Shown here: piece by piece, positions 1-64,000 of the stretch
Layout: every line of letters starts with the position of its first letter
How positions within the stretch are numbered: position 1 is the first letter of the stretch
Made by a program: the position numbers and the translations under genes
Notes under the pieces: generated by a model
The model's database searches: none
Seen by the model: the letters and a program-made list of their open reading frames with translations, nothing else
Told to the model about the DNA's origin: nothing
Origin: Anaerolineae bacterium
GTDB lineage: Bacteria > Chloroflexota > Anaerolineae > B4-G1 > DUEL01
DNA: 64,000 nucleotides
Assembly (NCBI GenBank): GCA_025060135.1
Contig: JANXCY010000012.1
Coordinates: 4,224 to 68,223, forward strand
Reading direction: 5' to 3'

Positions 1-1
1 C

Positions 2-1138
2 CAGGCCCGCCTGCAGCGGGAAATCATCGGCCCCGGCCTGGAGGCCTACTACGCGTTCATCACCCCGCCCTTCTTCGCCCTCCTTTTTGTCCCCCTGGCC
101 CTGTTGCCGTACGGTCTGGCATTCGCGCTCTGGAGTTTTCTGGGACTGGTGGCCCTCTGGGCCAGCGTTCGTCTCATGGGCATCCGCTCGTCCCGCCCGT
201 TCCTGTGGGCGCTGACCTGGTTTCCCGTCTTCGCCGCCGTCAGTTACGGCCAGAACAGCCTGCTCAGCCTGTTCCTCCTGGCCCTGACCTTCCGGCTCTG
301 GCGGGACGGACGGCCCTGGGCCGCCGGGCTGGCCCTGGCTGGGCTGATGTACAAACCGCAACTGACCCTGGGCCTGGCCCTCCTCTGGCTGGTGAGCGGT
401 CGGGACGGATGGAAGGCACTGGGGGGATGGGCGCTGGGGACTGTGGCCCTCACCGCTCTGTGCGCCGTTGCCTGGCCCGAGGCCAGCCAGGCCTACCTCC
501 ACTTCGCCCGGACCATCCTGCCTGACCTGCCCAACTGGCAGGATTTTCCCCTCTGGCACCTGCACACCGTCCGGGGCTTCTGGCGGCTACTGCTCCCCGA
601 ATCGCCGCTCCTGGGGGATGTCCTGACCCTTTTGCTGACCGGACTGGGGCTAGTGGAGGGATACCGGTTCTGGCGGTGCCACCGGCTTCACCCCCCGCTC
701 ACCTTCGCGGCGGCCGTCGCCCTGACCCTCTGGATCACCCCCCACGCAATGATATACGACTGGGCCATCCTTCTCATCCCTGCCGTCCTGCTCTGGGAGG
801 AGGTTCCCGAGAGACGCAGAGAATGGCGGGCTCTGTATGCCCTGGTCTGGCTGACGACCTTCCTGGCCCCGCCGCTGACCTACGGCCAGTGGCGGCTGGC
901 CCACCGGGCCGTCCAGATCACCCTACTGGCCCTGAGCCTAGCCCTCTACCGAATTCGCCAATCTCTCAACCGCCCCCCTATACTTGCCATTTCTGCCAAA
1001 ATGGGATATGATATGATAGACAAACTTCATAGAGGTACACGTCCAGATCACCAACCGGATGACCGACACGAACCCGTGCCGCCTGGCAATGGATCGGAAC
1101 CAGAGCAGCCTGGATGTCCTGGAATCCCTTCTGGCTGA
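2..1138 (+). CDS. 5'-partial polytopic membrane protein. Probably a GT-C-type glycosyltransferase of the DUF2029/GT87 kind. The ORF is open to the window edge.
   Basis: The reading frame is open from base 2 with no stop before 1138, and the first ATG at 104 is internal. Many predicted TM helices and a Pro/Gly-rich loop are present. The Trp/Leu-rich pattern resembles polyprenol-dependent mannosyl/arabinosyl transferases. The last 60 aa or so are hydrophilic and low complexity, and contain an embedded promoter. Confidence 0.5.
   Translation, partial: QARLQREIIGPGLEAYYAFITPPFFALLFVPLALLPYGLAFALWSFLGLVALWASVRLMGIRSSRPFLWALTWFPVFAAVSYGQNSLLSLFLLALTFRLWRDGRPWAAGLALAGLMYKPQLTLGLALLWLVSGRDGWKALGGWALGTVALTALCAVAWPEASQAYLHFARTILPDLPNWQDFPLWHLHTVRGFWRLLLPESPLLGDVLTLLLTGLGLVEGYRFWRCHRLHPPLTFAAAVALTLWITPHAMIYDWAILLIPAVLLWEEVPERRREWRALYALVWLTTFLAPPLTYGQWRLAHRAVQITLLALSLALYRIRQSLNRPPILAISAKMGYDMIDKLHRGTRPDHQPDDRHEPVPPGNGSEPEQPGCPGIPSG
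984..1012 (+). promoter_or_regulatory. sigma70-like promoter TTGCCA-17-TATGAT inside the 3' tail of the upstream gene. It probably drives the 1283..6040 operon.
   Basis: TTGCCA lies at 984-989, followed by a 17-nt spacer and TATGAT at 1007-1012. It sits in a locally AT-richer patch about 270 nt upstream of the 1283 start codon. Confidence 0.4.
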
Positions 1139-1282
1139 CCTGCTTCACCCCCTGGGTTGGGTCGCCGCCCAGGCACTCCTTCTGGTCCAGCCACTGCTGG
1201 CAGGCTGGGTGGATGAATCCATCATAGATCGGGCGATTCGTCGCTTGGAAGGCTCCTGGCCGCAAAGCGTGGAGAAGCAAGA

Positions 1283-2014
1283 ATGACCTTGATGGCATCT
1301 GGGCTGCTGATAGGGGTGGCAGTCCTTGCGCTCCTGTGGACCACCATCCGCATCCGTCGGGGCCGGGCTCCTCAGACCCGTCCCCTGAAAGCCTTTGATG
1401 ATTTGCCGGATCAACTGGGCTATTCCGCTGAGAGGGGAGCCCCCCTTCTCTTCACCCTGGGCACCGGCCCGGTCGGGAGCGATCGTACGCTGGCCTCCAT
1501 TGCCGCCCTGGAGACTCTTCACGGATTGGCCGATGCTGCGGTGGCCTACAGCGCCCCTCCTCTGGTTGCAGTGGGAGACCCCACCCTCCTCCCCCTGGCT
1601 GAGGACATCCTCCGACGAGCATGGAATCGCAGAGGTTTCCCGGAACGGCATAACCCGAACCTGGTCCGTTTCATTGGGGTCCAGCCGCTGGCCTACGCCG
1701 CGGGCGTCGCCGATATACTGGGACATGAGCGAGTGCATGCCCACATCCTGATGGGTTCTATAGATGAAGAAGCCGCTCTGATCACCCATGCGGCCGAAGG
1801 GCAGGGAATCCCTCAATCCATCGCGGTGGACCGATTGCCAGCATTGGGAGCGCTCTACCCCGCCGAAGCGGCACTGGCTGCTGGAGAGGAACTGTATGCA
1901 GGCCCCGCGCGGGTTACTGGCCTCCCCCGGTATCTGGGAAGTCTGCAGGTTCAGGACCTCCTTCGTCTTCTGGTAGTGCTTCTCATTTTCTTGAAGACCC
2001 TGGGAATCTGGTAG
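1283..2014 (+). CDS. hypothetical membrane-anchored protein with N- and C-terminal TM helices
   Basis: It has a hydrophobic N-terminus (LLIGVAVLALLW) and a hydrophobic C-terminus (LLRLLVVLLIFL). A GGAGAAG RBS precedes the start. It lies 10 nt upstream of the next gene. I recognise no domain. Confidence 0.55.
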   Translation: MTLMASGLLIGVAVLALLWTTIRIRRGRAPQTRPLKAFDDLPDQLGYSAERGAPLLFTLGTGPVGSDRTLASIAALETLHGLADAAVAYSAPPLVAVGDPTLLPLAEDILRRAWNRRGFPERHNPNLVRFIGVQPLAYAAGVADILGHERVHAHILMGSIDEEAALITHAAEGQGIPQSIAVDRLPALGALYPAEAALAAGEELYAGPARVTGLPRYLGSLQVQDLLRLLVVLLIFLKTLGIW

Positions 2015-2024
2015 CGAGGTACTG

Positions 2025-2654
2025 ATGGACCGATTCGTCCGAAGAGCCCTCCCGACCTCCGTGGCCATTGGGACAGGGATTCTGGTTCTCCTGGGTTACC
2101 TTTTTCCCCACACGGTGCTGGCATCCGTTCGGGACGAACTGATCCACTGGGGAGTGATTATCGCCGCCTTCGCCTTCATCCTGGGCTTCTTCAACCTCCT
2201 GCGGGTCCATCTGGCACGCGCCCGGACCTCCGGTGGTATCTACAGCCTTTTCCTGATTCTCGCCGCTTTGGCCAGCCTGGGCCTGACTTTGGCCGCTCTC
2301 CTCCTCCCGCCGCTGCGGTTTTGGGGAGACTGGTGGTTCCGCTCCATTATCGCTCCCCTCCAGGCCACTGTGATGGGACTGGTGGCCTTTGTGCTGGCGG
2401 TGGCAGCGGTTCGCCTCCTTCGCCATCGCCGGCAGTGGGAAGCCCTGGTCTTTCTGGTCGCTGTCCTGGTGGTCCTGATGGGAACACTCCCGCTACCGCT
2501 CCCCTTTAGCGGCTGGCTGGAGGAACTCCGCCACTGGTGGATTCAGGTCCCAGCCATGGCCGGAATGCGCGGCCTGTTGATCGGTGTGGGCCTGGGCGCT
2601 CTGGTGGTAGGCCTGCGCATACTGGTCGGCGCCGATCGCCCGTATACCGATTAG
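2025..2654 (+). CDS. hypothetical polytopic membrane protein (about 6 TM)
   Basis: There are hydrophobic stretches throughout. It is tightly spaced with both flanking genes. No recognisable catalytic motif. Confidence 0.55.
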   Translation: MDRFVRRALPTSVAIGTGILVLLGYLFPHTVLASVRDELIHWGVIIAAFAFILGFFNLLRVHLARARTSGGIYSLFLILAALASLGLTLAALLLPPLRFWGDWWFRSIIAPLQATVMGLVAFVLAVAAVRLLRHRRQWEALVFLVAVLVVLMGTLPLPLPFSGWLEELRHWWIQVPAMAGMRGLLIGVGLGALVVGLRILVGADRPYTD

Positions 2655-2670
2655 CTCACTTGAGGGACCA

Positions 2671-4530
2671 ATGATTTACTGTCCGAAATGCGGCACCGTC
2701 AATCGTCAGGGAAGCCGATTCTGTAACGAATGCGGAGCCCCGCTACCTGCAACGGGTATCCGCTGCCCCGCATGCGGCGCAACGAACCCGGCAGGCAATG
2801 TCTACTGCGACCGCTGCCACACCCGACTGGTCCCGGCCGAACCGCCTCCCCAGGAAGAGCGACCAGCGGAACGTCCTTCCCCGATCCGGGGAATATCCCT
2901 GCCCTCCATTTCCCCAACCAGGGAGGCCGCCGAAATACCAGAGTGGCTGGCCGAACTAAGCCCCGCCGCACCCACCGCACCGGAGGCCCCAACCCAGGCC
3001 GAAATACCAGAGTGGCTGGCCGAACTAAGCCCCACCGCACCCACCGCACCGGAGGCCCCAACCCAGGCCGAAATACCAGAGTGGCTGGCCGAACTAAGCC
3101 CCGCCGCACCACCAGGAGGCCCGTCCAAACCAGAGGTACCTCCTATATTCCCGGTGGCTCCAGAGCCTATCCAGCCCCTGGAAAAGCCTGCCTCTTCGGC
3201 AGAAGAGATTCCCGAATGGCTGAAAGACCTGGAACCCTCCCCCTTGCCTTCAGAAGGCTTATCGGTTCCCGTCCCGCCAGTGATGGCCGAGGCCACCTCC
3301 GCGCCTTCTCCCCCTCCACCGGCAGTGGTACCTCCGCTCATTCTGGAGGAAACGGAAATTCCCGCTCCTTCAGAAGCAGAGATTCCGGACTGGTTAAGAG
3401 AGGCAGAAAAAGAGCCGGCTGCGCCACCGATAGAGGCTGGCGGGCTGGTGCCTGCGGAAATTCCTGAATGGTTGCGGGCATTACAGCCCCGGGCGGAGAT
3501 GCCCGCTGAGGTAGAGCCAGTGGAGACAGAGGGATTCCTGGCTGGCCTGCGGGGACTCCTTCCGGTCGCCCGAGGGCTGGATAAGGTGTCCACCGCCGGG
3601 CCCTCTCTCCCCGTGGCGCCCAGCCCGGCCGCCGTTGCCCGGGCAGAACTCCTCCAGAGCCTGCTGTCCCGCCCCCTGGTTCTGCCCCACGCAGAAGCGC
3701 GAGAGGCTGTCCGGCGGGAAGGTTGGATGCTCACGCGCCTGCTGGTGGGATTGGTGCTCCTGGTCGCTATCGTGGCTCCGATGCTGGTCCAATGGCGTCT
3801 GTTTGGCCCTCCCCTCATTCCGACCGCCGATAACCTCTTTGCGCTGGTAGAAGGGATCGCTCCCCAAACCCCTGTTCTGGTGGCATGGGAATACGGGCCC
3901 GCCGAAGCCGAAGAGATGGATCGGGTCGCTGGCCCCCTGATGGACCATCTCCTGCGCCGCCAGGCCCGTCTGGTGATCGTGAGCACCCGTATGGAGGGGC
4001 CCGCGACGGCAGAAGCCCTGCTCACCTCCCGGCTGGCCGATACCCAGGAGCGCCTTCGTCGGGTCGCCAATCTGGGTTATATCCCCGGACAGGCCACCGG
4101 TGTACGGGAAGCCATTGGCAACCTAGATGGGCGAACTGAATGGGGGAGCGGTGCGCCAGCCGAGCAGATCGAAGCGATGGCCGGAGTCCAGTCGGTCGCC
4201 GATGTGGGTATGGTCGTGATCCTGGCCGCGCAGCCCGAAGACCTGCGCGTCTGGGTAGAGCAGGTATCCGCCACCCGACCGGATGTGCCCATCGTGGCCG
4301 GTATCAGTGCACGGGCAGAGCCCCTGATGGGGCCCTACCTGGCCGCCGGTCAGATTCAGGGGGCCCTCTCCGGATTGACCGGTGGCGCGGCCTATGAACA
4401 GCGACTGGATACTGGTCGGGGGCGGGAGTATGAATACTACCTGAACTCCCTGGGGCTGGCCCTATGGGCGGTTGCTGCTCTGACAGTGCTCGGGGCCCTG
4501 ATTTCTCTGCTGGGAGGACGGAAGCGATGA
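2671..4530 (+). CDS. double zinc-ribbon protein with a Pro-rich IPEWL-repeat region, one TM helix, a globular domain of about 220 aa and a C-terminal TM anchor
   Basis: The N-terminus has two zinc-ribbon pairs (CPKCG..CNECG and CPACG..CDRCH). Six (E/D)IP(E/D)WL motifs are embedded in a Pro/Ala-rich linker. One TM helix is LTRLLVGLVLLVAIVAPMLV and the C-terminal TM is LALWAVAALTVLGALISLLGG. The stop overlaps the next start (ATGA). Confidence 0.7.
   Translation: MIYCPKCGTVNRQGSRFCNECGAPLPATGIRCPACGATNPAGNVYCDRCHTRLVPAEPPPQEERPAERPSPIRGISLPSISPTREAAEIPEWLAELSPAAPTAPEAPTQAEIPEWLAELSPTAPTAPEAPTQAEIPEWLAELSPAAPPGGPSKPEVPPIFPVAPEPIQPLEKPASSAEEIPEWLKDLEPSPLPSEGLSVPVPPVMAEATSAPSPPPPAVVPPLILEETEIPAPSEAEIPDWLREAEKEPAAPPIEAGGLVPAEIPEWLRALQPRAEMPAEVEPVETEGFLAGLRGLLPVARGLDKVSTAGPSLPVAPSPAAVARAELLQSLLSRPLVLPHAEAREAVRREGWMLTRLLVGLVLLVAIVAPMLVQWRLFGPPLIPTADNLFALVEGIAPQTPVLVAWEYGPAEAEEMDRVAGPLMDHLLRRQARLVIVSTRMEGPATAEALLTSRLADTQERLRRVANLGYIPGQATGVREAIGNLDGRTEWGSGAPAEQIEAMAGVQSVADVGMVVILAAQPEDLRVWVEQVSATRPDVPIVAGISARAEPLMGPYLAAGQIQGALSGLTGGAAYEQRLDTGRGREYEYYLNSLGLALWAVAALTVLGALISLLGGRKR
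2921..3115 (+). repeat. 69-bp (23-codon) tandem direct repeat, about 2.7 copies with one mismatch between copies 1 and 2
   Basis: The unit gaaataccagagtggctggccgaactaagcccc(g/a)ccgcacccaccgcaccggaggccccaacccaggcc starts at about 2932, 3001 and 3070. It encodes the repeated peptide AEIPEWLAELSP(A/T)APTAPEAPTQ. Confidence 0.85.
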
Positions 4531-5165
4531 CGGTAGACCTGCTCGGGCTAATGGTTGGCACCCTGCTGACCCTGATGGTGCTCAGTTACATCATCGGGGA
4601 TAATCCCTTCTACCGCCTGGCACTTCATTTGTTCATTGGTACGACAGTGGGATATGGGCTGGCCGTTACCGTTGTAACCGTCCTGGTACAGACTGTGTTC
4701 CCGGCCCTCCAGAGCAACCCGGATGAACAGGCCCGTACCGTCTTCCCGCTTGTGCTGGGCCTCCTGCTCCTTTTCAAGGGATTCCCGCGCTGGGCAGGAT
4801 GGGGAAATCTCTCCACCGCCTTCCTGGTCGGCGTGGGTTCAGCGGTGGCTGTGAGCGGGGCACTGCTGGGGACCATCCTCCCGCAAAGTGCTGCCGTCGG
4901 GGCTCCAGGCCCATGGAGTATCCTGCTGTTCGTGGGAACGGTAGGCACCCTCCTGGCATTCACCTTCACGGTTCCCCGCCGGCCCGCCATCCAGCGCCTC
5001 TGGAACTGGACACTGGGGCTCTGGGGACGGGTGGGACGCCTGTTCCTGCTGGCCGCCCTGGGCGCGGCTTTCGCCACCGCGCTGATTTCCAGCCTGACCG
5101 TTCTGGTCGGGCGGGTCTACGCAGTGGTCATGGGCCTCCAGCAACTCCTCCCCCTGGTGAGGTAG
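4527..5165 (+). CDS. hypothetical polytopic membrane protein
   Basis: Start corrected to the ATG of MTVDLLGLMVGTLL, which overlaps the upstream stop (ATGA). The ORF-track start at 4464 would overlap the upstream gene by 66 nt. The protein is hydrophobic throughout and rich in Gly/Ala/Leu/Val. Confidence 0.55.
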   Translation: MTVDLLGLMVGTLLTLMVLSYIIGDNPFYRLALHLFIGTTVGYGLAVTVVTVLVQTVFPALQSNPDEQARTVFPLVLGLLLLFKGFPRWAGWGNLSTAFLVGVGSAVAVSGALLGTILPQSAAVGAPGPWSILLFVGTVGTLLAFTFTVPRRPAIQRLWNWTLGLWGRVGRLFLLAALGAAFATALISSLTVLVGRVYAVVMGLQQLLPLVR

Positions 5166-5171
5166 CGTCCA

Positions 5172-5633
5172 GTGTACTGGGTGGATGTACAGAGCGAAGG
5201 GAACTGGCCGCTGAACCTGGAAGTTCTGCGGAAGACCGCGATGGCGACGCTGGCCCACCAGAACGCGCCGGATGTGGAAGTCGCCATTGTGATTACTGAC
5301 GACGAGAGCATGCAGGAACTGAACCGGCGGTTTCGCGGCGTGGATGCCCCCACCGATGTCCTGGCGTTCCCCAACGAAGCGCGTGGCCCCTTTGTGAGCG
5401 CGCCCGGATTCCCCCGCTATCTGGGCGACATCGCCATCTCCTACCCCCGGGCCGAAGAACAGGCTGCCGAGGCCGGCCACTCCACCCAGGCCGAACTGCA
5501 ACTCCTGGTAGTTCACGGCCTCTTGCACCTCCTGGGCTACGACGACCAGAGTGAACCGGAGCGGGCCCGAATGTGGGCCGTCCAGGAAGCCATCCTCCGC
5601 CATCTGGGAGTTTCTGTCCTTCTTCCCGAATGA
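5172..5633 (+). CDS. ybeY: endoribonuclease YbeY (16S rRNA 3'-end maturation factor)
   Basis: Metal-binding signature HGLLHLLGYDD. GTG start with a GAGG RBS at 5158-5164. Length 153 aa. Confidence 0.9.
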   Translation: MYWVDVQSEGNWPLNLEVLRKTAMATLAHQNAPDVEVAIVITDDESMQELNRRFRGVDAPTDVLAFPNEARGPFVSAPGFPRYLGDIAISYPRAEEQAAEAGHSTQAELQLLVVHGLLHLLGYDDQSEPERARMWAVQEAILRHLGVSVLLPE

Positions 5634-6040
5634 ACCGCTGTTCCCGCCTCCTGTCCGCCTTTGGCCATGCCTTTGCTGGCCTCTTCCATGCCTTCCGAAC
5701 CCAGCGGAATATCCCCATTCACCTGACCATCGCGGCAGGCGTGATGGCGCTGGGGCTCTGGTTGGACCTTTCCCGAATGGAATGGGCCATTCTGGCGCTG
5801 ACCATTGGCATCGTCCTGAGCGCAGAGTTACTGAACAGCAGCCTGGAGACAGTGGTGGACATGGTCAGCCCGGAGTACCACCCGATGGCCAAACGGGCCA
5901 AAGACATAGCGGCCGGGGCCGTCCTGTTAACGGCGATTGTCGCCGTGGTGGTAGGCCTGCTGATCCTGGGTCCGCCCCTCTGGGCACGATTGGTCGCCGC
6001 ACTGGTCCCTCCCCCGGGGAGCCCCCCGATGCTCCGCTGA
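5630..6040 (+). CDS. dgkA: diacylglycerol/undecaprenol kinase, DgkA family
   Basis: The ATG overlaps the ybeY stop (ATGA). About 136 aa with three TM helices and the DgkA N-terminal amphipathic motif (RLLSAFGHAFAGLFHAFRTQRN). ybeY-dgkA is the classic gene order. Confidence 0.85.
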   Translation: MNRCSRLLSAFGHAFAGLFHAFRTQRNIPIHLTIAAGVMALGLWLDLSRMEWAILALTIGIVLSAELLNSSLETVVDMVSPEYHPMAKRAKDIAAGAVLLTAIVAVVVGLLILGPPLWARLVAALVPPPGSPPMLR

Positions 6041-6067
6041 GCCTCCTTCGGGCCGGGACGACGGGCT

Positions 6068-6093
6068 GCGGCGGGGGTTGCGCCCCCCGCCGC
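6068..6093 (+). terminator. GC-rich hairpin after dgkA (10-bp stem GCGGCGGGGG/CCCCCGCCGC, 6-nt loop) with no U-tract. Putative operon end.
   Basis: A perfect inverted repeat lies 28 nt after the dgkA stop, just before the convergent HDAC gene end at 6230. The missing T-run lowers confidence. Confidence 0.3.
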
Positions 6094-6229
6094 AACCCGT
6101 TGAGACCACAGGAGCCGGCCCGAAGCCCATGCACAGCCACTGCGATCCACAGACCCCAACCGAGAAGGTGAGACTCTCTGCTTCGGAACCCCCCAGGGCG
6201 GGCCGACGCCGGCAAACCACTGGCCAACC

Positions 6230-7318
6230 TCAGAAGTCCGGTTGCAAAAGGGGATGTTGCTCTTTCAGACGGGCCAGCACCGGCATAATGTCGGGCTCGC
6301 TGGCCGGAAACGGTGGGCCAAAAGGATCAGAAAGTGTCTCCTCGCCCAGCAGGGCGTAGAAAGTGTTCAGCACCCCATGGGCCAGCACATCTAAGTGATA
6401 GCCTCCCTCCAGCGTAAAGACGATGCGTCCTCCGCAGAGTTCCTCCGCCATCGCCACCAGTTCGCGCGCGATGTGTGCGTACCCCCCCAGCGAGAGTTGC
6501 ATCATCGCCAGCGGGTCCTGCCAGTGGGAATCATACCCAGCGGAGACCAGGAGCAGGTCAGGACGAAAGCGGCGAACCAGCGGCCAGACCAATTCTCTGT
6601 ACACTTGCTGGTACCCCTGGTCTCCTACCCCAGCGGGCAGCGGGACGTTAAGAACAGAGCCTTTTCCCGCCCCTACACCCACTTCGCTCCAATGTCCCGT
6701 GCCGGGATAGTAGGGATACTCGTGGGTGGAGAAATAAAAGACAGAGGGATCGCTCTCAAAAACAGCCTGGGTACCATTGCCGTGGTGGACGTCTATGTCG
6801 GCGATAAAGACGCGCTGGATGCCTGGGAGGGTCTGAGCATGGCGGGCCGCCACCGCGACATTGTTGAAAAGACAGAACCCCATGCCCCGCTCGGGAAGGG
6901 CATGATGGCCAGGCGGGCGGACCAGAGCAAAGCCATTGCGGACCTCTCCGTCTATGACCGCTTCCACCAGGGCCAGAAGCCCCCCGGCAGCCATAACAGC
7001 CGCATCATAGGAGCGGGCATTCATGTACGTGTCGGCATCCAAGTGTCCCCCGCCGCGCTCCGCAACCCGCCGCACCTGGGCAATGTAGGCCGGCGTATGA
7101 ATTCGGGCCAGTTCCGCTTCGGTCGCCGGGCGGGCCTCCACAGGGACTAACCGCTCCAGGATTCCGACCTCCCCCAAGACGACCATGATCCGCTCCAGCC
7201 GACGGGCATTCTCCGGATGGCCAGGCTGATTATGCTCTAAATAGATGGGGTGGTACACGTAACCGGTCGCCACGGCACACCTCCCAAGTGGGCGGGCATA
7301 CTCCCAGATGACAGACAA
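6230..7318 (-). CDS. histone deacetylase-family hydrolase (AcuC / acetylpolyamine amidohydrolase-like)
   Basis: Arginase/deacetylase-fold motifs: HHGNGTQ, DIDVHHG and an EGGY..L C-terminal motif. 362 aa. It starts 16 nt after the carB stop on the same strand. Confidence 0.8.
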   Translation of the reverse strand: MSVIWEYARPLGRCAVATGYVYHPIYLEHNQPGHPENARRLERIMVVLGEVGILERLVPVEARPATEAELARIHTPAYIAQVRRVAERGGGHLDADTYMNARSYDAAVMAAGGLLALVEAVIDGEVRNGFALVRPPGHHALPERGMGFCLFNNVAVAARHAQTLPGIQRVFIADIDVHHGNGTQAVFESDPSVFYFSTHEYPYYPGTGHWSEVGVGAGKGSVLNVPLPAGVGDQGYQQVYRELVWPLVRRFRPDLLLVSAGYDSHWQDPLAMMQLSLGGYAHIARELVAMAEELCGGRIVFTLEGGYHLDVLAHGVLNTFYALLGEETLSDPFGPPFPASEPDIMPVLARLKEQHPLLQPDF

Positions 7319-7333
7319 CGGGCAGATCAGGCC

Positions 7334-10300
7334 TTACCGGCGAGGGGCCGGAAGCCGGTACCATTCCTGGAGGCTCCGGACTTCCAGGGGATGCTGCCGG
7401 AGCGAACGGATAGCCTGAACCGCCGCGCTGGCCGCGGAGAGCGTCGTAGTGTAGGCCACCCCACAAGCCACCGCCGCCTTCCGGATGGCGCTCTCATCCG
7501 TATAGGCCCCCCGCCCCAGAGGAGTATTGATCACCAGGTCAATCAGGCCCTGCTCAATGTAATCCACCGCGTGGGGATGCCCCTCATAAACCTTGTTGAC
7601 CACTTCTACCTTCAAACCATGCCGCTGGAGATAAGCGGCCGTCCCACCCGTTGCCAGCAACCGGAAGCCCAACTCGGCCAGCCCCCGCGCGATAGGCACC
7701 AGGTTGGCCTTGTCGTTGTCGTTCACGCTGAGAAAGGCCGTCCCTTCTACCGGCAGCCGGTTCCCAGCCGCCATCTGCGCCTTCGCAAAGGCGAGCCCGA
7801 AATCATCGGCCATGCCCATCACTTCGCCGGTACTCTTCATCTCCGGGCTCAACAGGGCATCCACCTCCCGGAACTTAATGAAGGGAAGCACCACCTCTTT
7901 CACGAAGTACCCTTTGGGAACTGGCTCCCCGGTGAAACCCAGGTCCTCCAGCCGCTGGCCCATTATGACCTTCGTCGCCAGGCGGGCCAGAGGAACACCG
8001 ATGGCCTTGCTCACGTAGGGAACCGTCCGGGAGGCGCGGGGGTTCACTTCCAGGACGTACACGACGCCATCCTTCATCGCCATCTGGACGTTCATCAACC
8101 CGCGCACCTGCAGCGCTTCCGCCAGGCGATAGGTGTATTCCCGAATGGTCTGCAAGTGCTCCGGGGCGACCATGTAAGTGGGAATCACACAGGCCGAATC
8201 GCCGGAGTGAATCCCCGCCAGTTCGATCTGCTCCATAATGGCCCCGATGACGGCCCGCTCCCCATCCGCGATGCAATCCACATCCATCTCAAAGGCATCC
8301 TCCAGGAAGCGATCGATCAGCACCGGGGAGCGCGGGTCGATCTCTATGGCTTCCGCCACACACCGTTCCAGCGTGGCCTGGTCGTAGACAATGGCCATAG
8401 CCCGCCCGCCCAGGACGTAACTGGGCCGCACCAGCACCGGGTAGCCGATCCGGGCCGCGACCAGCCGGGCCTCCTTCACCGTCAGGGCGGTCCCGTGTTC
8501 CGGCTGGGGGATCTCCAGTTCCTTGAGAAGACGGCTGAACCGCTCCCGGTCCTCTGCCAGGTCAATGCTATCGGGGGGAGTCCCCAAAATCCGCACCCCG
8601 GCCCGGTGGAGGGGGAGCGTCAGTTTCAGCGGCGTCTGCCCCCCGAACTGGACAATCGCTCCCAGCAGATTCCCCCTTTGCTGCTCCGTCTCCACGATGT
8701 TGAGAACATCCTCCAACGTGAGCGGCTCAAAGTAGAGGCGGTCCGAGGTGTCGTAGTCGGTACTGACCGTCTCGGGATTGCAGTTGACCATGATGGCCTC
8801 TATGCCCATCTCCCGCAGGGCGAAGGCCGCGTGGCAGCAACAATAGTCAAACTCAATCCCCTGACCGATGCGGTTCGGCCCACTGCCCAGAATGATGACC
8901 TTGGGGCGGTCCGAGGGGTCGGCCTCGCATTCCGTCTCGTAGGTGGAATACAGATACGGAGTGTAGGCCTCAAACTCAGCCCCGCAGGTATCCACCCGCT
9001 TGTAGACCGGGCGAATCCCCAGAGCCAGCCGCCGCTGGCGGACCTGCCGCTCGCTGACGTCCCAGAAACGGGCCAATTGAGCGTCCGCAAAGCCCATCCG
9101 TTTGGCCTCCAGCAACTGTTCAGCGGAGACGGTATCCAGCCGGGTGGCCCGCAGCGCCTGCTCCATCGCCAGGATTTCGGCCATTTGCTGGAGAAACCAG
9201 GGGTCAACGGAGGTCAGAGCCGCCACCTCCTCCACGCTCATCCCCGTCCGGAGCGCGTAGTAGATATACAGCATGCGGTCCGGATTCGGCGTGATCAATC
9301 GCTGCCGCAATAGATGAGGGTTCACCCGTCGTTCATCTGCGACCAGGCCGATCAGGCCGCTTTCCAGGGAACGAAGCCCTTTCTGAAGGGCTTCTTTGAA
9401 GGTGCGTCCGATGGCCATCGCTTCGCCCACCGATTTCATCTGGGTGCCCAGCGTGTCGTCTACGCCCGGGAACTTCTCAAAGGCCCAGCGGGGGATTTTG
9501 ACCACCACGTAATCAATCGTCGGCTCAAAAGAGGCCATAGTCTCCCGGGTGATGTCGTTGGGGATTTCGTCCAGCGTGTATCCGACCGCGAGTTTGGCAG
9601 CGATTTTGGCGATGGGGAAGCCGGTGGCCTTGGAGGCCAGGGCAGAACTGCGGGAGACACGAGGGTTCATCTCAATGACCACCATCTGCCCGTTCCGGGG
9701 GTTGACGGCGAACTGGATGTTGGACCCTCCCGTCTCCACGCCGACCCGGCAGATGATGCGTCGGGCCCAGTCCCGCATCTGCTGGTACTCCTTATCCGTC
9801 AGGGTCTGGGCCGGGGCGACGGTGATGCTATCGCCCGTATGGACGCCCATCGGATCAAAGTTTTCAATGGGGCAGACCACGACGAAGTTGTCTTTGGCGT
9901 CCCGCATCACCTCCAGTTCGTACTCTTTCCAGCCCAGGACCGACTCTTCTATGAGCACCTGGTGCACCGGACTCTGGGAGAGCCCCCAGAGTACGGCGTC
10001 CCGGAACTCCTCCGGGGTCCAGGCGATACCTCCCCCGGTCCCTCCCAGCGTAAAGGAGGGACGAATAATCGCAGGGAGGCCGACTTCCTCCAGGACGCGC
10101 CAGGCTTCCTCCAGACTGGTAACCGTCGCGCTGCGAGGGGTGGGAAGGCCGATGTCGGTCATGGCGGCTTTGAAGAGTTCGCGGTCTTCGGCCACCCGAA
10201 TGGCTTCCGGACTGGCGCCAATCAGACGAACCCCGTATCGTTCCAAGACGCCTTTCTCGGCCAGGGTTACCGCCAGGTTCAGGCCCGTCTGTCCTCCGAC

Positions 10301-10567
10301 AGTGGGCAGAAGGGCATCGGGCCGCTCTTTGGCGATGATGCGCTCCACCACCTCCCATGTCAGCGGTTCAATATAGGTCCGGTCGGCAAACTCCGGGTCG
10401 GTCATAATGGTCGCCGGATTGGAGTTCACCAGGATGACGGTGTACCCTTCCGACCGGAGGGCCTTGCACGCCTGGGTGCCAGAATAGTCAAACTCGCAGG
10501 CTTGCCCGATGACAATCGGCCCGGAGCCGATGACCAGAATCCGGTGAATGTCTGTCCGCTTAGGCAT
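7334..10567 (-). CDS. carB: carbamoyl-phosphate synthase large subunit
   Basis: 1077 aa with two ATP-grasp halves. The N-terminus [38 protein letters not shown] is canonical. An MGS-like C-terminal domain is present. Confidence 0.97.
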
Positions 10568-11687
10568 GGCTCTTCTGCGCGTCCATTAAACGGGTGAATT
10601 CCTCAAAGAGGGCAACGGCATCGTGAGGGCCGGGCGACGCTTCGGGGTGGTACTGGACGCTGAACGCCGGAAGAGAGCGATGCCGTAGACCCTCTACAGT
10701 ACCATCATTGAGGTTGATATGGGTAACTTCCACATCGCCAGGCAGGGAATCGGGGTCCACCGCGAAGCCGTGATTCTGAGAGGTGATCTGGATTTTGCCG
10801 GTCGCCAGGTCTTTGACCGGCTGGTTGGCTCCCCGATGGCCGAACTTCAATTTGAACGTCTTTCCCCCGACGGCCAGACCCAGTAGTTGATGCCCCAGAC
10901 AGATGCCGAAGACCGGAACCCGTCCCAGGAGGTGGGCAACGTTCCGGATGGCATACGGGAGCGCCGCCGGGTCTCCCGGGCCGTTGGAAAGAAGAACACC
11001 GTCCGGATGCAGGGCCAGGACTTCCTCAGCGGGGGTCTCCGCCGGAACCACCAGGGCTCGGCAGCCAGCATCCACCAACAACCGGAGGATGTTCCGTTTG
11101 ACGCCGAAATCGTACACCACGACCCGATACCGGGGTTCATGCGGCGGTATCACGCGCCACTCTGGCGGCACGCCTTCGGTCCAGATATACCGCTCGGCGC
11201 AGGTTACTTCCCGTACCAGGTCCCGGCCCACCAGGCCCGGCGACGCGGCCGCTTTGCGGACCAGGCGCTCCTCATCCAGGTCCACGGTGGAGAGCACACC
11301 CTTCATAGCGCCGGCCAGCCGGATGTGGCGGGTAATCGCCCGGGTGTCCACTCCGGCAATGCCCACAATCCCATGCTCCTGGAGAAATGCTTCCAGGCTC
11401 TTCCGGGCACGCCAGTTGCTATATATGGGACTGAGTTCCCGAACCACGAAACCTTCTACCCACGGTCGCCAGGATTCCACGTCCGTCTCATTGACACCGT
11501 AGTTGCCAATATGGGGGTAGGTCATCACTACGATTTGTCCTTTGTAGGAGGGGTCGGTCAGGATTTCCTGGTAGCCGGTCATGCTGGTGTTAAACACCAC
11601 TTCACCAGCCACTTCGCCCCGGGCGCCAAACGCCCAGCCGTGAAAGACCCGACCGTCCTCCAATGCCAGAATGGCCCGATCGCGCAT
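10560..11687 (-). CDS. carA: carbamoyl-phosphate synthase small (glutaminase) subunit
   Basis: 375 aa. CarA N-domain plus a class-I glutamine amidotransferase with the catalytic Cys context GICLGHQLL. The stop overlaps the carB start by 8 nt. Confidence 0.95.
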
Positions 11688-11734
11688 GGGACCTCCTCAG
11701 CCAATGGATGTTGACGGTTTCGCTGCCATAACCC

Positions 11735-12739
11735 TTAATCCATGCACGCCACGATGGCCCGGGTGAACTCGCGGGTCGTGGCGGTGCCGCCCATGTCCGG
11801 GGTGAGGGCCTTGCCCTGGCGATAAGTTTCCAGGACCGCCTTTTCCACCCGGGCGGCCGCTTCGGTCTCTCCCAGGTAGGCCAGCATCATGGCGCCTGCC
11901 AGGATCAGCGCGGTGGGATTGGCGATGCCCTTCCCAGCGATGTCCGGCGCAGAGCCGTGGACCGCCTCAAAGACGGCGACCCCATCGCCAATATTGGCCG
12001 CCGGAGCCAGACCCAGCCCCCCCACCAGTCCCGCCGCCAGGTCCGAGACGATGTCGCCATAGAGGTTCGGACAGAGGAGCACATCGTGCCGCCCCGGGTC
12101 CAGCACCAGGTCCAGGCACAGGGCATCCACAATGCGCTCGCTATATTTCAAGTGCGGGTATTGGCCCGCCACTTCGCGGGCACACTGGAGAAACAGCCCG
12201 TCGCTCATCTTCAGGATGTTGGCTTTGTGGACGGCGGTTACCTGGCGGCGATGATGGCGGGTCGCGTAATCAAATGCGAACCGGGCAATCCGCTGGCTGG
12301 CCTGGCGGGTGATGCGCTTCACCGCGATCACCGTGTCGTCATCTATCCAGTGCTCCACGCCCGCGTAGAGGTCTTCCGTATTCTCCCGGATGATCACCAG
12401 GTCTACGGCGGGGTAGCGGGCCGGGACCCCGGGAATGCTCCGCACCGGACGCAGATTGGCGTAGAGGTCCAGCCGTTGCCGGAGCGCAACGGTAGCACTG
12501 GCGAAACCGCTCCCGACCGGTGTGGTGATGGGGCCTTTCAGCGCCACCCCGCAGCGGCGAATCTCCTCCACCGCTTCATCCGGTAGAGGGGTGCCGGTCA
12601 TTTCCATCGCGGCGATGCCCACCTCAAAGGGTTTCCATTCAATCTCCACTCCCGTGGCCGCCAGCACTGTCCGGGTGGCGTCCACGATTTCCGGCCCGAT
12701 GCCATCGCCGGGAAGGACGACTACGGTGTATCCGGCCAT
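11735..12739 (-). CDS. beta-decarboxylating dehydrogenase of the isocitrate/3-isopropylmalate/homoisocitrate family
   Basis: 334 aa with the family signature [27 protein letters not shown]. The NLYGDI variant is more typical of HICDH/NAD-IDH than of classical LeuB NLFGDI. It lies downstream of leuCD-type genes. Confidence 0.85.
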
Positions 12740-13236
12740 CGGAACCCTCCGTACCGCAGGACATGGGGAACCAATCCGCCGCTCTCCAGAATGGCCCGCA
12801 TCACCGGGGGGAGGGGACGGAAGGTCCGCTCCAGGTTGCGGGTGAGGTTGCGCACCCGGCCTTCTACCAGGTCCACCTCAATCTCATCTCCGGTCTCAAA
12901 GCCCCCGGTATCGCAAATGATGGGCATCAGACCCACGTTGACCGCATTTCGGAAGAAGATGCGAGCGAAGGAGGAGGCGATGACAGCGGCAATCCCCCGT
13001 TCCTTCAGGACCAGGGCGGCGTGTTCCCGGGAAGAACCCTGTCCGAAATTTTTTCCTGCGACCACGAAGTCGCCCGGCTGAGCGCTACGGGCAAACTCCG
13101 GATCGGCATCCTCCAGGGCATGTTCCGCTAAGGCCTGGAGATTCCCCCGCAGATGGTAATACCGGCCGGGGATGATGTGATCGGTGCTGATGCCGTCGCC
13201 GAATCGCCAGATCTTGCCTCGAAGGATTCTCTCCAT
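12721..13236 (-). CDS. leuD: 3-isopropylmalate/homoaconitate dehydratase small subunit (short archaeal-type LeuD/LysU)
   Basis: 171 aa aconitase swivel domain (GSSREHA, GDNIDTD-like DHIIPGRYY region). Placed 12 nt after leuC. Confidence 0.85.
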   Translation of the reverse strand: MERILRGKIWRFGDGISTDHIIPGRYYHLRGNLQALAEHALEDADPEFARSAQPGDFVVAGKNFGQGSSREHAALVLKERGIAAVIASSFARIFFRNAVNVGLMPIICDTGGFETGDEIEVDLVEGRVRNLTRNLERTFRPLPPVMRAILESGGLVPHVLRYGGFRWPDTP

Positions 13237-13248
13237 AGGTCTGCTCCT

Positions 13249-14496
13249 CTACAGGAATTCTCTCGGATCAGTAATCCGACCCCGGACCGCCGTAGCGGCC
13301 GCCGTGGCGGGCGAGGCCAGGTAAATTTCCGCCTCAGGGTTGCCCATCCGTCCCTGAAAGTTCCGGTTCTGGGTGGAAAGACAGCGCTCTCCATCTGCCA
13401 GGATGCCCTGGTGGACTCCAACACAGGCCCCGCATCCGGGGGGCAGGATGAGCCCACCGGCTTCTATAAAGATTTGGAGCCATCCTTCCTGAAGCGCGGC
13501 CAGATAGACCTCTCGGGACGCCGGGCAGACCAGGAGACGAACGCCGGGGTGGACCTGGCGTCCCCGCAAAATATGGGCGGCCATTCGAAGGTCCGAAAGC
13601 CGCCCATTGGTGCAAGTGCCAATAAAGACCTGGTCTATCGGCACATCTCCCGCTTCCTCCACGGGCCGAACGTTGTCCACAAAATGGGGGAAGGCGACCT
13701 GGGGAGAAAGGGAGGGGGCATGCAGTTCCACCCGGCGTTCGTAGACCGCATCCGGGTCAGGGGCCAGAGGTAGATAATCCTCCGCCCGTCCGCGCTCGGC
13801 CAAGAACTGACGGGTCTGCTCATCGGAAGCGCAGAGGCCTGTTTTGGCTCCTGCTTCTACCGCCATATTGCAGAGAGTCATCCGCTCCTCCACGCTCATG
13901 GCCGCGACGGTGGAGCCGCCGAACTCCAGGGCCTGATAGTTGGCACCGTCTGCGCCCAAGAGCCCAATCACGTGGAGAATCACGTCCTTCGCCATCACCA
14001 TGGGAGGGAGGGGCCCCTCCACTTCCACCCGAATGGTGGGGGGAATCCGCAGCCACGTCTCCCCCAGCGCCATGGCCACGGCAATATCGGTGGAGCCCAT
14101 GCCGGTGGCAAAGGCAGCCAGGGCCCCGGCGGTGCAAGTGTGGGAATCCGCACCCAGGATAATCTGGCCGGGTCGGGCCCACTGCTCGGCCACGATCTGG
14201 TGGCAGATGCCCTCGCCAGGCGGATAGAAGCGGGCTCCGCCTTCCTCGGCAAAGGTACGGAGCCGTTTCTGGACGTTGGCGAGTTCCCGGCGGGGTGCCG
14301 GTGCGGCGTGGTCGGAGAAGAAGAGGGTCTGCGTCGCCGGACGGGTTCTTTCCAGCGCGCTGAACCGGTCCAGAGCCAGGGGACCAGTCCCTTCGTGGGC
14401 CAGCAACAGGTCCACCGGAACCACCACGATGTCCTCTGCCCGGACCGTTTCCCCGAGGCGCCGGGAGATGATTTTCTCGGCTAGTGTAAGTCCCAT
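13249..14496 (-). CDS. leuC: 3-isopropylmalate/homoaconitate dehydratase large subunit (archaeal-type LeuC/LysT)
   Basis: 415 aa aconitase family. Fe-S ligand cysteines are in GTCTNGR and PGCGACVG contexts, and substrate-binding GADSHT is present. Confidence 0.9.
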   Translation of the reverse strand: MGLTLAEKIISRRLGETVRAEDIVVVPVDLLLAHEGTGPLALDRFSALERTRPATQTLFFSDHAAPAPRRELANVQKRLRTFAEEGGARFYPPGEGICHQIVAEQWARPGQIILGADSHTCTAGALAAFATGMGSTDIAVAMALGETWLRIPPTIRVEVEGPLPPMVMAKDVILHVIGLLGADGANYQALEFGGSTVAAMSVEERMTLCNMAVEAGAKTGLCASDEQTRQFLAERGRAEDYLPLAPDPDAVYERRVELHAPSLSPQVAFPHFVDNVRPVEEAGDVPIDQVFIGTCTNGRLSDLRMAAHILRGRQVHPGVRLLVCPASREVYLAALQEGWLQIFIEAGGLILPPGCGACVGVHQGILADGERCLSTQNRNFQGRMGNPEAEIYLASPATAAATAVRGRITDPREFL

Positions 14497-14530
14497 AGGG
14501 CAATCTCCTCCAGGATGAGATAGATGAAAG

Positions 14531-15682
14531 TCAGGTGAGCCGATGGTTGACCAGTTCGTGGTACAGCAGCATCAGTTCTTTATCAAAGAGCGGTCGTTTT
14601 AATTCCACGGCCGCCGCTCGCACCCGCTCCAGCAGGCGGCTGGCGGTGGCGCCATCCAGTTGAATGCCGAATTCGGTGTGGAACTTGTGGATCAGCGCGT
14701 GGGTTCCGGAGTGTTTCCCGATGACGATCTGCCGCTCCAGGTTGACCTCCTCGGGGCTGAACGCCTCGTAGGTGTGGGGGTGCTTGAGGATACCGTCGGC
14801 GTGGATCCCCGACTCGTGGGCGAAGATGGAACTCCCAATGATGGCTTTCCAGATGGGGATAGCCCGGCGGCTGGCTTCGGCGATGTACTCGGCCGCTTCC
14901 CGGAAGCGCGTGGTATCCACACCCAGGTCCACGCCATAGAGGTGTTTCAGCGCCATCACTACTTCCTCCAGCGGGGAGTTGCCGGTCCGCTCCCCCAGGC
15001 CCCCCAGAGAAGCAGCAACCGCCCGCGCGCCGGCCCGGAGGCCCATCAACACGTTGGCGGTCGCCATCCCGAACTCGTTGTGCATGTGCAACTGGATGGG
15101 GATGGAGACGGCCTGGCAAATATGCCGGATGTGCCGATACGTGGTGAAAGGGTCATTGACGCCCAGAGAATCACAATACCGGACCATCCGGGCACCCAGA
15201 GCCTCGGCCCGGCGGTAATACTCGATGAGGAAATTCATATCGGAGCGGGATGCGTCCTCTGCACTGACGATGAAGGAAAGGGACCTCTGTCGGGCCGCTT
15301 CGGCCGCTTCCTCCATGCGCTCCAGCACCCAGGAGCGGGTAGTGCGGAACTTGCGTTCAATGTGGATGTCGGAGGTGGAGATGGAGATCACCACCCCGTG
15401 GACCCCGCACTCCGCCGCGTCCATAATGTCGTCTCGGCGTGCTCGGGCAAAGGCGTAGACTTCCAGGGGTTGCTGGGATTCCCCTACCTGGAGGCCGGCT
15501 TCTACAATCGCCCGAATCGCCTCTTTCTCTTCCGGCCCCAGCGCTGGGAAACCCGCCTCCAGCGCGGGGATTCCCATATGAGCCAGATGGGAAGCGATCT
15601 GGATCTTCTCCCAGCGGGAGAAAATCACCCCCACCGCCTGTTCTCCGTCCCGCAGCGTGATATCCATCAGATGGATGTCCAT
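14531..15682 (-). CDS. short-form 2-oxoacid:acetyl-CoA condensing enzyme (NifV/CimA/LeuA catalytic-domain family, no LeuA regulatory domain)
   Basis: DRE-TIM metallolyase motifs LRDGEQ and HxH (HMHNEFG). Start corrected to the ATG of MDIHLMDITLRDGEQ, with an AGGAGG RBS 6 nt upstream. The ORF-track GTG start at 15700 would place codons over that RBS. Confidence 0.85.
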   Translation of the reverse strand: MDIHLMDITLRDGEQAVGVIFSRWEKIQIASHLAHMGIPALEAGFPALGPEEKEAIRAIVEAGLQVGESQQPLEVYAFARARRDDIMDAAECGVHGVVISISTSDIHIERKFRTTRSWVLERMEEAAEAARQRSLSFIVSAEDASRSDMNFLIEYYRRAEALGARMVRYCDSLGVNDPFTTYRHIRHICQAVSIPIQLHMHNEFGMATANVLMGLRAGARAVAASLGGLGERTGNSPLEEVVMALKHLYGVDLGVDTTRFREAAEYIAEASRRAIPIWKAIIGSSIFAHESGIHADGILKHPHTYEAFSPEEVNLERQIVIGKHSGTHALIHKFHTEFGIQLDGATASRLLERVRAAAVELKRPLFDKELMLLYHELVNHRLT

Positions 15683-15715
15683 GAGAATCCTCCTGGGCAC
15701 ATTGAACCCAAAGGG

Positions 15716-16894
15716 TTATTGCCTGGCCAGCATGCGATACTCTTCCACCACCTCCCGATCAAACAGCGACCGTTTCAGAGCAATGGCGCGGGACCGCAGG
15801 ATCGGTACCAGTCGTTGCAATTCCTCCTGGGTAGGATGGTAGCCATACTCCCGGAGTTTCTGGGCCACGACCGAGGGCCCGGAATATTTTCCCACGTTGA
15901 ACCGGCGGGAGAGTCCAACCTCTCCTGGGAGAAAGATTTCGTAGGTCGCCGGATCGCGTACCACACCGCTGGCCCGGCCTTCCGATTCGTAGATAAAGAG
16001 GTTGCTACCGACCACCGGCTTGGAAGGTGGAAGGGGCCTCCCGGAGGCCAGCGCGACATATTCCGAAAGTTCCCGCAGCAGGGAGGTCCGGAGCCCCAGG
16101 TTCACGCCTTCGCAGTACCGGAGGGCCATCACCAGTTCCTCCAGCGAAGCATTTCCAGCCCGTTCCCCCAGCCCGTTCACAGTCGTGTTCACGTAGGTGG
16201 CGCCGGCCTTCAGGCCCGCCAGTGCATTAGCCACTGCCATTCCGAAGTCGTTGTGAGTATGCATCTCAATCGGGATGCTGGCTTCGTCAACCAGAAATTT
16301 CACCCGCTTGTACGTCTCAAAGGGGTCCAGAACCCCCACCGTGTCGCAGTACCGGAGCCGGTCGGCTCCCGCTTCTCGGGCCGTACGGGCGAACTCCACC
16401 AGGAACTCCGGGTCGGCCCGGGAGGCATCCTCCGCGTTCACAGAGACGTAGAGGTTGTGGCTCTTGGCGAACTCCGTGGCCCGTTTCACCGCGTCCAGCA
16501 CCTGCTGTCGGGTGGAGCGCAATTTGTGCTGGATGTGGATGTCAGAGGCGGAGATGGAAAGAGCCACTGCATCTACTCCGCAGTCCAGGGAGTGGCGGAT
16601 GTCATCCACGACAGCCCGATTCCAGGCCAGGATACTGGTGGGAAGTTCCAGCCGGACGATGGCTTTGATGGCTTCTTTTTCATCTCCGCCCATGGCGGGA
16701 ATGCCCACCTCAATCTGGTGAACCCCCAGCAGGGCCAGCAGCCGGGCGATATGGACCTTCTCTTCGTTGGCGAAAACCACTCCGGCCGTCTGTTCCCCAT
16801 CCCGCAACGTAGTATCATCTATGTAGACCGGGTGCTGGATGGGAGAATGGAGCATTTCTTCTGGAGAATGTTCGTCTAATGGAAACGGGATCAT
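15716..16894 (-). CDS. second short-form 2-oxoacid:acetyl-CoA condensing enzyme (NifV/CimA/LeuA-like paralog)
   Basis: LRDGEQ and HTHNDFGMAVAN motifs. Start corrected to the ATG of MIPFPLDEH, with an AGGAGG RBS 6 nt upstream. It is a paralog of the adjacent gene. Confidence 0.85.
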   Translation of the reverse strand: MIPFPLDEHSPEEMLHSPIQHPVYIDDTTLRDGEQTAGVVFANEEKVHIARLLALLGVHQIEVGIPAMGGDEKEAIKAIVRLELPTSILAWNRAVVDDIRHSLDCGVDAVALSISASDIHIQHKLRSTRQQVLDAVKRATEFAKSHNLYVSVNAEDASRADPEFLVEFARTAREAGADRLRYCDTVGVLDPFETYKRVKFLVDEASIPIEMHTHNDFGMAVANALAGLKAGATYVNTTVNGLGERAGNASLEELVMALRYCEGVNLGLRTSLLRELSEYVALASGRPLPPSKPVVGSNLFIYESEGRASGVVRDPATYEIFLPGEVGLSRRFNVGKYSGPSVVAQKLREYGYHPTQEELQRLVPILRSRAIALKRSLFDREVVEEYRMLARQ

Positions 16895-16965
16895 CGTTGG
16901 CCTCCTGATGATAACCCTGCCCGGGCCGTATGGGCGGATCACGTCAGGCACCCGGTTGGGTCCGT

Positions 16966-18426
16966 TTAACCGAGAAAGCGTCGGAGAATGGCCGCGCGGG
17001 TGATCAGGTCGGTCAGTTGCATCACGTGATTCTGTTCCAGCGAACGGCGAATCCGGCGCACCAGTTCCAGATGCTCGGGGTGGGGCGAGAAAGAGAAACC
17101 GGCCTGTTCCAGCGCGGTGCGCAGGGACCGGGTCATAAAGGGCCCTTCCAGGTCGGTGAAGCCCAGCGCGGCGCGGATTTCTGCCCGGAAAGAAGGGTAG
17201 ACTTCGTCCAGAAAGGCCAAGTCGTCCGCGGTTAGAGCGTCAAAGGCGATCAGTTCCGGGGGCAGGCCCAGCGAGTACAGGGCACAGACAAAGGAAATGG
17301 CGCGCGGCAGCGTGATGCCGTTCATCTCGCGGGCGTAGCCAAACAGTCCGACATGCAATTTCCGCGTCCGACGAGGCGGCACGTATTGGGCCACATGATT
17401 AATATACGGAGCCAGTTCCGCGATTTGCTGCCGATAGGCCAGGCTATACCGCTCAATAATCGCCAGGGCGCGCTCGGTATCCACAGGCATGGCCTGGCCG
17501 ATTTCCCGGGTCCGGAGGTACTCACAGGCAGCCCGGACCTCCGGGACAGGATAATCATACTTAAAGGCGGACTGGATGGTAAAGGTAACCACACTCGGAT
17601 ATTCCTTCCCGACCCGTTCCACCGTGGGCGGCGACAAGCCCCCCCGGAATGGTGCCGCGCCCAGTCCGATGATCGGGTAGAAGCGTACACCGATGGATGC
17701 GGACAACTCGTCCAACCGGGCCAGCGCGATCTTATTCGCCAGTGCCGCTGCCACCAGTCCGTAGTTCATAGCGGTATCTGAGCGGGCCAGGAAGACCCGT
17801 TGTTCGCGGATCGGTTTATCGGCCAGATATTCTCTCATAATGTCGGCGGATCGCAGCAACGTGGGCACATCTTCAAATAGAGGGATCACCCCGATAGACG
17901 GGGGGGAGAATTCCCCAATCCATTCGGCAATGGTAATATCATCGTCCCGAAGACGAAGGTGCTGCCGTCCCACAATGTGGTTCATGTAGTAACGATACAC
18001 CCGGTCAATGCACCGGGCCGAGACCGTCATCGGGAGAATGACTTCAAAGATAGGGGCGACTCGGTCCTTGTAGAACAGTGAAGCCACATCGTAGGAACGA
18101 GGGATACTCTCCAGGGTCTCCAGGAGAATCTTGGCTTCCGCTTTCTCGACCAGCGGGTTCGGGACTCGCAGCGTGAGGCGTACATCCTGGCCCAGTACGT
18201 GGTCCTGAAAATACTCCGGATAGAACGAGAGGAGTTTCTTGACCACATATACATCAATTTCCTTGCCCTCCACATCCCACATCTGTTCATCGCATCCCAG
18301 ATGGGAGTAAGCATAGTACGCCTCGCGGACCTCGTCCTCTCCGGCCAGCACACTGGCGGTGGCAAAGAATGGTACCGTCGCGTTGTCAGGATGCTGAGTG
18401 CTCATACAGCGTGGGATAATGGACAT
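16966..18426 (-). CDS. archaeal-type phosphoenolpyruvate carboxylase (PepcA family)
   Basis: Start corrected to MSIIPRCMSTQHPDN, the hallmark N-terminus of archaeal-type PEPC, with a GAGGAG RBS 8 nt upstream. About 487 aa is typical for this family, against more than 880 aa for bacterial Ppc. Confidence 0.75.
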   Translation of the reverse strand: MSIIPRCMSTQHPDNATVPFFATASVLAGEDEVREAYYAYSHLGCDEQMWDVEGKEIDVYVVKKLLSFYPEYFQDHVLGQDVRLTLRVPNPLVEKAEAKILLETLESIPRSYDVASLFYKDRVAPIFEVILPMTVSARCIDRVYRYYMNHIVGRQHLRLRDDDITIAEWIGEFSPPSIGVIPLFEDVPTLLRSADIMREYLADKPIREQRVFLARSDTAMNYGLVAAALANKIALARLDELSASIGVRFYPIIGLGAAPFRGGLSPPTVERVGKEYPSVVTFTIQSAFKYDYPVPEVRAACEYLRTREIGQAMPVDTERALAIIERYSLAYRQQIAELAPYINHVAQYVPPRRTRKLHVGLFGYAREMNGITLPRAISFVCALYSLGLPPELIAFDALTADDLAFLDEVYPSFRAEIRAALGFTDLEGPFMTRSLRTALEQAGFSFSPHPEHLELVRRIRRSLEQNHVMQLTDLITRAAILRRFLG

Positions 18427-18481
18427 ATCCAGGCTCCTCTCTAACGGCTTTCGGTGGCATCCTGGCTCCCGGTGCACCGGA

Positions 18482-19378
18482 TTAACGGTGGGCGCCGGTG
18501 TGATTCATATTGGAGAGCCCTGGACTCTCCAGTGGAGAGAGGGGGCGGGGGCGTCCAGCACCCACCATCTCTCCCAGCAGTTTGGATTTCTGATAGGCAG
18601 CCCAGACGGCTTTGGAGATGACCGTACGCAGCCCCCCTTTCTCCAGTTGGTAGATGGCCTCGGCGCTAGTGCCGCCCGGGGAGGTTACCATGTTGCGCAG
18701 TTCGGCCAGATGTTTGCCGGACTCGCGCGCGAAGAGTGCCGCTCCGATCACCGTCTGGGTTACCAGTTCCTGGGCAATACGGCGGGAGAAGCCCAGATGA
18801 ACCGCCGCATCTACCAGCGCTTCCATCACCAGGAAGACATACGTGGGGCCGGTCCCGCTAACGGCCGTGGCCATATCAATACTGTCTTCATCATGGACGG
18901 ATAACTCTTTGCCCAGCGCGCTCAACAGCCATCGGGTCTGTTCCTGTTGCGCTTCGGTTACCGCTGGCGTGGCGGTCCAAACGCTCATGCCCTCCCCGAT
19001 TTGGGCCGGGGTGTTCGGCATCACCCGGACGATGGCTTCGTGGTTCAATGCCCGCGCGATGTACTCAATGCGGGCCCCCGCCACGATGGAGAGAACCAGT
19101 TGCTCGGGTCGGATCGTCCCCGCCAGTTCCACCAGCACCAATGGCAGGACCTGGGGCTTGACGGACAGCACCACAATGTCGGCGGCCCGGGCAGCCTCCC
19201 GGTTATCCGTGGTCCAGCGGATGCCATACCGCTGGTGGAGTTCCTCTCCCCGTTCGGGACGAGGACCACTGGCAATGATGCGCTCCGGGGTGATTAGGTG
19301 ACGGTGGAGCAACCCCCGGATCATCGCTTCGGCCATCGTCCCACTCCCAATGAAGGCTAAAGTGGTATCGTGAAGCAT
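18482..19378 (-). CDS. proC: pyrroline-5-carboxylate reductase
   Basis: Rossmann motif AFIGSGTMAEAM and the ProC C-terminal dimerisation domain (SPGGTS, AI..LE). Start set at the ATG of MLHDTTLAFIGSG, in frame with the track ORF. Confidence 0.85.
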   Translation of the reverse strand: MLHDTTLAFIGSGTMAEAMIRGLLHRHLITPERIIASGPRPERGEELHQRYGIRWTTDNREAARAADIVVLSVKPQVLPLVLVELAGTIRPEQLVLSIVAGARIEYIARALNHEAIVRVMPNTPAQIGEGMSVWTATPAVTEAQQEQTRWLLSALGKELSVHDEDSIDMATAVSGTGPTYVFLVMEALVDAAVHLGFSRRIAQELVTQTVIGAALFARESGKHLAELRNMVTSPGGTSAEAIYQLEKGGLRTVISKAVWAAYQKSKLLGEMVGAGRPRPLSPLESPGLSNMNHTGAHR

Positions 19379-19425
19379 TCGATGCCTCCCGGCTGGCTGG
19401 ATGGGCACTCAGATGCTACCGGTTA

Positions 19426-20658
19426 CTAATGGTCATGGGACCTGGCCGCGTGCGGGACCCGGGTCTCCAGGCTTTCATATCGTTTGGCTTTCATCCGTTC
19501 AGGATGAAAGCCATCTCCCCACTCCCGAAGGAGGGTATCCACGTCATCCAGTGTCAGCGGCTTCTCATCGGCCAGGGCCTTAATGTGAGCGGTAACTTCC
19601 CGAATCTGCTCTGGGGTTAGATGCAGGCCCAGTTGTTCCGCGCGCCATTTGACGGCATTCCAGCCGGTGAACCGATGGGCGATAGAGATATACCGGGAAA
19701 GCCCGAATTCGGTCGGATCAATGATTTCATAGGTGCTGGGCTCGTTGAGAATGGCCTTAGCGTGAATACCGGCTTTATGGGTAAAAGCCGTGATCCCTGT
19801 AATGTAGTTATTGAAAGGGATGTCCACACCCACGAATTGGGCCACCATCTCGTCCAGTTTCTTTAACATTTTCAGGTTATACTTGCGCACCAGGTTGGGG
19901 TCCAGTGCATACAGCCGGGCGATCAGTCCGCCCAGGGGGGTAATACCGTTCCGCTCCCCGATGCCCAGCACACTGGTGTCCACGTATTGAGCGCCGGCCA
20001 GGAGCGCTGCGTAACTGTTGGCGATGGCACATCCCGAATCATTGTGGCCGTGGAATTCCACGGCGGCGCGCACCCGCTGTTTGAGGGCGCGCACCAGGTC
20101 GTAGACCTCAAACGGTGTAGCGACCCCCACCGTATCGGCGATGCCCACCCGATGGATATCCATTTTGTCCACTTCGGAATACACCTGAAACAGGTCTGCG
20201 CGGGCGCTCCGGAACGAGTCCTCGGTGCTGAAGCGCACTTCCAGTTCGGGCCGCTGCTCCTTAATGAAAGCGATCACTTCTATCGCCTTCTCAATGATCT
20301 GGGGAATGTCCCAGCCGTGGGAGAACCGGCGCAACGGCAGGCCGATTCCGATGACAATGTCAATGCCGTGAAGGCCCTCAATCTCCATCGCGCGGGCGGC
20401 ATCTTCCCGATTACAGCGAATATGGGTGAGAATCCGAGCCCGCAACCCCAGGCTGGCAATCATCTGGAGGTCCCGGTAACTCCGGGGGGAGACGACCGGT
20501 GAGGTCAGTTCCAGATACTCCACGCCGAACTCGTCCAGGGCACAGGCAATGTCAATCTTCTGGCCCGTGGTGAAACTGGCTCCCACAAATTGCTCTCCTT
20601 CTCGCAGGGTGGATTCTATGATATAGAATTCGCGAATCGCCGGTCGCTCTTCCTCCAT
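19426..20658 (-). CDS. homocitrate synthase-like enzyme, Lys20/Thermus-HCS type (2-oxoglutarate:acetyl-CoA condensing enzyme family)
   Basis: Start corrected to [24 protein letters not shown], with a GGAGGTG RBS 7 nt upstream. It aligns closely by eye to Thermus/fungal homocitrate synthases ([25 protein letters not shown]). The 79-codon ORF-track extension actually covers the promoter and terminator hairpin. Confidence 0.85.
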
Positions 20659-20683
20659 CGTGCACCTCCATTTGGGGAAAGGT

Positions 20684-20724
20684 ATAGGTATACAAAAAGG
20701 CCGACTCTCGTGCTCTAGAGAGTC
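20684..20724 (-). terminator. intrinsic-terminator hairpin (attenuator) in the 5' leader, 26 nt upstream of the homocitrate synthase start. It is bidirectional.
   Basis: Perfect 11-bp stem GGCCGACTCTC/GAGAGTCGGCC with an 8-nt loop. It is flanked by AAAAA on the plus strand (= UUUUU on the minus-sense RNA) and TTTT on the other side. Confidence 0.6.
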
Positions 20725-20885
20725 GGCCTTTTGGGAATAATCAGATGCAACCATATTTACCCTGCGGCGCGCAAACTCCCCAGAGCCCTGGCCCAGGGAC
20801 CCTGCTTCGGTCGCGGCTTCTGAGGGGTGCGCAGGTTGTACGCCAACATCTCGACTGCTGACTGGCGCCAATGGAGTTTGGCGCT

Positions 20886-20914
20886 TATATACCACACTTC
20901 TTGGAATTTGTCAA
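20886..20914 (-). promoter_or_regulatory. near-consensus sigma70 promoter TTGACA-17-TATATA for the homocitrate-synthase leader
   Basis: On the minus strand: TTGACAaattccaagaagtgtggTATATA. This gives a roughly 220-nt leader containing the terminator hairpin. Confidence 0.55.
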
Positions 20915-21188
20915 GGGGCATACGCTGGCCACCCTGGGGAAGGAAAGAAGGCAAGAGAGGCGTCTCGGATTCGGCTGTGGATGCAGGCTCGACAGCACCT
21001 GCAGCCTCGGCTGACGCAGGATCGGCGCTCCAGAAGGCCGGGAGGAGCAGTGGGACAGGACAAATAACACCAGTAAACAGGCGAGAGGATGAGTGATTAA
21101 AAAACGGTATCGGACGATGCAACATGGGGTTCATCGCCCGTCCAGATCGGAAAAAACGAAACGCTCTTCAGCCCTCATTATCTATAAT

Positions 21189-21602
21189 CTATGCGACGAG
21201 ATGTTTCTGGTCATACTGCTGGATGCCCCAGATGGCTGTCCGCCGGAGCCACTGATAGGCACTGAGAACCTGCTGAGGCAACAGACCCCCGTCGTAAGGG
21301 AGAGAATAATCCAGGACAATGCCCTCAGGGAACGCCCAGGCCCGCAGGAAGACCACATTCTGGTTCAGCGCGTTAGTGAACTCCAACTGATCCTGAAAGA
21401 GGGTGCCGCTGCGCCAGCCGAAGAGAAGAAAATAGGTCAGCAGCTGTTTGTCCTCTTCTACAGAAATAAAGATTTTGATTCCCCCTTCGGTTACACAGAC
21501 CTTATCATCGGGTGTCAACGTGGCGGTGATATACGCATCGTCAAAAATCGCTTTGATAGTTTGAGGAGACACCTCTTCCGGAGATAATACACGCTCGTTC
21601 AT
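21189..21602 (-). CDS. YbjN-like protein (putative T3SS-chaperone-like / sensory-transduction-regulator fold)
   Basis: Start corrected to MNERVLSPEE, with a GGAAGGAG RBS 5 nt upstream. 137 aa. The similarity to the YbjN family is by motif pattern only (alternating hydrophobic beta-strand signature) and is weak. Confidence 0.45.
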   Translation of the reverse strand: MNERVLSPEEVSPQTIKAIFDDAYITATLTPDDKVCVTEGGIKIFISVEEDKQLLTYFLLFGWRSGTLFQDQLEFTNALNQNVVFLRAWAFPEGIVLDYSLPYDGGLLPQQVLSAYQWLRRTAIWGIQQYDQKHLVA

Positions 21603-21782
21603 CGGGCTCCTTCCATATCGGGGGGTCACACCAGCATCTTCGGAAAGACCTTGATCGGTGAGGGACGAAAACACGAGGAAGAAGCAGAAGGCTTTTCCAG
21701 AAGGGTGTGCCAAAGAGTATTATACCCTGTTCGGGAGAAGTGTCAAGCAGGGTGAGCCTGAGGGGTAGTTGTCGCCCTCCGG

Positions 21783-21811
21783 TTGCTGAACCGGTAACCC
21801 GATGGTATAAT
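21783..21811 (+). promoter_or_regulatory. sigma70 promoter TTGCTG-17-TATAAT with an extended -10 (TGgTATAAT) upstream of the MoaD-like gene
   Basis: Read directly: ttgctgaaccggtaacccgatggtataat. Confidence 0.4.
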
Positions 21812-21853
21812 GCCAATAGACCGGAAGAGATGACACCTGGGGAGTTCGCGGCG

Positions 21854-22096
21854 ATGATTCGGGTAAAAGTCAAACTCTTTGCCACTCTACGACGGTATTA
21901 TCCCGAATTGGGGATCGGTGAAGGGATAGAGGTGGAATTGCCAGAGGGAGCAACGGTGGGGCAACTGGTGAACCACCTGGGCCTGCCTGCCGACCACGTG
22001 CGGGTGGTTTTTATCAACGGAATTGCCCGGGACGAGTCTCACCTCCTCTCCGACGGCGATGAGATCGGCGTGTTCCCCCCCGTGGGGGGAGGGTGA
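21854..22096 (+). CDS. MoaD/ThiS-family small sulfur-carrier-like protein (80 aa, C-terminal Gly-Gly-Gly)
   Basis: MIRVKVKLFATLRRY ... DGDEIGVFPPVGGG* is the beta-grasp MoaD/ThiS pattern ending in glycines. Start chosen at the ATG that has a GGGGAG RBS 9 nt upstream. Confidence 0.6.
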   Translation: MIRVKVKLFATLRRYYPELGIGEGIEVELPEGATVGQLVNHLGLPADHVRVVFINGIARDESHLLSDGDEIGVFPPVGGG

Positions 22097-22267
22097 TCGC
22101 TACCTTCCGGCAGCCCTGAGGCTCTGTTGTGGGCTGGAGGGCCTCAACCCCACGCGGCAGAGGTTATGGAGACCACCGGACCGACACCCGATGGTTACCG
22201 GTCATCCTCTTGGACAGGCGGGCTGTTGCGCTCTCGTTAGTCGGGTACCCGCAAAGGATTCACCTGA

Positions 22268-23296
22268 ATGGAGGCCATTCCCATGACCGCATACCTGCTC
22301 GTTTTTGCGGGCGCGCTGGTGCTGAGCATCGCGCTGACCCCGCTGGCCCGTTACCTGGCGCCTCATCTGGGCGTCATGGACCAGCCCTCAACCCGCAAGG
22401 TGCACCGTTCCCCCGTCCCGCGATTGGGTGGCATCGCGATCTATCTGGCCGTGCTGGCCGCTGCTATCGCCCTGGGAGAGCGGTATCACTTTGCCCAGTT
22501 TGGGTCCATCATCGTCGGTGCCACGGCTGTCTCGTTCATGGGGCTGGTCGACGACCGCTGGGGGCTGCGCCCGGTGGTCAAACTGGTCGGGCAAATCTTG
22601 GCGGCCCTGCTCCTCTGGGCCACGGGGGTCCGGGTGGGCACGTTTGGCCAGCCCGTGATGGATTTCCTGCTAACGGTGTTCTGGGTGGTCTACATCACCA
22701 ACGCTATCAATCTGCTGGATAACATGGACGGGCTGGCCGGAGGGGTCGCGGCCATCGCCGCCGCTCACTTCGCGCTGATGTGCTCCTTCAGTGAGCAGTA
22801 CCTGGTGGGGGCCCTGGCCATCGCGGTCCTGGCGGCCTGCCTGGGCTTCCTCTTTTACAACCTGAACCCCGCCAGCATCTTTATGGGCGATTCGGGAGCG
22901 CTTTTCCTGGGCTTCATGCTGGCGGCCATCGGGATCAAACTCCGTTTTCCGGAGAACGTAACCTTCGTTACCTGGATGGTGCCTGTGCTGGTGATGGGGC
23001 TCCCCATCTTTGATACCGCGCTGGTGATTCTTTCCCGCCTGCGTCGGGGGCTGAACCCGCTGACGACACCCGGCAAAGACCACGTCTCCCACCGGCTGGT
23101 GGCCGCGGGCCTCTCCCAACGGGAGGCCGTCCTGACCCTTTATGTGGTCTCGTTCGTGCTGGGACTGCTGGCAGTGTTTGTAACCCGCGCCTCGGTAGTG
23201 GAGGGATATATCGTGGGAGGGATCACCGCACTGGTGGGGGCTTTCGGCCTCTGGCGATTGGAACGCCCTCCCTTCTGGAGCGCCCATCCCCGCTGA
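22268..23296 (+). CDS. polyprenyl-phosphate N-acetylhexosamine-1-phosphate transferase, MraY/WecA/TagO (GT4 membrane) family
   Basis: About 10 TM helices. Signature motifs NAINLLDNMDGLAGG and FMGDSGALFLGF. Confidence 0.85.
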   Translation: MEAIPMTAYLLVFAGALVLSIALTPLARYLAPHLGVMDQPSTRKVHRSPVPRLGGIAIYLAVLAAAIALGERYHFAQFGSIIVGATAVSFMGLVDDRWGLRPVVKLVGQILAALLLWATGVRVGTFGQPVMDFLLTVFWVVYITNAINLLDNMDGLAGGVAAIAAAHFALMCSFSEQYLVGALAIAVLAACLGFLFYNLNPASIFMGDSGALFLGFMLAAIGIKLRFPENVTFVTWMVPVLVMGLPIFDTALVILSRLRRGLNPLTTPGKDHVSHRLVAAGLSQREAVLTLYVVSFVLGLLAVFVTRASVVEGYIVGGITALVGAFGLWRLERPPFWSAHPR

Positions 23297-23298
23297 TG

Positions 23299-25455
23299 TT
23301 ACCGCGTTTGCCGATGGGCTTCTACCACGTTGGGCACCTTGGAAATACGGGCCAGTACCCGGTCCAATTGCGCGATGTCCGTAACCTCCAGCGTGAGATA
23401 AAGGGTCACCAGGTTCTGCTGGCGGCCAATCGTAACGCCGGCAATATTCACCCCCTCTTTGGCCAGCACTCCGCTGATGTCGTGCAGCAGACCCGTCCGG
23501 TCGTATGCCGTTACGGAAACCAGCACCGGGAAGGTCTGTTTGGCCGTGCCCCACGTTACCTCTATCAGCCGCTCAGGGTGACGGAGGTTAAGGATGTTGG
23601 GACAGTCCCGCCGGTGGACCGTAATCCCATGCCCCTGGGTAACGTATCCGATGATGGGCTCGTCGGGGAGGGGATGACAGCAGCGCGCTAATCGGGTGAG
23701 CAGTCCGCCGGTTCCCAGGACATGCACCTCATGGGAGACCGGGGCCGGGATAGGGGCTGGGGGAGGGAGTTCCGGCTCCGGAGAGGTCTGATGCTGAGCC
23801 TCTACCACTTTGGTGGCAATCTGCTGGCTGTGAATATCCCCAAAACCCACCGCCGCCAGAAAGTCTTCCACTTTCTCGTAGCCGAAGAGGGCCGCCACCG
23901 CCTCATGAGAGAGTTCGCCCAGCCCCAGTCGTTTCAGTTCCCGCTCCAGAATGGCCCGGCCAGAGGCGATGTTCTGCTCCCGGTCCTGCCGTCGGAACCA
24001 CTGACGGATTTTATTTCGGGCGCGGGCCGTCTTGACATACCCCAAGGCAGGGTTCAGCCAATCCCGGCTAGGGCCGCCCCGTTTGGCGGTGATGATTTCC
24101 ACCTGGTCGCCGGTTTTGAGCACATAGTCCAGCGGTACCCACCGCCCATTAACCTTGGCCCCCCGGCACCGGTGCCCGATTTCAGTGTGGATGGCGTAGG
24201 CAAAGTCTATGGGCGTCGCCCCGGCGGGCAGGTCCACCACCATCCCCTTGGGTGTGAAGACGTACACCCGGTCCTCAAAGATGTCGGTCTGGACCGCCTC
24301 CACAAACTCTCCGGCGTCCTCCGTCTCGCTGCGGGCCTCAATCTGAGCCCGCAGGGCAGCGATTTTCTCCGCCAATAGCCGATCTTCCCGGGCTCCCTCC
24401 TTATACCGCCAGTGGGCCGCGATACCGTATTCGGCTATCCGGTGCATGTAGTGGGTGCGAATCTGCACTTCCAGCACTTTCCCGCCAATGCCCACCACAG
24501 CGGTGTGCAGGGATTGATACATGTTCTCTTTCGGTCGGGCAATGTAATCGTCAAATTCGCCCGGGATAGGCGTCCAGAGGTTGTGAACGACACCCAGAAC
24601 GTGGTAGCAATCAGGGACGGTATCCACGATGGCCCGGATGGCCCGGATGTCGTAGACCCGCTCCAGGGGGATTTGTTTCCGCTGCATCTTGCGGTAAATG
24701 CTGTAGATGTGCTTGGGGCGACCGGTAATGTGGGCGTTGATCCCCTCCAGACGGAGATGATGTCGGAGAATGGCGATGTGCCGTTCAATATCCGCCTCCC
24801 GCTCCGGCGCCCGGGCTTCCAGTTCAGCCGCAATCTCCCCGTACAGTTCTGGCTGCAGGGCCCGGAAGGCCAGGTCTTCCAGTTCTCCCTTCCACTGCCA
24901 GATTCCCAGCCGGTTCGCCAGCGGGGCATAAATATCCATGGTCTGCCGGGCAATCCGTCGCTGCCGCTCCGGGGCCAGAGCATCCAGCGTCCGCATATTA
25001 TGGAGCCGGTCTGCCAATTTGATCAGCATCACCCGCGCGTCCCGGGCCGTCGCCAGAAAGAATTTGCGCAGGCTCTCCAGTTCCCGCTCGTCCCGTTCCC
25101 CCTCCCGAATCCGGCCCAGGTCATTCGCCCGGGTCAATTTGGTTACCCCATCCACCATCCGGGCCACTTCCGGTCCGAATCGCGCTTCCAGTTCCTCCAG
25201 CGAGACCCCCCGGTCCTCCACCACGTCGTGGAGAAGGCCCGCTGCAACGGTTTCGGCATCCATCCGCAGTTCCCCCAGCAACGCGGCCACCGCCAGCGCA
25301 TGCTGGATGTAGGGCTCGCCGGATTTCCGGTACTGGCCCTCATGCGACTGCAGGGCGAATTCGTAGGCGCGCCCAATCAGGTCCCGGGCCTCCGGACCGG
25401 CCCGGACCAGGGAGAGAACATCGTCGATCGTCAGAAGGGAAGACGTACCCGCCAT
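23299..25455 (-). CDS. relA: bifunctional (p)ppGpp synthetase/hydrolase RelA/SpoT
   Basis: HD hydrolase domain (HEGQYRKSGEPYIQHALAVA), synthetase domain, TGS and ACT domains. Start corrected to MAGTSSLLTIDDV, because the track extension overlies the promoter. Confidence 0.93.
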   Translation of the reverse strand: MAGTSSLLTIDDVLSLVRAGPEARDLIGRAYEFALQSHEGQYRKSGEPYIQHALAVAALLGELRMDAETVAAGLLHDVVEDRGVSLEELEARFGPEVARMVDGVTKLTRANDLGRIREGERDERELESLRKFFLATARDARVMLIKLADRLHNMRTLDALAPERQRRIARQTMDIYAPLANRLGIWQWKGELEDLAFRALQPELYGEIAAELEARAPEREADIERHIAILRHHLRLEGINAHITGRPKHIYSIYRKMQRKQIPLERVYDIRAIRAIVDTVPDCYHVLGVVHNLWTPIPGEFDDYIARPKENMYQSLHTAVVGIGGKVLEVQIRTHYMHRIAEYGIAAHWRYKEGAREDRLLAEKIAALRAQIEARSETEDAGEFVEAVQTDIFEDRVYVFTPKGMVVDLPAGATPIDFAYAIHTEIGHRCRGAKVNGRWVPLDYVLKTGDQVEIITAKRGGPSRDWLNPALGYVKTARARNKIRQWFRRQDREQNIASGRAILERELKRLGLGELSHEAVAALFGYEKVEDFLAAVGFGDIHSQQIATKVVEAQHQTSPEPELPPPAPIPAPVSHEVHVLGTGGLLTRLARCCHPLPDEPIIGYVTQGHGITVHRRDCPNILNLRHPERLIEVTWGTAKQTFPVLVSVTAYDRTGLLHDISGVLAKEGVNIAGVTIGRQQNLVTLYLTLEVTDIAQLDRVLARISKVPNVVEAHRQTR

Positions 25456-25475
25456 CACCCGGCTCAGGAGCCTGG

Positions 25476-25520
25476 ATAGGTCTTGACCTATCAGTATAAC
25501 GCAGATGGGAGATTTGTCAA
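25476..25520 (-). promoter_or_regulatory. relA promoter TTGACA-16-TATACT. A 7-2-7 inverted repeat ATAGGTCttGACCTAT lies immediately downstream of the -10 and is a candidate operator.
   Basis: On the minus strand: TTGACAaatctcccatctgcgtTATACTgATAGGTCaaGACCTAT. The palindrome spans 25476-25491. Confidence 0.4.
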
Positions 25521-25539
25521 AGAAAGCCATGCCACAGGC

Positions 25540-25577
25540 TTGACATATCCGCCTGTTCCACTATACTTGTGAACAGG
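25540..25577 (+). promoter_or_regulatory. promoter TTGACA-16-TATACT for the YbjN-family gene, with a 7-bp inverted repeat (CCTGTTC ... GAACAGG) bracketing the -10
   Basis: ggcTTGACAtatccgcctgttccacTATACTtgtgaacagg. It is divergent from the relA promoter about 20 nt away. Confidence 0.4.
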
Positions 25578-25606
25578 TACACCATTTGCCAGAAAGGAGC
25601 ATCCGC

Positions 25607-26068
25607 ATGTTGTCTACTGGTCCCATCTTTGATACTATGGTACGCTTTTTTCAAGAGGACAACTGGTACTTTGAACAGTTGCCCGGGAAGCCCATCCTCC
25701 GACTGGGCTTCCGAGGGGAGAACGGTACCTGGTACTGCTACGCACAGGCGCGCGAACCGCAACACCAGTTCGTCTTCTATTCCATTCTGGATGTGAACGT
25801 TCCTCCCAACCGCCGTCAGGCGATGGCCGAATTCCTCACCCGCGCGAACTACGGCCTGGTCATCGGGAACTTTGAGATGGACTTCAACGACGGCGAGGTC
25901 CGGTACAAGACCAGTATTGACGTGGAGGGGGATCGCCTAACCCCGGCGCTGATCAAGCAGATGGTCTACATCAACGTGTTGATGATGGACCGCTACCTGC
26001 CGGGGATCATGAAGGTGGCCTTTGGCAACGTGGATCCGGCTCGGGCAATTGCTGAAATTGAGGGGTAA
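25607..26068 (+). CDS. YbjN-family protein (putative bacterial sensory transduction regulator / chaperone-like)
   Basis: Start corrected to MLSTGPIFDTM, with an AGGAG RBS 7 nt upstream. 153 aa with the typical YbjN pattern (NWYF..L, RGENGTWYCYAQA..., VRYKTSIDVEG). Confidence 0.7.
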   Translation: MLSTGPIFDTMVRFFQEDNWYFEQLPGKPILRLGFRGENGTWYCYAQAREPQHQFVFYSILDVNVPPNRRQAMAEFLTRANYGLVIGNFEMDFNDGEVRYKTSIDVEGDRLTPALIKQMVYINVLMMDRYLPGIMKVAFGNVDPARAIAEIEG

Positions 26069-26087
26069 GATCACCATCGGCCTTTGA

Positions 26088-26891
26088 ATGATTACCAGCC
26101 TGAAAAACGATCGGGTTCGCCTGGTGCGGGCGCTTCAGGAGCGACGGCGGGTCCGCCAACGGGAGCGGCGATGGGTGGTGGAAGGGATCCGTCTCTGCCA
26201 GGAGGTAGCCACTGCCAAATTACGTCCCCACTTTGTCTTTTACACCGCCCGCCTCCAGGAGGACCCCCGGGGGCAGGCTCTGCTGGCCACCTGGCAGGAA
26301 GCCGGAGTCCCCTGCGAGGAGGTGAGCGAAGCGGTTATGGCCGCCTGCTCGGATACGGAAACCCCGCAGGGGATTCTGGCCGTCGTTCCCATCCCCGATC
26401 TGCCCTTCCCGCCCCACCCTACCCTGACCCTGATCCTGGACCGGCTGCGCGACCCCGGCAATCTGGGAACCATCCTGCGCACCGCGTGGGCAGCAGGCGT
26501 GGAAGGCGTCATTCTGGCGCCGGGCACGGTGGACGCCACCAATCCCAAGGCGGTCCGGGCAGCAATGGGAGCCCACTTCCACCTGCCAGTGGTCGCGATG
26601 GACTGGGAGGAAATCGCCCGTGTGGTCGCCGGATGCCGGGTCTACCTGGCGGACGCTCGGGGAGCCACCATCTACACTGATGTGGACTGGACAGGCCGGG
26701 TGGCGCTGGTCGTGGGTGGGGAGGCGGCCGGAGCAGGAAGTCGGGCCCATGCGCTGGCCGGAGCGACCGTCGCGATCCCGATGGCCGATGGGGTGGAATC
26801 CCTGAATGCAGCGGTCGCGGCGGCGGTGTTGCTCTTTGAGGCCGCGCGCCAGCGGCGGGCCTTGTCGCTCGCGCAGGAAACCGCTACCTGA
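26088..26891 (+). CDS. SpoU/TrmH-family RNA 2'-O-methyltransferase (RlmB-like)
   Basis: SPOUT-fold motifs LDRLRDPGNLGTILRTA and VVGGEAAG..SLNAAVAAAV, plus an N-terminal substrate-binding domain. Confidence 0.85.
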   Translation: MITSLKNDRVRLVRALQERRRVRQRERRWVVEGIRLCQEVATAKLRPHFVFYTARLQEDPRGQALLATWQEAGVPCEEVSEAVMAACSDTETPQGILAVVPIPDLPFPPHPTLTLILDRLRDPGNLGTILRTAWAAGVEGVILAPGTVDATNPKAVRAAMGAHFHLPVVAMDWEEIARVVAGCRVYLADARGATIYTDVDWTGRVALVVGGEAAGAGSRAHALAGATVAIPMADGVESLNAAVAAAVLLFEAARQRRALSLAQETAT

Positions 26892-26906
26892 AGGAACGGA
26901 ACACGA

Positions 26907-28559
26907 ATGAGCGACCTCCGCATCATCCCCTTGGGCGGACTGGGGGAAGTCGGCAAAAATATGATGGCCGTGGAATACGGCCAGGACATCCTGGTCGTAG
27001 ATGCCGGTCTGATGTTCCCCGAATGGGATATGTACGGGGTGGATTTCATTATCCCGGACTACGGTTACCTGCGGGATAAGAAAGCCCGTGTGCGGGCCGT
27101 CTTCGTTACCCATGGCCACGAGGACCACATTGGAGCCCTGCCCTTCTTCCTGCGGGAATTCCCCGTCCCTGTCTACGCCACCCGGCTGACCTGCGGCCTG
27201 ATTGAGGTCAAACTCCGTCAGGCTCACCTTGGGCAGGAGATCGACCTGCACATCTGCGCGCCGGGCGACGTCCTACAGATTGGCCCCTTCCAGATCGAAC
27301 CGTTCCACGTTTGCCACTCCATCCCCGACACGGTGGGGCTGGGCATTACCACTCCGGCTGGCCTCATCGTCCACTCCGGAGACTTCAAGTTTGACCACAC
27401 TCCCGTGGATGGCCGGCCGACGGATTTCGCCAAACTGGCCGAATTTGCCGGGCGGGGCGTCCTGGTCCTGCTGGCCGACAGCACCAACGCCACCGAACCT
27501 GGTACCACTCCTTCTGAGCAGGTGGTTACCCAGGCCCTGGACGAGGTGATGCGGAAGGCCCCGGGACGGGTCATCATCGCCACCTTCGCCTCCCTGATTT
27601 CCCGGATTCAGCAGGCGATAGATGTGGCTGCCCGCTACGGGCGCCGGGTCGCCATCGCGGGCGCGACGATGGCGGAAAACGTCAAAATGGCCATCCGCCT
27701 GGGCTACCTGCGGATCCCGGAAGGAATGCTGGTCGGCCTGGGGGAGGCCGAATCGCTCCCCCCGTCCCGCTGCCTGATCCTGGCCACTGGCGCGCAGGGC
27801 GAACCGACCGCCGTCCTGAGTCGCCTGGCCTTGGGGCAACACCCCTCCCTGCGGGTCCAGCCTGGCGACACGGTCGTCCTTTCCTCCCACACCATCCCCG
27901 GCAACGAGGAAATGATTCATCGGGTCATCAACCGCCTGTTCCAGAAAGGGGCCGACGTGGTTTACCACCCCCTGGCTCCCGTCCATGTCTCCGGGCACGC
28001 CAGCCAGGAGGAACAGAAACTCCTGCTGAACATTCTGCGCCCCCGCAACTTCGTTCCCATCCACGGCGAACTCCGCCACCTGAAACAGCACGCCAAACTG
28101 GCCATAGAACTGGGCATCCCCCAGGAACGCATCGCCGTGGTGGAGAACGGGTACGTGCTCTACTTTGAGGACGATGCGATTCGGATCGGCGAGCGGGTGC
28201 CGGGGGGGTACGTCTTCGTGGACGGCTCGTGGGTGGGGAACGCGGTGGGGCCGGCGGTCATCCGGGACCGGGAATCGCTGGCGATGGCCGGGGTGTGCGT
28301 GGTCGTCTTCCGGTATAGCCCCCAGCGCGGCGCACTGCTGGGGACCCCTCGGCTGACCGTGCGGGGCTTCGCCGCCCGCGACGTAGTGGAAGAACTCATC
28401 GCCGAAGCCACAGAAGTGGTCAGCCGCACCCTTCAGGAAGCCCGCCCAGGCACTCCTTCCGCTACAGTGGAACGACAGGTTCAATCCGCCCTCTCCGAAT
28501 TCTTCTATCAGCAGACCAAAAACCGGCCCGAAGTGATGGTGATTGCGGTGGAGGAATAG
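26907..28559 (+). CDS. rnj: ribonuclease J
   Basis: 550 aa with metallo-beta-lactamase plus beta-CASP domains. HGHEDHIGALP motif and the IIPLGGLGEVGKNM N-terminus. Confidence 0.93.
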   Translation: MSDLRIIPLGGLGEVGKNMMAVEYGQDILVVDAGLMFPEWDMYGVDFIIPDYGYLRDKKARVRAVFVTHGHEDHIGALPFFLREFPVPVYATRLTCGLIEVKLRQAHLGQEIDLHICAPGDVLQIGPFQIEPFHVCHSIPDTVGLGITTPAGLIVHSGDFKFDHTPVDGRPTDFAKLAEFAGRGVLVLLADSTNATEPGTTPSEQVVTQALDEVMRKAPGRVIIATFASLISRIQQAIDVAARYGRRVAIAGATMAENVKMAIRLGYLRIPEGMLVGLGEAESLPPSRCLILATGAQGEPTAVLSRLALGQHPSLRVQPGDTVVLSSHTIPGNEEMIHRVINRLFQKGADVVYHPLAPVHVSGHASQEEQKLLLNILRPRNFVPIHGELRHLKQHAKLAIELGIPQERIAVVENGYVLYFEDDAIRIGERVPGGYVFVDGSWVGNAVGPAVIRDRESLAMAGVCVVVFRYSPQRGALLGTPRLTVRGFAARDVVEELIAEATEVVSRTLQEARPGTPSATVERQVQSALSEFFYQQTKNRPEVMVIAVEE

Positions 28560-28611
28560 GGCGCAGTCGGTATTCCGTCGTCCGTATAACGTCTTTCAGT
28601 TCCCTACGAGA

Positions 28612-29880
28612 ATGCGACGCAAAATGGACGGAGAACAGTCTCCCCGAGAAGAAGACCCCCGAAAAACCCGCATCCTGATCGCTTATAAAGAGTTCCCGGC
28701 CCCTTCGGTCGGACATGCAGGTGGCCAGGGAGTCTTCCGCCTCATCCAGGCCCTCCACCGGCGGGGCCACTCCGTGGTACTGGTTGCCCGGCTGCGACGG
28801 GAAGAGGCCCCTCTGGTGGAAGCGACCCGTCCCTTCTGCGAACGCATCATTACCGTCCCTCACCACCAGGCTCTCGGTGGACCGCTCCCTCTGCGGATCG
28901 CGCGCAGTTACCTGGCTCTGCGGCGGGCCGTGGCACGCATCCTCCAGGAGACCCGACCGGACCTGATGCTGGTGGAGTTCACCCAGACCGCCTTGGTCCT
29001 GCTGGGTATCCGTCGCCCTTTCACCGCGCTCCGGCCCCACGACGTGAACTGGTTCCTGATGGAACAGCGGGCACAATATCAGCGGGGGCTGCGGCGATGG
29101 GGAACGCTGGCCTTGGCCTGGCTCTTGGGGCGACTGGAACCTGGCCTCCTGCGGCGCTACGATCAGATTCTGGCCATCTCCGAGGGCGACCGGCGGCTGC
29201 TGACCCTGCGCTGTCGCCCCACCCCCATCCTGTTGCTCCCGCTGGCACCCACGCTTTCCGTTGGGGCTCCCTCCCACCCCGCTGTCCCCCCTGGGGCGAA
29301 CGTCCTCTTCGTCGGAGCCATGTACCGGGGACCGAACATAGAGGCGGTGAACTGGTTCCTGAGCCAGGTCTGGCCAAAGGTGGCAGCAGAGGTGCCGGAG
29401 GCCCGCTTCTATGCGGTGGGGTATGCGCCGCCGCCGCACATCCTGGCCCATGCCGACGGCGAACGGATATTCGTTACCGGCTACGCGGACGACCTGACCC
29501 CCTGGTATCAGGCCGCGACGGTCTTCGTCTCTCCGGTGCGGGTGGCGGGAGGGTTGCTGCAAAAAGTGCTGGACGCGCTGGCCATGGGAGTGCCGGTGGT
29601 GGCGACGTCGGTGAGCAATCACGGGATCGGGGCCAGCCCGGGCCGCCATCTGCTCATCGCCGACGAGCCCGAAGCGTTCGCCGCGGCTGTCGTGCAGTTA
29701 CTGCGGGACCCGGACCTGCGCACGCAACTGGGACGAGCCGGACAGGAGTTCGTCCGGACCCGCTACAATCTGGATGAAGCCCTGAACCGCTGGGAGGCCA
29801 CCTGGAAAGACCGACCCACACGGCAGAGCCGACCCGACCTCCGCCTGTCCCGACTCCAAGCCCGGCAGCAGAAGGGATAA
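28612..29880 (+). CDS. glycosyltransferase family 4 (GT-B, retaining)
   Basis: The C-terminal GT1/GT4 domain carries the EX7E-like region (..PVRVAGGLLQKVLDALAMGVPVVAT..). Start set at MRRKMDG to avoid overlap with rnj. The alternative start MDGEQ at 28624 is equally plausible. Confidence 0.75.
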   Translation: MRRKMDGEQSPREEDPRKTRILIAYKEFPAPSVGHAGGQGVFRLIQALHRRGHSVVLVARLRREEAPLVEATRPFCERIITVPHHQALGGPLPLRIARSYLALRRAVARILQETRPDLMLVEFTQTALVLLGIRRPFTALRPHDVNWFLMEQRAQYQRGLRRWGTLALAWLLGRLEPGLLRRYDQILAISEGDRRLLTLRCRPTPILLLPLAPTLSVGAPSHPAVPPGANVLFVGAMYRGPNIEAVNWFLSQVWPKVAAEVPEARFYAVGYAPPPHILAHADGERIFVTGYADDLTPWYQAATVFVSPVRVAGGLLQKVLDALAMGVPVVATSVSNHGIGASPGRHLLIADEPEAFAAAVVQLLRDPDLRTQLGRAGQEFVRTRYNLDEALNRWEATWKDRPTRQSRPDLRLSRLQARQQKG

Positions 29881-30128
29881 ATCTTTTTGGCACCCCGGAA
29901 GCCGTAGCCCGTACCGGTCTGTACCTCTTCTGGAATCGTTGGCTCCAGTCCGGCATTCCATCCAACAGTGCTACCGGACGGGCTGGTCCGACCAGGTTAC
30001 CCCCGGACCCTGAAATGGCTGTCCTGGCGATAACGGACCGGCGGCGCCGTATGCCCATCCCACCCTGGATCCGCTTGCCAGGACTCTCCGTTGGCGGCTA
30101 AACGGACACGAAACCCGGAGTACGAAAG

Positions 30129-31010
30129 ATGACCGAAATCATCCTGACCCCGCAGGACCGAGAGGCCCTGCTGGCTTACCAGCGGGCTGAGTTGACCGAA
30201 TACCATATTTACACCCGGCTGGCGCGGACGGTGCGATCGCCGGAGAACCGGGCTGTCTTGGAGCGCATCGCGGCCGACGAACTGCGCCATTCTCGCTACT
30301 GGAGCCGCATCACCGGCCAGGAGGTCCATCCCGACCGGCTCAAAATCTGGTTTTACACGCTGACCGGACGGGTCCTGGGCATCACCTTCGCGGTCAAATT
30401 GATGGAGCGAGGGGAGGAAGGGGCGCAGGACAACTACGCCCGGATGGAAGGCGTGGTCCCTGACGTTGGGGCCATTGCGCGAGAGGAGAAAGCGCACGAG
30501 GAGGCCCTGCTGGCCATGCTGGACGAGGAGCGGCTCCGGTACACCGGCTCCATCGTCCTGGGGCTGAACGACGCACTGGTGGAATTGACGGGCGCGCTGG
30601 CGGGATTGACCTTCGCGTTGCAGAACACCCAACTGGTAGCGATGACCGGGGCTATCACCGGTATCGCCGCCGCCCTCTCCATGGGAGCGTCGGAGTATCT
30701 CTCCACGAAGGCGGAGGAAGACAGGCGAGACCCGCTGCGGGCGTCTCTCTACACGGGCATTGCCTATATCTTCACTGTTCTGGCCTTGGTCCTGCCGTAT
30801 CTATTGCTGAAAAACCCGTACCTCTGCCTGACGACCACACTGGCGGTGGCAGTCGTCATTATCGCTTTTTTCAACTACTACATCTCGGTGGCCCGCGACC
30901 TGCCCTTCCGACAGCGGTTTCTGGAGATGGCCGGGTTGAGCCTGGCGGTGGCAGTGGTCAGTTTCGGCATCGGCATCCTGATGCGGACAGTGTTCGGTGT
31001 GGAATTATAG
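30129..31010 (+). CDS. ferritin-like (rubrerythrin/ERfold) domain fused to a VIT1/CCC1-family iron/manganese transporter
   Basis: The N-terminal region of about 140 aa has paired E..H-type diiron motifs (ELTEYHIY.., EEKAHEEAL). The C-terminal region has the VIT family TM region (GLNDALVELTGALAGL, GASEYLSTKAE). Confidence 0.8.
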   Translation: MTEIILTPQDREALLAYQRAELTEYHIYTRLARTVRSPENRAVLERIAADELRHSRYWSRITGQEVHPDRLKIWFYTLTGRVLGITFAVKLMERGEEGAQDNYARMEGVVPDVGAIAREEKAHEEALLAMLDEERLRYTGSIVLGLNDALVELTGALAGLTFALQNTQLVAMTGAITGIAAALSMGASEYLSTKAEEDRRDPLRASLYTGIAYIFTVLALVLPYLLLKNPYLCLTTTLAVAVVIIAFFNYYISVARDLPFRQRFLEMAGLSLAVAVVSFGIGILMRTVFGVEL

Positions 31011-31151
31011 AACGGGGCGGGAGCCTTATCTCTCCGCGCTGGATCAACACTGAGTCTACTGCAAAAGCCCATTTCACCGCCGAGACGCAACGATGGTCAA
31101 ACGCTGGGCCCTCGGCGTCTTGTCTTTGTGGTGCGTTTGGGGCAGTGTCTT

Positions 31152-32240
31152 CTACAGAATCAGCATAGCGTCTCCGAAACTGTAAAACCGGTAACGGAGG
31201 CGGACCGCTTCCGCGTAGGCCCGGTCCATTAACTCCTTGCCGCAGAAAGCCGCCACCAACAGGAGCAGGGTGGATCGGGGCAGGTGAAAGTTGGTAATCA
31301 GCGCGTCCACAACCCGGAAGTGAAAGCCCGGGTAAATGAAGAGTTCGGTCAAACCCTCATAGGGAATCACTACCGGCCCGGCGCCGGATTCGGTATCGGC
31401 GCGCCCGCCCACTGCAGCCAGTGCGGCCGTCTCCAGCACCCGCACCGATGTGGTGCCTACGGCGATGACCCGTCGCCCTTCCTCCTTAGCCCGGTTGATC
31501 CGTTCCGCCGCCTCTGGCGGTAGACGGCAGAATTCGGCGTGCATCCGATGTTCCTCCGGTCGCTCCTCTTCCACTGGGCGGAAGGTATCCAGCCCGATAT
31601 GGAGCGTAACGAAGACCGATTCCACCCCCATCTCCTGAAGCCGCCAGAGGAGTTCGGGGGTGAAATGCAAACCCGCCGTTGGTGCGGCAGCGGACCCGGG
31701 GGTGCGGGCATAGACAGTCTGGTATCGCTCTGGGTCCGTCAGTGGCTGGTGGATGTACGGCGGAAGTGGAGTCTGCCCGACGGCTTCGGCCAGGGTCAGC
31801 GCCGGGCGGTCAAAGGCCAGCACTCGCAACCCGCGCTCTCCTTCCTCCAGGACTTCTGCCCCGGCTCCGGTCGGGATGCCCTCCGGGCCGTCCAGCACCT
31901 CCAGATGTCCCCCCACGCGCACCCCCCGACCCCGTACCAGTACCTCCCAAACCGTCTCCGAGCGCGGACGCAGGAGAAGGACTTCCACCCGTCCGCCCGT
32001 CGGCTTGCGGGCCCACAAGCGCGCTGGAATGACCCGACTCTCGTTATAGACCAGTAGGTCTCCCGGACGAAGCAACTCCGGCAGATCGCGGAAAACATGG
32101 TGGGAAATGGTCCCCGCGGCGCGGTTCACGACCATCAGCCGGGACGCGTCCCGGGGCTCCACCGGCTCCTGAGCAATCAAGTCCGGTGGCAGGTCGTATT
32201 CAAAATCGCTCATCCGGAGATCGGTGCTCTTTGCTTCCAT
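31152..32240 (-). CDS. queA: S-adenosylmethionine:tRNA ribosyltransferase-isomerase
   Basis: MSDFEYDLPPDLIAQEPVEPRDASRLMVV with the downstream QueA core. Start set at MEAKSTDLR, the first in-frame ATG that does not overlap the upstream gene. Confidence 0.9.
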   Translation of the reverse strand: MEAKSTDLRMSDFEYDLPPDLIAQEPVEPRDASRLMVVNRAAGTISHHVFRDLPELLRPGDLLVYNESRVIPARLWARKPTGGRVEVLLLRPRSETVWEVLVRGRGVRVGGHLEVLDGPEGIPTGAGAEVLEEGERGLRVLAFDRPALTLAEAVGQTPLPPYIHQPLTDPERYQTVYARTPGSAAAPTAGLHFTPELLWRLQEMGVESVFVTLHIGLDTFRPVEEERPEEHRMHAEFCRLPPEAAERINRAKEEGRRVIAVGTTSVRVLETAALAAVGGRADTESGAGPVVIPYEGLTELFIYPGFHFRVVDALITNFHLPRSTLLLLVAAFCGKELMDRAYAEAVRLRYRFYSFGDAMLIL

Positions 32241-32242
32241 CT

Positions 32243-32608
32243 TCAGTCCGGAGTCCCTCTGTCGGGTTCCGTTTCGGGCCGGCTGATCCCCATCCAGAGA
32301 GCGGCAATCAGGCATCCCCAGCCGATGAAGTACTGGAATCCCCAGCAACAGGCGAGGCTACTGCCGAGCCAGGGTAAGAAGCGGAGGACAGACACCTGGC
32401 GAGCGATGGGGGACAGGATATACACCTGCACAGCCTGGGTGGCATCTCCCAGGACCAGCAACGCGAAACCGACCGTCGCGAGAATCGGTGCTTTCCCCTG
32501 ATAACGCGCCAGAAGGAGAACAGCGACGACCAGCCCCGCCAGATGGGCCAGAATTAGCAGAATACGGATTAGGGTGTGAATCCAAACGGGCGCCATAACC
32601 CTCCTCAT
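32243..32608 (-). CDS. small hypothetical membrane protein (121 aa, 3-4 TM)
   Basis: Hydrophobic ORF that ends 2 nt before the queA start. No known motif. Confidence 0.45.
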   Translation of the reverse strand: MRRVMAPVWIHTLIRILLILAHLAGLVVAVLLLARYQGKAPILATVGFALLVLGDATQAVQVYILSPIARQVSVLRFLPWLGSSLACCWGFQYFIGWGCLIAALWMGISRPETEPDRGTPD

Positions 32609-32638
32609 TCCGGCAGCCGATGGGTGTCTTTGTCCTCC

Positions 32639-35476
32639 TCATTTCTGGAGCCACTCCGCAGCGGCGGAGGGGAGACGGGCCAGCGGGCCACGACGGATGG
32701 TGGGGCCCGGCAGGGAATCCAGGAACAGGCGGCCATAGGAGCGGGTGAGCAGGCGGCGGTCAAAGACGGCCACCACGCCGCGATCGGTGCGGGTGCGGAT
32801 GAGCCGCCCGAAGCCCTGCAGGAAACTCAGAATAGCCTCCGGGACCGCGTACTGAGTGAAGGGTTCGTCAAAGGTCTCCGAGCGGGCCGCGAAGATGGGG
32901 TCGCTGGGGACGTTGAATGGGAGTTTGGCGATGGCCAGGCAACTGAGCGCCTCGCCGGGGACGTCTATCCCTTCCCAGAAACTGCGGGTGCCCAGGAGGA
33001 CGGCCCGTTCGGTGGTGCGGAAGTTTTCCAGCAACTGGGTGCGGGAAAGGCCCTGTCCCTGGGCAAAGACGACGATGTCCGATTGGGCCAGCGGGGCCGT
33101 GATGGCCCGGGCGGTGGCCCGCAACTGGCTGTGGGAGGTGAAAAGTGCCAGTGCCCGGCCCTGAGTCGCCCGGAAGAGGGCCACCATGCCCTGCTCCACC
33201 GCCCGCTGATAGCCCGGCTGGCCCGGCTCCGGGATGTCCTCCACCAGGTAGACCAGGGTGGAGGAGGCATAGTCAAAGGGAGAGTCCACCGCCAATTCTT
33301 CGGCATCCCAGGCGTGGAACCGCTCCCGCAGAAAGTCAAAACTGCCGCCCGCGCGCAGGGTGGCGGAGGTGAGGATGACCGTCTCTTTTTTATTGAAAAT
33401 GTGCTCCCGCAGGAGAGGGCCCACGTGGAGCGGCGCGGCGTGGACGGAGACGGGAATCTGCCCGGGGCCGACCTCGGCCCAGTAGATGGTCTGGGGGTCG
33501 GGTTTGCCCATGAAGCCGCTCATCCGGTCGTGAATCTCGCCCAGGGTCCGGGCCAGGCCCGTCAGCGAAGTGTAGAGGTCGTCCGTGTTCTTCAGGCCCA
33601 TGGTGGAGAGGTCCTCCAGCGCGCCGGCCAGTTTCTGAAGGCCTTCAGCGACGGCTTTCAGAGGGACGGCGGCGTCGTCCCAGGCCATTTCCACCGCGCT
33701 CCAGCCGGGTTGGGCCCGCTGGGCAGGGGTGATGCGCAGGGTGCGGGCATACGCATTGTCGCTCTCTTCCTCCCGCGCCTCTTCCATGAACTGCTCCAAC
33801 TGGTCAAAGAAGGCGTCGGCGGCAAAGATGGCCCGCGTCACCGCATGGGCGACCTGTCGGGCAAAATCTTCTACTTTCTGGAGGACGGACCGGTCCAGGC
33901 GGGCCGCGCGACAGCGGGAGAGGACTTCGCCCAGGAGGCCCGAGAGGGGCTGAGCCGCGCCCTCGCGGGGATGGCCGACCTCTTCCAGCAGGCGGCGGAG
34001 GGTCTTGCGGTCGGTGGAGAAGGAGAGGCCGCTGGTTGTGGCCGCTTCCAGGTGGTGGGCCTCATCCACAATGAGGTGGCGGTACTCGGGGAGGACCCGG
34101 CTTCCCACCGCGACGTCCGCCAGGAGGAGGGCATGGTTGACGATGACCAGATGGGCCGCCTCCGCCGCCTCCCGCGCGCGGTAAAAGAAACAGTCCCGCC
34201 GGTAGAAGAAGCGGCATCGCTCCGGGTCGCACCCGTCAAACTCCGCTGAGAGGTTCTGCCAGATGGCCCGCTCGGTAGGGGTGGGGAGGAAGAGACTGTC
34301 GCCGTCGCCGTCTATGGTGTTGGGGAGCCAGATGAGCACCCGGGCCAGGACGTCCATTTCCTCCGGGGAGGAGGGGCCGACCTGCCGGAGCGCGGCCAGG
34401 CGGGCCGGGCAGAGGTAGTGGGACCGGCCCTTCAGCACTGCCGCGCGGAAGTCCAGGCCCAGGACGCGCTTCAGGTCGGGCAGGTCTTTGCGGTAGAGTT
34501 GCTCCTGGAGGTTGATGGTGTTGGTGGAGACCACCACCCGTTCGGAGTTCTGGACGGCCCAGTGGAGGGCGGGGATCAGGTAGGCCATGGACTTGCCGAC
34601 GCCGGTGGGGGCTTCCACAATGAGTTGGCGGCCCTCGTTGAAGGCCCGCGCGACGGCCCGGAGCATCTCCACCTGCTGGGGACGGTGCTCGTAGTTGGGG
34701 AAACGGCGGGCGAAGAGGCCGTCTTCCTGGAGGAGCGCGGCCAGCCCGTCCGGGTCTATGGGGGTGCGCTGGGGGGCTGGCTCCAGCGGCCCCGCCTCGG
34801 GCGCGACGGTGAAGAGGGGCGCGCTCTCCGGGCGGCCACGCTTGGCCGCCAGTTGCGCGCCGATAGTGCCGGTGAAGACGCCCTGGGAGACCCGCCGTAG
34901 GACCAGGCGGAAGAATTCGGCCGGAGGCCAGTCCACCCGTTCGCCCAGGCGGACCAGTTCTTCCAGCAGGGAGGGCGGCAGGGCGCAGGCCCGGTCAAAG
35001 AGGGTCAGAAAGAGTTGCTGGACGGTCCGGGCATCGTCCAGCGCGCGGTGGGAGACAGGCGGGGGAAAGCCCAAAAGGCGCGCCAGTTCGCCCAGACTGT
35101 ACCGGCGGGCGTCGGGGGCCAGCAGAGAGGCCAGTTTGAAGGTATCCAGGTACCGGTTGGTCTGGAGGACGCCGTGGCGGCGGAGGAAGGCCAGGTCAAA
35201 ATCCACGCTGTGCCCGACCAGGGTCCGGTCGCCCACGAAGGCCGCCAGGCGGGGGAGGACAGACGCCAGGCGCGGCGCGTCGGCCACGTCCTCATCCCGG
35301 ATGCCGGTGAGGACGGTGATTTCGTGGGGGACGGGTCGGCCCGGATGGACCAGGGTGCTGAACTGGTCCAGCACTTCTTCGCCGCGAAATTTGACGGCGC
35401 CGATCTCTATGATGGTATCGCGCGCCGGGTCGGTGCCCGTCGTCTCCAGGTCCAGAGATACGAAGATCGGGAGCAT
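32639..35476 (-). CDS. dinG: DinG-family ATP-dependent helicase with an N-terminal DnaQ-like 3'-5' exonuclease domain
   Basis: 945 aa. The N-terminus has Exo I/II motifs (VSLDLETTG, HSVDFDLAFL). It is followed by SF2 helicase motifs (EAPTGVGKS, DEAHH) and an Fe-S cysteine cluster region. Confidence 0.9.
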   Translation of the reverse strand: MLPIFVSLDLETTGTDPARDTIIEIGAVKFRGEEVLDQFSTLVHPGRPVPHEITVLTGIRDEDVADAPRLASVLPRLAAFVGDRTLVGHSVDFDLAFLRRHGVLQTNRYLDTFKLASLLAPDARRYSLGELARLLGFPPPVSHRALDDARTVQQLFLTLFDRACALPPSLLEELVRLGERVDWPPAEFFRLVLRRVSQGVFTGTIGAQLAAKRGRPESAPLFTVAPEAGPLEPAPQRTPIDPDGLAALLQEDGLFARRFPNYEHRPQQVEMLRAVARAFNEGRQLIVEAPTGVGKSMAYLIPALHWAVQNSERVVVSTNTINLQEQLYRKDLPDLKRVLGLDFRAAVLKGRSHYLCPARLAALRQVGPSSPEEMDVLARVLIWLPNTIDGDGDSLFLPTPTERAIWQNLSAEFDGCDPERCRFFYRRDCFFYRAREAAEAAHLVIVNHALLLADVAVGSRVLPEYRHLIVDEAHHLEAATTSGLSFSTDRKTLRRLLEEVGHPREGAAQPLSGLLGEVLSRCRAARLDRSVLQKVEDFARQVAHAVTRAIFAADAFFDQLEQFMEEAREEESDNAYARTLRITPAQRAQPGWSAVEMAWDDAAVPLKAVAEGLQKLAGALEDLSTMGLKNTDDLYTSLTGLARTLGEIHDRMSGFMGKPDPQTIYWAEVGPGQIPVSVHAAPLHVGPLLREHIFNKKETVILTSATLRAGGSFDFLRERFHAWDAEELAVDSPFDYASSTLVYLVEDIPEPGQPGYQRAVEQGMVALFRATQGRALALFTSHSQLRATARAITAPLAQSDIVVFAQGQGLSRTQLLENFRTTERAVLLGTRSFWEGIDVPGEALSCLAIAKLPFNVPSDPIFAARSETFDEPFTQYAVPEAILSFLQGFGRLIRTRTDRGVVAVFDRRLLTRSYGRLFLDSLPGPTIRRGPLARLPSAAAEWLQK

Positions 35477-35730
35477 CCGGTACCCTCATGGGGGCTGAAA
35501 ATCAGGAGTTACGCCCTTCCCTCTTGGCGGCTCCATAGCGCAAGTGGTTCACCTGTATCCCAGGCCTGGCGACCAGCGCTACCGAGCAAACTACGCAAAG
35601 CCGGTAATGATGGATAAGTACTGTTGAAGTATACCATTGTCGGTCAAAATTCGCCACCCTTCTGGTTGAGGTTGATGGTTCAAACCTCTTACTGGCTGGA
35701 GTGGATGTCCCCCATCCGGAGTGCCGACAC

Positions 35731-35758
35731 TTGACAAGCCGGGTACCTGGGATACAAT
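35731..35758 (+). promoter_or_regulatory. sigma70 promoter TTGACA-16-TACAAT giving a leader of about 160 nt for the sugar transferase gene
   Basis: cacTTGACAagccgggtacctgggaTACAATttt lies in the 447-nt divergent intergenic region between dinG and the sugar transferase. Confidence 0.4.
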
Positions 35759-35923
35759 TTTAAAACCGCAGGAGTAACCAGAAGTTTGCGCTGAGGCGCT
35801 GGGCCCAAGGGGAGAACCAGGTTTTTACCCTGGGCAACCGGAGCGACCCAGAGACCACCCGGGTCCGCTACCGGCGTGGAACCGCGCTTTTCTCTACCGG
35901 CGGATGGATGCGGAGGGGTGAGG

Positions 35924-37336
35924 ATGAAAAAGCGTCGCGCGCAGGTGTTCTTTATTGGGACTTTGGTGCTGACCGACGCGCTGATGGCCGGAGCGGCCTT
36001 CTACAGCGCCTACTGGCTGCGCGCGCTGGTACCGTTCCCGACGTCGGCGATTACCCTGGCTGCTCCCTCTGCCTACGCGCCGATTATGCTGGCCCACGTT
36101 GCCGCCGTCCTGACGGCCCTGGCCTTCAACCGTCTTTATGTCCTGGCTCGTAGCCCCTCCCGGGTGGACGAATTCTACCAGACTATCGGTGCGGCAACCA
36201 CAGGCACCATCACCGGCATCGCCCTTGCCTACTTTCTGTACAAGAACACCCCTATGGAAGTGGATTACCCCCGGGCGATGATGGTGTACGCCTGGTTTCT
36301 GACCATCGTCCTGGTGACCGTGGGACGGTTGGCACATGGTCGGTTGCGGGCTGCCCTCCAGGCCCGAGGCTGGGGACGGGACCGGGTACTGGTGGTGGGC
36401 ACAGGGGACGTGGCGCGGATGATTCTGCAGAAGATTCTGGGCAACCCCAGCCTGGGCTACCAGGTGGTGGGAGCGGTAGAGGTGGAAGGATACCCGACAG
36501 TCGCTCTTCCGGCCCCGATCCTAGGCCATGCCCGCGATCTGGGCACGCTGATTGAAGAGCACCAGATAGATGAGGTCATCATCGCGCTGCCGGAAGCGAC
36601 CCATCAGGAAATCCTCACCCTGATCTCCGAATGCGAGCGCGGTCGGGTAACCATCAAAGTCTTCCCTGACCTATTCCAGATTATCGCTGGACCGATGGGC
36701 ATCGGCGACCTGGGTGGGCTCCCGCTGCTAACGGTGCGCGAGGTGGCCCTGCGGGGCTGGCGACGGGCCGCCAAGCGGTTGATGGATATCGTCGGGGCAA
36801 CGGTGGGGCTCATTCTCCTTTCCCCCCTTATGCTCCTGACCGCCATTCTCATCAAATTGGATTCCCCCGGTCCGGCCTTCTACGTCCAGGAGCGGATGGG
36901 GCTGGATGCCCGACCGTTCCCCATGCTCAAGTTCCGCTCCATGCGGCAGGACGCGGAAGCCCAGGGCCCGGGCTGGACCCGTCCTGGCGACCCTCGGGTA
37001 ACCCGTCTGGGCAGCATCCTGCGCCGCCTGAACGTGGACGAGTTGCCCCAGTTAATTAACGTTCTCCTGGGAGAGATGAGCCTGGTGGGGCCCCGTCCGG
37101 AGCGGCCCGTCTATGTGGCTCAGTTCCGCCGCTCCATCCCCCGCTACATGGAACGGCACCGGGAGAAGGCCGGAATGACCGGCTGGGCGCAGGTGAACGG
37201 ACTGCGGGGGGATACCTCTATCGCTGAGCGGACCAAGTACGACCTCTGGTACATTGAGAACTGGTCGCTCCTTTTGGACCTCAAGATTCTCCTGCGCACG
37301 CTGGTGAACATCTTCCGCTCCCCCAACGCGTATTAG
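35924..37336 (+). CDS. exopolysaccharide polyprenyl-phosphate glycosyl-1-phosphate transferase (WbaP/EpsL-type sugar transferase)
   Basis: Start at MKKRRAQVFF with a GGAGGGGTGAGG RBS. N-terminal TM helices, a CoA-binding-like middle region and the C-terminal bacterial sugar transferase domain (PGPAFYVQERMG, PRPERP, GMTGWAQVNG). Confidence 0.9.
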   Translation: MKKRRAQVFFIGTLVLTDALMAGAAFYSAYWLRALVPFPTSAITLAAPSAYAPIMLAHVAAVLTALAFNRLYVLARSPSRVDEFYQTIGAATTGTITGIALAYFLYKNTPMEVDYPRAMMVYAWFLTIVLVTVGRLAHGRLRAALQARGWGRDRVLVVGTGDVARMILQKILGNPSLGYQVVGAVEVEGYPTVALPAPILGHARDLGTLIEEHQIDEVIIALPEATHQEILTLISECERGRVTIKVFPDLFQIIAGPMGIGDLGGLPLLTVREVALRGWRRAAKRLMDIVGATVGLILLSPLMLLTAILIKLDSPGPAFYVQERMGLDARPFPMLKFRSMRQDAEAQGPGWTRPGDPRVTRLGSILRRLNVDELPQLINVLLGEMSLVGPRPERPVYVAQFRRSIPRYMERHREKAGMTGWAQVNGLRGDTSIAERTKYDLWYIENWSLLLDLKILLRTLVNIFRSPNAY

Positions 37337-37641
37337 AGCCTCCTTGAAGATTCAGGCCATTGGGGATGTCCAGCCGTGGGGCGCAGGCTGCCCAGCCTGC
37401 CCGATACCGGGGCCCTTCCATGCCGCTAACCTTTGGGACTGGCCAGAGTGCCGCGCAGGCCCCCGACCTGGGAAACACCGCCGAACACCTACCAGCAGAC
37501 CTCTTCAGGTCGCCGTTGGGGTCGCAACCTGCGCTGCGCGAAAAAGCCTTTCGCAACATGGCGAACCGCCTCTGTCCCCCATAGCCATGCGCTGATCCCC
37601 CAGCGGGAGGCGGGGGACGCTATTCCCATCCATTCGGGAGA

Positions 37642-38802
37642 TCACACCAACCGGATCCGATGGCGGGGTAGGGTGCGGCCCTTCCAAGTTGCCCGACCTG
37701 TCGCCGTCCAGAGAAGGGAGCGGAAGGCAATGAAGACCAGTAGCAGGATGTGCACCGGGTACAGAAACGCCAGATAGAAGGGGAAGCGTAGCCGGGCCAT
37801 CGCGATGCCCCAGAGCGCCAGCATCTCCCCCACCGCCAGCAGCGCGGGCCAGAAGGCAAAGACGTTCCGCCCGACCCCCAGCGGCCAGAGAATGGCAACC
37901 GCCAGGGGCTCCACCGTTACCAGTGCCATCCACAACCAGACGAAGAGATATTCCGCCAGGCGGAAGTCAAACACGGCGAAGAGGTTTTTGGTAAATCCCT
38001 CCAGCGCGGCGCGAAAACTAGCGTACATCCGACAGGAGACGAAGTCCCCCAAGTCCACAATCCGCCAGCGGAGTCCCCGCGCCTTCACCCGTTGGCCCAG
38101 CGCAATATCGTCCACGGGATGGTTCCGCACGGCCGCGTGCCCTCCGATGCCCATATACGCCGACCGCCGGAAGAGCATCCACTGCCCGTTGGTCAGGGAA
38201 AGGGCGGGCATGCGCACCCGGTGAGCCAGGGCCAGGGGGAGGAAGGAGAAAAAGCACCAGAAAATGGTCGGCACGGTTAGCCGTTCGCCCCAAGTGATGA
38301 GCCGCTGATGGAGAAAACCACTCAGCAGGTCGGCCTGCTCCTCCAGGAGCGCGGCGACTCCCAGCCGGAGAGCCCAGGGATGATGGATGGTATCCGCGTC
38401 GGTGAAGAGAAGGAGTTCCCCTGTCGCTGCCTCGGCCAGTTGCTGGCAGGCCCAGTGCTTGCCCAGCCACCCCTCTGGCAATGGACGGCCCACCAGCACC
38501 CGAAGCCGGCTCTCCTCCCGCGCCAGCGCAGCCAGAACCGCCCCCGTCCCATCCGTGGAGCCATCGTCCAGCACCAGAACCTCAAAATCCGGATAGTCTT
38601 GAGCCAGAAGCGAACGAAGGCAATGGCGGATGACCGCCTCCTCGTTGCGTACAGGAACCAGAATGGAGACGCGGGGCAAACACGGGGGAACGGCATATTT
38701 ACCCAGACATCGTAGAGCCCTTAGGTTGCTGACCGCGATAAGGAGCAGGACGCCCAGAAAAACGACGATGCCGAGTTGATGGCGAAACCAGAAAGAAGTC
38801 AA
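37642..38802 (-). CDS. membrane-embedded family 2 glycosyltransferase
   Basis: GT-A motifs VSILVPVRNEE and VLVLDDGSTDGT, a DAD-like motif (FTDADTIH) and C-terminal TM helices. Convergent with the sugar transferase gene. Confidence 0.8.
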   Translation of the reverse strand: MTSFWFRHQLGIVVFLGVLLLIAVSNLRALRCLGKYAVPPCLPRVSILVPVRNEEAVIRHCLRSLLAQDYPDFEVLVLDDGSTDGTGAVLAALAREESRLRVLVGRPLPEGWLGKHWACQQLAEAATGELLLFTDADTIHHPWALRLGVAALLEEQADLLSGFLHQRLITWGERLTVPTIFWCFFSFLPLALAHRVRMPALSLTNGQWMLFRRSAYMGIGGHAAVRNHPVDDIALGQRVKARGLRWRIVDLGDFVSCRMYASFRAALEGFTKNLFAVFDFRLAEYLFVWLWMALVTVEPLAVAILWPLGVGRNVFAFWPALLAVGEMLALWGIAMARLRFPFYLAFLYPVHILLLVFIAFRSLLWTATGRATWKGRTLPRHRIRLV

Positions 38803-38841
38803 CGAAATCTCCCAGCGCTCAAAGCGTTTTCGCAGTGGCGA

Positions 38842-39564
38842 TTACCCTTTCCCGATCAATCGCCGGAGCCAGGGCCGGGCCCGGGGCGGCGTTCTCAGGT
38901 CGCGCCGGTGCTTCCAGAGGATCAGGGCCATGTTCCCTGCCCAGAGAGCCAGCAGGAACCCGGCTGCGCCCGTGAACAGCAGATAGGCTCCCAGGACAGC
39001 CACACCGAAGACCGCCGACCAGGCATCGGTCTGGTTCAGAGCAACAGCCAGCGCCAGGGCCAGCCCCATGAGCGTGGGGCCGGCCCAGAGGGTCAGCCCA
39101 CTCCAGACCCCAAAGGTAACGGCGATGGCCTTGCCACCCCGGAAGCGCAGGAAGGGCGAGAAGGCATGCCCCAGAACCGGTGCCAGCGCGACCGGGACCA
39201 GCCCCCAGCCGTCTATACCGACCCCGAATCGGGCCAGACCCACCGGCGCCGCACCTTTCAGGTAGTCCAGCAGCAGGGCTGGAACGCCGGCCCGCCAGCC
39301 GCCTGCCCGCCAGGCGTTGGCCGCGCCGGGGTTGCCATCCCCGTAGCGGCGGACATCAGCCCGGGCCACCAGTCGCCCCAGCCAGACCGAAAACGGCAGA
39401 GAACCAGAGAAGAAGCCCACTACCGCCCAGAGGAGAACCGGACCCAGAGATATTCCGGATAGTGGCATATCCATCTCCTCCAACAGCGGGTATGCCCCAA
39501 TCACCGGAGCAAGCACTAGGGCGGCTCCCATCGCCACCACGACGATCCGTATTCCGTTTCCCAT
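38842..39564 (-). CDS. plsY: glycerol-3-phosphate acyltransferase PlsY
   Basis: GDGNPGAANAWRAGG motif (PlsY GSGNxGATN equivalent), about 5 TM and a KGAAP-like motif. Confidence 0.8.
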   Translation of the reverse strand: MGNGIRIVVVAMGAALVLAPVIGAYPLLEEMDMPLSGISLGPVLLWAVVGFFSGSLPFSVWLGRLVARADVRRYGDGNPGAANAWRAGGWRAGVPALLLDYLKGAAPVGLARFGVGIDGWGLVPVALAPVLGHAFSPFLRFRGGKAIAVTFGVWSGLTLWAGPTLMGLALALAVALNQTDAWSAVFGVAVLGAYLLFTGAAGFLLALWAGNMALILWKHRRDLRTPPRARPWLRRLIGKG

Positions 39565-39746
39565 TGTTCAACCTTGGATGCACAGATTCCCTTCCCTGAG
39601 GATGGCCGCCTGAGCAGAATGGAAAGGCTTGCGCACTGGCTTTTTGAAGAGTATACTTGAAAATACAAAATCTGACAACGGCACAGTCTTGATGGTAGAC
39701 AAGTCCGTTTCGAACCCCATTCTGGTGGCACGTTTCAGGAGGCCCC

Positions 39747-42700
39747 ATGTCCAGCGATTTTCTCTTTCGCGGTAACTTGGAAGAACTGGACCCCTTTATG
39801 GCCGACCTCATCCGCTGGGAGCAGGAGCGTCAGGCCCGGAAACTCATCCTTATCCCCTCTGAGTCCTACGCCCCGAAAGCCGTTCGGGAGGCCGAGGGTT
39901 CTGTTTTCCAGAACGTCTATGCCGAGGGCTATCCGCCCCTGCGGATGACCCGCGATCCGGAGGAGCGGCTGCGGGACGTGGCCTGGCAACTGGCCTTCTA
40001 TCGCCGCTACGCCGACCGCCGCTTCTACAAGGGGGTGGACTACGTCCACCTGGTGGAGTGTCTGGCCCAGCGCCGCTGTGCCGAACTCTTCGCCCACGAC
40101 AGCGTCCGCCCGGAGCACATCTTCGTCAACGTCCAGCCCCTCTCCGGCGCTGCGGCCAACCTCGCCATCTACCAGGCCCTGATGAAACCCGGCGACATCC
40201 TGATGGGGATGGACCTCTTCCAGGGCGGCCACCTGACCCACGGCTCCGAGTTCAACTTCTCCGGCCGCTGGTACCGCCGGGTCTCCTACGGCGTGGACCC
40301 GAAGACGGAGCGGCTGGACTACGACGCGATTCGGGACCTGGCCCGTCAGCACCGGCCGCGCGTCATCGTCGCCGGATACACCTCCTACCCCTGGGCACCC
40401 GACTGGCACGCCTTTCGCTCCATCGCCGACGAGGTGGGAGCGTATCTCGTCGCCGACATTGCCCATACCGCCGGGATGGCCGCCGCCGGAGCCTATCCCA
40501 ATCCCGTTGGCATCGCCCATATCACCGTCTTCACCACTCACAAGACCATCTGCGGGCCCCGCGGCGCCTGCATCCTGACCACCGATGAGGTGCTGGCCCA
40601 GGCCATAGACCTGGCCGTCTTCCCCGGCGAACAGGGCGGGCCCCACGTCAACAAGTTCGCCGCGATGGCCGTCGCCTTCCAACTGGCCCAGACGGAACAG
40701 TTCCGCCGCCTTCAGCACCAGATCGTCGCCAACGCCAAGGTCCTCGCGGAGGCCCTCCGGAAGCGGGGGCTTCGGCTGGCCTACGGCGGCACAGATACCC
40801 ACCTGCTGGTGGTGGACCTGAAGTCCATCCCCACCCGAACGGGCTATCCCCTCTGGGGGGAACCGGCGGCCCGCATCCTGGACCTGGCTGGTATCGTCGT
40901 TAACAAAAACACCATTCCAGGCGACACGATGACCGCGCTGGCCACGGGCATCCGCATGGGCACCCCGTGGGTTACCCAGCGGGGATTGGCCGAGGAGGAC
41001 ATGGAGACCCTGGCCAACCTTATCGCCCGACTCCTCTTCGCCATCCAGCCCTTCGCCTACAACGGCCTGGTGGGCACCCTCCCGCGCGGGAAGGTGGACC
41101 TAGACGTCCTGGAGGAGGTCCGGGCGGGCGTGGCGAAGTTGGCGGAAAAGGCCGGAATTGACGTTGAGTACACCCCCTCCGGTTACCCCCACTTCTACTC
41201 CTTCGGTCCGGATGGGAAGAATCCCCCGGCGCTGCGGGTGGTCGGCTGGCGGGCCCGGCAGTTCGTCCAGCAGGTGGTTACTGCCAACATTGCCGACCTG
41301 GAGCCGGGCGGGGCCAAAAAGGCCCGGATGCTGGATCGCCACGGCAGCCTCATCGCCGAAGTGGTCGTCCAGCGAGAAGAGCCGGACCCCTGGGGCCGGG
41401 ATCGCTACCTCATCTTCCCGAAGGCCGACGGAGGCCGGGTCGCAGCGTGGCTCCGGGCCCTCTCCGACGGCTACATCCTCTTTGACGAAACCGACATCCA
41501 CCGCAAGATTGAGGGGCCGGTGGTGGTGGAGGAGGTTCCTCATCCCCCGCCTGGCGGTTTCGCCGGAGAGTGGGGTGAGGAAATAGACCTCACCAAACCC
41601 TACTTCATCGGCCAATCCGCCCTCACGAAAAACGCGGTACGCAACATGCCATACCCGGAGTGGCACTGGGAGGAGCGGGAATCCCCCCTCAAACGCACTC
41701 CTCTCTACGAGACCCATAAGCAAATGGGCGCCAGGATGGCTCCCTTCGCCGGATGGGAGATGCCCCTCTGGTACACCTCTGTGGGGGAAGAGCACCGCGC
41801 CGTGCGGGAGACGGCGGGCCTGTTTGATGTGGCCCATATGGGCGTCTTTGAGATCGCCGGGCCGCACGCTACCGCCTTTCTGGATGCCGTCTGCACCAAC
41901 TACGTCGCCTGGCTGGAGGACGGCCAGTCCCTCTATGGCTATCTCCTGGACCCCGACGGCAACGTCATAGACGACGTGATGATTTACCGCCGCCGGGCCG
42001 ACCTCTATCTGATGGTCGTCAACGCCGCCAACGAGGAGAAAGATTGGGACTGGCTGAACGGGGTGAACGAGCGCCGGGTCCTCATTGACCGGGCCCGCCC
42101 CTGGGTGCGGATAGAGGCCCCGGCCATCCTGCGTAACCTCAAGGACCCGGCCTCCGGTGAGCGCCAGAAGCGGGACCTGGCCCTACAGGGCCCCGCGTCG
42201 CTCCCCACCCTGCTGGCACTGGCCGACGGAGACCGGTTCCGCACCGCACTGGCCCGCCTGCGTCGGACGGACCTGCTGGAGGGGTCGCTGGCGGGGATTC
42301 CCGTCGTCGTTGCCCGAACCGGCTACACGGGCGAGGAGTGGGGCTACGAGATTTTCGTCCATCCCGACCCGATGCCTGCGCTTTGGGAGAAAATTCTGGA
42401 GGCCGGAGAGCGGTACGGCGTCCGACCAGCAGGTCTGGGCGCGCGCGATTCCACCCGCACTGAGGCCGGTCTTCCCCTCTATGGCCACGAACTGGCGGGC
42501 CCCTTCCACATCTCGCCCATAGAAGCGGGCTTCGCCGGATACGTCAAGTACCACAAGCCCTTCTTCATCGGTCGGGACGCGCTCCTCGCGCGGGAAGGAA
42601 CGCGCGACCGGGAGGTCATTCGCTTTCGCGTCGCCGAGAAAGGCGTCCGTCGCCCCCAGACCGGCGACCCGGTAGTCAACCGCCGGGGACAACTCATCGG

Positions 42701-42932
42701 CCACGTTACCAGTTGCTCCATTGATGGGGAGGGGTATCTGATAGGAATGGCCATCCTGAAGAAGCAATACAATGTGCCAGGGACGGAGATCGCCATCTTC
42801 CCGCTGGGCGGAAAGTCTCTGGAGGAGGCAGTGGGGACTGACCGGGCCATTCTGCCCGTAACAGCAACGGTGCTCCCGCGTTTCCGTGAGCGCGCGATGG
42901 AGACTCAGGTCTGGCGGACAGTGGAGGACTGA
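39747..42932 (+). CDS. 1061-aa fusion: a divergent serine hydroxymethyltransferase-like PLP domain, a partial GcvT-like segment and a full aminomethyltransferase (GcvT) domain
   Basis: AGGAGG RBS 7 nt before the ATG. Residues 1 to about 440 carry SHMT signatures (LIPSESYAPKAV.EAEGSV..N.YAEGYP, SGAAANLAIYQAL, GGHLTHGS, TTHKTICGPRGA with the PLP lysine), plus an atypical insertion replacing the canonical GKRYYGGCE segment. Residues 485 to about 650 resemble a GcvT N-lobe and barrel fragment (ARQFVQQVVTANIADL, KPYFIGQSAL). Residues 655 to about 1050 match GcvT (TPLYETHKQMGARMAPFAGWEMPLWYTS..EHRAVRETAGLFDVAHMG, ..PFFIGRDAL). There is no in-frame stop anywhere. Confidence 0.85.
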   Translation: MSSDFLFRGNLEELDPFMADLIRWEQERQARKLILIPSESYAPKAVREAEGSVFQNVYAEGYPPLRMTRDPEERLRDVAWQLAFYRRYADRRFYKGVDYVHLVECLAQRRCAELFAHDSVRPEHIFVNVQPLSGAAANLAIYQALMKPGDILMGMDLFQGGHLTHGSEFNFSGRWYRRVSYGVDPKTERLDYDAIRDLARQHRPRVIVAGYTSYPWAPDWHAFRSIADEVGAYLVADIAHTAGMAAAGAYPNPVGIAHITVFTTHKTICGPRGACILTTDEVLAQAIDLAVFPGEQGGPHVNKFAAMAVAFQLAQTEQFRRLQHQIVANAKVLAEALRKRGLRLAYGGTDTHLLVVDLKSIPTRTGYPLWGEPAARILDLAGIVVNKNTIPGDTMTALATGIRMGTPWVTQRGLAEEDMETLANLIARLLFAIQPFAYNGLVGTLPRGKVDLDVLEEVRAGVAKLAEKAGIDVEYTPSGYPHFYSFGPDGKNPPALRVVGWRARQFVQQVVTANIADLEPGGAKKARMLDRHGSLIAEVVVQREEPDPWGRDRYLIFPKADGGRVAAWLRALSDGYILFDETDIHRKIEGPVVVEEVPHPPPGGFAGEWGEEIDLTKPYFIGQSALTKNAVRNMPYPEWHWEERESPLKRTPLYETHKQMGARMAPFAGWEMPLWYTSVGEEHRAVRETAGLFDVAHMGVFEIAGPHATAFLDAVCTNYVAWLEDGQSLYGYLLDPDGNVIDDVMIYRRRADLYLMVVNAANEEKDWDWLNGVNERRVLIDRARPWVRIEAPAILRNLKDPASGERQKRDLALQGPASLPTLLALADGDRFRTALARLRRTDLLEGSLAGIPVVVARTGYTGEEWGYEIFVHPDPMPALWEKILEAGERYGVRPAGLGARDSTRTEAGLPLYGHELAGPFHISPIEAGFAGYVKYHKPFFIGRDALLAREGTRDREVIRFRVAEKGVRRPQTGDPVVNRRGQLIGHVTSCSIDGEGYLIGMAILKKQYNVPGTEIAIFPLGGKSLEEAVGTDRAILPVTATVLPRFRERAMETQVWRTVED

Positions 42933-42997
42933 GAAACGCCAACCGACGTAGATGGAACCCCAAGAGTTCAAAATTCCCACGCGTCCTCGTTTTTCTG

Positions 42998-43939
42998 ATG
43001 ATAGAAGAACTCCGAGCCCAGGCCCGCTCTCTGGGGTTTGACCTGCTGGGTGTGGCTCCGCCGGTTCCGCCGCTGGAGGCTGTCCGCGCCTACCGGGCGT
43101 GGCTGGCAGCCGGCTACCACGGCGAGATGGCCTATATGGCCCGCCCGGACCGGGTCGCCGGGCGGGAGGACCCGGCCCTCCTCCTGCCCAGAGTCCGGGC
43201 CATCGTCTGTGTGGCCGTCAACTATTATCCTGGCGACGCGCCGCCCTCTCCGGAGAACGCCGGACCGGTCGGTCGCATCTCTCGCTACGCCTGGGGAGCG
43301 GACTATCACGACTGGATGCGCCCGCGGCTGGAGGCGCTGGCGGGCTTCATCCGAGAGCGGACGGGCGGCACGGCCCGCCATCGCGCCTACACGGATACCG
43401 GCCCTCTTCTGGAACGGGCACTGGCAGCGCAGGCCGGGTTGGGCTTCATCGGCAAAAACACTTGTCTCATCCATCCCCGCTTCGGGTCCTGGCTTTTTCT
43501 GGGAGAGATTCTCGTGGACGTGGACCTGCCTTTCACGGGGCCGCCGGCCCCATCCCGCTGCGGCACCTGCACCCGCTGCCTGGACGCCTGTCCGACCGGC
43601 GCGCTGGTGGCCCCGTATGTGCTGGATGCCCGCCGATGCATCTCCTACCTGACGGTAGAATATCGGGGGGATATCCCCTCCGACCTGCAGCCCCGGCTGA
43701 GGAACTGGGTTTACGGATGTGATGTCTGCCAGGAGGTCTGCCCGTGGGGACGCTTCGCCCACCCCACCGCCGTCGCCGACTTCCTCCCCACCTCCCCCGA
43801 CCGGACCGCCCCGCCCCTGGCCGACCTGCTGGCACTGGACGAAGCGGCTTTCCAGCGGCGCTTCGGCGGGAGCCCGATTGCCCGTATCGGAGTGGAGCGG
43901 TTGAAGCGGAACGCACGGGCGGTACTCACCGATAGATAG
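42998..43939 (+). CDS. queG: epoxyqueuosine reductase
   Basis: 313 aa. QueG core with a tandem 4Fe-4S ferredoxin motif (CGTCTRCLDACPTGA; CDVCQEVCPWG) and YAWGADYHD. Confidence 0.9.
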   Translation: MIEELRAQARSLGFDLLGVAPPVPPLEAVRAYRAWLAAGYHGEMAYMARPDRVAGREDPALLLPRVRAIVCVAVNYYPGDAPPSPENAGPVGRISRYAWGADYHDWMRPRLEALAGFIRERTGGTARHRAYTDTGPLLERALAAQAGLGFIGKNTCLIHPRFGSWLFLGEILVDVDLPFTGPPAPSRCGTCTRCLDACPTGALVAPYVLDARRCISYLTVEYRGDIPSDLQPRLRNWVYGCDVCQEVCPWGRFAHPTAVADFLPTSPDRTAPPLADLLALDEAAFQRRFGGSPIARIGVERLKRNARAVLTDR

Positions 43940-44005
43940 GATTTGAGGGGCGGCGGCCGGGCCGCTGCCCCCCAACCCTCTCGGTGCCCCAGGGCTATAC
44001 CGGTC

Positions 44006-45256
44006 ATGCCTGGTGTGATCTCCTCGGTCCATCCCAATAGTCTGGCCGCGCGCCTGGGCCTGCGCCCCGGCGACGAACTGCTGAGTATCAACGGCCACCC
44101 TCTCCGGGACGTCATTGACGTCCAGTTCTACGGGGCCCAGGAGCAACTGACCCTGCGCGTCCGTCGGGGAGGAGAAGATCAGACCCTGCGGGCGCGTCGC
44201 CGGTACGATGAGCCCCTGGGCCTGGAGTTCGCCCGACCCACCTTTGATACGGACATCCGCCGCTGCGACAACCGCTGCGAGTTCTGTTTCGTCCACCAGA
44301 TACCCCCAGGCCTGCGCCCTTCCCTCTACATCAAAGATGACGACTATCGCCACTCTTTCCTCTTTGGCAACTATATCACCCTGACCAACCTGACGGAGGA
44401 AGATTGGAGACGCATCGGGGAGCAACACTTAAGCCCCCTCTACGTCTCTGTCCACGCCACCGACCCCGACCTCCGGCGGCAGATGCTGGGCAACCCCCGC
44501 GCCCCGGACGTGATGGAGGGATTGCGTCGCCTGGCCCGCATGGGCATAGAAGTTCACACCCAACTGGTCCTGGTGCCGGGCCGGAACGATGGCCCTCACC
44601 TGGATCGCTCCATCGGTGACCTGGCCGAACTGTACCCCTCCGTTCGCTCTGTCAGTGTCGTTCCGGTGGGGTTGACGAAGTACCACCGAGGCAGTTGCCG
44701 ACCCTACACCCGGGAGGAGATGCGCGGGGTCTGGGAGCAGGTAACGGCCTGGCAGCAGCGGCTGTATCGGCGGCTGGGCGTCCGTTTTGTCTATCTGAGC
44801 GACGAGTGGATGCTCTGCCTGGGGGAGGAGATTCCCCCACGCGCGGCCTACGACGGCCTGGACCTGCGGGAGAACGGGGTGGGACTGGTACGGGCATTGC
44901 TGGATACGTGGCCCCGCCTCCGGCGGAGCCTGGCCCGCTATGGCGGCCCCCAGACCTGGGCCACTGGCGGGCTCTTTGCCCCGCACCTGGAAGAACTGGC
45001 CCGGGACTTCACCAACCGCACCGGCATCCCGGTCCAGGTCGTCTCTGTTCCCAACCGTTTCTTCGGCGAAACGGTAACAGTGGCTGGTCTGCTCACCGGC
45101 CAGGACGTGCTGGCGGTCCTGCGGGAGCGCCTGCCGGAGGGAACCGTTGTCCTGCCTGCGGTAATGTTTCGGGGCCCCGAGGGGCAGGCACTGGACGAGA
45201 TGCGGCGGGAGGATCTGGAGAAGGCCCTGGGGCGCCCGGTCGTGCTGGCCGGGTGA
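44006..45256 (+). CDS. PDZ domain plus radical-SAM-like DUF512 protein
   Basis: Start corrected to MPGVISSVHPNSLAARLGLRPGDELLSINGHPL (PDZ). A CX3CX2C cluster (CDNRCEFC) is followed by a TIM-barrel-like region. Overall it fits the DUF512 architecture. Confidence 0.7.
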   Translation: MPGVISSVHPNSLAARLGLRPGDELLSINGHPLRDVIDVQFYGAQEQLTLRVRRGGEDQTLRARRRYDEPLGLEFARPTFDTDIRRCDNRCEFCFVHQIPPGLRPSLYIKDDDYRHSFLFGNYITLTNLTEEDWRRIGEQHLSPLYVSVHATDPDLRRQMLGNPRAPDVMEGLRRLARMGIEVHTQLVLVPGRNDGPHLDRSIGDLAELYPSVRSVSVVPVGLTKYHRGSCRPYTREEMRGVWEQVTAWQQRLYRRLGVRFVYLSDEWMLCLGEEIPPRAAYDGLDLRENGVGLVRALLDTWPRLRRSLARYGGPQTWATGGLFAPHLEELARDFTNRTGIPVQVVSVPNRFFGETVTVAGLLTGQDVLAVLRERLPEGTVVLPAVMFRGPEGQALDEMRREDLEKALGRPVVLAG

Positions 45257-45385
45257 TGTGGACATCGCGCGGGCTGTCGGCCCAGAGGCACCACCTTTCG
45301 CACGTAGCGCAGGTTAAGAAAATCCGCTCTCGTCCGCGTTCATCCGCGTCCGATTTCCGATGAGAGTGGTGATGGGGAGGGAACG

Positions 45386-46384
45386 ATGAAAGCTATGCTT
45401 CTATCCTCACCCCGTCCGATCCATGAGCGCCCCCTGGAGATGGCCGACCTGCCGCTTCCGGTGCCTGGCCCGGGGGAAATCCGCCTGCGGGTGCGGGCCT
45501 GTGGTATCTGCCACACAGACCTGCACACAGTGGAAGGAGACCTGCCTCTCCCCAAACGGCCTGTTGTCCCTGGCCATCAGATTGTCGGGGAGGTGGAGGC
45601 CGTCGGGGAGGGAGTGAGCCGGTTTGTTCCCGGGCAGCGGGTGGGCGTCCCCTGGCTCTACCGGACCTGTGGCGAATGCGAGTTCTGTCGACGGGGGCTG
45701 GAAAACCTCTGCCGTCAGGCTCGGTTCACTGGCCTCCATGCTGATGGCGGCTACGCCGAAGCGACCGTCGTCCATCAGGAGTTCGCCTATCCGCTTCCGG
45801 AGGGGTTCTCGGACGTGGAGGCTGCGCCGCTCCTCTGCGCGGGGATCATCGGCTATCGCGCCCTGCGGATGAGCGGGGTTCGGCCCGGGGAGCGGCTGGG
45901 GATGTGGGGATTCGGTGCATCGGCCCACCTCACCCTCCAAGTCGCGCGCCATCGGGGATGCGAGGTCTACGTCTTCACCCGGGGGGAGGGGCACCGGCGG
46001 CTGGCGCTGGAACTGGGAGCCGCCTGGGTCGGACGCGCGGAGGACGACCCGCCCGCGCCCCTCCACGGCGGCATCATCTTCGCACCAGCCGGAAGTCTGG
46101 TGCCGGAGGCGTTGCGGGTCCTGGAGCGGGGCGGCACCCTGGCCCTGGCCGGGGTTACCATGACCCCCATTCCGGAACTGGATTACCACCGGTTGCTCTA
46201 CTGGGAGCGGGGAGTCCGCAGCGTGGCCAACTTCACCCGGCAGGACGCGGAGGAATTCCTCCGGCTGGCAGCGGAAATCCCCGTCCGGGTGGCCGTGCAG
46301 ACCTTTCCGCTGGAAGCGGCCAACGAGGCGCTGCGGGCCCTGAAAGAGGGCCGGATCAACGGGGCAGGTGTGCTGGTGATATAA
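45386..46384 (+). CDS. zinc-dependent alcohol dehydrogenase (MDR family)
   Basis: GICHTDLH catalytic-Zn motif, structural-Zn cysteines (CGECEFCRRGLENLC) and a Rossmann GFGASAH. Confidence 0.85.
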   Translation: MKAMLLSSPRPIHERPLEMADLPLPVPGPGEIRLRVRACGICHTDLHTVEGDLPLPKRPVVPGHQIVGEVEAVGEGVSRFVPGQRVGVPWLYRTCGECEFCRRGLENLCRQARFTGLHADGGYAEATVVHQEFAYPLPEGFSDVEAAPLLCAGIIGYRALRMSGVRPGERLGMWGFGASAHLTLQVARHRGCEVYVFTRGEGHRRLALELGAAWVGRAEDDPPAPLHGGIIFAPAGSLVPEALRVLERGGTLALAGVTMTPIPELDYHRLLYWERGVRSVANFTRQDAEEFLRLAAEIPVRVAVQTFPLEAANEALRALKEGRINGAGVLVI

Positions 46385-46428
46385 ACGGCGGGGATGGCCA
46401 TCCGGAAGGACCATCCCCGCGCACCGGA

Positions 46429-46502
46429 TGCCCCTGGCGCGACTCGAACGCGCGACCAAGAACTTAGGAGGTTCCTGCTCTATCCTTCTGAGCTACAGGG
46501 GC
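46429..46502 (-). tRNA. tRNA-Arg (anticodon CCT), 74 nt, CCA not encoded
   Basis: Manually folded: acceptor GCCCCTG/CAGGGGC, D-arm GCTC-AGAAGGATA-GAGC, anticodon stem GGAAC/GTTCT with loop CTCCTAA, variable loop TGGTC, T-arm GCGCG-TTCGAGT-CGCGC and discriminator A. Confidence 0.88.
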
Positions 46503-46554
46503 GGACAAGATATATTATACCCCGAAATCGTCCCGAGGACAATCGGCCTGATGC

Positions 46555-47421
46555 CTATTCCCCCAGCGGGAGCGAGCGCAGATATGCTACCAGTTCCTCT
46601 CGCATGCCCTTCTGCCGCAGGGCGGCCTGGATGGAAGCCTTCAGATGATGGAGCGGGTCACCCGCTGCTAACCACAGCCCCTCTATCGGTTGAGCGATCA
46701 CAGTGGCCCGAGCCGCCAGCCGGTCCACCGCGTCCGCCATCCATAATTCCCCTCCCTTCCCGGTCTGGCGCGGGTCCAAAACCTCAAAAATCTCCGGCGT
46801 GAAGACAAAGTGGCCCACCTGCACCCAATTGGAGGGCGCCGTCCCCGGCTCCGGCTTTTCCACGATCCGGGCCAGGACATTGGTGGTGCCCGGGCGGAAC
46901 TCTATGCAACCGTAGAGAACGGTCTCTTCGTCGGGGACCTGCTGGGTGGCCAGGACCGCTGCTGGGCGATAGCGTTCGTAGACCTGAAGCAATTGCTTCG
47001 GCACCGGAACGTCGGAGAGGAAGAAGTCATCCCCGAACATATAATAGAAGGGCTCGCCGGGCGTGAGCCAGGGGCGGGCCGCCAGCGCCGGAGACGCATT
47101 CCCGTAAGGGAGCGTCTCCGGCTGGCGGACGAAGACGATGTTCGCCATTCGGGAGAGGCGCCGGACTTCTTCCAGCAATGTCTGCTTGCCCGTGGCCTCC
47201 AGGTACTGCTCCAGGGCGGGGTCGGGGGCGAAGTGCCGCTCCACCGCCTCAGCGCCATTCCGGACCACTATGATGATGTCGGTGATCCCCGAAGCCACCA
47301 GCGACTCCACATGGTACTGAATCAATGGAATCCCCACGATCGGGATCATCTCTTTCGGTAACGCCTTGGAGGCGGGCAGGAAGCGGGTACCGTATCCAGC
47401 GATAGTGATGATGCCTTTCAT
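46555..47421 (-). CDS. galU: UTP-glucose-1-phosphate uridylyltransferase (GalU-type sugar nucleotidyltransferase)
   Basis: Start corrected to MKGIITIAGYGTRFLPASKALPKEM (nucleotidyltransferase G-loop). The track's 116-codon N-extension is low-complexity and overlaps the next gene. Confidence 0.85.
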   Translation of the reverse strand: MKGIITIAGYGTRFLPASKALPKEMIPIVGIPLIQYHVESLVASGITDIIIVVRNGAEAVERHFAPDPALEQYLEATGKQTLLEEVRRLSRMANIVFVRQPETLPYGNASPALAARPWLTPGEPFYYMFGDDFFLSDVPVPKQLLQVYERYRPAAVLATQQVPDEETVLYGCIEFRPGTTNVLARIVEKPEPGTAPSNWVQVGHFVFTPEIFEVLDPRQTGKGGELWMADAVDRLAARATVIAQPIEGLWLAAGDPLHHLKASIQAALRQKGMREELVAYLRSLPLGE

Positions 47422-48212
47422 TCGGACCTCTGCATTTCCAGAATAAACCGCAGGCTCTGCTCCATATCCTCTAGCCGGTCCATCTCCAGGGAAAGCAACG
47501 GCGAGGAGGGAAGGTTCCGAAGGAGGGGAAAAACCGTCCGGTAGTCCACCACTCCTCCTGGAACGTTGAGCGCCAAGTGCTCGTCTTCTGCTCCCCGATG
47601 GTTGTTGATATGACAATGGGTGAGCCGGTCGCCCAGTCGGATTACCCACTGCGCCAGAGGGACAGAATCGGAATATAGATACACATGCCCCACATCCAGG
47701 CAGGCTGTTACGAACGGGGAATTCACCCCGTCCAGGACACGGCCAACCAGGTCCGGGTTGGGCTCCCACATGTTCTCCAGGGCTACCACTACTCCCAGAC
47801 GCTCGGCCTCCACCGCCATCCCGGACCAGAATTCCACCTGCTGTCCGGTCCAGCGGTGCAGGTAAGCGGGATTCCGAATCCAGGGAAGGTAATTGGCATG
47901 GAAGATCACATGATGAGCTCCCAGTTCCGCCGCGATGCGGAGACAGGTGAGATACCGCTCCCGGGTCAGGCGGACGATCTGCCGGTCTTCACTGGCGCTG
48001 TTCATATCGTAGAAAGCGCCGTGAAGGGCGATTTCCTTACCAAACCCCCGCAGCAGCCGCCGGTGCTCCTTCACCAGGGATGACCAATCCCCGTCCAGAA
48101 GGTCGGGGGTGTATCCATAGACCTGAATCTCTATGCCAACGCCATAATTCCGGGCCAGTGCGACGTAAGGGGCGATGTCGGGACGGCGTGTGGCAATGGC
48201 CAGCCGCTCCAT
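47418..48212 (-). CDS. sugar phosphate isomerase/epimerase (xylose-isomerase-like TIM barrel)
   Basis: 264 aa AP-endonuclease-2/XylA-like TIM barrel pattern (..ALENMWEPN.., HCHINN). The stop overlaps the galU start (ATGA). Confidence 0.7.
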   Translation of the reverse strand: MERLAIATRRPDIAPYVALARNYGVGIEIQVYGYTPDLLDGDWSSLVKEHRRLLRGFGKEIALHGAFYDMNSASEDRQIVRLTRERYLTCLRIAAELGAHHVIFHANYLPWIRNPAYLHRWTGQQVEFWSGMAVEAERLGVVVALENMWEPNPDLVGRVLDGVNSPFVTACLDVGHVYLYSDSVPLAQWVIRLGDRLTHCHINNHRGAEDEHLALNVPGGVVDYRTVFPLLRNLPSSPLLSLEMDRLEDMEQSLRFILEMQRSE

Positions 48213-48233
48213 ACGCTCCTTTCGTCTTTCCCC

Positions 48234-48884
48234 CTATTCGCCCTCCCGCTCCTGTAGATGCAGATCGGCCAGTACCACCAGGACCGCCAACATCAGTGAG
48301 GCATCCTGCAACAAGGGGGTCCAAGCCTCAGCCTGATAGTGCGGGCCCCGGGAAGGCCGCCAGATGGCCCCGACCGGCTCTCCCCATCGGCGGGTTTCTT
48401 CCTCCACCACCGCTTCCCATCTCGCCAGGTCCAGATCCGCGATGTCCCCGGGGACCCCCTCGGCTGGCGTTCCTTCAGGAAGTGTCTCCCCGGAAGCGGG
48501 CGCGTATGGGAAAATAGCGTAGAAGATTTCGCCGAATCGGCTTCCCCGAGCCATGTAGGGGGCCCCTTCCCAGCAGAAAAGGTATCGGGGTAGCCGCAGG
48601 AGCATCAGGTCTACCAGTTCCCAGTGCTCCCGGATGACCAGGGGAGATGCCCAGCCCTCCAGCGCTACCGTGTACTCCCCACCCCAGGGCCCGCGCGCGG
48701 GATCGGGGGGCTCTACCCGGCCTATGGGCAGGCCATCTGCCCCCAGAAGGGTAATCTGCCAGGTCGGATTCGGAAGAAACAGACCGGTTGGTTCCATCAG
48801 ATAGACCAGTCGGTCCTCTTCATCGGTGATCCGATAGCGATATACCTGGCGCTCGGAAAAGGTCTCTTTATAGACCTGAATCAT
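48234..48884 (-). CDS. hypothetical protein (216 aa, soluble, no recognisable domain)
   Basis: A long ORF in the consistent coding strand between ftsK and the isomerase. Typical codon usage but no motif I recognise. Confidence 0.45.
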   Translation of the reverse strand: MIQVYKETFSERQVYRYRITDEEDRLVYLMEPTGLFLPNPTWQITLLGADGLPIGRVEPPDPARGPWGGEYTVALEGWASPLVIREHWELVDLMLLRLPRYLFCWEGAPYMARGSRFGEIFYAIFPYAPASGETLPEGTPAEGVPGDIADLDLARWEAVVEEETRRWGEPVGAIWRPSRGPHYQAEAWTPLLQDASLMLAVLVVLADLHLQEREGE

Positions 48885-48891
48885 GAAGTAA

Positions 48892-51198
48892 TCAGTAACT
48901 TCCTGGGCGCGAGTTCTCGGGCTCCATCCCCGCCTGACGCAGCAATGCTTCGGCGGCTGCCCGATTCACTTCCCGAAACTGGGTGCCGGGCTGAGGAGGG
49001 CCCACAATCCCTTTCTCTTCCAGAAGTTCAATAATTCGGGCGGAGCGGGTATAACCGATGCGCAACCGGCGCTGGAGCAGGGAGACGGATGCCCGATTCT
49101 CCGCCAGCAACACGGCTACTGCGTCGGGGATCAGATCGTCTTCAAAGCGCGCTGGAGGCGGAACCAGGTCGGGACGAAGGGGCAACTGGACCGGGCGCGC
49201 TTCCTCTACGGAGGGTAGGACAGGAGAGAGGGGCGGTGCGGCCCCCCTCCAGTAACGGATCAGCCGCTGCAACTCGGCATCGGAGACAAAGGCTCCCTGG
49301 AGGCGAATAGGCTGGGGGGAATCCGGAGGCATAAACAACATATCCCCCCGCCCCAGGAGACGCTCGGCCCCGGGCATATCCAGAATCACCCGCGAATCCA
49401 CCGACGAGGCAACCGCGAAGGCAATGCGGGCCGGAAAGTTGGCCTTGATCAGGCCGGTAACCACATCCACACTGGGCCGCTGGGTGGCGATAATGAGATG
49501 GATGCCTGTCGCGCGGGCCATTTGGGCCAGGCGACAGATGGCCTTTTCCGTCTCCTGAGGAGCCAACATCATCAGGTCGGCCAGTTCATCCACCACGACC
49601 ACGATGTAGGGAATGCGCTTCAGTTCCGGACGCGTCGGGACCACCCGCTCGTTGTAATCCCCAATGTCCCGGGCGCCGACGGCGGCAAATTGACGGTACC
49701 GTCCATCCATCTCCCGCAGCACCCAGCCCAGGGCGCCGGCCACCCGCTCCATATCTACCACCACCGGAGCCAGCAGGTGGGGGATGCCGTTGTACGGGGT
49801 TAACTCCACCCGTTTCGGGTCTACCATCAGCAGTTTCAGGTCATCCGGGGTGTTCTGGAGCAGCAGCGCGGTCAGGATGGCATTGATGCAGACCGATTTG
49901 CCTGACCCGGTGGTTCCGGCAATCAGCAGGTGCGGCATCGCGCGCAGGTCGGCCACATAGGGAGCCCCGGACACATCCTGTCCCAGCCCCAACCGGAGAG
50001 GAGAAGAGACCCGTTCCCATGCCTCGCTTTCTATAATGTCCCGCAGAGCCACCAGCGCGACTTCTTCGTTGGGCACCTCAATTCCTACCAGACCTTTATT
50101 CGGCACGGGAGCCTGAATCCGGACCGTCCGGGCCGAGAGAGCCAGCGCCAGGTCGTCGGCCAGGCTGGCGATTTTGGCGACCTTCACGCGGGTTTCCTTG
50201 CCCCGACTATTGGCAACAAAAAGCGGCTCCACGCCGAACTGGGTAACCACCGGGCCCCGGTTGATCTCCCGGACCTTCACCGGTGCCCCCAGACTGGCCA
50301 GGGTTTCTTCTATGATTCGCACCTGCTGCCGGATGAGTTCCTGATCCAGGTTCTGCTCGCTCCCCGGCTCCAGAATCTGGTCTACCGGTGGGAGGGCCCA
50401 GGCGGTCCCGCCCCCCACTACCCGGGGGCGAAGGGACACCGAGGCCGGAGCAGCAGGGACCATCGGAGCCGGCAGAGGAGCAGAAGAAGGCGAGGGAGGA
50501 GGCAGAGGTGCCTGTTCCGCAGGGGCAGCCGGGCGCGCGGACGGGCTTCTGGAAGGAGCCGCCGAGCGAATCGGAGGCCGAATCCGACGCCGCTCCCGAA
50601 GCCAGGTCATGACTCCCTGGACCATCTCCGCCGGAGAGATCCCGAATGTAAACAGGAAACCCAGAAGCCAGAGGGCGAGCAGGACCAGCGCAGTACCAAT
50701 GCCCCCCAACCCCTCCAACAGATAGGTGCCCAAGTAACGGCCCAGATGCCCCCCGCCGTAGCCAGTTTCAGCCATCGCGCCTGGGGGAAGACCGGTCAAC
50801 CAAAGGCCAGCAAAGTGGGCAGTGGCCAGAAAGACCAGGAAGAGAATCCCTGCTCCGGCCACCTGTTCCAGCTGAGGGCGGGGAATCCGGTCGCCGAAAC
50901 GGCGGAGGATCAGATAGAGCCCCACCGCACCGGTGAATAAGGGAACGAAATACACGCCCCAGCCGAAAACACGGCCCAGTAGATGGATCCAGGGCCCCAG
51001 AATCGCTCCTCGCTGCGCGGAAAAGAGCGCCAGCAACGTCGTTACCGCCAGAATGACCAGGACAGAGCCCAGGATGTCCAGCCAAGTGTCCCGGCTCAAC
51101 CGGATTGGGGGCCTTTCTCGACGCGGCCGACGCGTTTTCTTTTTCTCCCCTTTTCCTTCCTTTTTTCCTTTCGGAATCTGTTTCCTGGCCGAGCCCAT
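48892..51198 (-). CDS. ftsK: DNA translocase FtsK
   Basis: 768 aa with N-terminal TM helices, a Pro/Ala-rich linker, motor-domain Walker A (GTTGSGKSV), Walker B (VVVDELADLMM) and the gamma-domain winged helix at the C-terminus. Confidence 0.93.
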   Translation of the reverse strand: MGSARKQIPKGKKEGKGEKKKTRRPRRERPPIRLSRDTWLDILGSVLVILAVTTLLALFSAQRGAILGPWIHLLGRVFGWGVYFVPLFTGAVGLYLILRRFGDRIPRPQLEQVAGAGILFLVFLATAHFAGLWLTGLPPGAMAETGYGGGHLGRYLGTYLLEGLGGIGTALVLLALWLLGFLFTFGISPAEMVQGVMTWLRERRRIRPPIRSAAPSRSPSARPAAPAEQAPLPPPSPSSAPLPAPMVPAAPASVSLRPRVVGGGTAWALPPVDQILEPGSEQNLDQELIRQQVRIIEETLASLGAPVKVREINRGPVVTQFGVEPLFVANSRGKETRVKVAKIASLADDLALALSARTVRIQAPVPNKGLVGIEVPNEEVALVALRDIIESEAWERVSSPLRLGLGQDVSGAPYVADLRAMPHLLIAGTTGSGKSVCINAILTALLLQNTPDDLKLLMVDPKRVELTPYNGIPHLLAPVVVDMERVAGALGWVLREMDGRYRQFAAVGARDIGDYNERVVPTRPELKRIPYIVVVVDELADLMMLAPQETEKAICRLAQMARATGIHLIIATQRPSVDVVTGLIKANFPARIAFAVASSVDSRVILDMPGAERLLGRGDMLFMPPDSPQPIRLQGAFVSDAELQRLIRYWRGAAPPLSPVLPSVEEARPVQLPLRPDLVPPPARFEDDLIPDAVAVLLAENRASVSLLQRRLRIGYTRSARIIELLEEKGIVGPPQPGTQFREVNRAAAEALLRQAGMEPENSRPGSY

Positions 51199-51337
51199 CT
51201 TCCTGTCTATTCCAAATTATAACATATCTTCGCTGTCGGACCAGGGGCGGGCCGGGCTATCCGTTCCGGAGCGGGGAAGAGTCGGCAATAGCCCGAGGCT
51301 GTGGCGACATTTCCTCACCAGCCCCTTCCTTCCAGAT

Positions 51338-51371
51338 ACAAGAAAAGCCCGGCCCATTGGGAGGCCGGGCT
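51338..51371 (-). terminator. intrinsic terminator downstream of the LysM gene (9-bp stem AGCCCGGCC/GGCCGGGCT, then UUUCUUGU on the minus-sense RNA)
   Basis: Perfect inverted repeat followed by a T-rich tract on the minus strand, 25 nt after the LysM stop. Confidence 0.5.
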
Positions 51372-51394
51372 GACAGGCAGCGCGATCCGGTGGC

Positions 51395-51856
51395 TCAGGG
51401 GGAAGGAATGCAGAGGGTATCTCCTGCGCGAATGTAATGCAGGTTATAAATACCATTACATTCTGCGATACGCCACGGGGTTACTCCAAACCTCAGGCCG
51501 ATGCCGGTGAGGGTATCGCCATACACGATGGTGTAGTATGCCCCACAGATGCAACCGGGAGGATACGACGGAACTCCGAACTGCGGGGTGCAGGTCGGGC
51601 CAGGGGGCAACGCCATATAAACGGCGGGAATTGCCAGGCGCATACCGGGGTAGATACGACCCGGATGGACAATGCCGTTCTGCCATGCGATAGCCCATGG
51701 GTCCACTCCATACGCGCGGCCGATGCAGAAAAGCGTCTCTCCCGAACGGACAACATGATACCCCAGAATGGTCCCCGGGACAGGTGCGGCAGAGACAGCC
51801 TGGGCGGTAAACGCCAGGAGCAATGCGCCCATCAGCCATAGGTAGGCTTTTCGCAT
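51395..51856 (-). CDS. secreted protein with two LysM peptidoglycan-binding domains
   Basis: Signal peptide MRKAYLWLMGALLLAFTAQAVSA. The two LysM repeats are YHVVRSGETLFCIGRAYGV...IP and YTIVYGDTLTGIGLRFGV...IP. Confidence 0.8.
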   Translation of the reverse strand: MRKAYLWLMGALLLAFTAQAVSAAPVPGTILGYHVVRSGETLFCIGRAYGVDPWAIAWQNGIVHPGRIYPGMRLAIPAVYMALPPGPTCTPQFGVPSYPPGCICGAYYTIVYGDTLTGIGLRFGVTPWRIAECNGIYNLHYIRAGDTLCIPSP

Positions 51857-51906
51857 CCAGCACCTCCTTTCGTCGGGACGAGCAGGGAATCGTTAATGGT
51901 AGTTCT

Positions 51907-51934
51907 ATTGTACAATATTTTTCCAAACATGCAA
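51907..51934 (-). promoter_or_regulatory. putative promoter TTGCAT-16-TACAAT for the LysM gene, in a locally AT-rich stretch
   Basis: On the minus strand: TTGCATgtttggaaaaatattgTACAAT. Confidence 0.35.
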
Positions 51935-52028
51935 AAAAACCGACAACCCAAGCCATCTCCTTCTGCGTTCTCGGCCTGCCCACGAACATTTCGCGCGATG
52001 GGGAGTACGACCTGTTATGGCTTCTCTG

Positions 52029-53396
52029 TCATTGCCTTCGGCTGAGAGTGTGGTTGCAGAAGTCCACCGTCTGGGCCAGCCAGGGGGCGGGGTCTTCTCC
52101 CGCCACCACTGCGCTAACCATAGCCTGCATGGCCTGTCGGCATGCCTCGTAGCCTATGACTTCCGGCTCGGTCACCACCTGCAGGTCCGGGAGGTCCATC
52201 AGGGCCAGCGCATGGGCCCATTGGGGGATGTCCTCCGCCAGAGCCGCTAAGGGTTCCGGAGAGAGGCGACGGTGGGGCAGATAACCGGAGTGGATCGCCC
52301 ACCATTCCTGCTGGGGGGAGTCATTCATCCAGCGGACCACCAGCCAGGCAGCCAGTTGCCGCTGAGGGGTCGTAGGTGGGATCAACCAGAAGAGACCGGA
52401 AATGTCGCTGAGCGGCAGGCCGCTGGTAGTCGGCAGGGGTGCCACGTCCCAATCCAGCCCACTTCGCCCGGCCGCCACCTGACGATAGTGCGAGATGTGA
52501 AAGGTCTGGCTGGTTACCATAAGCACCCGTCCAGCGCCGAAATCCGCCTCTGCCTGCTCCCACCGGGGTTCGCGCACTGCGCACCCTTCTGCGATGAGCG
52601 CGTGGAGAAAAGTCAGCGCTTCTAACCCTTCCGGGCTTCCAAAAGCGTATTCCGTCTCCTCGCTGTTCATCAACCGGCCTCCCCATCCTACCAGCAAGCG
52701 CACAAAAGTGCGGTCATCCGCGAGGAATTCGTAGCCGTAGATGCCGCTGGCTGGATCGGAGGCCGCACAGGCAATCCTTTGGAACTCCTCCCATGTGTGC
52801 GGAGGGTGATCGGAACCCAATCGGTGGAGCCACCCCCGGTTATAAAACAGCAGCCCTGCGGAAAGGGCGAAGGGAAAGCCATACTGTCCTTTCGGCTGGC
52901 TCAGCGTCCCCATCTCCCAGACGAAAGGGAAAAAGCCCTCCCGGGCCTCAGCGGGAAATCCCCAACGGGTGCTCTGAACGTACGGAGAGTACTCCACCGC
53001 CAGTCCATCGGCAGCGATGGCTGCCAGGTATCCGGGCGAAGCAATCACCAGGTCTGGGAGTTTCCCGGTGGGGGCGCTGATCCGGAGACGCTGATACAGG
53101 TGAGCGGAATCCTCTCCACGCTCCCCCCGGACTGCGATCCTCCAAGGATTGGTCTGGTTGAACCGGTCCAGCATCGTCAATAGGACCGCTTCATGGGACT
53201 CAGGGTACCAGATGGTTACGATGACTCCCTGGGGGTCCAGCCGTTCCAGATCACCGTAGGGGGGAACAGCAGACAGGGAGGGAGAAGAAGTACCGGTACA
53301 ACTCGTTCCCAGCAGACCGAGTACCAGCAGGAAGAGACATCCGATGGCACGGGGAATGCTCCCGACTCGCCTGCTCACTAACACTGCGCTCTCCAT
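52029..53396 (-). CDS. ABC transporter extracellular solute-binding protein (family 1, sugar type), probable lipoprotein
   Basis: N-terminal signal plus LLGTSC lipobox-like motif and an SBP_bac_1-like body. No permease genes are adjacent, so it is an orphan SBP. The start could be a few codons downstream (GTG), abutting the Nudix gene stop. Confidence 0.75.
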   Translation of the reverse strand: MESAVLVSRRVGSIPRAIGCLFLLVLGLLGTSCTGTSSPSLSAVPPYGDLERLDPQGVIVTIWYPESHEAVLLTMLDRFNQTNPWRIAVRGERGEDSAHLYQRLRISAPTGKLPDLVIASPGYLAAIAADGLAVEYSPYVQSTRWGFPAEAREGFFPFVWEMGTLSQPKGQYGFPFALSAGLLFYNRGWLHRLGSDHPPHTWEEFQRIACAASDPASGIYGYEFLADDRTFVRLLVGWGGRLMNSEETEYAFGSPEGLEALTFLHALIAEGCAVREPRWEQAEADFGAGRVLMVTSQTFHISHYRQVAAGRSGLDWDVAPLPTTSGLPLSDISGLFWLIPPTTPQRQLAAWLVVRWMNDSPQQEWWAIHSGYLPHRRLSPEPLAALAEDIPQWAHALALMDLPDLQVVTEPEVIGYEACRQAMQAMVSAVVAGEDPAPWLAQTVDFCNHTLSRRQ

Positions 53397-54043
53397 TCTG
53401 CGATCGTATCTTCCCGAAAGCGATAGTGTCGGACAGAACGGCTCTCACTCCTCTGGGAAGGCCGGACTTCCTGCAGGAGGCCTGCGGCAAGGATTCTACG
53501 GCGAAACTCCCGGCGGTCCAGTTTTTCTCCCAGGAGGGTCTCGTACACCCTCTGGAGAGTATCCAGCGAGAAGGTCTCCGGGAGAAGTTCGGAGGCAATG
53601 GGAGTGGACATCAATTCGCGGCGGAGCCGCTTGCGCGCGCAGTGCAAGATCCGGTCGTGATCAAAGGCCAGCGGCGGCAGAGCCCGGAGCGACCACCACC
53701 GGGCCTCGGCCGCGTCATCCCCCGCGCGCGGTTGCACCCGATCCGGTGGGATCAGGGCAAAGTAGGCCACCGTGATGACCCGCCCGCGCGGGTCTCGCCC
53801 GGGGTCGCCGAAGGCGCCCAGTTGTTCCAGGGGAACACTCCGAACGCCCGTTTCCTCCTCCAGTTCCCGCCGCGCGGCATCCTCCAGCGATTCGCCCATA
53901 TCCACAAATCCGCCAGGGATGGCCCACATTCCTGCGAAGGGTGGATGACGGCGCTGGACCAGGAGGACCTGCAGGTCGTCCTCCCGCAGGGTGAACATCA
54001 CCACATCTACCGTTACCATTGGCCGGTGATCATCGGTGACCAT
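53378..54043 (-). CDS. Nudix hydrolase domain fused to a C-terminal winged-helix domain (NrtR-like Nudix-related transcriptional regulator)
   Basis: Nudix box GGFVDMGESLEDAARRELEEETGV. The C-terminal segment (about 90 aa) carries the NrtR-like pattern LQRVYETLLGEKLDRREFRRRILAAGLL. Confidence 0.65.
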   Translation of the reverse strand: MVTDDHRPMVTVDVVMFTLREDDLQVLLVQRRHPPFAGMWAIPGGFVDMGESLEDAARRELEEETGVRSVPLEQLGAFGDPGRDPRGRVITVAYFALIPPDRVQPRAGDDAAEARWWSLRALPPLAFDHDRILHCARKRLRRELMSTPIASELLPETFSLDTLQRVYETLLGEKLDRREFRRRILAAGLLQEVRPSQRSESRSVRHYRFREDTIAEWRAQC

Positions 54044-54256
54044 AGCATTACCCCGGGGATAGTATAGCCAGGCCTGCGGTTCTGTCAAATCGGGGATATG
54101 ATAGCAGCCAAGCCGATCCCAAAACCGAAATCAGGACTCACCTGCAAAACTCACCCCAGAGACACCGAGAGCGCAGAGTTATAAACGAATAAAGTCTTTG
54201 AATGCTCTGCTCCCCAGAGGTGAGACAAGCTTTTTGTAGTGGACTCAATCATATGT

Positions 54257-55378
54257 TCAGGCTAATGCTCTCATCAACTGCCGCGCGGCCTTCTCCCAGG
54301 TGAATTCGGCGGCGCGCGCCCGCCCCCGCGCCGTCATTTTCTGCCGAAGCCCCTCGTCCTCCAGCGCCTGCCCCATGGCCCGGCTTAGCCCCTCCTCGTC
54401 CTCCGGGTCCACCAGCAACGCCGCATCTCCGGCCACCTCCGGCAGACTGGAGACCCCCGAGCAAACCACCGGTACCCCGCAGGCCATCGCCTCCAGCACC
54501 GGCAACCCGAACCCCTCATAGAACGACGGGAAGACGAAGAGGTCTGCCCCCCGATAGAGGGCCGGCAGGTCCTCATCCTCCACAAATCCCAGGATCCGCA
54601 CCCGGTCGGGGTGGCGGGCGGCTTCCTCCAGGACCGACTCGTAGAGCCAGCCCCGCCCCCCGGCGATAACCAGCACCCGTCCGGTGTCCGGGAGGCGGGC
54701 GAAGGCGCGGATCAGCCGGACGTAGTTCTTGCGCGGCTGAAGCGTCCCCACAGAGAGGACGTAGGGCCGGTCCAGGCCGTAGCGGGCGCGCAACCGCTCC
54801 CGCTCTCCCGGTGCTGCCTCCGGGCGGAAGCGGGCATCTACCCCGCTATAAAGCACCTCCACCTTCTCCGGGGGCGTTCCCAGCAGTCGGATTAGATCGG
54901 CGCGGGTGGCCTCCGAATCCGCCAGCACCCGGTCGGCCCGGGCTACCGACGCCGGCACCACCCGCTCCAGATACCGCACCAGTTTGGGGACAAAGTGGTC
55001 CGGGTATCGGAGGAACGACAGGTCATGGACGGTCAGCAGGGTCCGGGTGCCGGAACGGGTAGGAGGGAGGACGAAGTCCGGGGAATAGAAGAGGTCCACC
55101 GGGCCCGTGAAAACCTCCACCGGGATGGGCAGGCGGGCCCGATGCCAGAGGCGGGCGGCCCATTCGTCGCTGATGGGCAGGAAGCAGCGGCGGACGGTCG
55201 GGGAGGACGGCAGGTCGGGGGGGAGGCCCCGCCCTCCAGCGGCCGCGAAGAGGGTATAGCGATGGCCGGCCCCCTCGGCTTCCGTCAGTCGGAGCAACGC
55301 GCCGACCAGTTCGCGGGTGTATCTCCCGATTCCCGCCCGCTGCTGGATGGCGGCGGTGTAGTCAATGCCAATGTGCAT
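54257..55378 (-). CDS. glycosyltransferase family 4
   Basis: Start corrected to MHIGIDYTAAIQQRAGIGRYTREL. GT-B fold with the EX7E region (..GFGLPVLEAMACGVPVVCS..). Confidence 0.8.
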   Translation of the reverse strand: MHIGIDYTAAIQQRAGIGRYTRELVGALLRLTEAEGAGHRYTLFAAAGGRGLPPDLPSSPTVRRCFLPISDEWAARLWHRARLPIPVEVFTGPVDLFYSPDFVLPPTRSGTRTLLTVHDLSFLRYPDHFVPKLVRYLERVVPASVARADRVLADSEATRADLIRLLGTPPEKVEVLYSGVDARFRPEAAPGERERLRARYGLDRPYVLSVGTLQPRKNYVRLIRAFARLPDTGRVLVIAGGRGWLYESVLEEAARHPDRVRILGFVEDEDLPALYRGADLFVFPSFYEGFGLPVLEAMACGVPVVCSGVSSLPEVAGDAALLVDPEDEEGLSRAMGQALEDEGLRQKMTARGRARAAEFTWEKAARQLMRALA

Positions 55379-55518
55379 ACAGGTTTCAGGGCGCCAGTCG
55401 CAGGGCGGAGGGAACAGGCAGCAAAGGCTGTCAGCCCAAGGCACTAATTGCGGAGAGAAGCAACCTGGCCGTAGGCCCAGGAAGGACGACTCCTCAGGCG
55501 AGCAAGGTCATCGCGAGC

Positions 55519-55600
55519 GAATCCTTCGGGCCGAGGCTCACGGGGCGAGGGCCCTCGGGCCGTGGCTCTCAGGCCGAGGGCGAAGCGACCTCGGTGGCCT
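55519..55600. repeat. GC-rich degenerate direct repeats (about 17-nt units GGGCCGAGGCTCACGG / GGGCCGTGGCTCTCAGG / GGCCGAGGGCGAAGCG) in a 300-nt non-coding gap
   Basis: Seen directly. It lies between the GT4 start and the porA stop, where porB would be expected. Confidence 0.3.
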
Positions 55601-55743
55601 GCCCCGAGCCTGAGCGAGGGGCGGCCCTTCAGTGGGCGCCAATGGCGGCGGCAAGCCCCCCTGAACGCCAAAATGTTAGCACCATTGACTGTCCGCCCGT
55701 ATCCGGCAGGCCTGGTGGCCTGCGCTACGTGTGCAGTCTCTGT

Positions 55744-56859
55744 TTACGCCATCGCCGCCAGGATGTCGGAGGGTTTGATCAGTTCGCCGTCGGCCCGGTT
55801 GACCCGACGGACCCGTTCCCGGCCTACCACTCGCTCCACTTCCAGCACCAGTTGTCCCAGATTCAGTTCCGGGACGATGACCCGGCGGGCACTCCGGGCC
55901 GCCTGTTCTACCACCTCCTCGGGAAAGGGCCAGAGGGTCTGCAATTTCAGGAGGCCCACTTTGCGGCCTCGCTGTCGGGCCATCCGCACCGCGTGGCGGG
56001 CCGCCCGGGCCACTACCCCGTAGGCCACCACCAGCGTCCGCGCGCCCTCCACTCCGTCCTCTTCATAAAGCAGGATGTCCGAGAGATTCCGCTGGATTTT
56101 GCGAAAAATGCGCTCCAGCCAGGGGTTAATTTCATCCAGCCGTTCGGTGGGATACCCGCGTTCATCGTGATGAAGGCCGGTAATGTGGTAGCGATACCCC
56201 TGCCCGAAGGGAATCAGCGGCGGAACGTCCGAAGGAAGGTTCTCGTATGGTTTATACCACTCGGGAGGGACCAGCGTCTCTGCCCGCTCTATCCGTTCTA
56301 TGGCGGCGGGGTCGGGGAGTTCCACTCCCTCGCGCATATGACCGATCACTTCGTCCATCAGCAGAATCACGGGCGTCCGGTACCTCTCGGCGAAATTGAA
56401 CGCCGCCACGGTGAGGTCAAAGGTCTCTCGGACCGACGCGGGGGCAAGAGCAATGATGGGGTGGTCGCCGTGGGTGCCCCAGCGGGCCTGCATCACGTCC
56501 CCCTGGGAGGGGCTGGTGGGCCGACCGGTGGAGGGGCCCAGCCGCTGGACATCCACGATGACGCAGGGGATTTCCGCCATGGCTGCGTAACCGATGTTCT
56601 CCTGCATCAGGCTGAAGCCCGGGCCGGAGGTGGCCGTCATGGCTTTGGCGCCACCCACCGCCGCTCCGATGACCGCTGCGATGGAGGCGATTTCATCCTC
56701 CATCTGGATGAAGACACCGCCTACCTGGGGCAGCCGGCGGGCCATGTGCTCGGCGATTTCGGTGGCCGGAGTGATCGGGTATCCAGCAAAGAAGGTGCAA
56801 CCGGCGGCAATGGCGCCCTCGGCACAGGCTTCGTCTCCCTGCATCAGCACAGGGCTCAT
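55744..56859 (-). CDS. 2-oxoacid:ferredoxin oxidoreductase alpha subunit (PorA/VorA/KorA of the four-subunit type)
   Basis: 371 aa. N-terminus MSPVLMQGDEACAEGAIAAGCTFFAGYPITPATEI and domain I/II organisation of pyruvate/2-ketoisovalerate:ferredoxin oxidoreductase alpha subunits. The start overlaps the ferredoxin gene stop (ATGA). Confidence 0.8.
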   Translation of the reverse strand: MSPVLMQGDEACAEGAIAAGCTFFAGYPITPATEIAEHMARRLPQVGGVFIQMEDEIASIAAVIGAAVGGAKAMTATSGPGFSLMQENIGYAAMAEIPCVIVDVQRLGPSTGRPTSPSQGDVMQARWGTHGDHPIIALAPASVRETFDLTVAAFNFAERYRTPVILLMDEVIGHMREGVELPDPAAIERIERAETLVPPEWYKPYENLPSDVPPLIPFGQGYRYHITGLHHDERGYPTERLDEINPWLERIFRKIQRNLSDILLYEEDGVEGARTLVVAYGVVARAARHAVRMARQRGRKVGLLKLQTLWPFPEEVVEQAARSARRVIVPELNLGQLVLEVERVVGRERVRRVNRADGELIKPSDILAAMA

Positions 56860-57128
56860 TCCTCCTCCACCTCGTGAACGAAGATCGCGAAATCCGGACA
56901 GCGCAACTCACACCACCGGCAGGCCGTACACCGCTCCGCATGGGCAACAATGACCCGCCCATCCTCCTTCTGCTCCAGAACCTGCATCGGGCAGAACGCC
57001 ACACATAGACCGCAGCCCTTACACCAGTTGGGGAAGACGGTCACCTCTCCCCGACGCCGTCGTTTCGGGCGCGATTCGGTGGGCGGACGAGCAGCCCCGA
57101 CAGGGGCCGAGGGACTGGAATCGGCCAT
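56856..57128 (-). CDS. 4Fe-4S dicluster ferredoxin (delta subunit of 2-oxoacid:ferredoxin oxidoreductase, PorD-like)
   Basis: Two CxxCxxCxxxCP motifs (CKGCGLCVAFCP; CTACRWCELRCP). 90 aa with a basic, Pro-rich N-terminus. Confidence 0.75.
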   Translation of the reverse strand: MADSSPSAPVGAARPPTESRPKRRRRGEVTVFPNWCKGCGLCVAFCPMQVLEQKEDGRVIVAHAERCTACRWCELRCPDFAIFVHEVEEE

Positions 57129-57164
57129 CGCTTCTTCTGGAGGGACAACCCCCGTCGCTGCCCC

Positions 57165-57806
57165 CTACTCCACGCTCAGCATCACCGTTCGGCCCGGATA
57201 GAGAATGGCGAACCGCTCTCCATCCTGCGGCGTACCGATACCGGCCCCGTAGTGCATGGGGACGACAATCTCGGGGTTCAGCCTCTGAGCGGCACCCACA
57301 GCCTCTTCTACCGTCATCACATAGGTTCCGCTGACAGGGAGGAGGGCGACATCACAACCAATCTGGCCCATTTCGGGGATGGCATCGGTATCACCGGCGA
57401 AGTACAACCGTACCCCTTCTATGGTAATCACGTAACCCACATGCCCGGCGTTTTTGGGGTGGAAAGGCTGACCTGGAGCACGGAATTTATTGAGGTTATA
57501 CGCGGGTACTGCTTCCACTTCCACTCCCGCTACCGTCAGCCGGTCGCCGGGACGGACGGCCTGGGCACCCCGCAGTTGCCCGGCGGCGGTCCCACCCGCC
57601 AGGATAACGGTATGCGGTCCGGCCACTTTCGCCACATCCTCGGGTGAGCAATGGTCAAAGTGCTCGTGGCTCACCAACACCAGGTCGGCCACCGGTGGCT
57701 TGCCCCGCAGCCGCCAGGGGTCAAAATAGATGACGGGGGGTCCGTCCAGGCGGAAACTATCATGCCCCAGCCAGTGCAGTTTCTGGACCAGTTCTTCTGG
57801 CGTCAT
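57165..57806 (-). CDS. MBL-fold metallo-hydrolase
   Basis: Start corrected to MTPEEL, with an AGGAGGG RBS 5 nt upstream. HxHxDH motif (SHEHFDHC). Confidence 0.75.
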   Translation of the reverse strand: MTPEELVQKLHWLGHDSFRLDGPPVIYFDPWRLRGKPPVADLVLVSHEHFDHCSPEDVAKVAGPHTVILAGGTAAGQLRGAQAVRPGDRLTVAGVEVEAVPAYNLNKFRAPGQPFHPKNAGHVGYVITIEGVRLYFAGDTDAIPEMGQIGCDVALLPVSGTYVMTVEEAVGAAQRLNPEIVVPMHYGAGIGTPQDGERFAILYPGRTVMLSVE

Positions 57807-57995
57807 GTCTCCCTCCTGAGAATCCTTTCTACAGGAATTTTGCTTCCCGTTACCGACGGGAGTGGCGCGCTGATGCTCACCGGTTCCGGACAGGCCGGGC
57901 GGCCCGCGCGACAAAACGTATGCCGTGTGTTACCCGGCGATGGATGGGATGTTGCCCGACATCCGGAGGAGGGAAGAAGAGTAGGTGTATGGATG

Positions 57996-58631
57996 CTATT
58001 CCTGCTTCGGCGCCAGGACAACTACTTCAGTTTCCTCGGGCAAACTCCCCGGGGTAACCTTTAGAGATTCCCGGGCCTCCGCCTTTTCCACCCCCATCTG
58101 TTTGAGGAAGCGGTTCAGGGTTCCCAGCGGGAGAGTGAGGCCCGGGATTTTGTACCACATCGGCACCACGATGGCCGGCTCCAGCATGCTGACAACTTCC
58201 GACGCCTCGGCTGGGGTGAGTCCTCCATCTCCTCCAACAGGAATCAGCAGGATGTTTACTGTTCCCAGGGCCTCCACTTGTGCCTGGGTCGGCACATGTC
58301 CCAGATGGCCCAGATGGCAGACCGTCAGGCCATCGTAATCCAAGTGGAAAATCGTGCTCAGGGCACTCTTTTTTTTGTCGGCGTAGGCGGCGATAGCGGT
58401 GATGAAGACGCCGCCGATCTCGTATTCGCCGGGGGTATCCAGCACCCGGAACGGCCCCCTCACCGCGCGGGTGTAGTTGCACTCCGGAACATCCCGACTG
58501 ATAGTAACCACATCGGCTTTGGGGCGAGGAAGGGCCAGCCCTACGTTGGGTCCGTAGGGATCGGTCACCACCGTAGCCATCCCCCGCTCTGTCAGCCGGA
58601 AACAGTTCAATCCGTACCAGACGATTTCCAT
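57996..58631 (-). CDS. MBL-fold metallo-hydrolase (second, tandem)
   Basis: Start corrected to MEIVWYGLNCF, with an AGGAG RBS 4 nt upstream. It has a beta-lactamase-fold pattern with HLGHLGH. Confidence 0.7.
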   Translation of the reverse strand: MEIVWYGLNCFRLTERGMATVVTDPYGPNVGLALPRPKADVVTISRDVPECNYTRAVRGPFRVLDTPGEYEIGGVFITAIAAYADKKKSALSTIFHLDYDGLTVCHLGHLGHVPTQAQVEALGTVNILLIPVGGDGGLTPAEASEVVSMLEPAIVVPMWYKIPGLTLPLGTLNRFLKQMGVEKAEARESLKVTPGSLPEETEVVVLAPKQE

Positions 58632-59233
58632 TTCGCTCCTGTCTGCTGCGCACCCATCGGGGAGTCCTACGTCGGACACTTCAGCAAAAGCGGAGGTGGC
58701 GTATCCGCTCCGCCCGGTGCGCTTTCCGATAGGGTCTGCGGTTCTTCCCCGCCGCCAATTATACTCCAGAATCTCCAATCAGCAATTGGGTTCGGGAGAA
58801 TAGAAAAGCCCTGGGGACCCGATGCACGCATCCTGTTAGTTTCGGGAGGGAAGAAGCCTTTCTGCTTGCCCTAACACCAGGTGGCCCGATACCCATCCGG
58901 CGCTATCCGTATACTGCCGCGGAAATGGGGGCTCTATAGGGATGCGCTGAGGATAGGGGAAAGACGCCCCGGGTGGAAGAAGGGGCCAACGAAGCGCTGA
59001 GGGGCTTTCTGGCGGCGCGGCTGAGCGTGTCGATAACCGTAGTGAGCGTGTTCAGACAGAGCTCGCGTCCCAAAGTGGTCTGCGCTGTCAGGTAGCGGTG
59101 GGGCGGGTACGCGTGCGGGTCAGGGAGCGGGGATAGCCCACCCGTTCTCCTCTCCGCGACGCGGGGCGATGGGGCGCGGAGGGGGCGGCGCGGTGGCTTC
59201 GCCGCCGCGCCGCCCATCGGCCTGGCCCGAAAA

Positions 59234-60745
59234 CTAAAACGAAGCCTGCGGTAGACCGCGAGGGGCTCGCAACACCTGCTCCTCGCAGACCCGGCGGAAA
59301 TGGAAACCGTAAATCGCCAGCGTCACTGCCATAGGGAACGAGCGCGGCCGCCGGAACAGCGTCCACAGGAGCAGTCGCCAGTAGTGCACTCGCTCCACCC
59401 CCCGAATTCCCAGGTGATAGATGGACCGAAAGAAGGCCAGAATCGCCTCCCGGTCCAGAGGCATCTGAAGGCGCGGGGGCCGGTACTCTCTTAGAAATGT
59501 GCGCACCCGCTCATAGTAGGCGGCAGGGGAATAGATGTATCGCAGGAGAGCCCGGTATCCGTCCTTCAGCACCTCCAGCCCCATTTTCGGGATGATGTTG
59601 GTGAAGTCCACCACGTTGTTGCCCGAGGGTTCCCCCGCCAGCCGCCCCTCCCGTTTCAGCCGCTCGTAGAGCCGCGTTCCGTAGGGGGCCTGGAGAAGCC
59701 CTACCATTGCGGCCGCGATACCACTCTGCTGGATGAACTCCATCTGGCGGCGGAAGACCGATGGCGTGTCGCTGTCAAAGCCGACAATGAAGCCCCCTTC
59801 CACATGTATCCCTGCTCGCTGAATGCGCCGGACACTTTCCAGCAGGTCCCGGCGGAGGTTCTGGGCCTTGTGAGCCTCCGAGAGGCTCTCCTCGCAGGGC
59901 GTCTCGATCCCGATGAAAACGGCGGTGAACCCCGCCTCCACCATCTGGCGCAGCAACTCCTCATCGTCGGCCAGATTGATGGAGACCTGAGTGCTAAAGG
60001 TAACGCCGACTTTGTCCTTCCGCCACTCCGTCAGCGCGGGGAGCAGTTCGCTCTTCGCCGCACGCCGGTCGCCAATGAGATTGTCGTCCACAAAGAAGAC
60101 ACTCCCCCGCCAGCCCAGGCTGTAGAGACCGTCCAACTCGGCGACCACTTGTTCGGCGCTTTTGGTGCGGGGTATCCGGCCCAGCAGCGCGGTGATGTTG
60201 CAGAACTCGCAGTCAAAGGGACAGCCCCGGGAAAACTGGACCACCATAGACGCGTAGCGGCGCATGTCTGCCAGTTCCCAAAGCGGTATCGGCGAAGAGC
60301 GCATGTCGGCAAAGCCGTCGGCTCGGTAGACCCGCTGGGGTGTCCCTCGCTCCAGGTCGGCCAGAAAGCGCGGTAGCGTCAGTTCCCCTTCGTCCAAGAC
60401 GAAGTGGTCTACCTCTCCGAACTTCTCGTACTCCTCGGTGAACAACGGCCCACCCGCGACAACGGCCAATCCGGCAGCCTTGCAGCGGGCGATCACCTCT
60501 CTTGCCGACTCCCGCTGAATACCCATCCCGCTCACCATCGCCATATCGGCCCATTCCAGGTCGGCGGACCGCAGGTCGCTCACGTTCAGGTCCACCAGCC
60601 GCTTTGGCCACTCCTTCGGCAGCAGGGCCGCGACGGTGAGCAATCCCAGCGGCGGCCCGAATGCCGCCTTGCGGATGAACCGCAGCGCGTGTTTGAAACT
60701 CCAGAAGGTATCCGGAAAGCGGGGGTAGATTAGCAGAACATTCAT
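59234..60745 (-). CDS. B12-binding-domain radical SAM protein (class B; DUF4070-type C-terminus)
   Basis: Start corrected to MNVLLIYPRF. N-terminal cobalamin-binding Rossmann-like domain, CX3CX2C cluster (CPFDCEFC) and a C-terminal DUF4070-like region. Confidence 0.85.
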   Translation of the reverse strand: MNVLLIYPRFPDTFWSFKHALRFIRKAAFGPPLGLLTVAALLPKEWPKRLVDLNVSDLRSADLEWADMAMVSGMGIQRESAREVIARCKAAGLAVVAGGPLFTEEYEKFGEVDHFVLDEGELTLPRFLADLERGTPQRVYRADGFADMRSSPIPLWELADMRRYASMVVQFSRGCPFDCEFCNITALLGRIPRTKSAEQVVAELDGLYSLGWRGSVFFVDDNLIGDRRAAKSELLPALTEWRKDKVGVTFSTQVSINLADDEELLRQMVEAGFTAVFIGIETPCEESLSEAHKAQNLRRDLLESVRRIQRAGIHVEGGFIVGFDSDTPSVFRRQMEFIQQSGIAAAMVGLLQAPYGTRLYERLKREGRLAGEPSGNNVVDFTNIIPKMGLEVLKDGYRALLRYIYSPAAYYERVRTFLREYRPPRLQMPLDREAILAFFRSIYHLGIRGVERVHYWRLLLWTLFRRPRSFPMAVTLAIYGFHFRRVCEEQVLRAPRGLPQASF

Positions 60746-60795
60746 AATGCTCCTTTCGCGAAGGAAAGACGGTTGGGGTATCGGCGGCTTTGCCT

Positions 60796-61815
60796 TTAGA
60801 GGGCCGGTGAGGGTTTGCGGACCGGCCGCGCGCGACGGGCTCGCCGCGCTTTCTCCCGCCGTCTCCAATAGGGGGACTGCCGGAGAAGCCACCAGCGCAC
60901 CAGGGGACGGAAGGCCTGAATCAGATGCCGCCGGAAGCCCAGCACGGCGACCATATCCCGAATGTAATCATCCAGCGTCCGTCGCTGATACTGGAGAAGC
61001 CGCTGGCTTTCCTCGGTGTCCAGCCAGTCAGTACAGAACGGGACGGTGCTGAAGGCTTCCTCCGGGAGCATCCCCACCCCCATCGCCTCTAGAATCCGCT
61101 CCGCGATCTCCCGAAAGTAGAACTGACAGCGCGGCCCGCCGCCAATAAGCAATATTCTTCCCCACACCTCTGGATGGCTCACCGCGTTGGCGATAGCCAG
61201 GCCGACGTCCCGGGTATGGACGAACTCCATCCGATTATCCAGTGGGACATCAAACATCCCCGGGTCGGGACGCATAGCAAGAGGAAAGACGGCACCAAAG
61301 CGAAGGATCACCCACTCCAGGCCCGATTCCCGAATCATCGCTTCACAGAGGACCTTGTGGCGGGAATAATGCTCCAGCGGGCAGACCGGGTCGTCGGCCC
61401 GGCGAGGCGGAGGTTGATCCTGTGTCCGTCCGTAGACGTGCAGGGACGAAGAGAAAACCAGACGCGGAGGTCGGGGCTGGGCCTGCATCGCCTCTATCAG
61501 GTTACGGGTGCCCTCCACGTTCACCTGGTAGGCCAGGTCAGGCCGGGCCTCGGACTCAATCCCCGTGGCGGAGAGTTTGGGGATGATGAAGGCCAGGTGG
61601 ACCACCACGTCCTGTCCAACGACCGCCCGGGCGACGTCTCCAGGGTGGCGCAAATCCCCCCACATCACCTCTATATGGTCGCCGTAGCGGCGGGCCGCGC
61701 GCTCATTGGCCCGCGTCCGCAGGTCCAAACAGCGCACCCGATGCCCCTGGCGGAGCAGTTCCTCCAGCGCGCTCCGCCCAACGTTGCCAAAGGCTCCAGT
61801 TACGAGAACGTTCAC
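60796..61815 (-). CDS. NAD-dependent epimerase/dehydratase (extended SDR)
   Basis: GTG start with an AAGGAAAGGAG RBS. TGAFGNVG Rossmann motif, a YxxxK region and a basic Arg-rich C-terminal tail. Confidence 0.8.
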   Translation of the reverse strand: MNVLVTGAFGNVGRSALEELLRQGHRVRCLDLRTRANERAARRYGDHIEVMWGDLRHPGDVARAVVGQDVVVHLAFIIPKLSATGIESEARPDLAYQVNVEGTRNLIEAMQAQPRPPRLVFSSSLHVYGRTQDQPPPRRADDPVCPLEHYSRHKVLCEAMIRESGLEWVILRFGAVFPLAMRPDPGMFDVPLDNRMEFVHTRDVGLAIANAVSHPEVWGRILLIGGGPRCQFYFREIAERILEAMGVGMLPEEAFSTVPFCTDWLDTEESQRLLQYQRRTLDDYIRDMVAVLGFRRHLIQAFRPLVRWWLLRQSPYWRRREKARRARRARPVRKPSPAL

Positions 61816-61887
61816 GAGACTCCTTTCCTTATGGAATGACGCGGCGATGATCCCATCACTGCCGAAATGCATCTCTTTACGAACCGT

Positions 61888-62916
61888 TCAAATGCCCGAG
61901 AGGGAGTTGCCAGTTGCCCCACTGCCTGGAGAAGGGGACCTTGGCCTTCCGGAGCGCCCCAGCAGCGACTTCAACCGGCTGGAAGGCTCCCGGGTCATCC
62001 ACCTCAGGGCAGATGAGAACGGGGAGAGGCCGATGCCCTTAGGCGGGAACCACCCCGGCACCGACAACGTTTTCTGAACCACCCGCTGAACGGCCTCCAG
62101 GGCAACCGGGACGGCCCGTATGTGCCGATGACGTCGGGACCGAGGTCCCGCCGGAGCAGGAGGGGGGAATGACCCGAATTCATACTCAAAGGGGATTTCC
62201 CGAAGGGGTTTTCCCCTCAGCATCTGCGCCTCACACCACAGATATTTGACGCCCACCCGGAGCATACCCTCTTTGCGGAATCTCCGCATAGAGACCGGGA
62301 TATACGTACTGGTCAGAATGCCAAAGCGACCGAAACGAGCGGCCCGCCGGACGTAATCTATGTCCTCGCTCATCCGGAGCGTTTCGTCAAAGCCGCCGAT
62401 TGTCTCGTGCAGCTCCCGCCGGATCAGGATGCAGAAGCCCGGAGCGTAGGGGAGGATGGATTGCATCAGGATAAAGTAGAGGTTGGCCATATCGTGGGCC
62501 ACCCGCTCCATCAGGTTGCCGTCCCATGGGGCCACCCGGGCCGTCGCCACGTCGTACCCTTTTTGGAGAAACTCCCTCAGCGCGCGCTCTATGAAATCGG
62601 GAGGAGGCACCACGTCTGCGTCCAGGAACAACAGGAGGTTCCCCGTTGCCACCCGGGCTCCGGCGTTCCTCCCCGCTGCGGGACTCCCTCCCCGCACCGT
62701 TCGGGCGCCGTACTTTCGGGCCAGGTCGGGGGTTCCGTTGATGGAGCCCGCATCGGCGACGATGACCTCCTCGGCAGGGCGGGTCTGAGCCGCCAGCGCT
62801 TCCAGCAAATGGGGCAGGTAGCCTGCCTCGTTCAGAGCCGGAATGATGACGCTCACCCGTAGCGGATGAACTTCGGCAGTCTCTCGTTGTCCCACGTTCC
62901 CTTTGAAGGCGCGCAT
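61888..62916 (-). CDS. family 2 glycosyltransferase
   Basis: VSVIIPALNEAGYLPHLLEALAAQT..EVIVADAGSINGT.. and a DAD motif (FLDADVV). GT-A fold. Confidence 0.8.
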   Translation of the reverse strand: MRAFKGNVGQRETAEVHPLRVSVIIPALNEAGYLPHLLEALAAQTRPAEEVIVADAGSINGTPDLARKYGARTVRGGSPAAGRNAGARVATGNLLLFLDADVVPPPDFIERALREFLQKGYDVATARVAPWDGNLMERVAHDMANLYFILMQSILPYAPGFCILIRRELHETIGGFDETLRMSEDIDYVRRAARFGRFGILTSTYIPVSMRRFRKEGMLRVGVKYLWCEAQMLRGKPLREIPFEYEFGSFPPPAPAGPRSRRHRHIRAVPVALEAVQRVVQKTLSVPGWFPPKGIGLSPFSSALRWMTREPSSRLKSLLGRSGRPRSPSPGSGATGNSLSGI

Positions 62917-63094
62917 CTCCGAAAAAGTCAGAGCGAGACGCAGAGGAATAGGAACACCGATGTTTCGTAGCGCAGGCTATGGGCTGGCACGGTACAGGCC
63001 GGGCAACCTGTATGACAGGCCCCGCAGTCTGCGATTCCAGGGCAAACGGCGGAAGCCCTGCCCTTCGCCGTGCCGAAAGAGCGGAAAGGGCCCA

Positions 63095-63841
63095 TCAACC
63101 CTGGAACCCGTCTCGGATTGTGTACATGTACCGCCCCATGGCCGTGATCACCTTTTGCCGCCATCGGCTGAAGCGGGTCGGGGAAATCTCTCCCAGGGAT
63201 GCCAGGGCTCTCAGAATTTCCAAGGATTCCCGCAGATACCCCCTGGCTGCCGCCTGTGGGGAAGAAACCTGCGGTTTGAGCAGGTGAACCAGGCCGGGAA
63301 GTACCACCACCACGGTTCGCTCGCGGGGAAAGCGGTGAAAGAGAAACAGTTCCACGCCGTAGCCCAGACCTTCCATTTCCTCCAGAAGGGGTTCCAGGTC
63401 TCGCCGGAAATAGGCCCGCTGTCCGGTCAGCAGGGGCATCAGAAACTGGGGACGAACCGTGATCCCGGGCAGACCGACGCCCAGCACGGCCCGGGCAGGC
63501 CCCTGTACCAGGGGGAGGACAAGAGAAAGCAAATGATACGATTGGAGCCCCAGCAGATGAGCATCGCAGAAGACCACGACTTCCCCGGTGGCCGCCCGGA
63601 CCCCGGAGGCCATGGCGGCTCCTTTTCCCCGGTTGACCGGATGGCGAACAATTCGGATCCGGGGTCTGAAGTCTTCCAGAATTTGGGACGTCCGGTCTGT
63701 GGAACCATCATCCACGACGACCACCTCACAGGGGAATCCGCTCTCCAGGATAGAGGTCAACGTCTGTCCGATAAAGCGCTCTTCATTATATGCCGGAATG
63801 ACAACGGAGACCACTGGCAGGTGGATCAGGAAGGCTCTCAT
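63095..63841 (-). CDS. family 2 glycosyltransferase (DPM1/GtrB-like size)
   Basis: Start corrected to MRAFLIHLPVVSVVIPAYNEERFI. VVVVDDGSTDRT and a DXD-equivalent motif (FCDAHL). Confidence 0.8.
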   Translation of the reverse strand: MRAFLIHLPVVSVVIPAYNEERFIGQTLTSILESGFPCEVVVVDDGSTDRTSQILEDFRPRIRIVRHPVNRGKGAAMASGVRAATGEVVVFCDAHLLGLQSYHLLSLVLPLVQGPARAVLGVGLPGITVRPQFLMPLLTGQRAYFRRDLEPLLEEMEGLGYGVELFLFHRFPRERTVVVVLPGLVHLLKPQVSSPQAAARGYLRESLEILRALASLGEISPTRFSRWRQKVITAMGRYMYTIRDGFQG

Positions 63842-63900
63842 CGGGCCATCTGCCGCATATCCGGAAATGTCCGTGCCCATCTGCGTCCGCTTCCCTGAGG

Positions 63901-64000
63901 GTTAACCGATTCCTTCCAGAACCATCTGGATGCTCTGGTATACCACCTGACCCCAATCGGCCCCATCGGGGTCCACCGTGGCCTGAAGAACCAGCCCAAT
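63901..64000 (-). CDS. 3' end of an unidentified minus-strand gene (C-terminal 33 codons; the rest lies beyond the window)
   Basis: Minus-strand frame reads ...IGLVLQATVDPDGADWGQVVYQSIQMVLEGIG* and is open to the window edge. Too short for the ORF track. Confidence 0.35.

Follow-up and report, generated by a model that had tools for sequence, protein, structure and literature searches.

Residues I374, F377 and L378 of the C-terminal peptide of FtsZ dock FtsZ to ZipA and FtsA (PMC8669495), the second of which has an actin fold. A 619-aa protein (g3) encoded at 2671–4530 of the window, i.e., of the whole 64-kb stretch of DNA analyzed, carries repeated motifs with an equal I-P-x-aromatic-L spacing and, like the FtsZ peptide, bears them on a long disordered tether; however, the g3 motif has Trp in place of Phe, its flank is acidic and not basic, and it is internal and repeated and not C-terminal. 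For g3 and the three membrane proteins encoded beside it (g1, g2 and g4), searches of Pfam, NCBIfam, PADLOC and PDB sequences, together with Foldseek comparisons with PDB structures, gave nothing specific, in line with the view of an earlier note, made from the sequence alone, that no known family fits.

Gene string at 1059–6040

The following features were identified.

Start of the window: within a GT87 gene
984–1012, + strand: sigma-70-like promoter match TTGCCA-17-TATGAT, a consensus match only, lying within the upstream GT87 gene at its 3′ end
1059–1286, + strand: orf0, conserved small protein, 75 aa (ORF list, tblastn, HMM)
1283–2014, + strand: g1, DUF6754 protein, 243 aa (Pfam PF20539)
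2025–2654, + strand: g2, polytopic membrane subunit with about 6 TM helices, 209 aa (hydrophobic segments, hhalign)
2671–4530, + strand: g3, 619 aa, entire ORF
2671–2826, + strand: g3 N-terminus, double zinc ribbon with four CxxC pairs, predicted to be cytoplasmic (Pfam DZR, Zn_Ribbon_1)
2827–3726, + strand: g3 linker, a tether rich in Pro, Ala and Glu that carries six E-I-P-[DE]-W-L motifs
3727–4530, + strand: g3 C-terminal core, in which two TM helices flank a (beta-alpha)6 Rossmann-like domain and a GGRKR tail follows (AlphaFold2)
4527–5165, + strand: g4, polytopic membrane subunit, 212 aa (hhalign)
5172–5633, + strand: ybeY, rRNA maturation endoribonuclease (Pfam YbeY, TIGR00043)
5630–6040, + strand: dgkA-type prokaryotic diacylglycerol kinase (DAGK_prokar)
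about 6060–6100, no strand assigned: GC-rich hairpin with no U tract (−61.1 kcal/mol, z −4.63)

The gaps were 10 nt between g1 and g2, 16 nt between g2 and g3 and 6 nt between g4 and ybeY, while g3 and g4 overlapped by 4 nt, as did ybeY and dgkA (ATGA). The ORFs and the spacings of 10, 16, −4 and 6 nt given in the earlier note were all present on re-examination, and its description of a tightly coupled operon stands; however, the string includes seven genes rather than the six counted there, since orf0, which was overlooked, overlaps the start of g1 with its stop codon (ATGA). Of the seven starts, those of g1, g2, g3, g4 and ybeY are preceded by GGAG/GAGG-like Shine-Dalgarno sequences, and those of orf0 and dgkA are not. 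The last two genes matched their families clearly (ybeY: Pfam YbeY, E = 3.3e-37, TIGR00043, E = 1.5e-41; dgkA: DAGK_prokar, E = 1.4e-38), and the string from orf0 onwards is probably co-transcribed with them. Three sigma-70-like sites were found versus 0.8 expected from shuffled sequences. The hairpin is located between the convergent dgkA (+) and histone-deacetylase-family (−) genes, where the terminator scan gave no call. A promoter-like match near 1000 and the hairpin near 6080, both mentioned in the earlier note, are present, but the latter is not a canonical intrinsic terminator because it has no U tract.

The orf0 product had tblastn matches in related loci, with a conserved core GFLGSQALLxxQPL in the alignment, and HMM matches upstream of g1 in 56 of the 60 Anaerolineae loci; no match was found in Pfam. 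It is a lineage-specific small protein encoded with the four-gene module.

Membrane proteins and the motif array of g3

The earlier note found no nameable domain in any of the four proteins, which does not apply to g1: it matched DUF6754 (PF20539; E = 1.5e-27, 96.8 bits, with a cut-off of 27), itself a family of unknown function. In this protein, two TM helices, one at each terminus, enclose a (beta-alpha)6 Rossmann-like domain (AlphaFold2 pLDDT 89.9, pTM 0.84), and its model had no Foldseek match in the PDB at E ≤ 1e-3. The sidedness of g1–g4 was predicted solely from the positive-inside rule and domain logic. The N-terminus of g1 is predicted to lie outside, and its (beta-alpha)6 domain was placed in the cytoplasm because of the positive-inside pattern and because distant homologues carry an FN3-like domain at the N-terminus that is exported. 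Neither g2 nor g4 had a Pfam or NCBIfam match or a family model; both aligned with Zixibacteria-type proteins (hhalign E = 1.7e-25 and 4e-20, respectively). Six hydrophobic segments were recognized in g2, in which the N-terminus and loops 2–3 and 4–5 are positively charged; the topology of g4 was ambiguous.

The anatomy of g3 described in the earlier note, namely, two zinc ribbons, six motifs, a TM helix, an external-looking domain and a C-terminal TM helix, was found in full. Four CxxC pairs (residues 4, 18, 32 and 46) form the zinc ribbons (Pfam DZR, E = 6.6e-10; Zn_Ribbon_1, E = 4.9e-12), and Pro, Ala and Glu make up 21%, 15% and 15%, respectively, of the linker (residues 53–352). Between the hydrophobic helices at about 353–376 and 591–614 lies an alpha/beta domain of about 215 aa, which is predicted to face outward. 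The AlphaFold2 model of this C-terminal part (pLDDT 88.1, pTM 0.81) is a confident TM-(beta-alpha)6-TM fold, with an order of secondary structure elements identical to that in g1; against the PDB, Foldseek gave no match at E ≤ 1e-3 and only generic Rossmann proteins (RCK/TrkA, G6PD) with a TM-score of about 0.3. The domain aligned with a 279-aa Zixibacteria-type core (hhalign E = 5.8e-17), and its family is large (4429 representatives at E ≤ 1e-3, of which 2210 reach E ≤ 1e-30); an N-terminal zinc-ribbon match was found in six of the ten long members scanned. A symmetrical inverted pair of subunits was also considered and is unsupported, with no sequence similarity between g1 and the g3 C-domain or between g2 and g4.

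The six IP[DE]WL motifs of g3 lie at residues 89, 112, 135, 180, 238 and 264 (E-I-P-[DE]-W-L at nt 2935, 3004, 3073, 3208, 3382 and 3460), the first three within a 69-bp tandem repeat (2929–3110) that is 98% identical. The motif recurs beyond chance, with 246 occurrences across 34 of 35 intact g3 orthologues, with 0–15 copies each and the consensus xE[IV]P[DE]WL[RQ]E[LM]xP. No other ORF in the window or in about 0.9 Mb of related loci contained two or more copies, except for one in locus L001, which is a frame-shifted fragment of g3 itself; a loose single match occurs elsewhere in the window (16930–17235). The array was absent from all 108 non-Chloroflexota copies of g3, and the zinc-ribbon N-terminus (46–84% identity) was present in 58 of the 60 Anaerolineae loci; both the zinc ribbons and the array are confined to Anaerolineae.

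Distribution of the module and its neighbors

Across the 60 Anaerolineae loci, g1-g2-g3-g4 were adjacent and co-oriented in every case in which the contig reached far enough: g2, like the g3 N-terminus, was present in 58 of them (the two exceptions are contig ends), and g4 was found in 39. Among the 82 non-Chloroflexota loci, part of which are labelled Zixibacteria, g1 was detected in 82, g2 in 75, g3 in 67 and g4 in 61, often in two or three tandem sets. The four genes travel together, a point raised by the earlier note, and instead of known families without synteny, which it regarded as telling against its reading, the synteny found was very strong. They constitute a widespread, uncharacterized four-protein module present in at least two bacterial phyla.

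The genes ybeY and dgkA follow g4 in nine of ten informative close relatives (L001–L003, L009–L013 and L015) and are not beside the module in the tenth (L005), nor in any of the 26 more distant Anaerolineae loci or of the 82 non-Chloroflexota loci. Thus, they are neighbors outside the conserved module, with an adjacency restricted to the clade of the window and no conserved functional link to g1–g4; the unit with ybeY-dgkA proposed in the earlier note is not borne out, and g1–g4 very probably make up a conserved module of their own that is unrelated to ybeY.

In the 26 Anaerolineae loci outside this clade, the genes downstream of g4 encode a GlmL/MutL-type actin-fold (ASKHA) ATPase (26/26; PF13941, E = 7.9e-55), a barrel-sandwich/KOW-like protein of about 360 aa (25/26; the contig of the 26th ends inside the ATPase gene) and a Thr/Pro-rich protein with a sortase-signal-like C-terminus, which closes the cluster. 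Zixibacteria-type modules are flanked by homologues of both the ATPase (31–33% identity over the full length, E ~1e-100; PF13941, E = 2e-129) and the ~360-aa protein (30–33% identity, E ~1e-50). These usual partners, missed in the earlier note, were found neither in the window nor in the preceding 10 kb. The motif array is not obligatory for the link with the ATPase, since the orthologue in L052 (377 aa) lacks the motif altogether while the ATPase genes are retained there.

Proposed complex and alternative readings

These data suggest that the region 1059–5165 may encode the Anaerolineae form of a widespread cytoplasmic-membrane complex of four subunits, plus orf0. In this complex, g1, with its N-terminus outside, would hold a (beta-alpha)6 domain at the inner face between its two TM helices, g2 and g4, each of about 210 aa and unrelated to one another, would be its polytopic subunits, and g3 would share the layout of g1 with its domain facing outward. 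In Anaerolineae, g3 would have gained a cytoplasmic double zinc ribbon and a disordered acidic, proline-rich tether with 4–15 copies of E-[IV]-P-[DE]-W-L, possibly a multivalent docking platform for a cytoplasmic partner. Through the complex, the ATPase, placed at the inner face, could be coupled to the domain that faces outward in an envelope-directed task, e.g., transport, assembly or scaffolding, and in the clade of this organism ybeY-dgkA would have replaced the partner genes at the 3′ end of the module. That g1–g4 form one complex is somewhat favored; coupling to the ATPase together with a docking role of the array is a tentative proposal, and for the explanation as a whole the balance is even.

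A solute or ion transporter, with g2 and g4 as the permeation path and the g1 and g3 domains as tethered regulatory or ligand-binding modules like the RCK/KTN domains of Trk/Ktr/Kef systems, is not very likely. Small polytopic subunits such as these two are typically found in transporter cores, residues R130, R133 and R182 of g2 and D25, N26, Q120 and R196 of g4 are conserved across phyla, and Foldseek matched the g3 C-domain to RCK domains of MthK, TrkA and Kef with a probability of 0.97–1.0; however, those matches had E > 1e-3 and a TM-score at the generic Rossmann level, the glycine-rich loop of g1 is not retained in Zixibacteria-type homologues, and 27 members of the g2 or g4 family hit no transporter family consistently in Pfam or NCBIfam. 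Such a reading also leaves the conserved ATPase and the tandem triplication of modules unexplained.

Assembly or export of an envelope glycoconjugate or surface polymer, with a nucleotide-sugar-type g1 domain inside and processing or hand-over by g3 outside, appears unlikely. Directly upstream of the module, the sister genome carries four GT87 genes together with a single PMT_2 membrane glycosyltransferase gene, all on the same strand, and the window itself begins within a GT87 gene, but such neighbors were seen only in the closest relatives and not among the recurrent flanking clusters. The Foldseek lists for the g1 and g3 domains include GT-B glycosyltransferase halves and a UDP-sugar 2-epimerase, although these matches are weak and generic, and no glycosyltransferase, flippase or polymerase family was found in g1–g4; the terminal Thr/Pro-rich protein of other Anaerolineae would fit this role.

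It is quite improbable that the module is a cytoskeleton-coupled scaffold for division, morphogenesis or motility, in which the array would mimic the FtsZ peptide and recruit actin-fold proteins, FtsA-like or otherwise, or partners of FtsZ, to the membrane complex. The shared spacing, which in FtsZ involves the residues needed for ZipA binding, the disordered tether and the actin-fold nature of the conserved partner point this way, whereas the sequence differences noted above and the placement of the ATPase in the GlmL/MutL branch, and not in the FtsA or MreB branches, argue against it. In two Zixibacteria loci an ftsZ gene is found 2–3 kb away from the module, but in one lineage only and convergently, and Zixibacteria-type modules wholly lack the motif.

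The suggestion of the earlier note that g3 is an anti-sigma-like or signalling receptor, with g1–g4 acting with ybeY-dgkA in place of phoH and a 7TM-HD protein, is highly improbable and largely refuted by synteny: despite the superficial likeness of a cytoplasmic zinc ribbon, TM helix and external domain to zinc-binding anti-sigma factors and the 6-nt gap to ybeY, with the adjacency preserved in nine of ten informative near relatives, no anti-sigma domain was detected (Pfam, NCBIfam), and the reading is unsupported because the zinc ribbon and linker are an Anaerolineae-only addition to a core that always accompanies the other three subunits (108 copies have no cytoplasmic domain), with no sigma factor, histidine kinase or response regulator recurring beside it. 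Of that interpretation, the coupling, the anatomy of g3 and the absence of a characterized family hold, and the ybeY unit and the anti-sigma reading do not.

With regard to the proposed four-subunit complex, near-invariant residues across phyla were many in g1, g2 and g4 and almost none in the predicted outward-facing domain of g3, which fits a conserved inner core and a fast-evolving external face.

The coupled gene string and its flanks

The earlier note described a six-gene translationally coupled operon in which four membrane-protein genes (g1–g4) precede ybeY and dgkA. The gene starts at 1283, 2025, 2671 and 4527 were borne out by the ORF listing, as were the spacings (10 nt between g1 and g2, 16 nt between g2 and g3, an overlap of 4 nt between g3 and g4, and 6 nt between g4 and ybeY), and the identity of ybeY-dgkA was upheld by profile matches. 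However, a conserved ORF, orf0, had been missed, and since it overlaps the start of g1, the coupled string comprises seven genes. Orf0 is conserved: an HMM built from relatives matched 5' of g1 in 56 of 60 Anaerolineae loci; no family assignment was found for it. The features of this region and of the rest of the window are as follows:

984-1012, + strand, sigma-70-like consensus match
1059-1286, + strand, orf0, 75 aa, its stop overlapping the g1 start by ATGA
1283-2014, + strand, g1
2025-2654, + strand, g2
2671-4530, + strand, g3
4527-5165, + strand, g4
5172-5633, + strand, ybeY (Pfam YbeY, E = 3.3e-37; TIGR00043, E = 1.5e-41)
5630-6040, + strand, dgkA (DAGK_prokar, E = 1.4e-38), overlapping ybeY by ATGA
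~6060-6100, very stable GC hairpin between dgkA and the convergent histone-deacetylase-family gene
6230-7318, − strand, histone-deacetylase-family gene (E = 2.9e-97)
7334-10567, − strand, carbamoyl-phosphate synthase large subunit
46429-46502, − strand, one tRNA-Arg(CCT)

Shine-Dalgarno-like sequences were present 5' of five of the seven starts (g1, g2, g3, g4 and ybeY) and absent at orf0 and dgkA. The hairpin proposed at about 6080 is real but lacks a U tract. An Rfam scan of the whole 64 kb returned no RNA families. Upstream of orf0, on the same strand, lie genes of four GT87 and one PMT_2 membrane glycosyltransferases and two genes with unknown products (495 and 546 aa; locus L145, 1-9114, of the sister assembly GCA_033581355.1; 104-1138 in the window). 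In about ten close relatives, a divergently transcribed gene 5' of the module encodes a 214-aa protein with a C-terminal double zinc ribbon (L001, 1984-2628, − strand; L002, 67-711, − strand); it was not found at the corresponding position in the window.

In many bacteria, ybeY and dgkA belong to a phoH-(7TM-HD)-ybeY-dgkA operon. The two genes are likewise adjacent and overlapping in the window; none of the five proteins encoded upstream of ybeY matched PhoH or 7TM-HD, in agreement with the earlier statement that an unrelated module of membrane proteins occupies this position.

Conservation of the module within and beyond Chloroflexota

A search with a DUF6754 alignment yielded 58 loci, all from Anaerolineae/Chloroflexota MAGs, and exact-protein look-ups added two (60 in total); the search used closer sequences, the complete DUF6754 alignment being too diverse for it. 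The four families were adjacent, on one strand and in a fixed order in the window, in these 60 loci and in 82 loci from other bacteria, and the order orf0-g1-g2-g3-g4 was retained in the Anaerolineae loci wherever the contig extended. The ybeY-dgkA pair followed g4 only in L001-L003, L009-L013 and L015 (g1 identity to the window of at least 66%), and its place was taken in L005 (g1 identity 70%) by DUF1015, ABC1 and patatin genes. As to synteny within Chloroflexota, the four genes themselves travel together in the 60 loci, but adjacency to ybeY is limited to the close clade of the window. The module is conserved as a unit of its own, mobile in gene order and independent of ybeY, and the ybeY neighbourhood provides no basis for inferring the function of g1-g4. 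A function linked to ybeY, as the gene order of the window might suggest, is contradicted by these neighbourhoods.

Among the more distant loci, 26 have DNA downstream of g4, and in every one of them g4 was followed by a gene encoding a PF13941 'MutL'/GlmL-type actin-fold ATPase of ~586 aa (E = 7.9e-55), and in 25 of them also by a gene for a ~357-aa partner protein; the contig of the remaining locus, L032, stops within the ATPase gene. In 22 loci, the cluster was closed by a ~180-aa protein whose N-terminus is acidic and which combines a TM helix and a Thr/Pro-rich spacer with a C-terminus like a sortase signal. The genes after g4 lie on the same strand, usually within ~10 nt of one another. 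The C-terminus of the ~180-aa protein comprises x-E/Q-T-G, a hydrophobic stretch and basic residues and resembles a sortase sorting signal (L019, 12613-13140; L020, 16877-17461; L021, 17148-17723; L022, 17163-17819). The 64-kb window and, in the sister contig, the 10 kb upstream of it gave no tblastn homologue of any of these three proteins.

The most distant DUF6754 matches also sit in a four-gene string (393/359, 214/207, 279/273 and 209/205 aa), whose genes 2-4 correspond by homology to g2 (hhalign E = 1.7e-25), the g3 C-domain (E = 5.8e-17) and g4 (E = 4e-20). A metagenome scan returned more than 563 such stretches, the named members being from candidate division Zixibacteria; g1, g2, g3 and g4 were detected in 82, 75, 67 and 61 of the 82 loci analyzed, the lower counts for g2-g4 being attributable to short contigs. 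Outside Chloroflexota, g3 is a bare TM-domain-TM core, and neither zinc ribbon nor motif was found in any of 108 copies; the zinc ribbons, the array of E-I-P-[DE]-W-L motifs in the g3 linker and orf0 are limited to Anaerolineae loci. Tandem arrays of two or three complete modules were found in many long contigs, with three in L095, L072, L077, L079, L088, L089, L109 and L112 (Zixibacteria-type, ~2500-13800 in each). In most triple-module contigs, a GlmL-like ATPase gene flanks the modules, and a 118-aa gene and pyruvate phosphate dikinase (PPDK) come after them; in L114, L144 and L129, one or two modules are followed by a lipoate-protein ligase (LplA) gene. The Zixibacteria-type flanks encode a PF13941 ATPase (E = 2e-129) and a ~375-aa protein, which align over their full length with the Anaerolineae pair (31-33% identity for the ATPase, 30-33% for the other protein). 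The module thus occurs in no fewer than two phyla, with a recurrent link to a GlmL-type actin-fold ATPase and the partner protein of this ATPase. Together, the four membrane subunits, the ATPase and the partner make up a concrete experimental unit. In the two related Zixibacteria loci L080 (17188-18327, − strand) and L083 (18414-19553, − strand), a convergent ftsZ gene was seen 2-3 kb past the third module; its product and B. subtilis FtsZ are 52% identical.

GlmL/MutL proteins (PF13941, NCBIfam glmL_fam) are accessory proteins of B12-dependent glutamate mutase. The usual ATPase of the module matches PF13941 across the whole profile (E = 7.9e-55 to 2e-129), but it reaches only 75-97 bits against the NCBIfam GlmL cut-off of 475, has ~120 extra C-terminal residues and adjoins membrane-protein genes rather than mutase genes. 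No searchable paper mentions PF13941.

The zinc-ribbon protein and its motif array

The anatomy proposed for the 619-aa g3 product was corroborated in every element. CxxC pairs at residues 4, 18, 32 and 46 form a double zinc ribbon (Pfam DZR, E = 6.6e-10, residues 4-49), the linker of ~300 residues is rich in Pro, Ala and Glu (21%, 15% and 15%) and holds six IP[DE]WL motifs, and TM helices at ~353-376 and ~591-614 enclose an alpha/beta domain, the second helix being followed by a GGRKR tail. Three identical motif units are encoded by a 69-bp tandem repeat (2929-3110, 2.6 copies, 98% identical). In 35 intact orthologues, 246 motif instances gave the consensus xE[IV]P[DE]WL[RQ]E[LM]xP, with 0-15 copies per orthologue. 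No other ORF in the window and in ~0.9 Mb of related DNA had two or more copies, except a frame-shifted g3 fragment in L001. The L052 orthologue lacks the motif while its locus keeps the ATPase genes, so the motif array is an accessory feature. Strict co-occurrence of orf0 and the array was rejected, as L037 and L059 have motif copies and undetectable orf0.

Of 40 loci, 34 had the zinc ribbon and C-terminal domain in one frame and six were broken within the repetitive linker, probably through assembly errors or genuine repeat instability. It should be noted that gene prediction, in the NCBI record too, cuts this protein short or splits it at the linker: the deposited annotation (P0001) has 428 aa and starts at residue 192, so that both zinc ribbons and all but two of the six motifs are missing (window 2671-3243), and in L001 and L002, the gene is split or a spurious antisense ORF is placed in the linker. 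An N-terminal zinc-ribbon match was present in six of the ten long g3-family members scanned.

The spacing of the motif recalls the C-terminal peptide of FtsZ, DIPAFLR, one partner of which, FtsA, is an actin-fold protein; elsewhere, too, short peptides are docked by actin-fold adaptors, as in PilM-PilN. Residues I374, F377 and L378 of the FtsZ peptide are critical for ZipA binding (PMC8669495). In g3, I-P-x-W-L has the same spacing as I374/F377/L378, and both lie on a disordered tether; on this pattern (I-P-x-[F/W]-L), the six copies in the window and the 246 across orthologues all qualify. The g3 motif differs in having Trp instead of Phe and an acidic flank, and in occurring internally and in 4-15 copies. 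As in the FtsZ system, an actin-fold protein is encoded with the module in most genomes, although this ATPase is GlmL-like, unlike FtsA and PilM. Given the spacing and the actin fold of FtsA, the ATPase is by analogy an attractive candidate binding partner of the motif. The idea that Anaerolineae lack FtsZ was dropped, as the literature gave no confirmation. The repeated motif, for instance as the 15-mer AAEIPEWLAELSP, provides a direct experimental handle in Anaerolineae, namely, which protein binds E-I-P-D/E-W-L.

Family assignments, predicted sidedness and possible roles

None of the four membrane proteins had been given a nameable domain, which holds for g2, g4 and the g3 C-domain but not for g1. 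The g1 product is a full-length member of Pfam DUF6754 (PF20539; E = 1.5e-27; score 96.8 bits, cut-off 27; aligned to positions 21-242 of the 257 in the profile), a known family with no assigned function that is mentioned in no searchable paper; Zixibacteria-type copies reach E = 2e-122. For g2, g4 and the g3 C-domain, there were no Pfam/NCBIfam matches, including among 27 family members scanned at E up to 10, and no PDB sequence was related to them; three of the four families thus have no Pfam/NCBIfam model. The g3 C-domain profile, run against 1.84 billion proteins, retrieved 4429 representatives (50% identity clustering) with E ≤ 1e-3, of which 2210 reached E ≤ 1e-30; this family alone thus has thousands of distinct members. 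Searches of PDB sequences with profiles of g1, the g3 C-domain, the ATPase and the ~360-aa partner gave nothing meaningful, the sole trace being a weak KOW-like match of the partner.

AlphaFold2 models of g1 (pLDDT 89.9, pTM 0.84) and g3 residues 341-619 (pLDDT 88.1, pTM 0.81) have a common order of elements, namely, a TM helix, a helix, six beta-alpha units and a TM helix; neither had a Foldseek match in the PDB at E ≤ 1e-3. A paralogous origin of g1 and the g3 C-domain was rejected (hhalign probability 0.95%), as only the secondary-structure order agrees. Inverted-topology paralogy of g2 and g4 in the NqrD/E, RnfA/E style was likewise rejected (no hhalign similarity, no Rnf/Nqr Pfam matches), and a GxGxxG nucleotide-binding loop in g1, present in Anaerolineae, is not retained in Zixibacteria-type homologues and was discarded.

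In g1, strongly basic residues come right after the first helix (IRIRRGRAPQTR), and in distant homologues it is preceded by a signal peptide and an FN3-like domain; hence, the g1 domain should be cytoplasmic. The zinc ribbons of g3 must be cytoplasmic, and its C-terminus bears RKR or a longer basic tail, so the g3 domain should face outward. The g2 product has six hydrophobic segments, with basic charge on the N-terminus and loops 2-3 and 4-5, and the topology of g4 is ambiguous.

The four proteins probably form one membrane-spanning complex on which the ATPase would act from the cytoplasmic side, the motif array serving as a putative multivalent docking site; we regard docking and ATPase coupling together as a tentative proposal, somewhat doubtful as it stands. 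The wider reading, that DUF6754 module and GlmL-like actin-fold ATPase constitute an unrecognized cross-phylum membrane machine to which filamentous Anaerolineae added a multivalent mimic of the FtsZ tail, is a speculative and improbable one; if true, it would reveal a trans-membrane system of a new type, coupled to the cytoskeleton and serving division, morphogenesis or surface assembly. The module, by now well delimited, is an uncharacterized kind of system whose mechanism may still resemble a known class.

Two other readings each fit parts of the evidence: a transporter with tethered regulatory domains, and a role in envelope-glycan or surface-protein assembly. The parallel beta-alpha, Rossmann-like g3 C-domain resembles RCK/KTN (TrkA-type) domains, which were among the top Foldseek matches; however, it is TM-anchored at both ends and predicted to be extracellular, the best match had E = 4e-3 and a TM-score of ~0.3, and there is no conserved GxGxxG. 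A defence system was rejected, as PADLOC matched neither the five window proteins nor the three partner proteins. The earlier suggestion that g3 resembles an anti-sigma or signalling protein is contradicted by the neighbourhoods, with no sigma gene among the recurrent neighbours; nor did the window proteins give anti-sigma matches in Pfam/NCBIfam. Zinc-ribbon bitopic scaffolds and anti-sigmas (for example, Myxococcus GltJ and ZAS-type) resemble g3 in layout, with a zinc ribbon in the cytoplasm, a linker rich in Pro, a single TM helix and a domain outside, but g3 has no sequence relation to them (the sole GltJ match was low-complexity and in another protein, c12) and has a second, C-terminal TM anchor. 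Overall, the observation made from the sequence is confirmed, and its interpretation is partly supported.

Conservation was assessed in alignments of 130-185 copies per family, the Anaerolineae and non-Chloroflexota sets being pooled. Residues kept were R33, E50, G52, Y138, G158, E163, Q178, G201-E202-E203, A206 and D225 in g1; P10, P28, P111, R130, R133, P156, R182 and G187 in g2; and D25-N26, Y29, G38, Y43, G78, G102, Q120, F145, F147, G170 and R196 in g4, whereas in the predicted outward domain of g3, W188 was essentially the only one. This distribution of kept residues points to an inner core under constraint and an external face that evolves fast.

Follow-up and report, generated by a model that had tools for sequence, protein, structure and literature searches.

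Organization of the locus

The window, a 64,000-nucleotide stretch of DNA from an uncultured Anaerolineae (Chloroflexota) bacterium, carries on its minus strand eleven ORFs of the same orientation that run from position 20658 down to 6230, with the positions and domains listed in an earlier note on this sequence. The first encodes a 410-residue homocitrate synthase of the Thermus/fungal type (HCS1; 19426..20658, minus strand, as for all features below), preceded by a GGAGG Shine-Dalgarno sequence. HCS1 passes the TIGR02146 cut-off (440 against 413.6), matches the homocitrate synthases of S. pombe and T. thermophilus in the PDB with E values of 9e-140 and 1e-136, and retains the 2-oxoglutarate ligands and the catalytic motif, in agreement with its earlier description as a Lys20/Thermus-type enzyme. 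It is followed by proC, encoding pyrroline-5-carboxylate reductase (18482..19408; TIGR00112 263, cut-off 196.75), and by the gene of an archaeal-type PEP carboxylase (16966..18477; TIGR02751 579, cut-off 146; full-length match to PF14010). Two short paralogous synthases, NifV_a (15716..16894; ATG after AGGAGG) and NifV_b (14531..15700), precede the LeuC/HacA-type large subunit (13249..14496; NF001614 573 and TIGR01343 569, both above cut-offs) and the LeuD/HacB-type small subunit (12721..13236; TIGR02087 189, cut-off 109) of a two-subunit hydro-lyase of the aconitase/homoaconitase family, and a beta-decarboxylating dehydrogenase (DH) of the isocitrate dehydrogenase (IDH) type (11735..12739). 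The remaining genes are carA and carB, for the small (10560..11687; TIGR01368 527, cut-off 307) and large (7334..10567; NF003671 1688, cut-off 599) subunits of carbamoyl-phosphate synthase, and a gene for an HDAC-fold (class II-like) deacetylase (6230..7273; PF00850, E 3e-97; PDB matches to HDAC6 and HDAH; GTG start after GGGAGG).

With the starts of NifV_a and HDAC re-set to the codon downstream of a Shine-Dalgarno sequence, the successive intergenic gaps from HCS1 to HDAC measure 17, 4, 71, 15, 34, 12, -19, 47, -8, and 60 nt; the packing and occasional overlap noted earlier are thus real. A near-consensus sigma-70-type promoter, read directly from the sequence, lies upstream of HCS1 (20886..20914; TTGACA at 20914-20909, a 17-nt spacer, and TATATA at 20891-20886), and the CTTGACAAATTC..TGTGGTATATAA block preceding the operon is kept in four related lineages. 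Between promoter and first gene stretches a leader of approximately 220 nt, within which a 15-bp hairpin is followed by a U-run (20732-20692). Only two non-coding sites of this kind occur on the minus strand between 21300 and 5900, namely the terminator of the preceding gene (~21104) and the operon attenuator, while promoter-like matches within the operon are weak (9/12). The proposal of a single promoter-attenuator ahead of the first gene therefore stands, with one correction regarding strong promoters upstream: a perfect TTGACA-16-TATAAT is present at 21746-21719, but it belongs to a separate upstream YbjN-like gene. The region is most likely one transcription unit.

A tandem pair of Re-citrate-synthase-like proteins

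The identity of the two short synthases is central to the interpretation of the operon. NifV_a is 57-60% and NifV_b 52-54% identical to members of the Re-citrate synthase clade (HM1_2993, Teth514_0415, and C. difficile AksA; reference sequences from Table S1 of PMC12016533), and the two are 46% identical to each other, while values for both are 38-44% with Heliomicrobium NifV, 35-39% with LeuA, and 30% with HCS1. HM1_2993 has been identified as the Re-citrate synthase of Heliomicrobium through its gene deletion phenotype (PMC12016533). The pocket residues of NifV_a (AWNRA and YVSVNAEDA) are those of this clade, including an N where the one NifV aligned, that of Heliomicrobium, carries G; NifV_a also exceeds the NifV equivalog cut-off (481 vs 463). 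Identification as isopropylmalate synthase (IPMS) or citramalate synthase (CimA) was considered and rejected: neither protein comes near any of the IPMS or CimA cut-offs or has the LeuA_dimer regulatory domain, and both display polar or aromatic pocket positions where IPMS carries Leu, Glu, and Ser. The earlier note had assigned them to isopropylmalate and citramalate branches and had called for phylogenetic placement; a neighbor-joining tree, computed without support values, groups both with the Re-citrate synthases, in line with the identities above.

Each active site in this synthase family is covered by an accessory domain that comes from the partner chain (PMC9860122). NifV_a has a canonical substrate pocket, and YESEGR replaces its trans-acting HESGIH motif; NifV_b has an altered pocket (YAFARA, SFIVSAEDA) and an intact AHESGIHADG motif. 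The same division recurs among orthologues, since (V/I)YE(S/A)E(G/D)R is found in 119/120 NifV_a proteins, and 119/120 NifV_b proteins retain AHESG(I/V)H, yet carry F-A and xFT(V/I)S pockets. The trans-acting His is present in 128/139 family representatives, relatives with a single synthase copy have both pocket and HESGIH-type motif, and the two genes adjoin in every locus that carries either one. This conserved tandem pair with complementary losses is a previously unreported feature, and the fact that NifV_a keeps the pocket and has lost the His, with the reverse in NifV_b, suggests an obligate heterodimer with complementary defects. In such an assembly NifV_a would provide the oxaloacetate-binding barrel, and NifV_b would make up in trans for the catalytic histidine lost from its partner.

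The hydro-lyase and the dehydrogenase

The dehydrogenase has NAD-IDHs as its best PDB matches (384 bits, versus 321 for Thermus homoisocitrate dehydrogenase, HICDH, and 216 for isopropylmalate dehydrogenase, IPMDH), and scores under the NCBIfam IDH cut-off (430 vs 510). Its orthologues have the IDH-type loop GFRSVNV, with S-x-N as in E. coli IDH, whereas in the protein of the window S-A-T replaces S-x-N and the Arg before it is missing. The small hydro-lyase subunit has as its best PDB match the isopropylmalate (IPM)/citramalate isomerase of M. jannaschii (152 bits; 127 for the homoaconitase of that organism), but its specificity loop, GRYYHLRG, reads YYHLRG where IPM isomerase has YLVY.

Orthologues of the LeuC-LeuD-DH module (50-62% identity) adjoin Re-citrate synthases in Dehalococcoidia, Elusimicrobia, and Gastranaerophilales, where the neighboring synthases share 59-71% identity with the Re-citrate synthase of D. 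mccartyi, which has been characterised biochemically; in Actinomycetota, Thermoleophilia, and Anaerolineae, module-adjacent synthases are 64-67% identical to HM1_2993. IDH activity has been measured for the D. mccartyi IDH, whose gene lies within an operon of putative TCA-cycle genes (PMC4720418). Separately, LeuC-LeuD-DH runs occur in two Dehalococcoidia loci (L021, L055). Since the short synthases fall in the Re-citrate clade and the module accompanies Re-citrate synthases in other phyla, the branches served would most likely be those of citrate (leading to 2-oxoglutarate) and homocitrate, rather than leucine and isoleucine. Of the earlier idea of one promiscuous isomerase and dehydrogenase set, the single set is evident and its sharing by more than one synthase is plausible; the leucine/isoleucine branches are the part that falls away.

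Constant and variable genes among relatives

Among relatives with at least 90% identity, proC/PEP carboxylase and the NifV_a-NifV_b-LeuC-LeuD-DH run are constant, and HCS1, carAB, and the HDAC gene are variable. Orthologues of the latter, at 88% and 76% identity, sit in unrelated contexts; the HDAC gene is probably a recent, lineage-specific passenger and not a conserved member of the unit, in which it had been counted. No lysW/X/Y/Z/J/K or dapA/B genes were found within the 64-kb window, and no ilv or leu genes nearby in any relative. The suspected tie to LysW-type chemistry is nevertheless borne out by three related loci, in which lysW/X/Y/Z(/J/K) clusters that also contain argGH and carAB enclose the synthase-isomerase-dehydrogenase module: L002 has the order lysX-lysY-lysZ-NifV_a-NifV_b-LeuC-LeuD-DH, L003 is arranged likewise with HCS1 in addition, and L082 reads argG-argH-lysW-X-Y-Z-NifV_a-NifV_b-...-aminotransferase-carAB-M20.

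Proposed function of the operon

The reading that we favor, with a probability of roughly 60%, is that the core of the operon makes 2-oxoglutarate from PEP and acetyl-CoA by way of a two-gene Re-citrate synthase and supplies the synthesis of lysine, proline, and arginine, under the control of a leader-peptide attenuator and with the HDAC gene as a passenger. The archaeal-type PEP carboxylase would yield oxaloacetate, the NifV_a/NifV_b pair would work as Re-citrate synthase, the LeuCD-type enzyme as aconitase, and the dehydrogenase as IDH; as with every enzyme of the operon, these specificities are predicted from sequence. Attached to this core would be genes whose products consume 2-oxoglutarate or glutamate: HCS1, which would open the alpha-aminoadipate lysine pathway, proC, leading to proline, and carAB, leading to arginine and pyrimidines. 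Homocitrate is probably converted to 2-oxoadipate by this isomerase and dehydrogenase as well.

Alternatively, the whole module could be devoted to alpha-aminoadipate lysine synthesis, with NifV_a/NifV_b as a second homocitrate synthase, LeuCD as homoaconitase, DH as homoisocitrate dehydrogenase, and 2-oxoglutarate drawn from elsewhere. Its placement within the LysW clusters of L002, L003, and L082 fits these activities equally well, NifV_a does pass the cut-off of the NifV homocitrate synthases, and the NifV_b pocket is roomier (W to F, N to A, N to S). In the pair-bearing lineage, moreover, Arg and Asn are gone from the dehydrogenase loop and Gly replaces Thr/Ser in that of LeuD, and the Thermus HICDH score is only slightly under those of the IDHs. 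The window, L003, and the L086 group, however, already have a dedicated Thermus-type HCS, the NifV_a pocket is identical to that of the Re-citrate synthase clade, an oxaloacetate-supplying PEP carboxylase is a constant neighbor, and orthologous LeuCD-DH modules stand beside bona fide Re-citrate synthases in phyla without a LysW context. Furthermore, LysW systems also convert glutamate to ornithine and arginine (PMC12998189), and a LysW neighborhood therefore fits 2-oxoglutarate/glutamate supply as well. We regard a purely lysine-directed module as rather improbable, albeit a contender. An intermediate version, with citrate and homocitrate both handled by the module, grades into the favored reading.

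The model of the earlier note, in which homocitrate, isopropylmalate, and citramalate synthases share a promiscuous isomerase and dehydrogenase for lysine, leucine, and isoleucine precursors, can draw on the membership of the short synthases in the same family (HMGL-like plus HCS_D2), the inclusion of IPM enzymes in the LeuCD and dehydrogenase families, and the top PDB match of the small subunit, but is very hard to sustain given the clustering, missed cut-offs, and pockets of the short synthases, the IPMDH score of the dehydrogenase, the LeuD loop, and the lack of neighboring ilv/leu genes. What survives of the super-operon for 2-oxoacid chain elongation is the compact unit, the HCS, the single and plausibly shared isomerase and dehydrogenase set, and the LysW link, without the leucine/isoleucine role or HDAC membership.

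The leader and its candidate attenuator

The leader contains an ORF of 30 codons (20757..20849; 30-32 codons across lineages) whose ATG and stop are co-positioned in four lineages, with a stop that alternates between TAA and TGA and two indels that are both of 3 nt; its Shine-Dalgarno sequence is weak, and we infer its translation from this conservation. Segment 1 (GCGCACCCCUCAGAA; 20818..20832), under leader codons R-T-P-Q-K, pairs in the RNAalifold consensus with segment 2 (GGGCUCUGGGGAGUUUGCGCGC; 20767..20788), which can pair alternatively with segment 3; segments 3 and 4 form an intrinsic terminator, AAAAGGCCGACUCUC-UAGAGCAC-GAGAGUCGGCC-UUUUUGU (20692..20732), that is nearly invariant among relatives. 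Helix 1:2 has an energy of -28 to -34 kcal/mol and the terminator of -22 to -26 kcal/mol, and the three helices have similar energies in all four leader variants. Segment 2 is complementary to the 5' arm and the conserved loop of the terminator; pairing in the 2:3 helix holds for 96.6% of cells and drops to 32-58% upon a shift of the partner by 1-3 columns, and the four independent variants provide no compensatory double changes. This trp-type anatomy, with a conserved ORF and three mutually exclusive helices, is a previously unreported feature.

A ribosome stalled at the Pro-Gln-x-Pro-Arg(CGA)-Pro stretch would mask segment 1, leaving segment 2 to pair with the terminator 5' arm and loop, and leading to read-through; if the ribosome does not stall, helix 1:2 would form, as would the terminator. 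Minimum-free-energy folds retain the terminator even when segment 1 is masked, and the attenuator model therefore needs a kinetic argument. The amino acids sensed may be those of the conserved codons, which are Pro, Gln, and the rare Arg codon CGA; the latter accounts for 9% of Arg codons in the genes of the window, yet is kept in every leader. Whether the first gene is HCS1 or proC, it is preceded by this promoter, leader ORF, and terminator, and an analogous leader with tandem CGA-CGA codons stands ahead of argG-argH-lysW... in L082.

Alternatively, the leader could act as a riboswitch, or as an attenuator that binds a protein or a tRNA, with the ORF conserved as a by-product of RNA structure. 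The long 1:2 helix does enclose two small hairpins, one of variable sequence but kept pairing, the leader exceeds its shuffled counterparts in folding stability (z = -3.6), and both the poor Shine-Dalgarno sequence and the candidate codons, scattered rather than tandem in the window, would be in keeping with such an element. The leader has no Rfam matches, however, even at E up to 10, and start, frame, and stop survive the two indels and the TAA/TGA switch. The L082 leader, which differs in sequence, shares the logic, with its tandem Arg codons before arginine genes, and the conserved complementarity between loop and segment 2 is precisely what a translation-coupled three-helix switch needs. 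We thus consider a riboswitch or a protein- or tRNA-dependent element unlikely, and favor the leader-peptide attenuator.

Comparison with known systems

The core resembles the oxidative branch of the split TCA cycle of anaerobes (Heliomicrobium HM1_2993, Thermoanaerobacter Teth514_0415, C. difficile AksA, and the Re-citrate synthase and DmIDH of D. mccartyi CBDB1) in its HCS/IPMS-superfamily synthase, usually annotated as 'homocitrate synthase' and 52-60% identical to the HM1_2993 clade, in the link to an IDH-type dehydrogenase, and in the anabolic supply of 2-oxoglutarate that it would provide. It differs in having, in place of one synthase, two neighboring paralogues that show complementary losses, in an aconitase candidate of the two-subunit LeuCD/HacAB type, and in the joining of PEP carboxylase, HCS, proC, and carAB to the operon.

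The alpha-aminoadipate lysine cluster of Thermus thermophilus (hcs, hacAB, lysW/X/Y/Z/J/K) is controlled by a lysine-codon leader peptide. Shared with it are the closeness of HCS1 to the Thermus enzyme, a two-subunit hydro-lyase, an upstream leader ORF and terminator, and, in relatives, a module inside lysWXYZ clusters. Unlike the Thermus cluster, the window has no LysW genes, the same leader also heads operons without HCS1, and conservation in the leader extends to Pro, Gln, and Arg codons but not to those for lysine, of which the L101 variant has none. In Thermococcus kodakarensis and Sulfolobus, bifunctional LysW/AmCP systems serve the synthesis of lysine as well as of ornithine/arginine. 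L082 shows a similar mixture of lysine-type and arginine genes, although the loci described here are bacterial (Chloroflexota) and the window has no carrier-protein genes of its own.

To our knowledge, no Pro/Arg leader-peptide attenuator has been described. Although it belongs to a Chloroflexota bacterium, has a weak ribosome-binding site and Pro, Gln, and rare Arg as candidate codons, and would use the terminator loop in the antiterminator, the leader follows the plan of the trp, his, leu, thr, and ilv attenuators of Proteobacteria: a promoter and then a short ORF, mutually exclusive helices 1:2, 2:3, and 3:4, and, ahead of the structural genes, a U-tailed terminator.

Organization of the gene string

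Eleven open reading frames (ORFs) on the minus strand occupy positions 20658 to 6230 of the window, and profile searches name them as the homocitrate synthase HCS1 (19426-20658), proC, an archaeal-type PEP carboxylase gene (PEPC), two paralogous short synthases, NifV_a (15716-16894) and NifV_b (14531-15700), the LeuC/HacA-type and LeuD/HacB-type isomerase subunits (13249-14496 and 12721-13236), a beta-decarboxylating dehydrogenase (DH), carA, carB, and an HDAC-fold protein. With the start of NifV_a set at the ATG at 16894 and that of HDAC at the GTG at 7273, both being codons that follow a good Shine-Dalgarno sequence, the intergenic gaps are 17, 4, 71, 15, 34, 12, -19, 47, -8, and 60 nt. A promoter read from the sequence (TTGACA-17-TATATA, 20914-20886, minus strand) precedes a leader of approximately 220 nt ending in a 15-bp hairpin and a U-run (hairpin 20732-20692, minus strand), downstream of which GGAGG and the ATG at 20658 mark the start of HCS1 on the same strand. 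This strand has one other non-coding hairpin with a U-run and no more, namely that which terminates the YbjN-like gene ahead of the string, and the neighbours on both sides of the string are unrelated housekeeping genes. The gene string is compact and real, and its description as such in an earlier note was accurate with regard to ORFs, gaps, promoter, and leader terminator; from the sequence, we infer that the eleven genes are co-transcribed.

Several other features were recorded along the window. A terminator-like hairpin of -23.8 kcal/mol, followed by AUAUUUUG, lies within the LeuC-type coding sequence (13571-13615, minus strand) and is probably masked by translation. No canonical terminator was found at the end of the string, after HDAC; a GC-rich hairpin, GCGGCGGGGG-CGCAA-CCCCCGCCGC, lies at approximately 6067-6092, about 140 nt past the HDAC stop codon, and carries no U-run. 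A perfect TTGACA-16-TATAAT promoter (21746-21719) belongs to the preceding YbjN-like gene (21189-21602, minus strand), whose terminator lies near 21104; together with a second YbjN-like gene (25586-26068, plus strand), this gene flanks a RelA/SpoT gene (23299-25530, minus strand). At 39747-42932 (plus strand), a single ORF of 1061 amino acids looks like a fusion of serine hydroxymethyltransferase (residues 88-431; NF000586, 429 bits, cut-off 335) and the glycine-cleavage aminomethyltransferase GcvT (residues 648-1016; TIGR00528, 266 bits, cut-off 236).

Family membership of the three synthases

The first gene of the string, HCS1, passes TIGR02146 (440 bits, cut-off 413.55), and its PDB matches include the homocitrate synthases (HCS) of S. 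pombe (3IVS, E 9e-140) and T. thermophilus (2ZTJ, E 1e-136). In the alignment it retains THKAGIH as well as the 2-oxoglutarate ligands and the catalytic motif, which we take to be, in the S. pombe enzyme, His103, Arg163, and Ser165 for the distal carboxylate of 2-oxoglutarate and Glu167/His321' for catalysis. The earlier assignment of this synthase to the Lys20/Thermus type, the lysine type, holds on both grounds; the reading of the two short synthases as isopropylmalate and citramalate enzymes is not supported, since these group with Re-citrate synthases and not with IPMS or CimA.

Reference sequences of Re-citrate synthases and controls were taken from Table S1 of PMC12016533, and include HM1_2993 of Heliomicrobium, identified as a Re-citrate synthase by gene deletion (PMC12016533). 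NifV_a is 57-60% and NifV_b 52-54% identical to HM1_2993, Teth514_0415 of Thermoanaerobacter, and AksA of C. difficile, while the two are 46% identical to each other; identities of the short synthases to Heliomicrobium NifV (38-44%), LeuA (35-39%), and HCS1 (30%) are lower. A neighbour-joining tree groups both with the HM1_2993/Teth514_0415 clade. The pocket residues of this clade, (A/G)WNRA and YVS(V/I)NAEDA, are present in NifV_a, whereas NifV_b carries YAFARA and SFIVSAEDA; the resulting pockets, W/N/S/N in NifV_a and F/A/T/S in NifV_b, are not of the hydrophobic IPMS type. Both short synthases score far below every cut-off of the IPMS and CimA family models, and both lack the LeuA_dimer regulatory domain, Pfam detecting HMGL-like and HCS_D2 only. 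Against the NifV model TIGR02660 (cut-off 463), NifV_a scores above (481) and NifV_b below (433); nif genes are absent from the window and from the related loci examined, which argues against membership in the nitrogenase-associated NifV group. PDB matches, with Sulfolobus HCS first and IPMS next, were tried as a guide to identity and set aside as not diagnostic.

The best reading of the pair is that of a Re-citrate synthase, both the activity and the Re-face stereochemistry being predicted. A literature search found no paper that mentions Teth514_0415. In NCBI, NifV_a orthologues are named 'homocitrate synthase', and the NifV_b orthologues P0121, P0136, P0148, and P0209, which are HMGL-like synthases, are named 'homoaconitate hydratase'; this public naming is a likely misannotation, corrected here.

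Complementary losses in the synthase pair

In the superfamily, each chain carries an HxSGIH motif in which the second His completes the partner's active site and belongs to the catalytic dyad (His309 in S. cerevisiae, His321 in S. pombe, His379 in M. tuberculosis). In NifV_a this His is replaced by Arg, the motif position reading YESEGR; NifV_b keeps the motif, which is thus missing from NifV_a alone and present in the pair taken together. Both halves of this pattern are highly conserved: (V/I)YE(S/A)E(G/D)R is found in 119/120 NifV_a orthologues, 115 of which (of the same 120) retain the (A/G)WN pocket residues, while AHESG(I/V)H is kept in 119/120 NifV_b orthologues, accompanied by an F-A and xFT(V/I)S pocket. 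The two genes are adjacent in each locus found to carry either. Single-copy relatives retain both the pocket and the His motif, and the catalytic His is kept in 128 of the 139 full-length representatives nearest NifV_a, drawn from a library of 1.84 billion proteins.

In the HCS/IPMS superfamily, the accessory domain of each chain closes over the partner's active site (PMC9860122). Losses that complement each other and have been maintained by selection point to a NifV_a:NifV_b heterodimer with one canonical composite site. In such an assembly, NifV_a would provide the oxaloacetate pocket, its conserved new YESEGR loop having taken the place of the trans-acting catalytic His motif, and NifV_b would supply the retained His from a chain whose own barrel has been remodelled and is roomier; citrate would be formed at this composite site. 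The other site, built from the NifV_b barrel and the NifV_a loop, could then take on a regulatory or a homocitrate-forming role. To our knowledge, the synthase family is known only as homodimers, and a heteromeric Re-citrate synthase was found in no paper in a literature search; the complementary motif losses would allow such an assembly to be tested cleanly and at little cost by biochemical means. A few other cluster representatives of this family (P0362, P0367, P0392, P0399, P0472, and P0507) are also devoid of the trans-acting His (DHESEIP, ESGIS, ESGGV, and others), and partner subunits of this degenerate kind may have evolved repeatedly.

The isomerase and dehydrogenase

The LeuC-type subunit scores 573 with NF001614 (cut-off 385) and 569 with TIGR01343 (cut-off 386), and the LeuD-type subunit 189 with TIGR02087 (cut-off 109). 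By these profiles the two subunits (LeuCD) are classed as a two-subunit aconitase-superfamily hydro-lyase of the archaeal HacAB/LeuCD type, an assignment at the subfamily level that leaves the substrate unfixed. The small-subunit loop in M. jannaschii reads YLVY in the IPM isomerase and YLRT in homoaconitase; that of the window LeuD, RYYHLRG, differs from both, and a closely similar loop, GR(L/Y/F)(F/Y/A)(H/N)LR(T/S/G/N/D)(N/D)L, recurs in orthologues located beside Re-citrate synthases. The best PDB matches of the dehydrogenase are NAD-dependent isocitrate dehydrogenases (IDHs; 384 bits), ahead of Thermus HICDH (321) and IPMDH (216), and its score with the IDH model PRK08997 is 430, below the cut-off of 510.

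The substrate loop of the dehydrogenase reads GFASATV in the window and GFRSVNV in orthologues, the latter corresponding to the S-x-N loop of E. coli IDH, in which we take Ser113 and Asn115 to bind the gamma-carboxylate of isocitrate. Within the lineage that bears the synthase pair, this loop is GF(S/A/P)S(V/A/I)(T/N)V against an otherwise invariant GFRSVNV, and in LeuD the loop HLRG(N/D)L, with Gly replacing Thr/Ser, stands where HLR(T/S)NL is found elsewhere. These differences may represent co-ordinated changes in specificity and, more speculatively, could be compatible with a wider substrate range that includes homocitrate-derived compounds.

Orthologues of the LeuC-LeuD-DH module in other phyla (50-62% identity) also adjoin a synthase. 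In Dehalococcoidia, Elusimicrobia, and Gastranaerophilales, the adjoining synthase shares 59-71% identity with the Re-citrate synthase of D. mccartyi CBDB1, an enzyme that has been characterised biochemically, and identity to HM1_2993 is 64-67% for the synthases found in Actinomycetota, Thermoleophilia, and a further Anaerolineae locus; Re-citrate synthases of two distinct clades thus recur next to one and the same module. In D. mccartyi, IDH activity has been measured, and the IDH gene lies in an operon of putative TCA-cycle genes (PMC4720418); the Dehalococcoidia loci L021 and L055, which show LeuC-LeuD-DH runs, may hold its orthologue.

Related loci and the pathway served

The nearest loci in the genome collection belong to Anaerolineae metagenome-assembled genomes. 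Four arrangements were found at a NifV_a identity of at least 90%: leader-HCS1-PEPC-proC-pair-LeuCD-DH (L086 group), PEPC-proC-pair-LeuCD-DH (L091), leader-proC-pair-LeuCD-DH-carAB (L089), and leader-proC-PEPC-pair (L101, whose contig ends after NifV_b). Among these relatives, HDAC lies downstream of carB in the window only, and its orthologues (88% and 76% identity) are found in unrelated neighbourhoods. One to three tandem copies of a palindromic repeat of approximately 95 nt (..CACACGGATGAACACGGGTTGGACGGATGGACACGG..CCGTGAAAACCCGTGCCATCCGTGTC..) were observed in close relatives, both between NifV_b and LeuC and past the end of the dehydrogenase gene (L086, 6850-7200 and 10040-10180; L089, 4830-4960; L091, 12380-12680); the window has no such repeat, its NifV_b-LeuC gap being 34 nt.

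At 70-80% identity, the module is embedded in carrier-protein clusters: lysX-lysY-lysZ-pair-LeuCD-DH in L002, lysY-lysX-lysZ-HCS1-pair-LeuCD-DH in L003, and, in L082, argG-argH-lysW-lysX-lysY-lysZ-pair, followed further on by aminotransferase-carA-carB-M20. The synteny of these three loci bears out the LysW-type link that had been suspected for the window, which itself contains none of lysW/X/Y/Z/J/K within its 64 kb. The presence of an M20 peptidase after carB in L082 raised HDAC as a candidate substitute for LysK/ArgE, an idea rejected for want of support given the unrelated contexts of HDAC orthologues.

The simplest reading of the module, found beside Re-citrate synthases and with PEPC as a constant neighbour, is a route in which carbon would pass from PEP through oxaloacetate, citrate, and isocitrate to 2-oxoglutarate. 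The main rival is that the module serves lysine rather than the supply of 2-oxoglutarate and glutamate, and it draws on the LysW neighbourhood of the more distant relatives. LysW systems can yield ornithine and arginine in addition to lysine (PMC12998189), and for this reason such a neighbourhood fits both roles alike. Leucine/isoleucine chain elongation, a branch suggested in the earlier note, is not supported for the operon in view of the identities of the short synthases to the Re-citrate synthase clade, their pocket, their IPMS and CimA scores, and the missing LeuA_dimer domain. The best reading remains that the operon is a putative 2-oxoglutarate supply built on Re-citrate synthase, with lysine, proline, and arginine as outlets.

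A candidate attenuator upstream of the operon

An identical promoter-leader-terminator layout precedes the first gene of the operon, whether this is HCS1 or proC. The leader was compared among four lineage variants and L082, a metagenome search with HCS1 having yielded a single locus that was already known. In the four variants, a leader ORF of 30-32 codons has shared ATG and stop positions, a TAA/TGA stop switch, and two indels, both of 3 nt; its Shine-Dalgarno sequence is weak. Four leader segments can form three helices: 1:2, in which GCGCACCCCUCAGA pairs with UCUGGGGAG..GCGC (-28 to -34 kcal/mol); the 2:3 antiterminator, 12-13 bp, in which GCUCUGGGGAGU pairs with ACUCUC(Y)AGAGC (duplex -19 to -24, hairpin -28 to -33 kcal/mol); and the 3:4 terminator (-22 to -26 kcal/mol), of which ACUCUC(Y)AGAGC constitutes the 3' part of the 5' arm and the loop. 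Pairing in helix 2:3 holds in 96.6% of cells, a share that falls to 32-58% on shifting the partner by 1-3 columns, and no double changes that would constitute covariation were seen in this helix, the sequences being too similar.

The codons over and just past segment 1 encode P-Q-(K/N)-P-R-P-(K/E), the candidate codons being scattered in the window and not tandem. The Arg codon of the leader is always CGA, which accounts for 9% of Arg codons in 26 window genes. Lysine codons follow in the leaders of both HCS1-bearing operons, and of the two HCS1-less leaders among the four lineages, one has none and the other two. Attenuation through Lys codons as in Thermus was considered and rejected, because Lys codons are absent from the L101 leader and because operons without HCS1 are preceded by this leader too. 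With segment 1 masked, the terminator persists in the minimum-free-energy fold, and hence the switch must be kinetic; the antiterminator appears only in truncated, co-transcriptional folds. No Rfam family was detected in the whole window at gathering thresholds, nor in the leader at E up to 10. Upstream, the leader frame continues without a stop across the promoter as far as an ATG at 21134, giving a 125-aa ORF (20757-21134, minus strand) that was attributed to chance, relatives showing no conservation of its upstream portion.

The leader has the anatomy of a trp-type attenuator, with a promoter, a short ORF, a set of three helices that exclude one another, and a U-tailed terminator, all conserved in four lineages. 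It is read, from few independent sequences, as such an attenuator, which would sense arginine and possibly proline, glutamine, and lysine; for a conserved terminator loop that complements segment 2, another explanation is not easily found.

Comparison with known systems

We place at roughly one in three (0.35) the probability of the boldest reading, in which a duplicated Re-citrate synthase has become an obligate heterodimer via complementary degeneration, within a unit governed by a leader peptide that would sense glutamate-family amino acids, namely Pro, Gln, and Arg, in addition to Lys where HCS is present. Neither a split synthase nor such a leader was found, in a literature search, to have been reported for the enzyme family or the phylum. 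The analysis as a whole shows how 2-oxoglutarate may be produced in a Chloroflexota lineage that is abundant and uncultured, and how, within a single regulated unit, its production may be coupled to the synthesis of lysine, proline, and arginine; the leader is a candidate for amino-acid-sensing attenuation beyond the classical phyla and amino acids.

The L082 leader (3815-4060 of that locus, a related Anaerolineae contig), a second candidate leader-peptide attenuator located ahead of argG-argH-lysW, is unrelated in sequence to that of the window, yet follows the same logic. It has a CTTGACA promoter, the ORF MMATAHLQARRPNEELAYLSG, and tandem CGA-CGA Arg codons, seen in L082 only; its antiterminator, GUCUGGG/CCCAGAC, overlaps the terminator arm and loop, the end of the ORF being the pairing partner of the loop and 5' arm of the terminator. 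The parts of the pathway are all of known kinds and no known principle is overturned; the synthase split over two genes and the leader peptide with Pro, Gln, and Arg codons are new variants that lend themselves to direct testing.

Follow-up and report, generated by a model that had tools for sequence, protein, structure and literature searches.

The homocitrate synthase locus

The 64,000-nt stretch of Anaerolineae DNA analyzed here (the window) carries on its minus strand a homocitrate synthase (HCS) coding sequence of 410 aa (19426..20658) with Pfam HMGL-like and HCS_D2 matches, and gene calls on an identical Logan contig give the same 410-aa HCS gene. A longer, 489-aa model beginning at the GTG at 20895 was rejected as an open-frame artefact; as the original prediction had held, its 79-codon N-terminal extension is wrong, the frame being interrupted by stops in most relatives and open only in the window. 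Long HCS homologues, checked for N-terminal extensions that might hint at similar leaders, owe their extra length mostly to the C terminus. On the same strand HCS is followed by proC, an archaeal-type PEP carboxylase and two HMGL-like genes, all supported by Pfam matches, as is HCS. Our reading of the translations suggests that further same-strand genes encode aconitase-like large and small subunits and an isocitrate/isopropylmalate dehydrogenase-like protein. The second half of the lysine pathway is absent from the window: a tblastn search with the LysX, LysY, LysZ and LysJ proteins of relatives returned only weak LysX (ATP-grasp) matches inside a 1077-aa ORF (7334..10567) that we read as carB.

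Upstream of HCS, a YbjN-like gene ends at 21189. An ORF of 125 aa (20757..21134) was considered as a gene and rejected, as Pfam finds no match in it, gene calling on the identical contig omits it and conservation is lacking over its 5' two-thirds. The gene models of the locus are corrected here on two points, both this ORF and the 79-codon extension of HCS being spurious.

Promoter, terminator and ribosome binding site

Direct reading of the minus strand upstream of HCS finds the promoter that had been described there, a −35 hexamer TTGACA (20914..20909) separated by a 17-nt spacer from TATATA (20891..20886), which is preceded by TGG so that the whole forms an extended −10 element with a TGn extension, TGGTATATA (20894..20886). 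The transcription start is predicted near 20879, as placed by spacing alone, giving a leader of ~221 nt where about 220 nt had been proposed. Toward the end of the leader, A4, an 11-bp GC-rich stem, an 8-nt loop and U5 follow one another between 20732 and 20694 (minus strand), with the 5' arm GGCCGACTCTC at 20728..20718, the loop TAGAGCAC at 20717..20710, the 3' arm GAGAGTCGGCC at 20709..20699 and the T5 tract at 20698..20694. The stem grows from 11 to 15 bp when the flanking A4/U4 pairs are counted, with a folding energy of −26.3 kcal/mol at 37°C and −14.3 kcal/mol at 65°C. On the transcribed strand, a GC-rich stem-loop that runs straight into a U tract has the form of an intrinsic (Rho-independent) terminator, and the hairpin is predicted to act as one. 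The Shine-Dalgarno sequence of HCS, GGAGG (20669..20665), lies 24 nt past the T tract and is followed by the HCS ATG (20658..20656), so that the perfect 11-bp hairpin, U5, ribosome binding site and start codon of the original prediction are all present.

An automatic scan listed neither this promoter nor the terminator, the former because the scan accepts only −10 hexamers with T at position 6 and the latter presumably through extension of the stem into the A and U tracts, which would leave too few T residues in the tail. The same scan, with its demand for T at −10 position 6, listed nothing promoter-like from the terminator to the HCS ATG, and expression of HCS would therefore depend on read-through.

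Conservation of the leader among related Chloroflexota

The promoter-leader-terminator module was found in six distinct versions on related Chloroflexota contigs (the window, L003, L002, L021, L024 and L028), in every case directly before HCS. These are close relatives (HCS at least 84% identical) and hence represent few independent lineages. The promoter with its −35 hexamer, the hairpin, three internal blocks, segments 1–4 (below) and the ribosome binding site are invariant across the six, as is the block TGTGGTATATAA at the extended −10, and GGAG(G/A)T-N6-ATG is kept before HCS in 6/6; most of the sequence between the conserved blocks has diverged. Pairing in the terminator stem is complete across the six versions (100% of cells), one pair having changed from U-A to U-G. 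Such invariant blocks amid diverged sequence in six orthologous leaders indicate that these elements are more than chance. The original prediction was to be abandoned if hairpin and leader lacked conservation in related genomes; what was found is a module conserved together with HCS.

The comparison also bears on whether the hairpin has any regulatory role. It is flanked by A4 and U5 and could act on both strands, and the 125-aa ORF stops 25 nt before the A tract and 28 nt before the GC stem, as might be expected if the hairpin merely terminated an upstream gene (that ORF or the YbjN-like gene) or served as a bidirectional insulator. We regard this as hardly credible, and the comparison among relatives contradicts it: a conserved promoter separates the hairpin from the upstream gene, and the hairpin persists although the versions share no sequence upstream of the −35, where the called ORFs vary both in length and in distance. 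The hairpin is not approached by any convergent plus-strand gene, and the 125-aa ORF fails as a gene for the reasons given above.

The module might instead be a self-contained gene for a small RNA or small protein, HCS being expressed from elsewhere, since sRNA genes are built in this way, from a promoter, a short transcript (here ~185 nt) and a strong terminator. Some support comes from attenuator leaders that, once terminated, have a further role in trans, as rnTrpL does (PMC12612679). It is nonetheless very unlikely in our estimation: the unit is always attached to HCS, 24–65 nt before its ribosome binding site in 6/6 versions, the scan described above lists no promoter-like site in between that would serve HCS separately, and two further features set out below, a frame-shifted peptide C terminus in L021 and a conserved complementarity to the terminator, fit neither a conserved protein nor a plain sRNA gene, in which the complementarity would be purposeless.

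HCS orthologues at 72–80% identity lie inside lysX-lysY-lysZ-HCS operons. A scan of a genome collection with the HCS protein found one relative only, L002, and an exact-pattern scan of JGI metagenomes with CCTCAGAANNNNCGACCGAAGNNGG gave eight matches, seven of them chance occurrences in unrelated sequence and one (L016) belonging to the L002 lineage; the exact core motif is rare. No second copy of the two core blocks was found within the 64-kb window. Rfam gave no match at gathering score in the whole window and none in the six related loci, and at E values up to 10 the interval 20500..21300 matched nothing but miRNA and snoRNA models, weakly and by chance on account of its hairpins. The L-box (RF00168) and T-box (RF00230) models matched in none of these searches, in line with the earlier observation that no L-box or T-box is recognizable here.

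A maintained reading frame in the leader

The 30-codon upstream ORF (uORF) with two Lys codons and a poor ribosome binding site was found as described, running on the minus strand from an ATG at 20849 to a TAA ending at 20757, with Lys AAG codons 11 (20819..20817) and 15 (20807..20805). The original prediction had played this ORF down as weak; the comparison gives it more weight. The ATG lies at +27 to +31 in all six versions and the frame and stop site are shared by all (UAA in five, UAG in one), despite indels. These are in-frame, with 3-nt indels on either side of segment 1, except that in L021 indels of +2 and +1 flank segment 2, such that the C-terminal amino acids change, the frame is regained at the same TAA, and the RNA of segment 2 is unchanged though read in another frame. 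This is the sole ATG ORF of at least 15 codons common to all six leaders, the other frames containing stops in most versions. Maintenance of the frame through compensating indels points to selection on translation rather than on the peptide sequence, and a short leader ORF upstream of an intrinsic terminator, apparently maintained by selection, is a feature expected of an attenuator.

No convincing Shine-Dalgarno sequence precedes the uORF in any of the six versions, whereas HCS itself has GGAGG. The uORFs contain 2–4 AAG codons per 30–33 codons against a background of 2.7% Lys; in the window, 2 of 30 codons is not significant alone (P = 0.19), and L021, with 4 of 33 (P = 0.011), is the only conspicuous version. 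The enrichment of Pro equals or exceeds that of Lys, and Arg codons are also frequent. The two Lys codons of the window are not tandem but three codons apart. The conserved part of the peptide is its N-terminal half, rich in Pro and Arg (for example PRNPQKPRP), with replacements of P to L and of K to E or N inside the motif.

Mutually exclusive helices

An RNAalifold consensus and pair counts over the six versions identify three helices formed by four segments of the leader. Segment 1 (20819..20833, minus strand) comprises the 5' strands of helix P1 (UGCGC, 20833..20829) and helix P2 (CCUCAGA, 20825..20819), of which 94–96% of cells are paired, the pairs being nearly all invariant. Segment 2 (20768..20786, minus strand), invariant in the six versions, comprises GCUCUGGGGAG (20786..20776) and GCGCG (20772..20768) and can pair either with segment 1 or with segment 3. 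It is also represented by CUCUGGGGAG, its strands in the 1:2 pairing being UCUGGGG..GCGCG. Segment 3 (20713..20728, minus strand) is the 5' arm of the terminator (20728..20718) together with the 5' half of its loop, UAGAG (20717..20713). The comparative alignment for alternative structures that had been proposed did yield an antiterminator, which the original prediction had not identified: a 10–19-bp pairing of the first block of segment 2 with the 3' end of the terminator 5' arm and the 5' half of the loop, in which 92% of cells are paired. Within the terminator loop the six versions agree in the 5' half and vary in the 3' half, as would follow from use of only the former in the antiterminator.

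The 1:2, 2:3 and 3:4 helices are mutually exclusive and of similar stability, and all three are still stable at 65°C. Duplex energies are −23.8 (window), −26.1 (L003) and −29.7 (L002) kcal/mol for 1:2, −27.0, −21.7 and −27.7 kcal/mol for the 2:3 antiterminator, and −26.3, −25.9 and −23.8 kcal/mol for the 3:4 terminator. Across the three helices 92–100% of cells are paired, compared to 26–56% when the partner is slid by 1–3 columns. The best duplex of segment 3 with the upstream leader is always segment 2 in the six versions, and a complementarity as good was reached by 0, 21, 0, 1, 4 and 3 of 500 dinucleotide shuffles per version, so the antiterminator complementarity exceeds chance. Covariation counted on the paired segments of the six versions gives almost no support; it is uninformative here because those segments are invariant.

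The effect of a stalled ribosome was modeled on shortened transcripts ending before the terminator 3' arm, as the equilibrium fold of the full leader always retains the terminator. A ribosome with Lys-11 in the A site and a footprint of 28 nt masks segment 1 but not segment 2, and under this masking the shortened transcript folds as 2:3 in the window and in L003; masking at the further-downstream Lys codons of L002 gave no antiterminator in the equilibrium fold. On these models the codons would let a stalled ribosome mask segment 1 only, clearly in the window and L003 and ambiguously in L002. The shortened window transcript favors 2:3 even without a ribosome, and its default state therefore depends on folding kinetics.

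A parallel leader in a related genome

A second leader of similar plan, an independent parallel, was found in L029, a related Anaerolineae MAG (GCA_054008255.1; leader at 3243..3421), whose HCS is 76% identical and lies inside an argG-argH-lysW-lysX-lysX-lysY-lysZ-HCS... operon. This leader precedes the operon and would control it; it has a TTGACA-17-TATATT promoter, a uORF (MTCCRMPHFYPRKRTVVG) and an intrinsic terminator. The uORF has 18 codons and begins ~4 nt from the predicted transcription start, making it nearly leaderless, and segments 1/3 and 2/4 are near-repeats that give competing 1:2, 2:3 and 3:4 helices. The window and L029 leaders share a promoter, a short uORF with basic codons (P-R-K-R in L029), a terminator, the same helix logic and an operon with an orthologous HCS, but their sequences are unrelated. 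In L029 the stop comes right after segment 1, the canonical trp-like layout, and Arg codons flank a single Lys codon. Related genomes would seem to solve the same problem with unrelated leaders of like logic.

A model for control of homocitrate synthase

We hold with moderate confidence that the leader is a ribosome-mediated (leader-peptide) transcription attenuator controlling HCS and the following same-strand genes in this genome. The uORF is the best-supported sensor, and the amino acid sensed is probably lysine, possibly arginine or proline. A strong constitutive promoter would start a 221-nt leader encoding the 30-codon peptide, with AAG-11 at the 3' edge of segment 1 and AAG-15 just past it. 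When translation is unhindered or absent, segment 1 would pair with segment 2, the 3:4 terminator would form, and transcription would end ~35 nt before the HCS start codon. When charged tRNA-Lys is scarce, the ribosome would stall at the Lys codons and cover segment 1, and segment 2 would then pair with the 5' arm and loop of the terminator, allowing RNA polymerase to enter HCS. The uORF stop lies 17 nt past segment 2 and a terminating ribosome would therefore be off the core of segment 2, unlike in the trp leader; the 1:2 pairing is assumed to re-form once the ribosome has passed.

The same three competing helices could serve as the expression platform of a riboswitch or factor-dependent attenuator, in which the 1:2 hairpin and its interior (…GCCGCGACCGAAGCAGG…) would act as a small aptamer or would bind a protein or a tRNA. 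Occupancy of this site would stabilize 1:2 and so favor the terminator, with the uORF merely incidental. The lack of a good Shine-Dalgarno sequence at the uORF, its weak Lys enrichment and the largely conserved block CGACCGAAG inside the 1:2 hairpin are in keeping with this alternative. However, the hairpin interior varies (CCG to CUG, AAG to GAG, a 2-nt indel and differing loops), an element acting as RNA only gives no reason for an ORF whose frame, start and stop are kept via compensating indels, the Rfam searches gave no match at gathering score in the window or its relatives, and the metagenome scan yielded a single further occurrence of the core, from the same lineage. We judge a riboswitch unlikely. 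Of the original prediction of a putative attenuator or riboswitch, the attenuator stands as the probable reading, while the riboswitch with different or undescribed sensing recedes, given the conserved uORF and the Thermus- or trp-type layout.

With the same RNA logic as the leader-peptide attenuator, the peptide itself could be the sensor, its core R-x-P-Q-K-P-R-P-K stalling the ribosome when a free metabolite is sensed, in the manner of TnaC or SpeFL, and segment 1 being masked as before. The conserved N-terminal half rich in Pro and Arg would suit such a mechanism, but the conserved codons overlap segment 1, so that RNA pairing explains much of their conservation, replacements occur within the motif, and nothing but a P-R-K-like stretch recurs in the parallel peptide of L029; this form of sensing seems to us distinctly improbable. 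Put more generally, it is doubtful that the leader reads something other than tRNA charging, through either this arrest peptide or a compact aptamer in the 1:2 interior, for which lysine, 2-aminoadipate and other glutamate-family metabolites would be candidate ligands. If true, it would be an undescribed sensor over a 2-oxoglutarate/lysine/proline/arginine supra-operon in thermophilic Chloroflexota.

The leader-peptide attenuator that we prefer gives the first committed step of lysine synthesis by the alpha-aminoadipate (AAA) pathway, in an uncultured Anaerolineae lineage, a concrete regulatory element that can be tested. In Proteobacteria such attenuation is textbook knowledge, and to our knowledge the only lysine case for the AAA pathway is in Thermus and regulation in Chloroflexota is almost unexplored. 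The element is real and absent from Rfam but looks like an attenuator of a well-known kind, and the finding leaves general concepts unchanged.

Comparison with known attenuators

The L-box lysine riboswitch likewise places lysine-pathway genes under a 5' leader ending in an intrinsic terminator, but the leader described here is too short for the five-helix L-box and has a conserved uORF instead.

The enterobacterial trpL, hisL, leuL, thrL, pheL and ivbL attenuators (Rfam Trp_leader, His_leader, Leu_leader, Thr_leader) show the same 1:2 / 2:3 / 3:4 architecture, with regulatory codons in or beside segment 1 and an intrinsic terminator immediately ahead of the first structural gene, and in both cases super-attenuation is predicted when the leader peptide is untranslated. 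The leader described here has no sequence or covariance-model similarity to them, has few regulatory codons (2–4 Lys) and no convincing Shine-Dalgarno sequence at its uORF, and places its uORF stop after segment 2 where the enterobacterial leaders have it between segments 1 and 2.

A functional counterpart is the lysine leader-peptide attenuator upstream of hcs in the AAA lysine cluster of Thermus thermophilus, reportedly described by Tsubouchi et al. in J Biol Chem in 2005. The two leaders belong to different phyla, Deinococcota and Chloroflexota (Anaerolineae), and segments 1 and 2 both lie inside the uORF here, unlike in Thermus. The Thermus peptide is said to be about half the length of the window peptide and to have tandem Lys codons, compared to the three codons between those described here. 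We assume an independent origin and claim functional analogy only: both leaders lie directly upstream of homocitrate synthase of the alpha-aminoadipate pathway, both combine a short leader ORF containing Lys codons with terminator and antiterminator alternatives, and in both read-through would be expected on lysine limitation.

HCS gene and genomic context

The homocitrate synthase (HCS) coding sequence occupies 19426..20658 on the minus strand and encodes 410 aa with the Pfam domains HMGL-like and HCS_D2. On an identical Logan contig the same 410-aa gene is called, and the 530-nt gap before it is free of gene calls, which bears out the original prediction that the 489-aa ORF from a GTG at 20895 is a spurious extension of HCS. 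The product is 100% identical to the NCBI protein "MAG: homocitrate synthase [Anaerolineae bacterium]" (P0001). At 403 aa this entry lacks 7 residues at the start (20637..20658) relative to the 410-aa model, whose ATG stands 6 nt past GGAGG; the start chosen in the deposited record is probably too far downstream. Operons of the LysW-type alpha-aminoadipate pathway (lysX-lysY-lysZ-HCS-…) contain orthologues with 72-80% identity, and the HCS of the window is therefore a genuine lysine-pathway enzyme.

The same-strand cluster that begins with HCS (7334..20658, minus strand) also includes proC, an archaeal-type PEP carboxylase and two further HMGL-like synthases (15716..16951 and 14531..15700). 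These genes and HCS are identified by Pfam, and the remaining names are our reading of translations and searches. By that reading the cluster would also contain aconitase-like large and small subunits, an isocitrate/isopropylmalate dehydrogenase-like ORF, and putative carA (10560..11687) and carB (7334..10567); the whole looks like a combined operon supplying 2-oxoglutarate, lysine, proline and arginine. One HMGL paralogue is a possible Re-citrate synthase, and relatives (L004, L006, L008, L029) likewise carry HMGL-like genes in trios. The gene upstream is YbjN-like (ORF 21189..21713) and has a perfect 12/12 promoter of its own, TTGACA-16-TATAAT (21719..21746, minus strand). A divergent pair of 11/12 promoters (25493..25520, minus; 25540..25567, plus) is flanked by a relA/spoT-like gene and ORF 25586..26068, judged by eye to be a second YbjN-like candidate. 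Promoters matching the sigma-70-type consensus seem to be usual in this genome.

Promoter, leader and terminator

By direct reading, a promoter, leader and terminator precede HCS on the minus strand as originally described. The -35 element TTGACA (20914..20909) is followed by a 17-nt spacer and the -10 element TATATA (20891..20886), which is preceded by TGG and is thus an extended -10. Transcription would start near 20879, giving a leader of ~221 nt. The terminator hairpin GGCCGACTCTC-TAGAGCAC-GAGAGTCGGCC (20728..20699) is flanked by A4 and by T5 at 20698..20694, and folds by itself with -26.3 kcal/mol; the HCS Shine-Dalgarno sequence GGAGG (20669..20665) lies 24 nt past T5, with the ATG at 20658. 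Compared with shuffled versions, the ~190-nt transcript as a whole has the better fold (z = -2.45). A consensus promoter/terminator scanner listed neither element of the leader, the promoter because the scanner demands T at the last -10 position and the terminator presumably because its stem was extended into the A/U tracts. No promoter-like site was listed by the consensus scan in the 24-65 nt separating terminator from RBS, and HCS therefore needs read-through.

A pyrimidine-rich spacer of ~270 nt (20915..21188, minus strand) separates the YbjN-like gene from the -35 element; it has strong GC and AT skew and lacks conservation in relatives. It holds most of a 125-aa ORF (20757..21134) that was rejected as a gene, since conservation is lost upstream of the -35 element and no Pfam match was found.

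Conservation of the leader

Protein homologues and their contigs yielded six distinct leader versions after merging of identical sequences, all from close relatives: the window (identical to L001), L003, L002 (L016), L021 (L022, L023), L024 (L025, L026) and L028. The HCS proteins of L003 and L002 are 91% and 84% identical to that of the window, and those of L021, L024 and L028 fall in the 90%-identity cluster of L002-type HCS (P0003), being 89-94% identical to P0003. Invariant in all six versions are the promoter (CTTGACAAATT…TGTGGTATATAA), three internal blocks, the terminator and the RBS-ATG, while the inter-block spacers vary in sequence and length. This retention of the module in six of six versions leaves the original prediction, which a lack of conservation in relatives would have refuted, standing. 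The DNA 5' of the -35 element is unrelated between versions, and the upstream called ORFs differ in length and distance; a hairpin kept in such surroundings is excluded as the terminator of an upstream gene.

HCS appears monocistronic in L021 and L024, where its downstream neighbours lie on the opposite strand, so that HCS is the only constant partner of the leader. HCS heads a long same-strand ORF run in the window and in L016, and the leader travels with HCS across contexts. No leader was found directly before HCS where the gene is internal to a lysX-lysY-lysZ operon (L004, L006, L008, L018, L020).

The leader ORF

A single ATG ORF of at least 15 codons is common to all six versions, starting at +27 to +31 and ending at the same aligned stop, UAA in five and UAG in L003. 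The predicted peptide is 30 aa in the window and in L003, MTHLCTPRNPQNPRPKKETLKGALGSARGRQG in L002, MVHPCMPRNPQKPRLKKGEPSKGLWGARAAGIE in L021 and MTYLCTPRNPQKPRPEKESPEGALGSARGGRE in L024, from which that of L028 differs by one change. Length differences on either side of segment 1, the first of four pairing strands in the leader RNA, are multiples of three. The most informative version is L021, where the invariant block GCUCUGGGGAG has a +2 indel on its 5' side and a +1 indel on its 3' side. This block is consequently read in another frame (GLWG rather than GALGS), and the ORF still closes at the same TAA; the block is therefore conserved as RNA and the ORF as translation, not as protein. Such preservation of frame and stop is predicted by a leader peptide and not by a riboswitch or sRNA, and three net frame-keeping indel events plus one stop-preserving substitution would arise by chance with a probability of ~0.01, a rough estimate rather than a formal test. 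No Shine-Dalgarno sequence precedes the ORF in any of the six versions. The uORF AUG of L002-type leaders is directly preceded by a small hairpin (GCUUA…UAAGC or CUUGC…GCAAG; ~115..135 in L002 and ~330..350 in L024, at the leader 5' end), and in the window a GGCGCC palindrome takes its place. The hairpin could modulate initiation or stabilise the 5' end.

Competing RNA helices

RNAalifold on the six versions and duplex calculations on the window, L003 and L002 predict three mutually exclusive pairings (energies in this order). Helix 1:2 (-23.8, -26.1 and -29.7 kcal/mol) pairs UGCGC (20833..20829) with GCGCG (20772..20768) and CCUCAGA (20825..20819) with UCUGGGG (20784..20778). The antiterminator 2:3 (-27.0, -21.7 and -27.7 kcal/mol) pairs CUCUGGGGAG (20785..20776) with CUCUCUAGAG (20722..20713), the final five bases of the terminator 5' arm plus the first five of the loop, and can be extended across the entire 5' arm. 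The terminator, 3:4, pairs the 5' and 3' arms (-26.3, -25.9 and -23.8 kcal/mol). In local folds the stability of 1:2 equals or exceeds that of 2:3 in four of six versions, 2:3 being more stable by about 1-2 kcal/mol at 37 C in the window and L003; the stability of 2:3 in turn equals or exceeds that of 3:4. The three helices persist at 65 C, with 1:2 the most stable in every version.

The best upstream-leader partner of the terminator 5' half is always segment 2, whose pairing energy was reached by 0, 21, 0, 1, 4 and 3 of 500 dinucleotide shuffles in the six versions. The terminator loop is conserved in its 5' half (YAGAG/A) and variable in its 3' half, a pattern otherwise hard to explain for which the predicted antiterminator pairing would account. 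Pair counts show 92-100% of cells paired, versus 26-56% with the partner slid. Covariation is almost nil because every paired segment is invariant, as expected where each has two partners and a coding role; the structures therefore rest on conservation and energy.

Proposed mechanism

Segment 1 closes with the first Lys codon (AAG, 20819..20817); the second is found 12 nt further on. A 28-nt ribosome footprint with Lys-11 in the A site spans +46..+73, all of segment 1; segment 2 begins at +94. When this footprint is masked in a transcript ending before the terminator 3' arm, the window and L003 adopt the antiterminator fold; in L002, where the Lys codons are further from segment 1, masked equilibrium folds show no switch. 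The window transcript ending before the 3' arm favours 2:3 even without a ribosome, and kinetics therefore matter. Without a stalled ribosome, 1:2 would form first during transcription and leave segment 3 free for the terminator; a ribosome stalled at the Lys codons would mask segment 1, allowing the antiterminator and read-through into HCS. Antitermination on amino-acid starvation operates in the Thermus hcs leader and in trp-type attenuators, and we favour its induction by lysine starvation here, inferring the transcription start site, uORF translation, kinetic coupling and amino-acid identity.

Lys codons are modestly enriched in the window uORF (2/30 versus a 2.7% background, P = 0.19), the highest enrichment being that of L021 (4/33, P = 0.011). 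Codons for Pro (4-5) and Arg (3-4) are no less prominent, and the operon also holds proC and the ORFs read as carA and carB, so that sensing of Arg or Pro, or mixed sensing, is possible instead of Lys alone. Direct sensing of a metabolite, by an arrest peptide or by a compact aptamer within the 1:2 hairpin, appears unlikely.

An independent parallel to the proposed lysine-starvation attenuator is found in L029 (GCA_054008255.1; 3243..3500), a more distant Anaerolineae MAG whose HCS is 76% identical to that of the window and is the tenth gene of an argG-argH-lysW-lysX-lysX-lysY-lysZ-HCS×3-lysJ-… operon. The 377-nt gap before argG holds a promoter (TTGACA-17-TATATT, 3243..3271), a nearly leaderless 18-codon uORF (MTCCRMPHFYPRKRTVVG) and a terminator (CGGTCGGG-AGTTAA-CCCGACCG plus T7, 3392..3421). 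Segment 3 nearly repeats segment 1 (ACGGUGGUCGGG/ACGGUCGGG), and segment 4 nearly repeats segment 2 (CCCGAACCGU/CCCGACCG). In the predicted fold, the antiterminator is retained when the R-K-R codons are masked and lost when the stop codon is masked. This leader is unrelated in sequence to that of the window but follows the same logic, which supports the use of leader-peptide attenuation for lysine/arginine genes in this lineage.

Relation to known attenuators

Neither the window nor the related loci gave an Rfam match, including to L-box, T-box and enterobacterial leader families. The leader is a probable attenuator of an already known type and not conceptually new, though of use in annotating genomes and in the study of regulation in Chloroflexota. 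Unlike in trpL, the stop of the window uORF lies 17 nt past segment 2. The closest functional analogue, by analogy and with no claim of homology, is the hcs leader of Thermus thermophilus.
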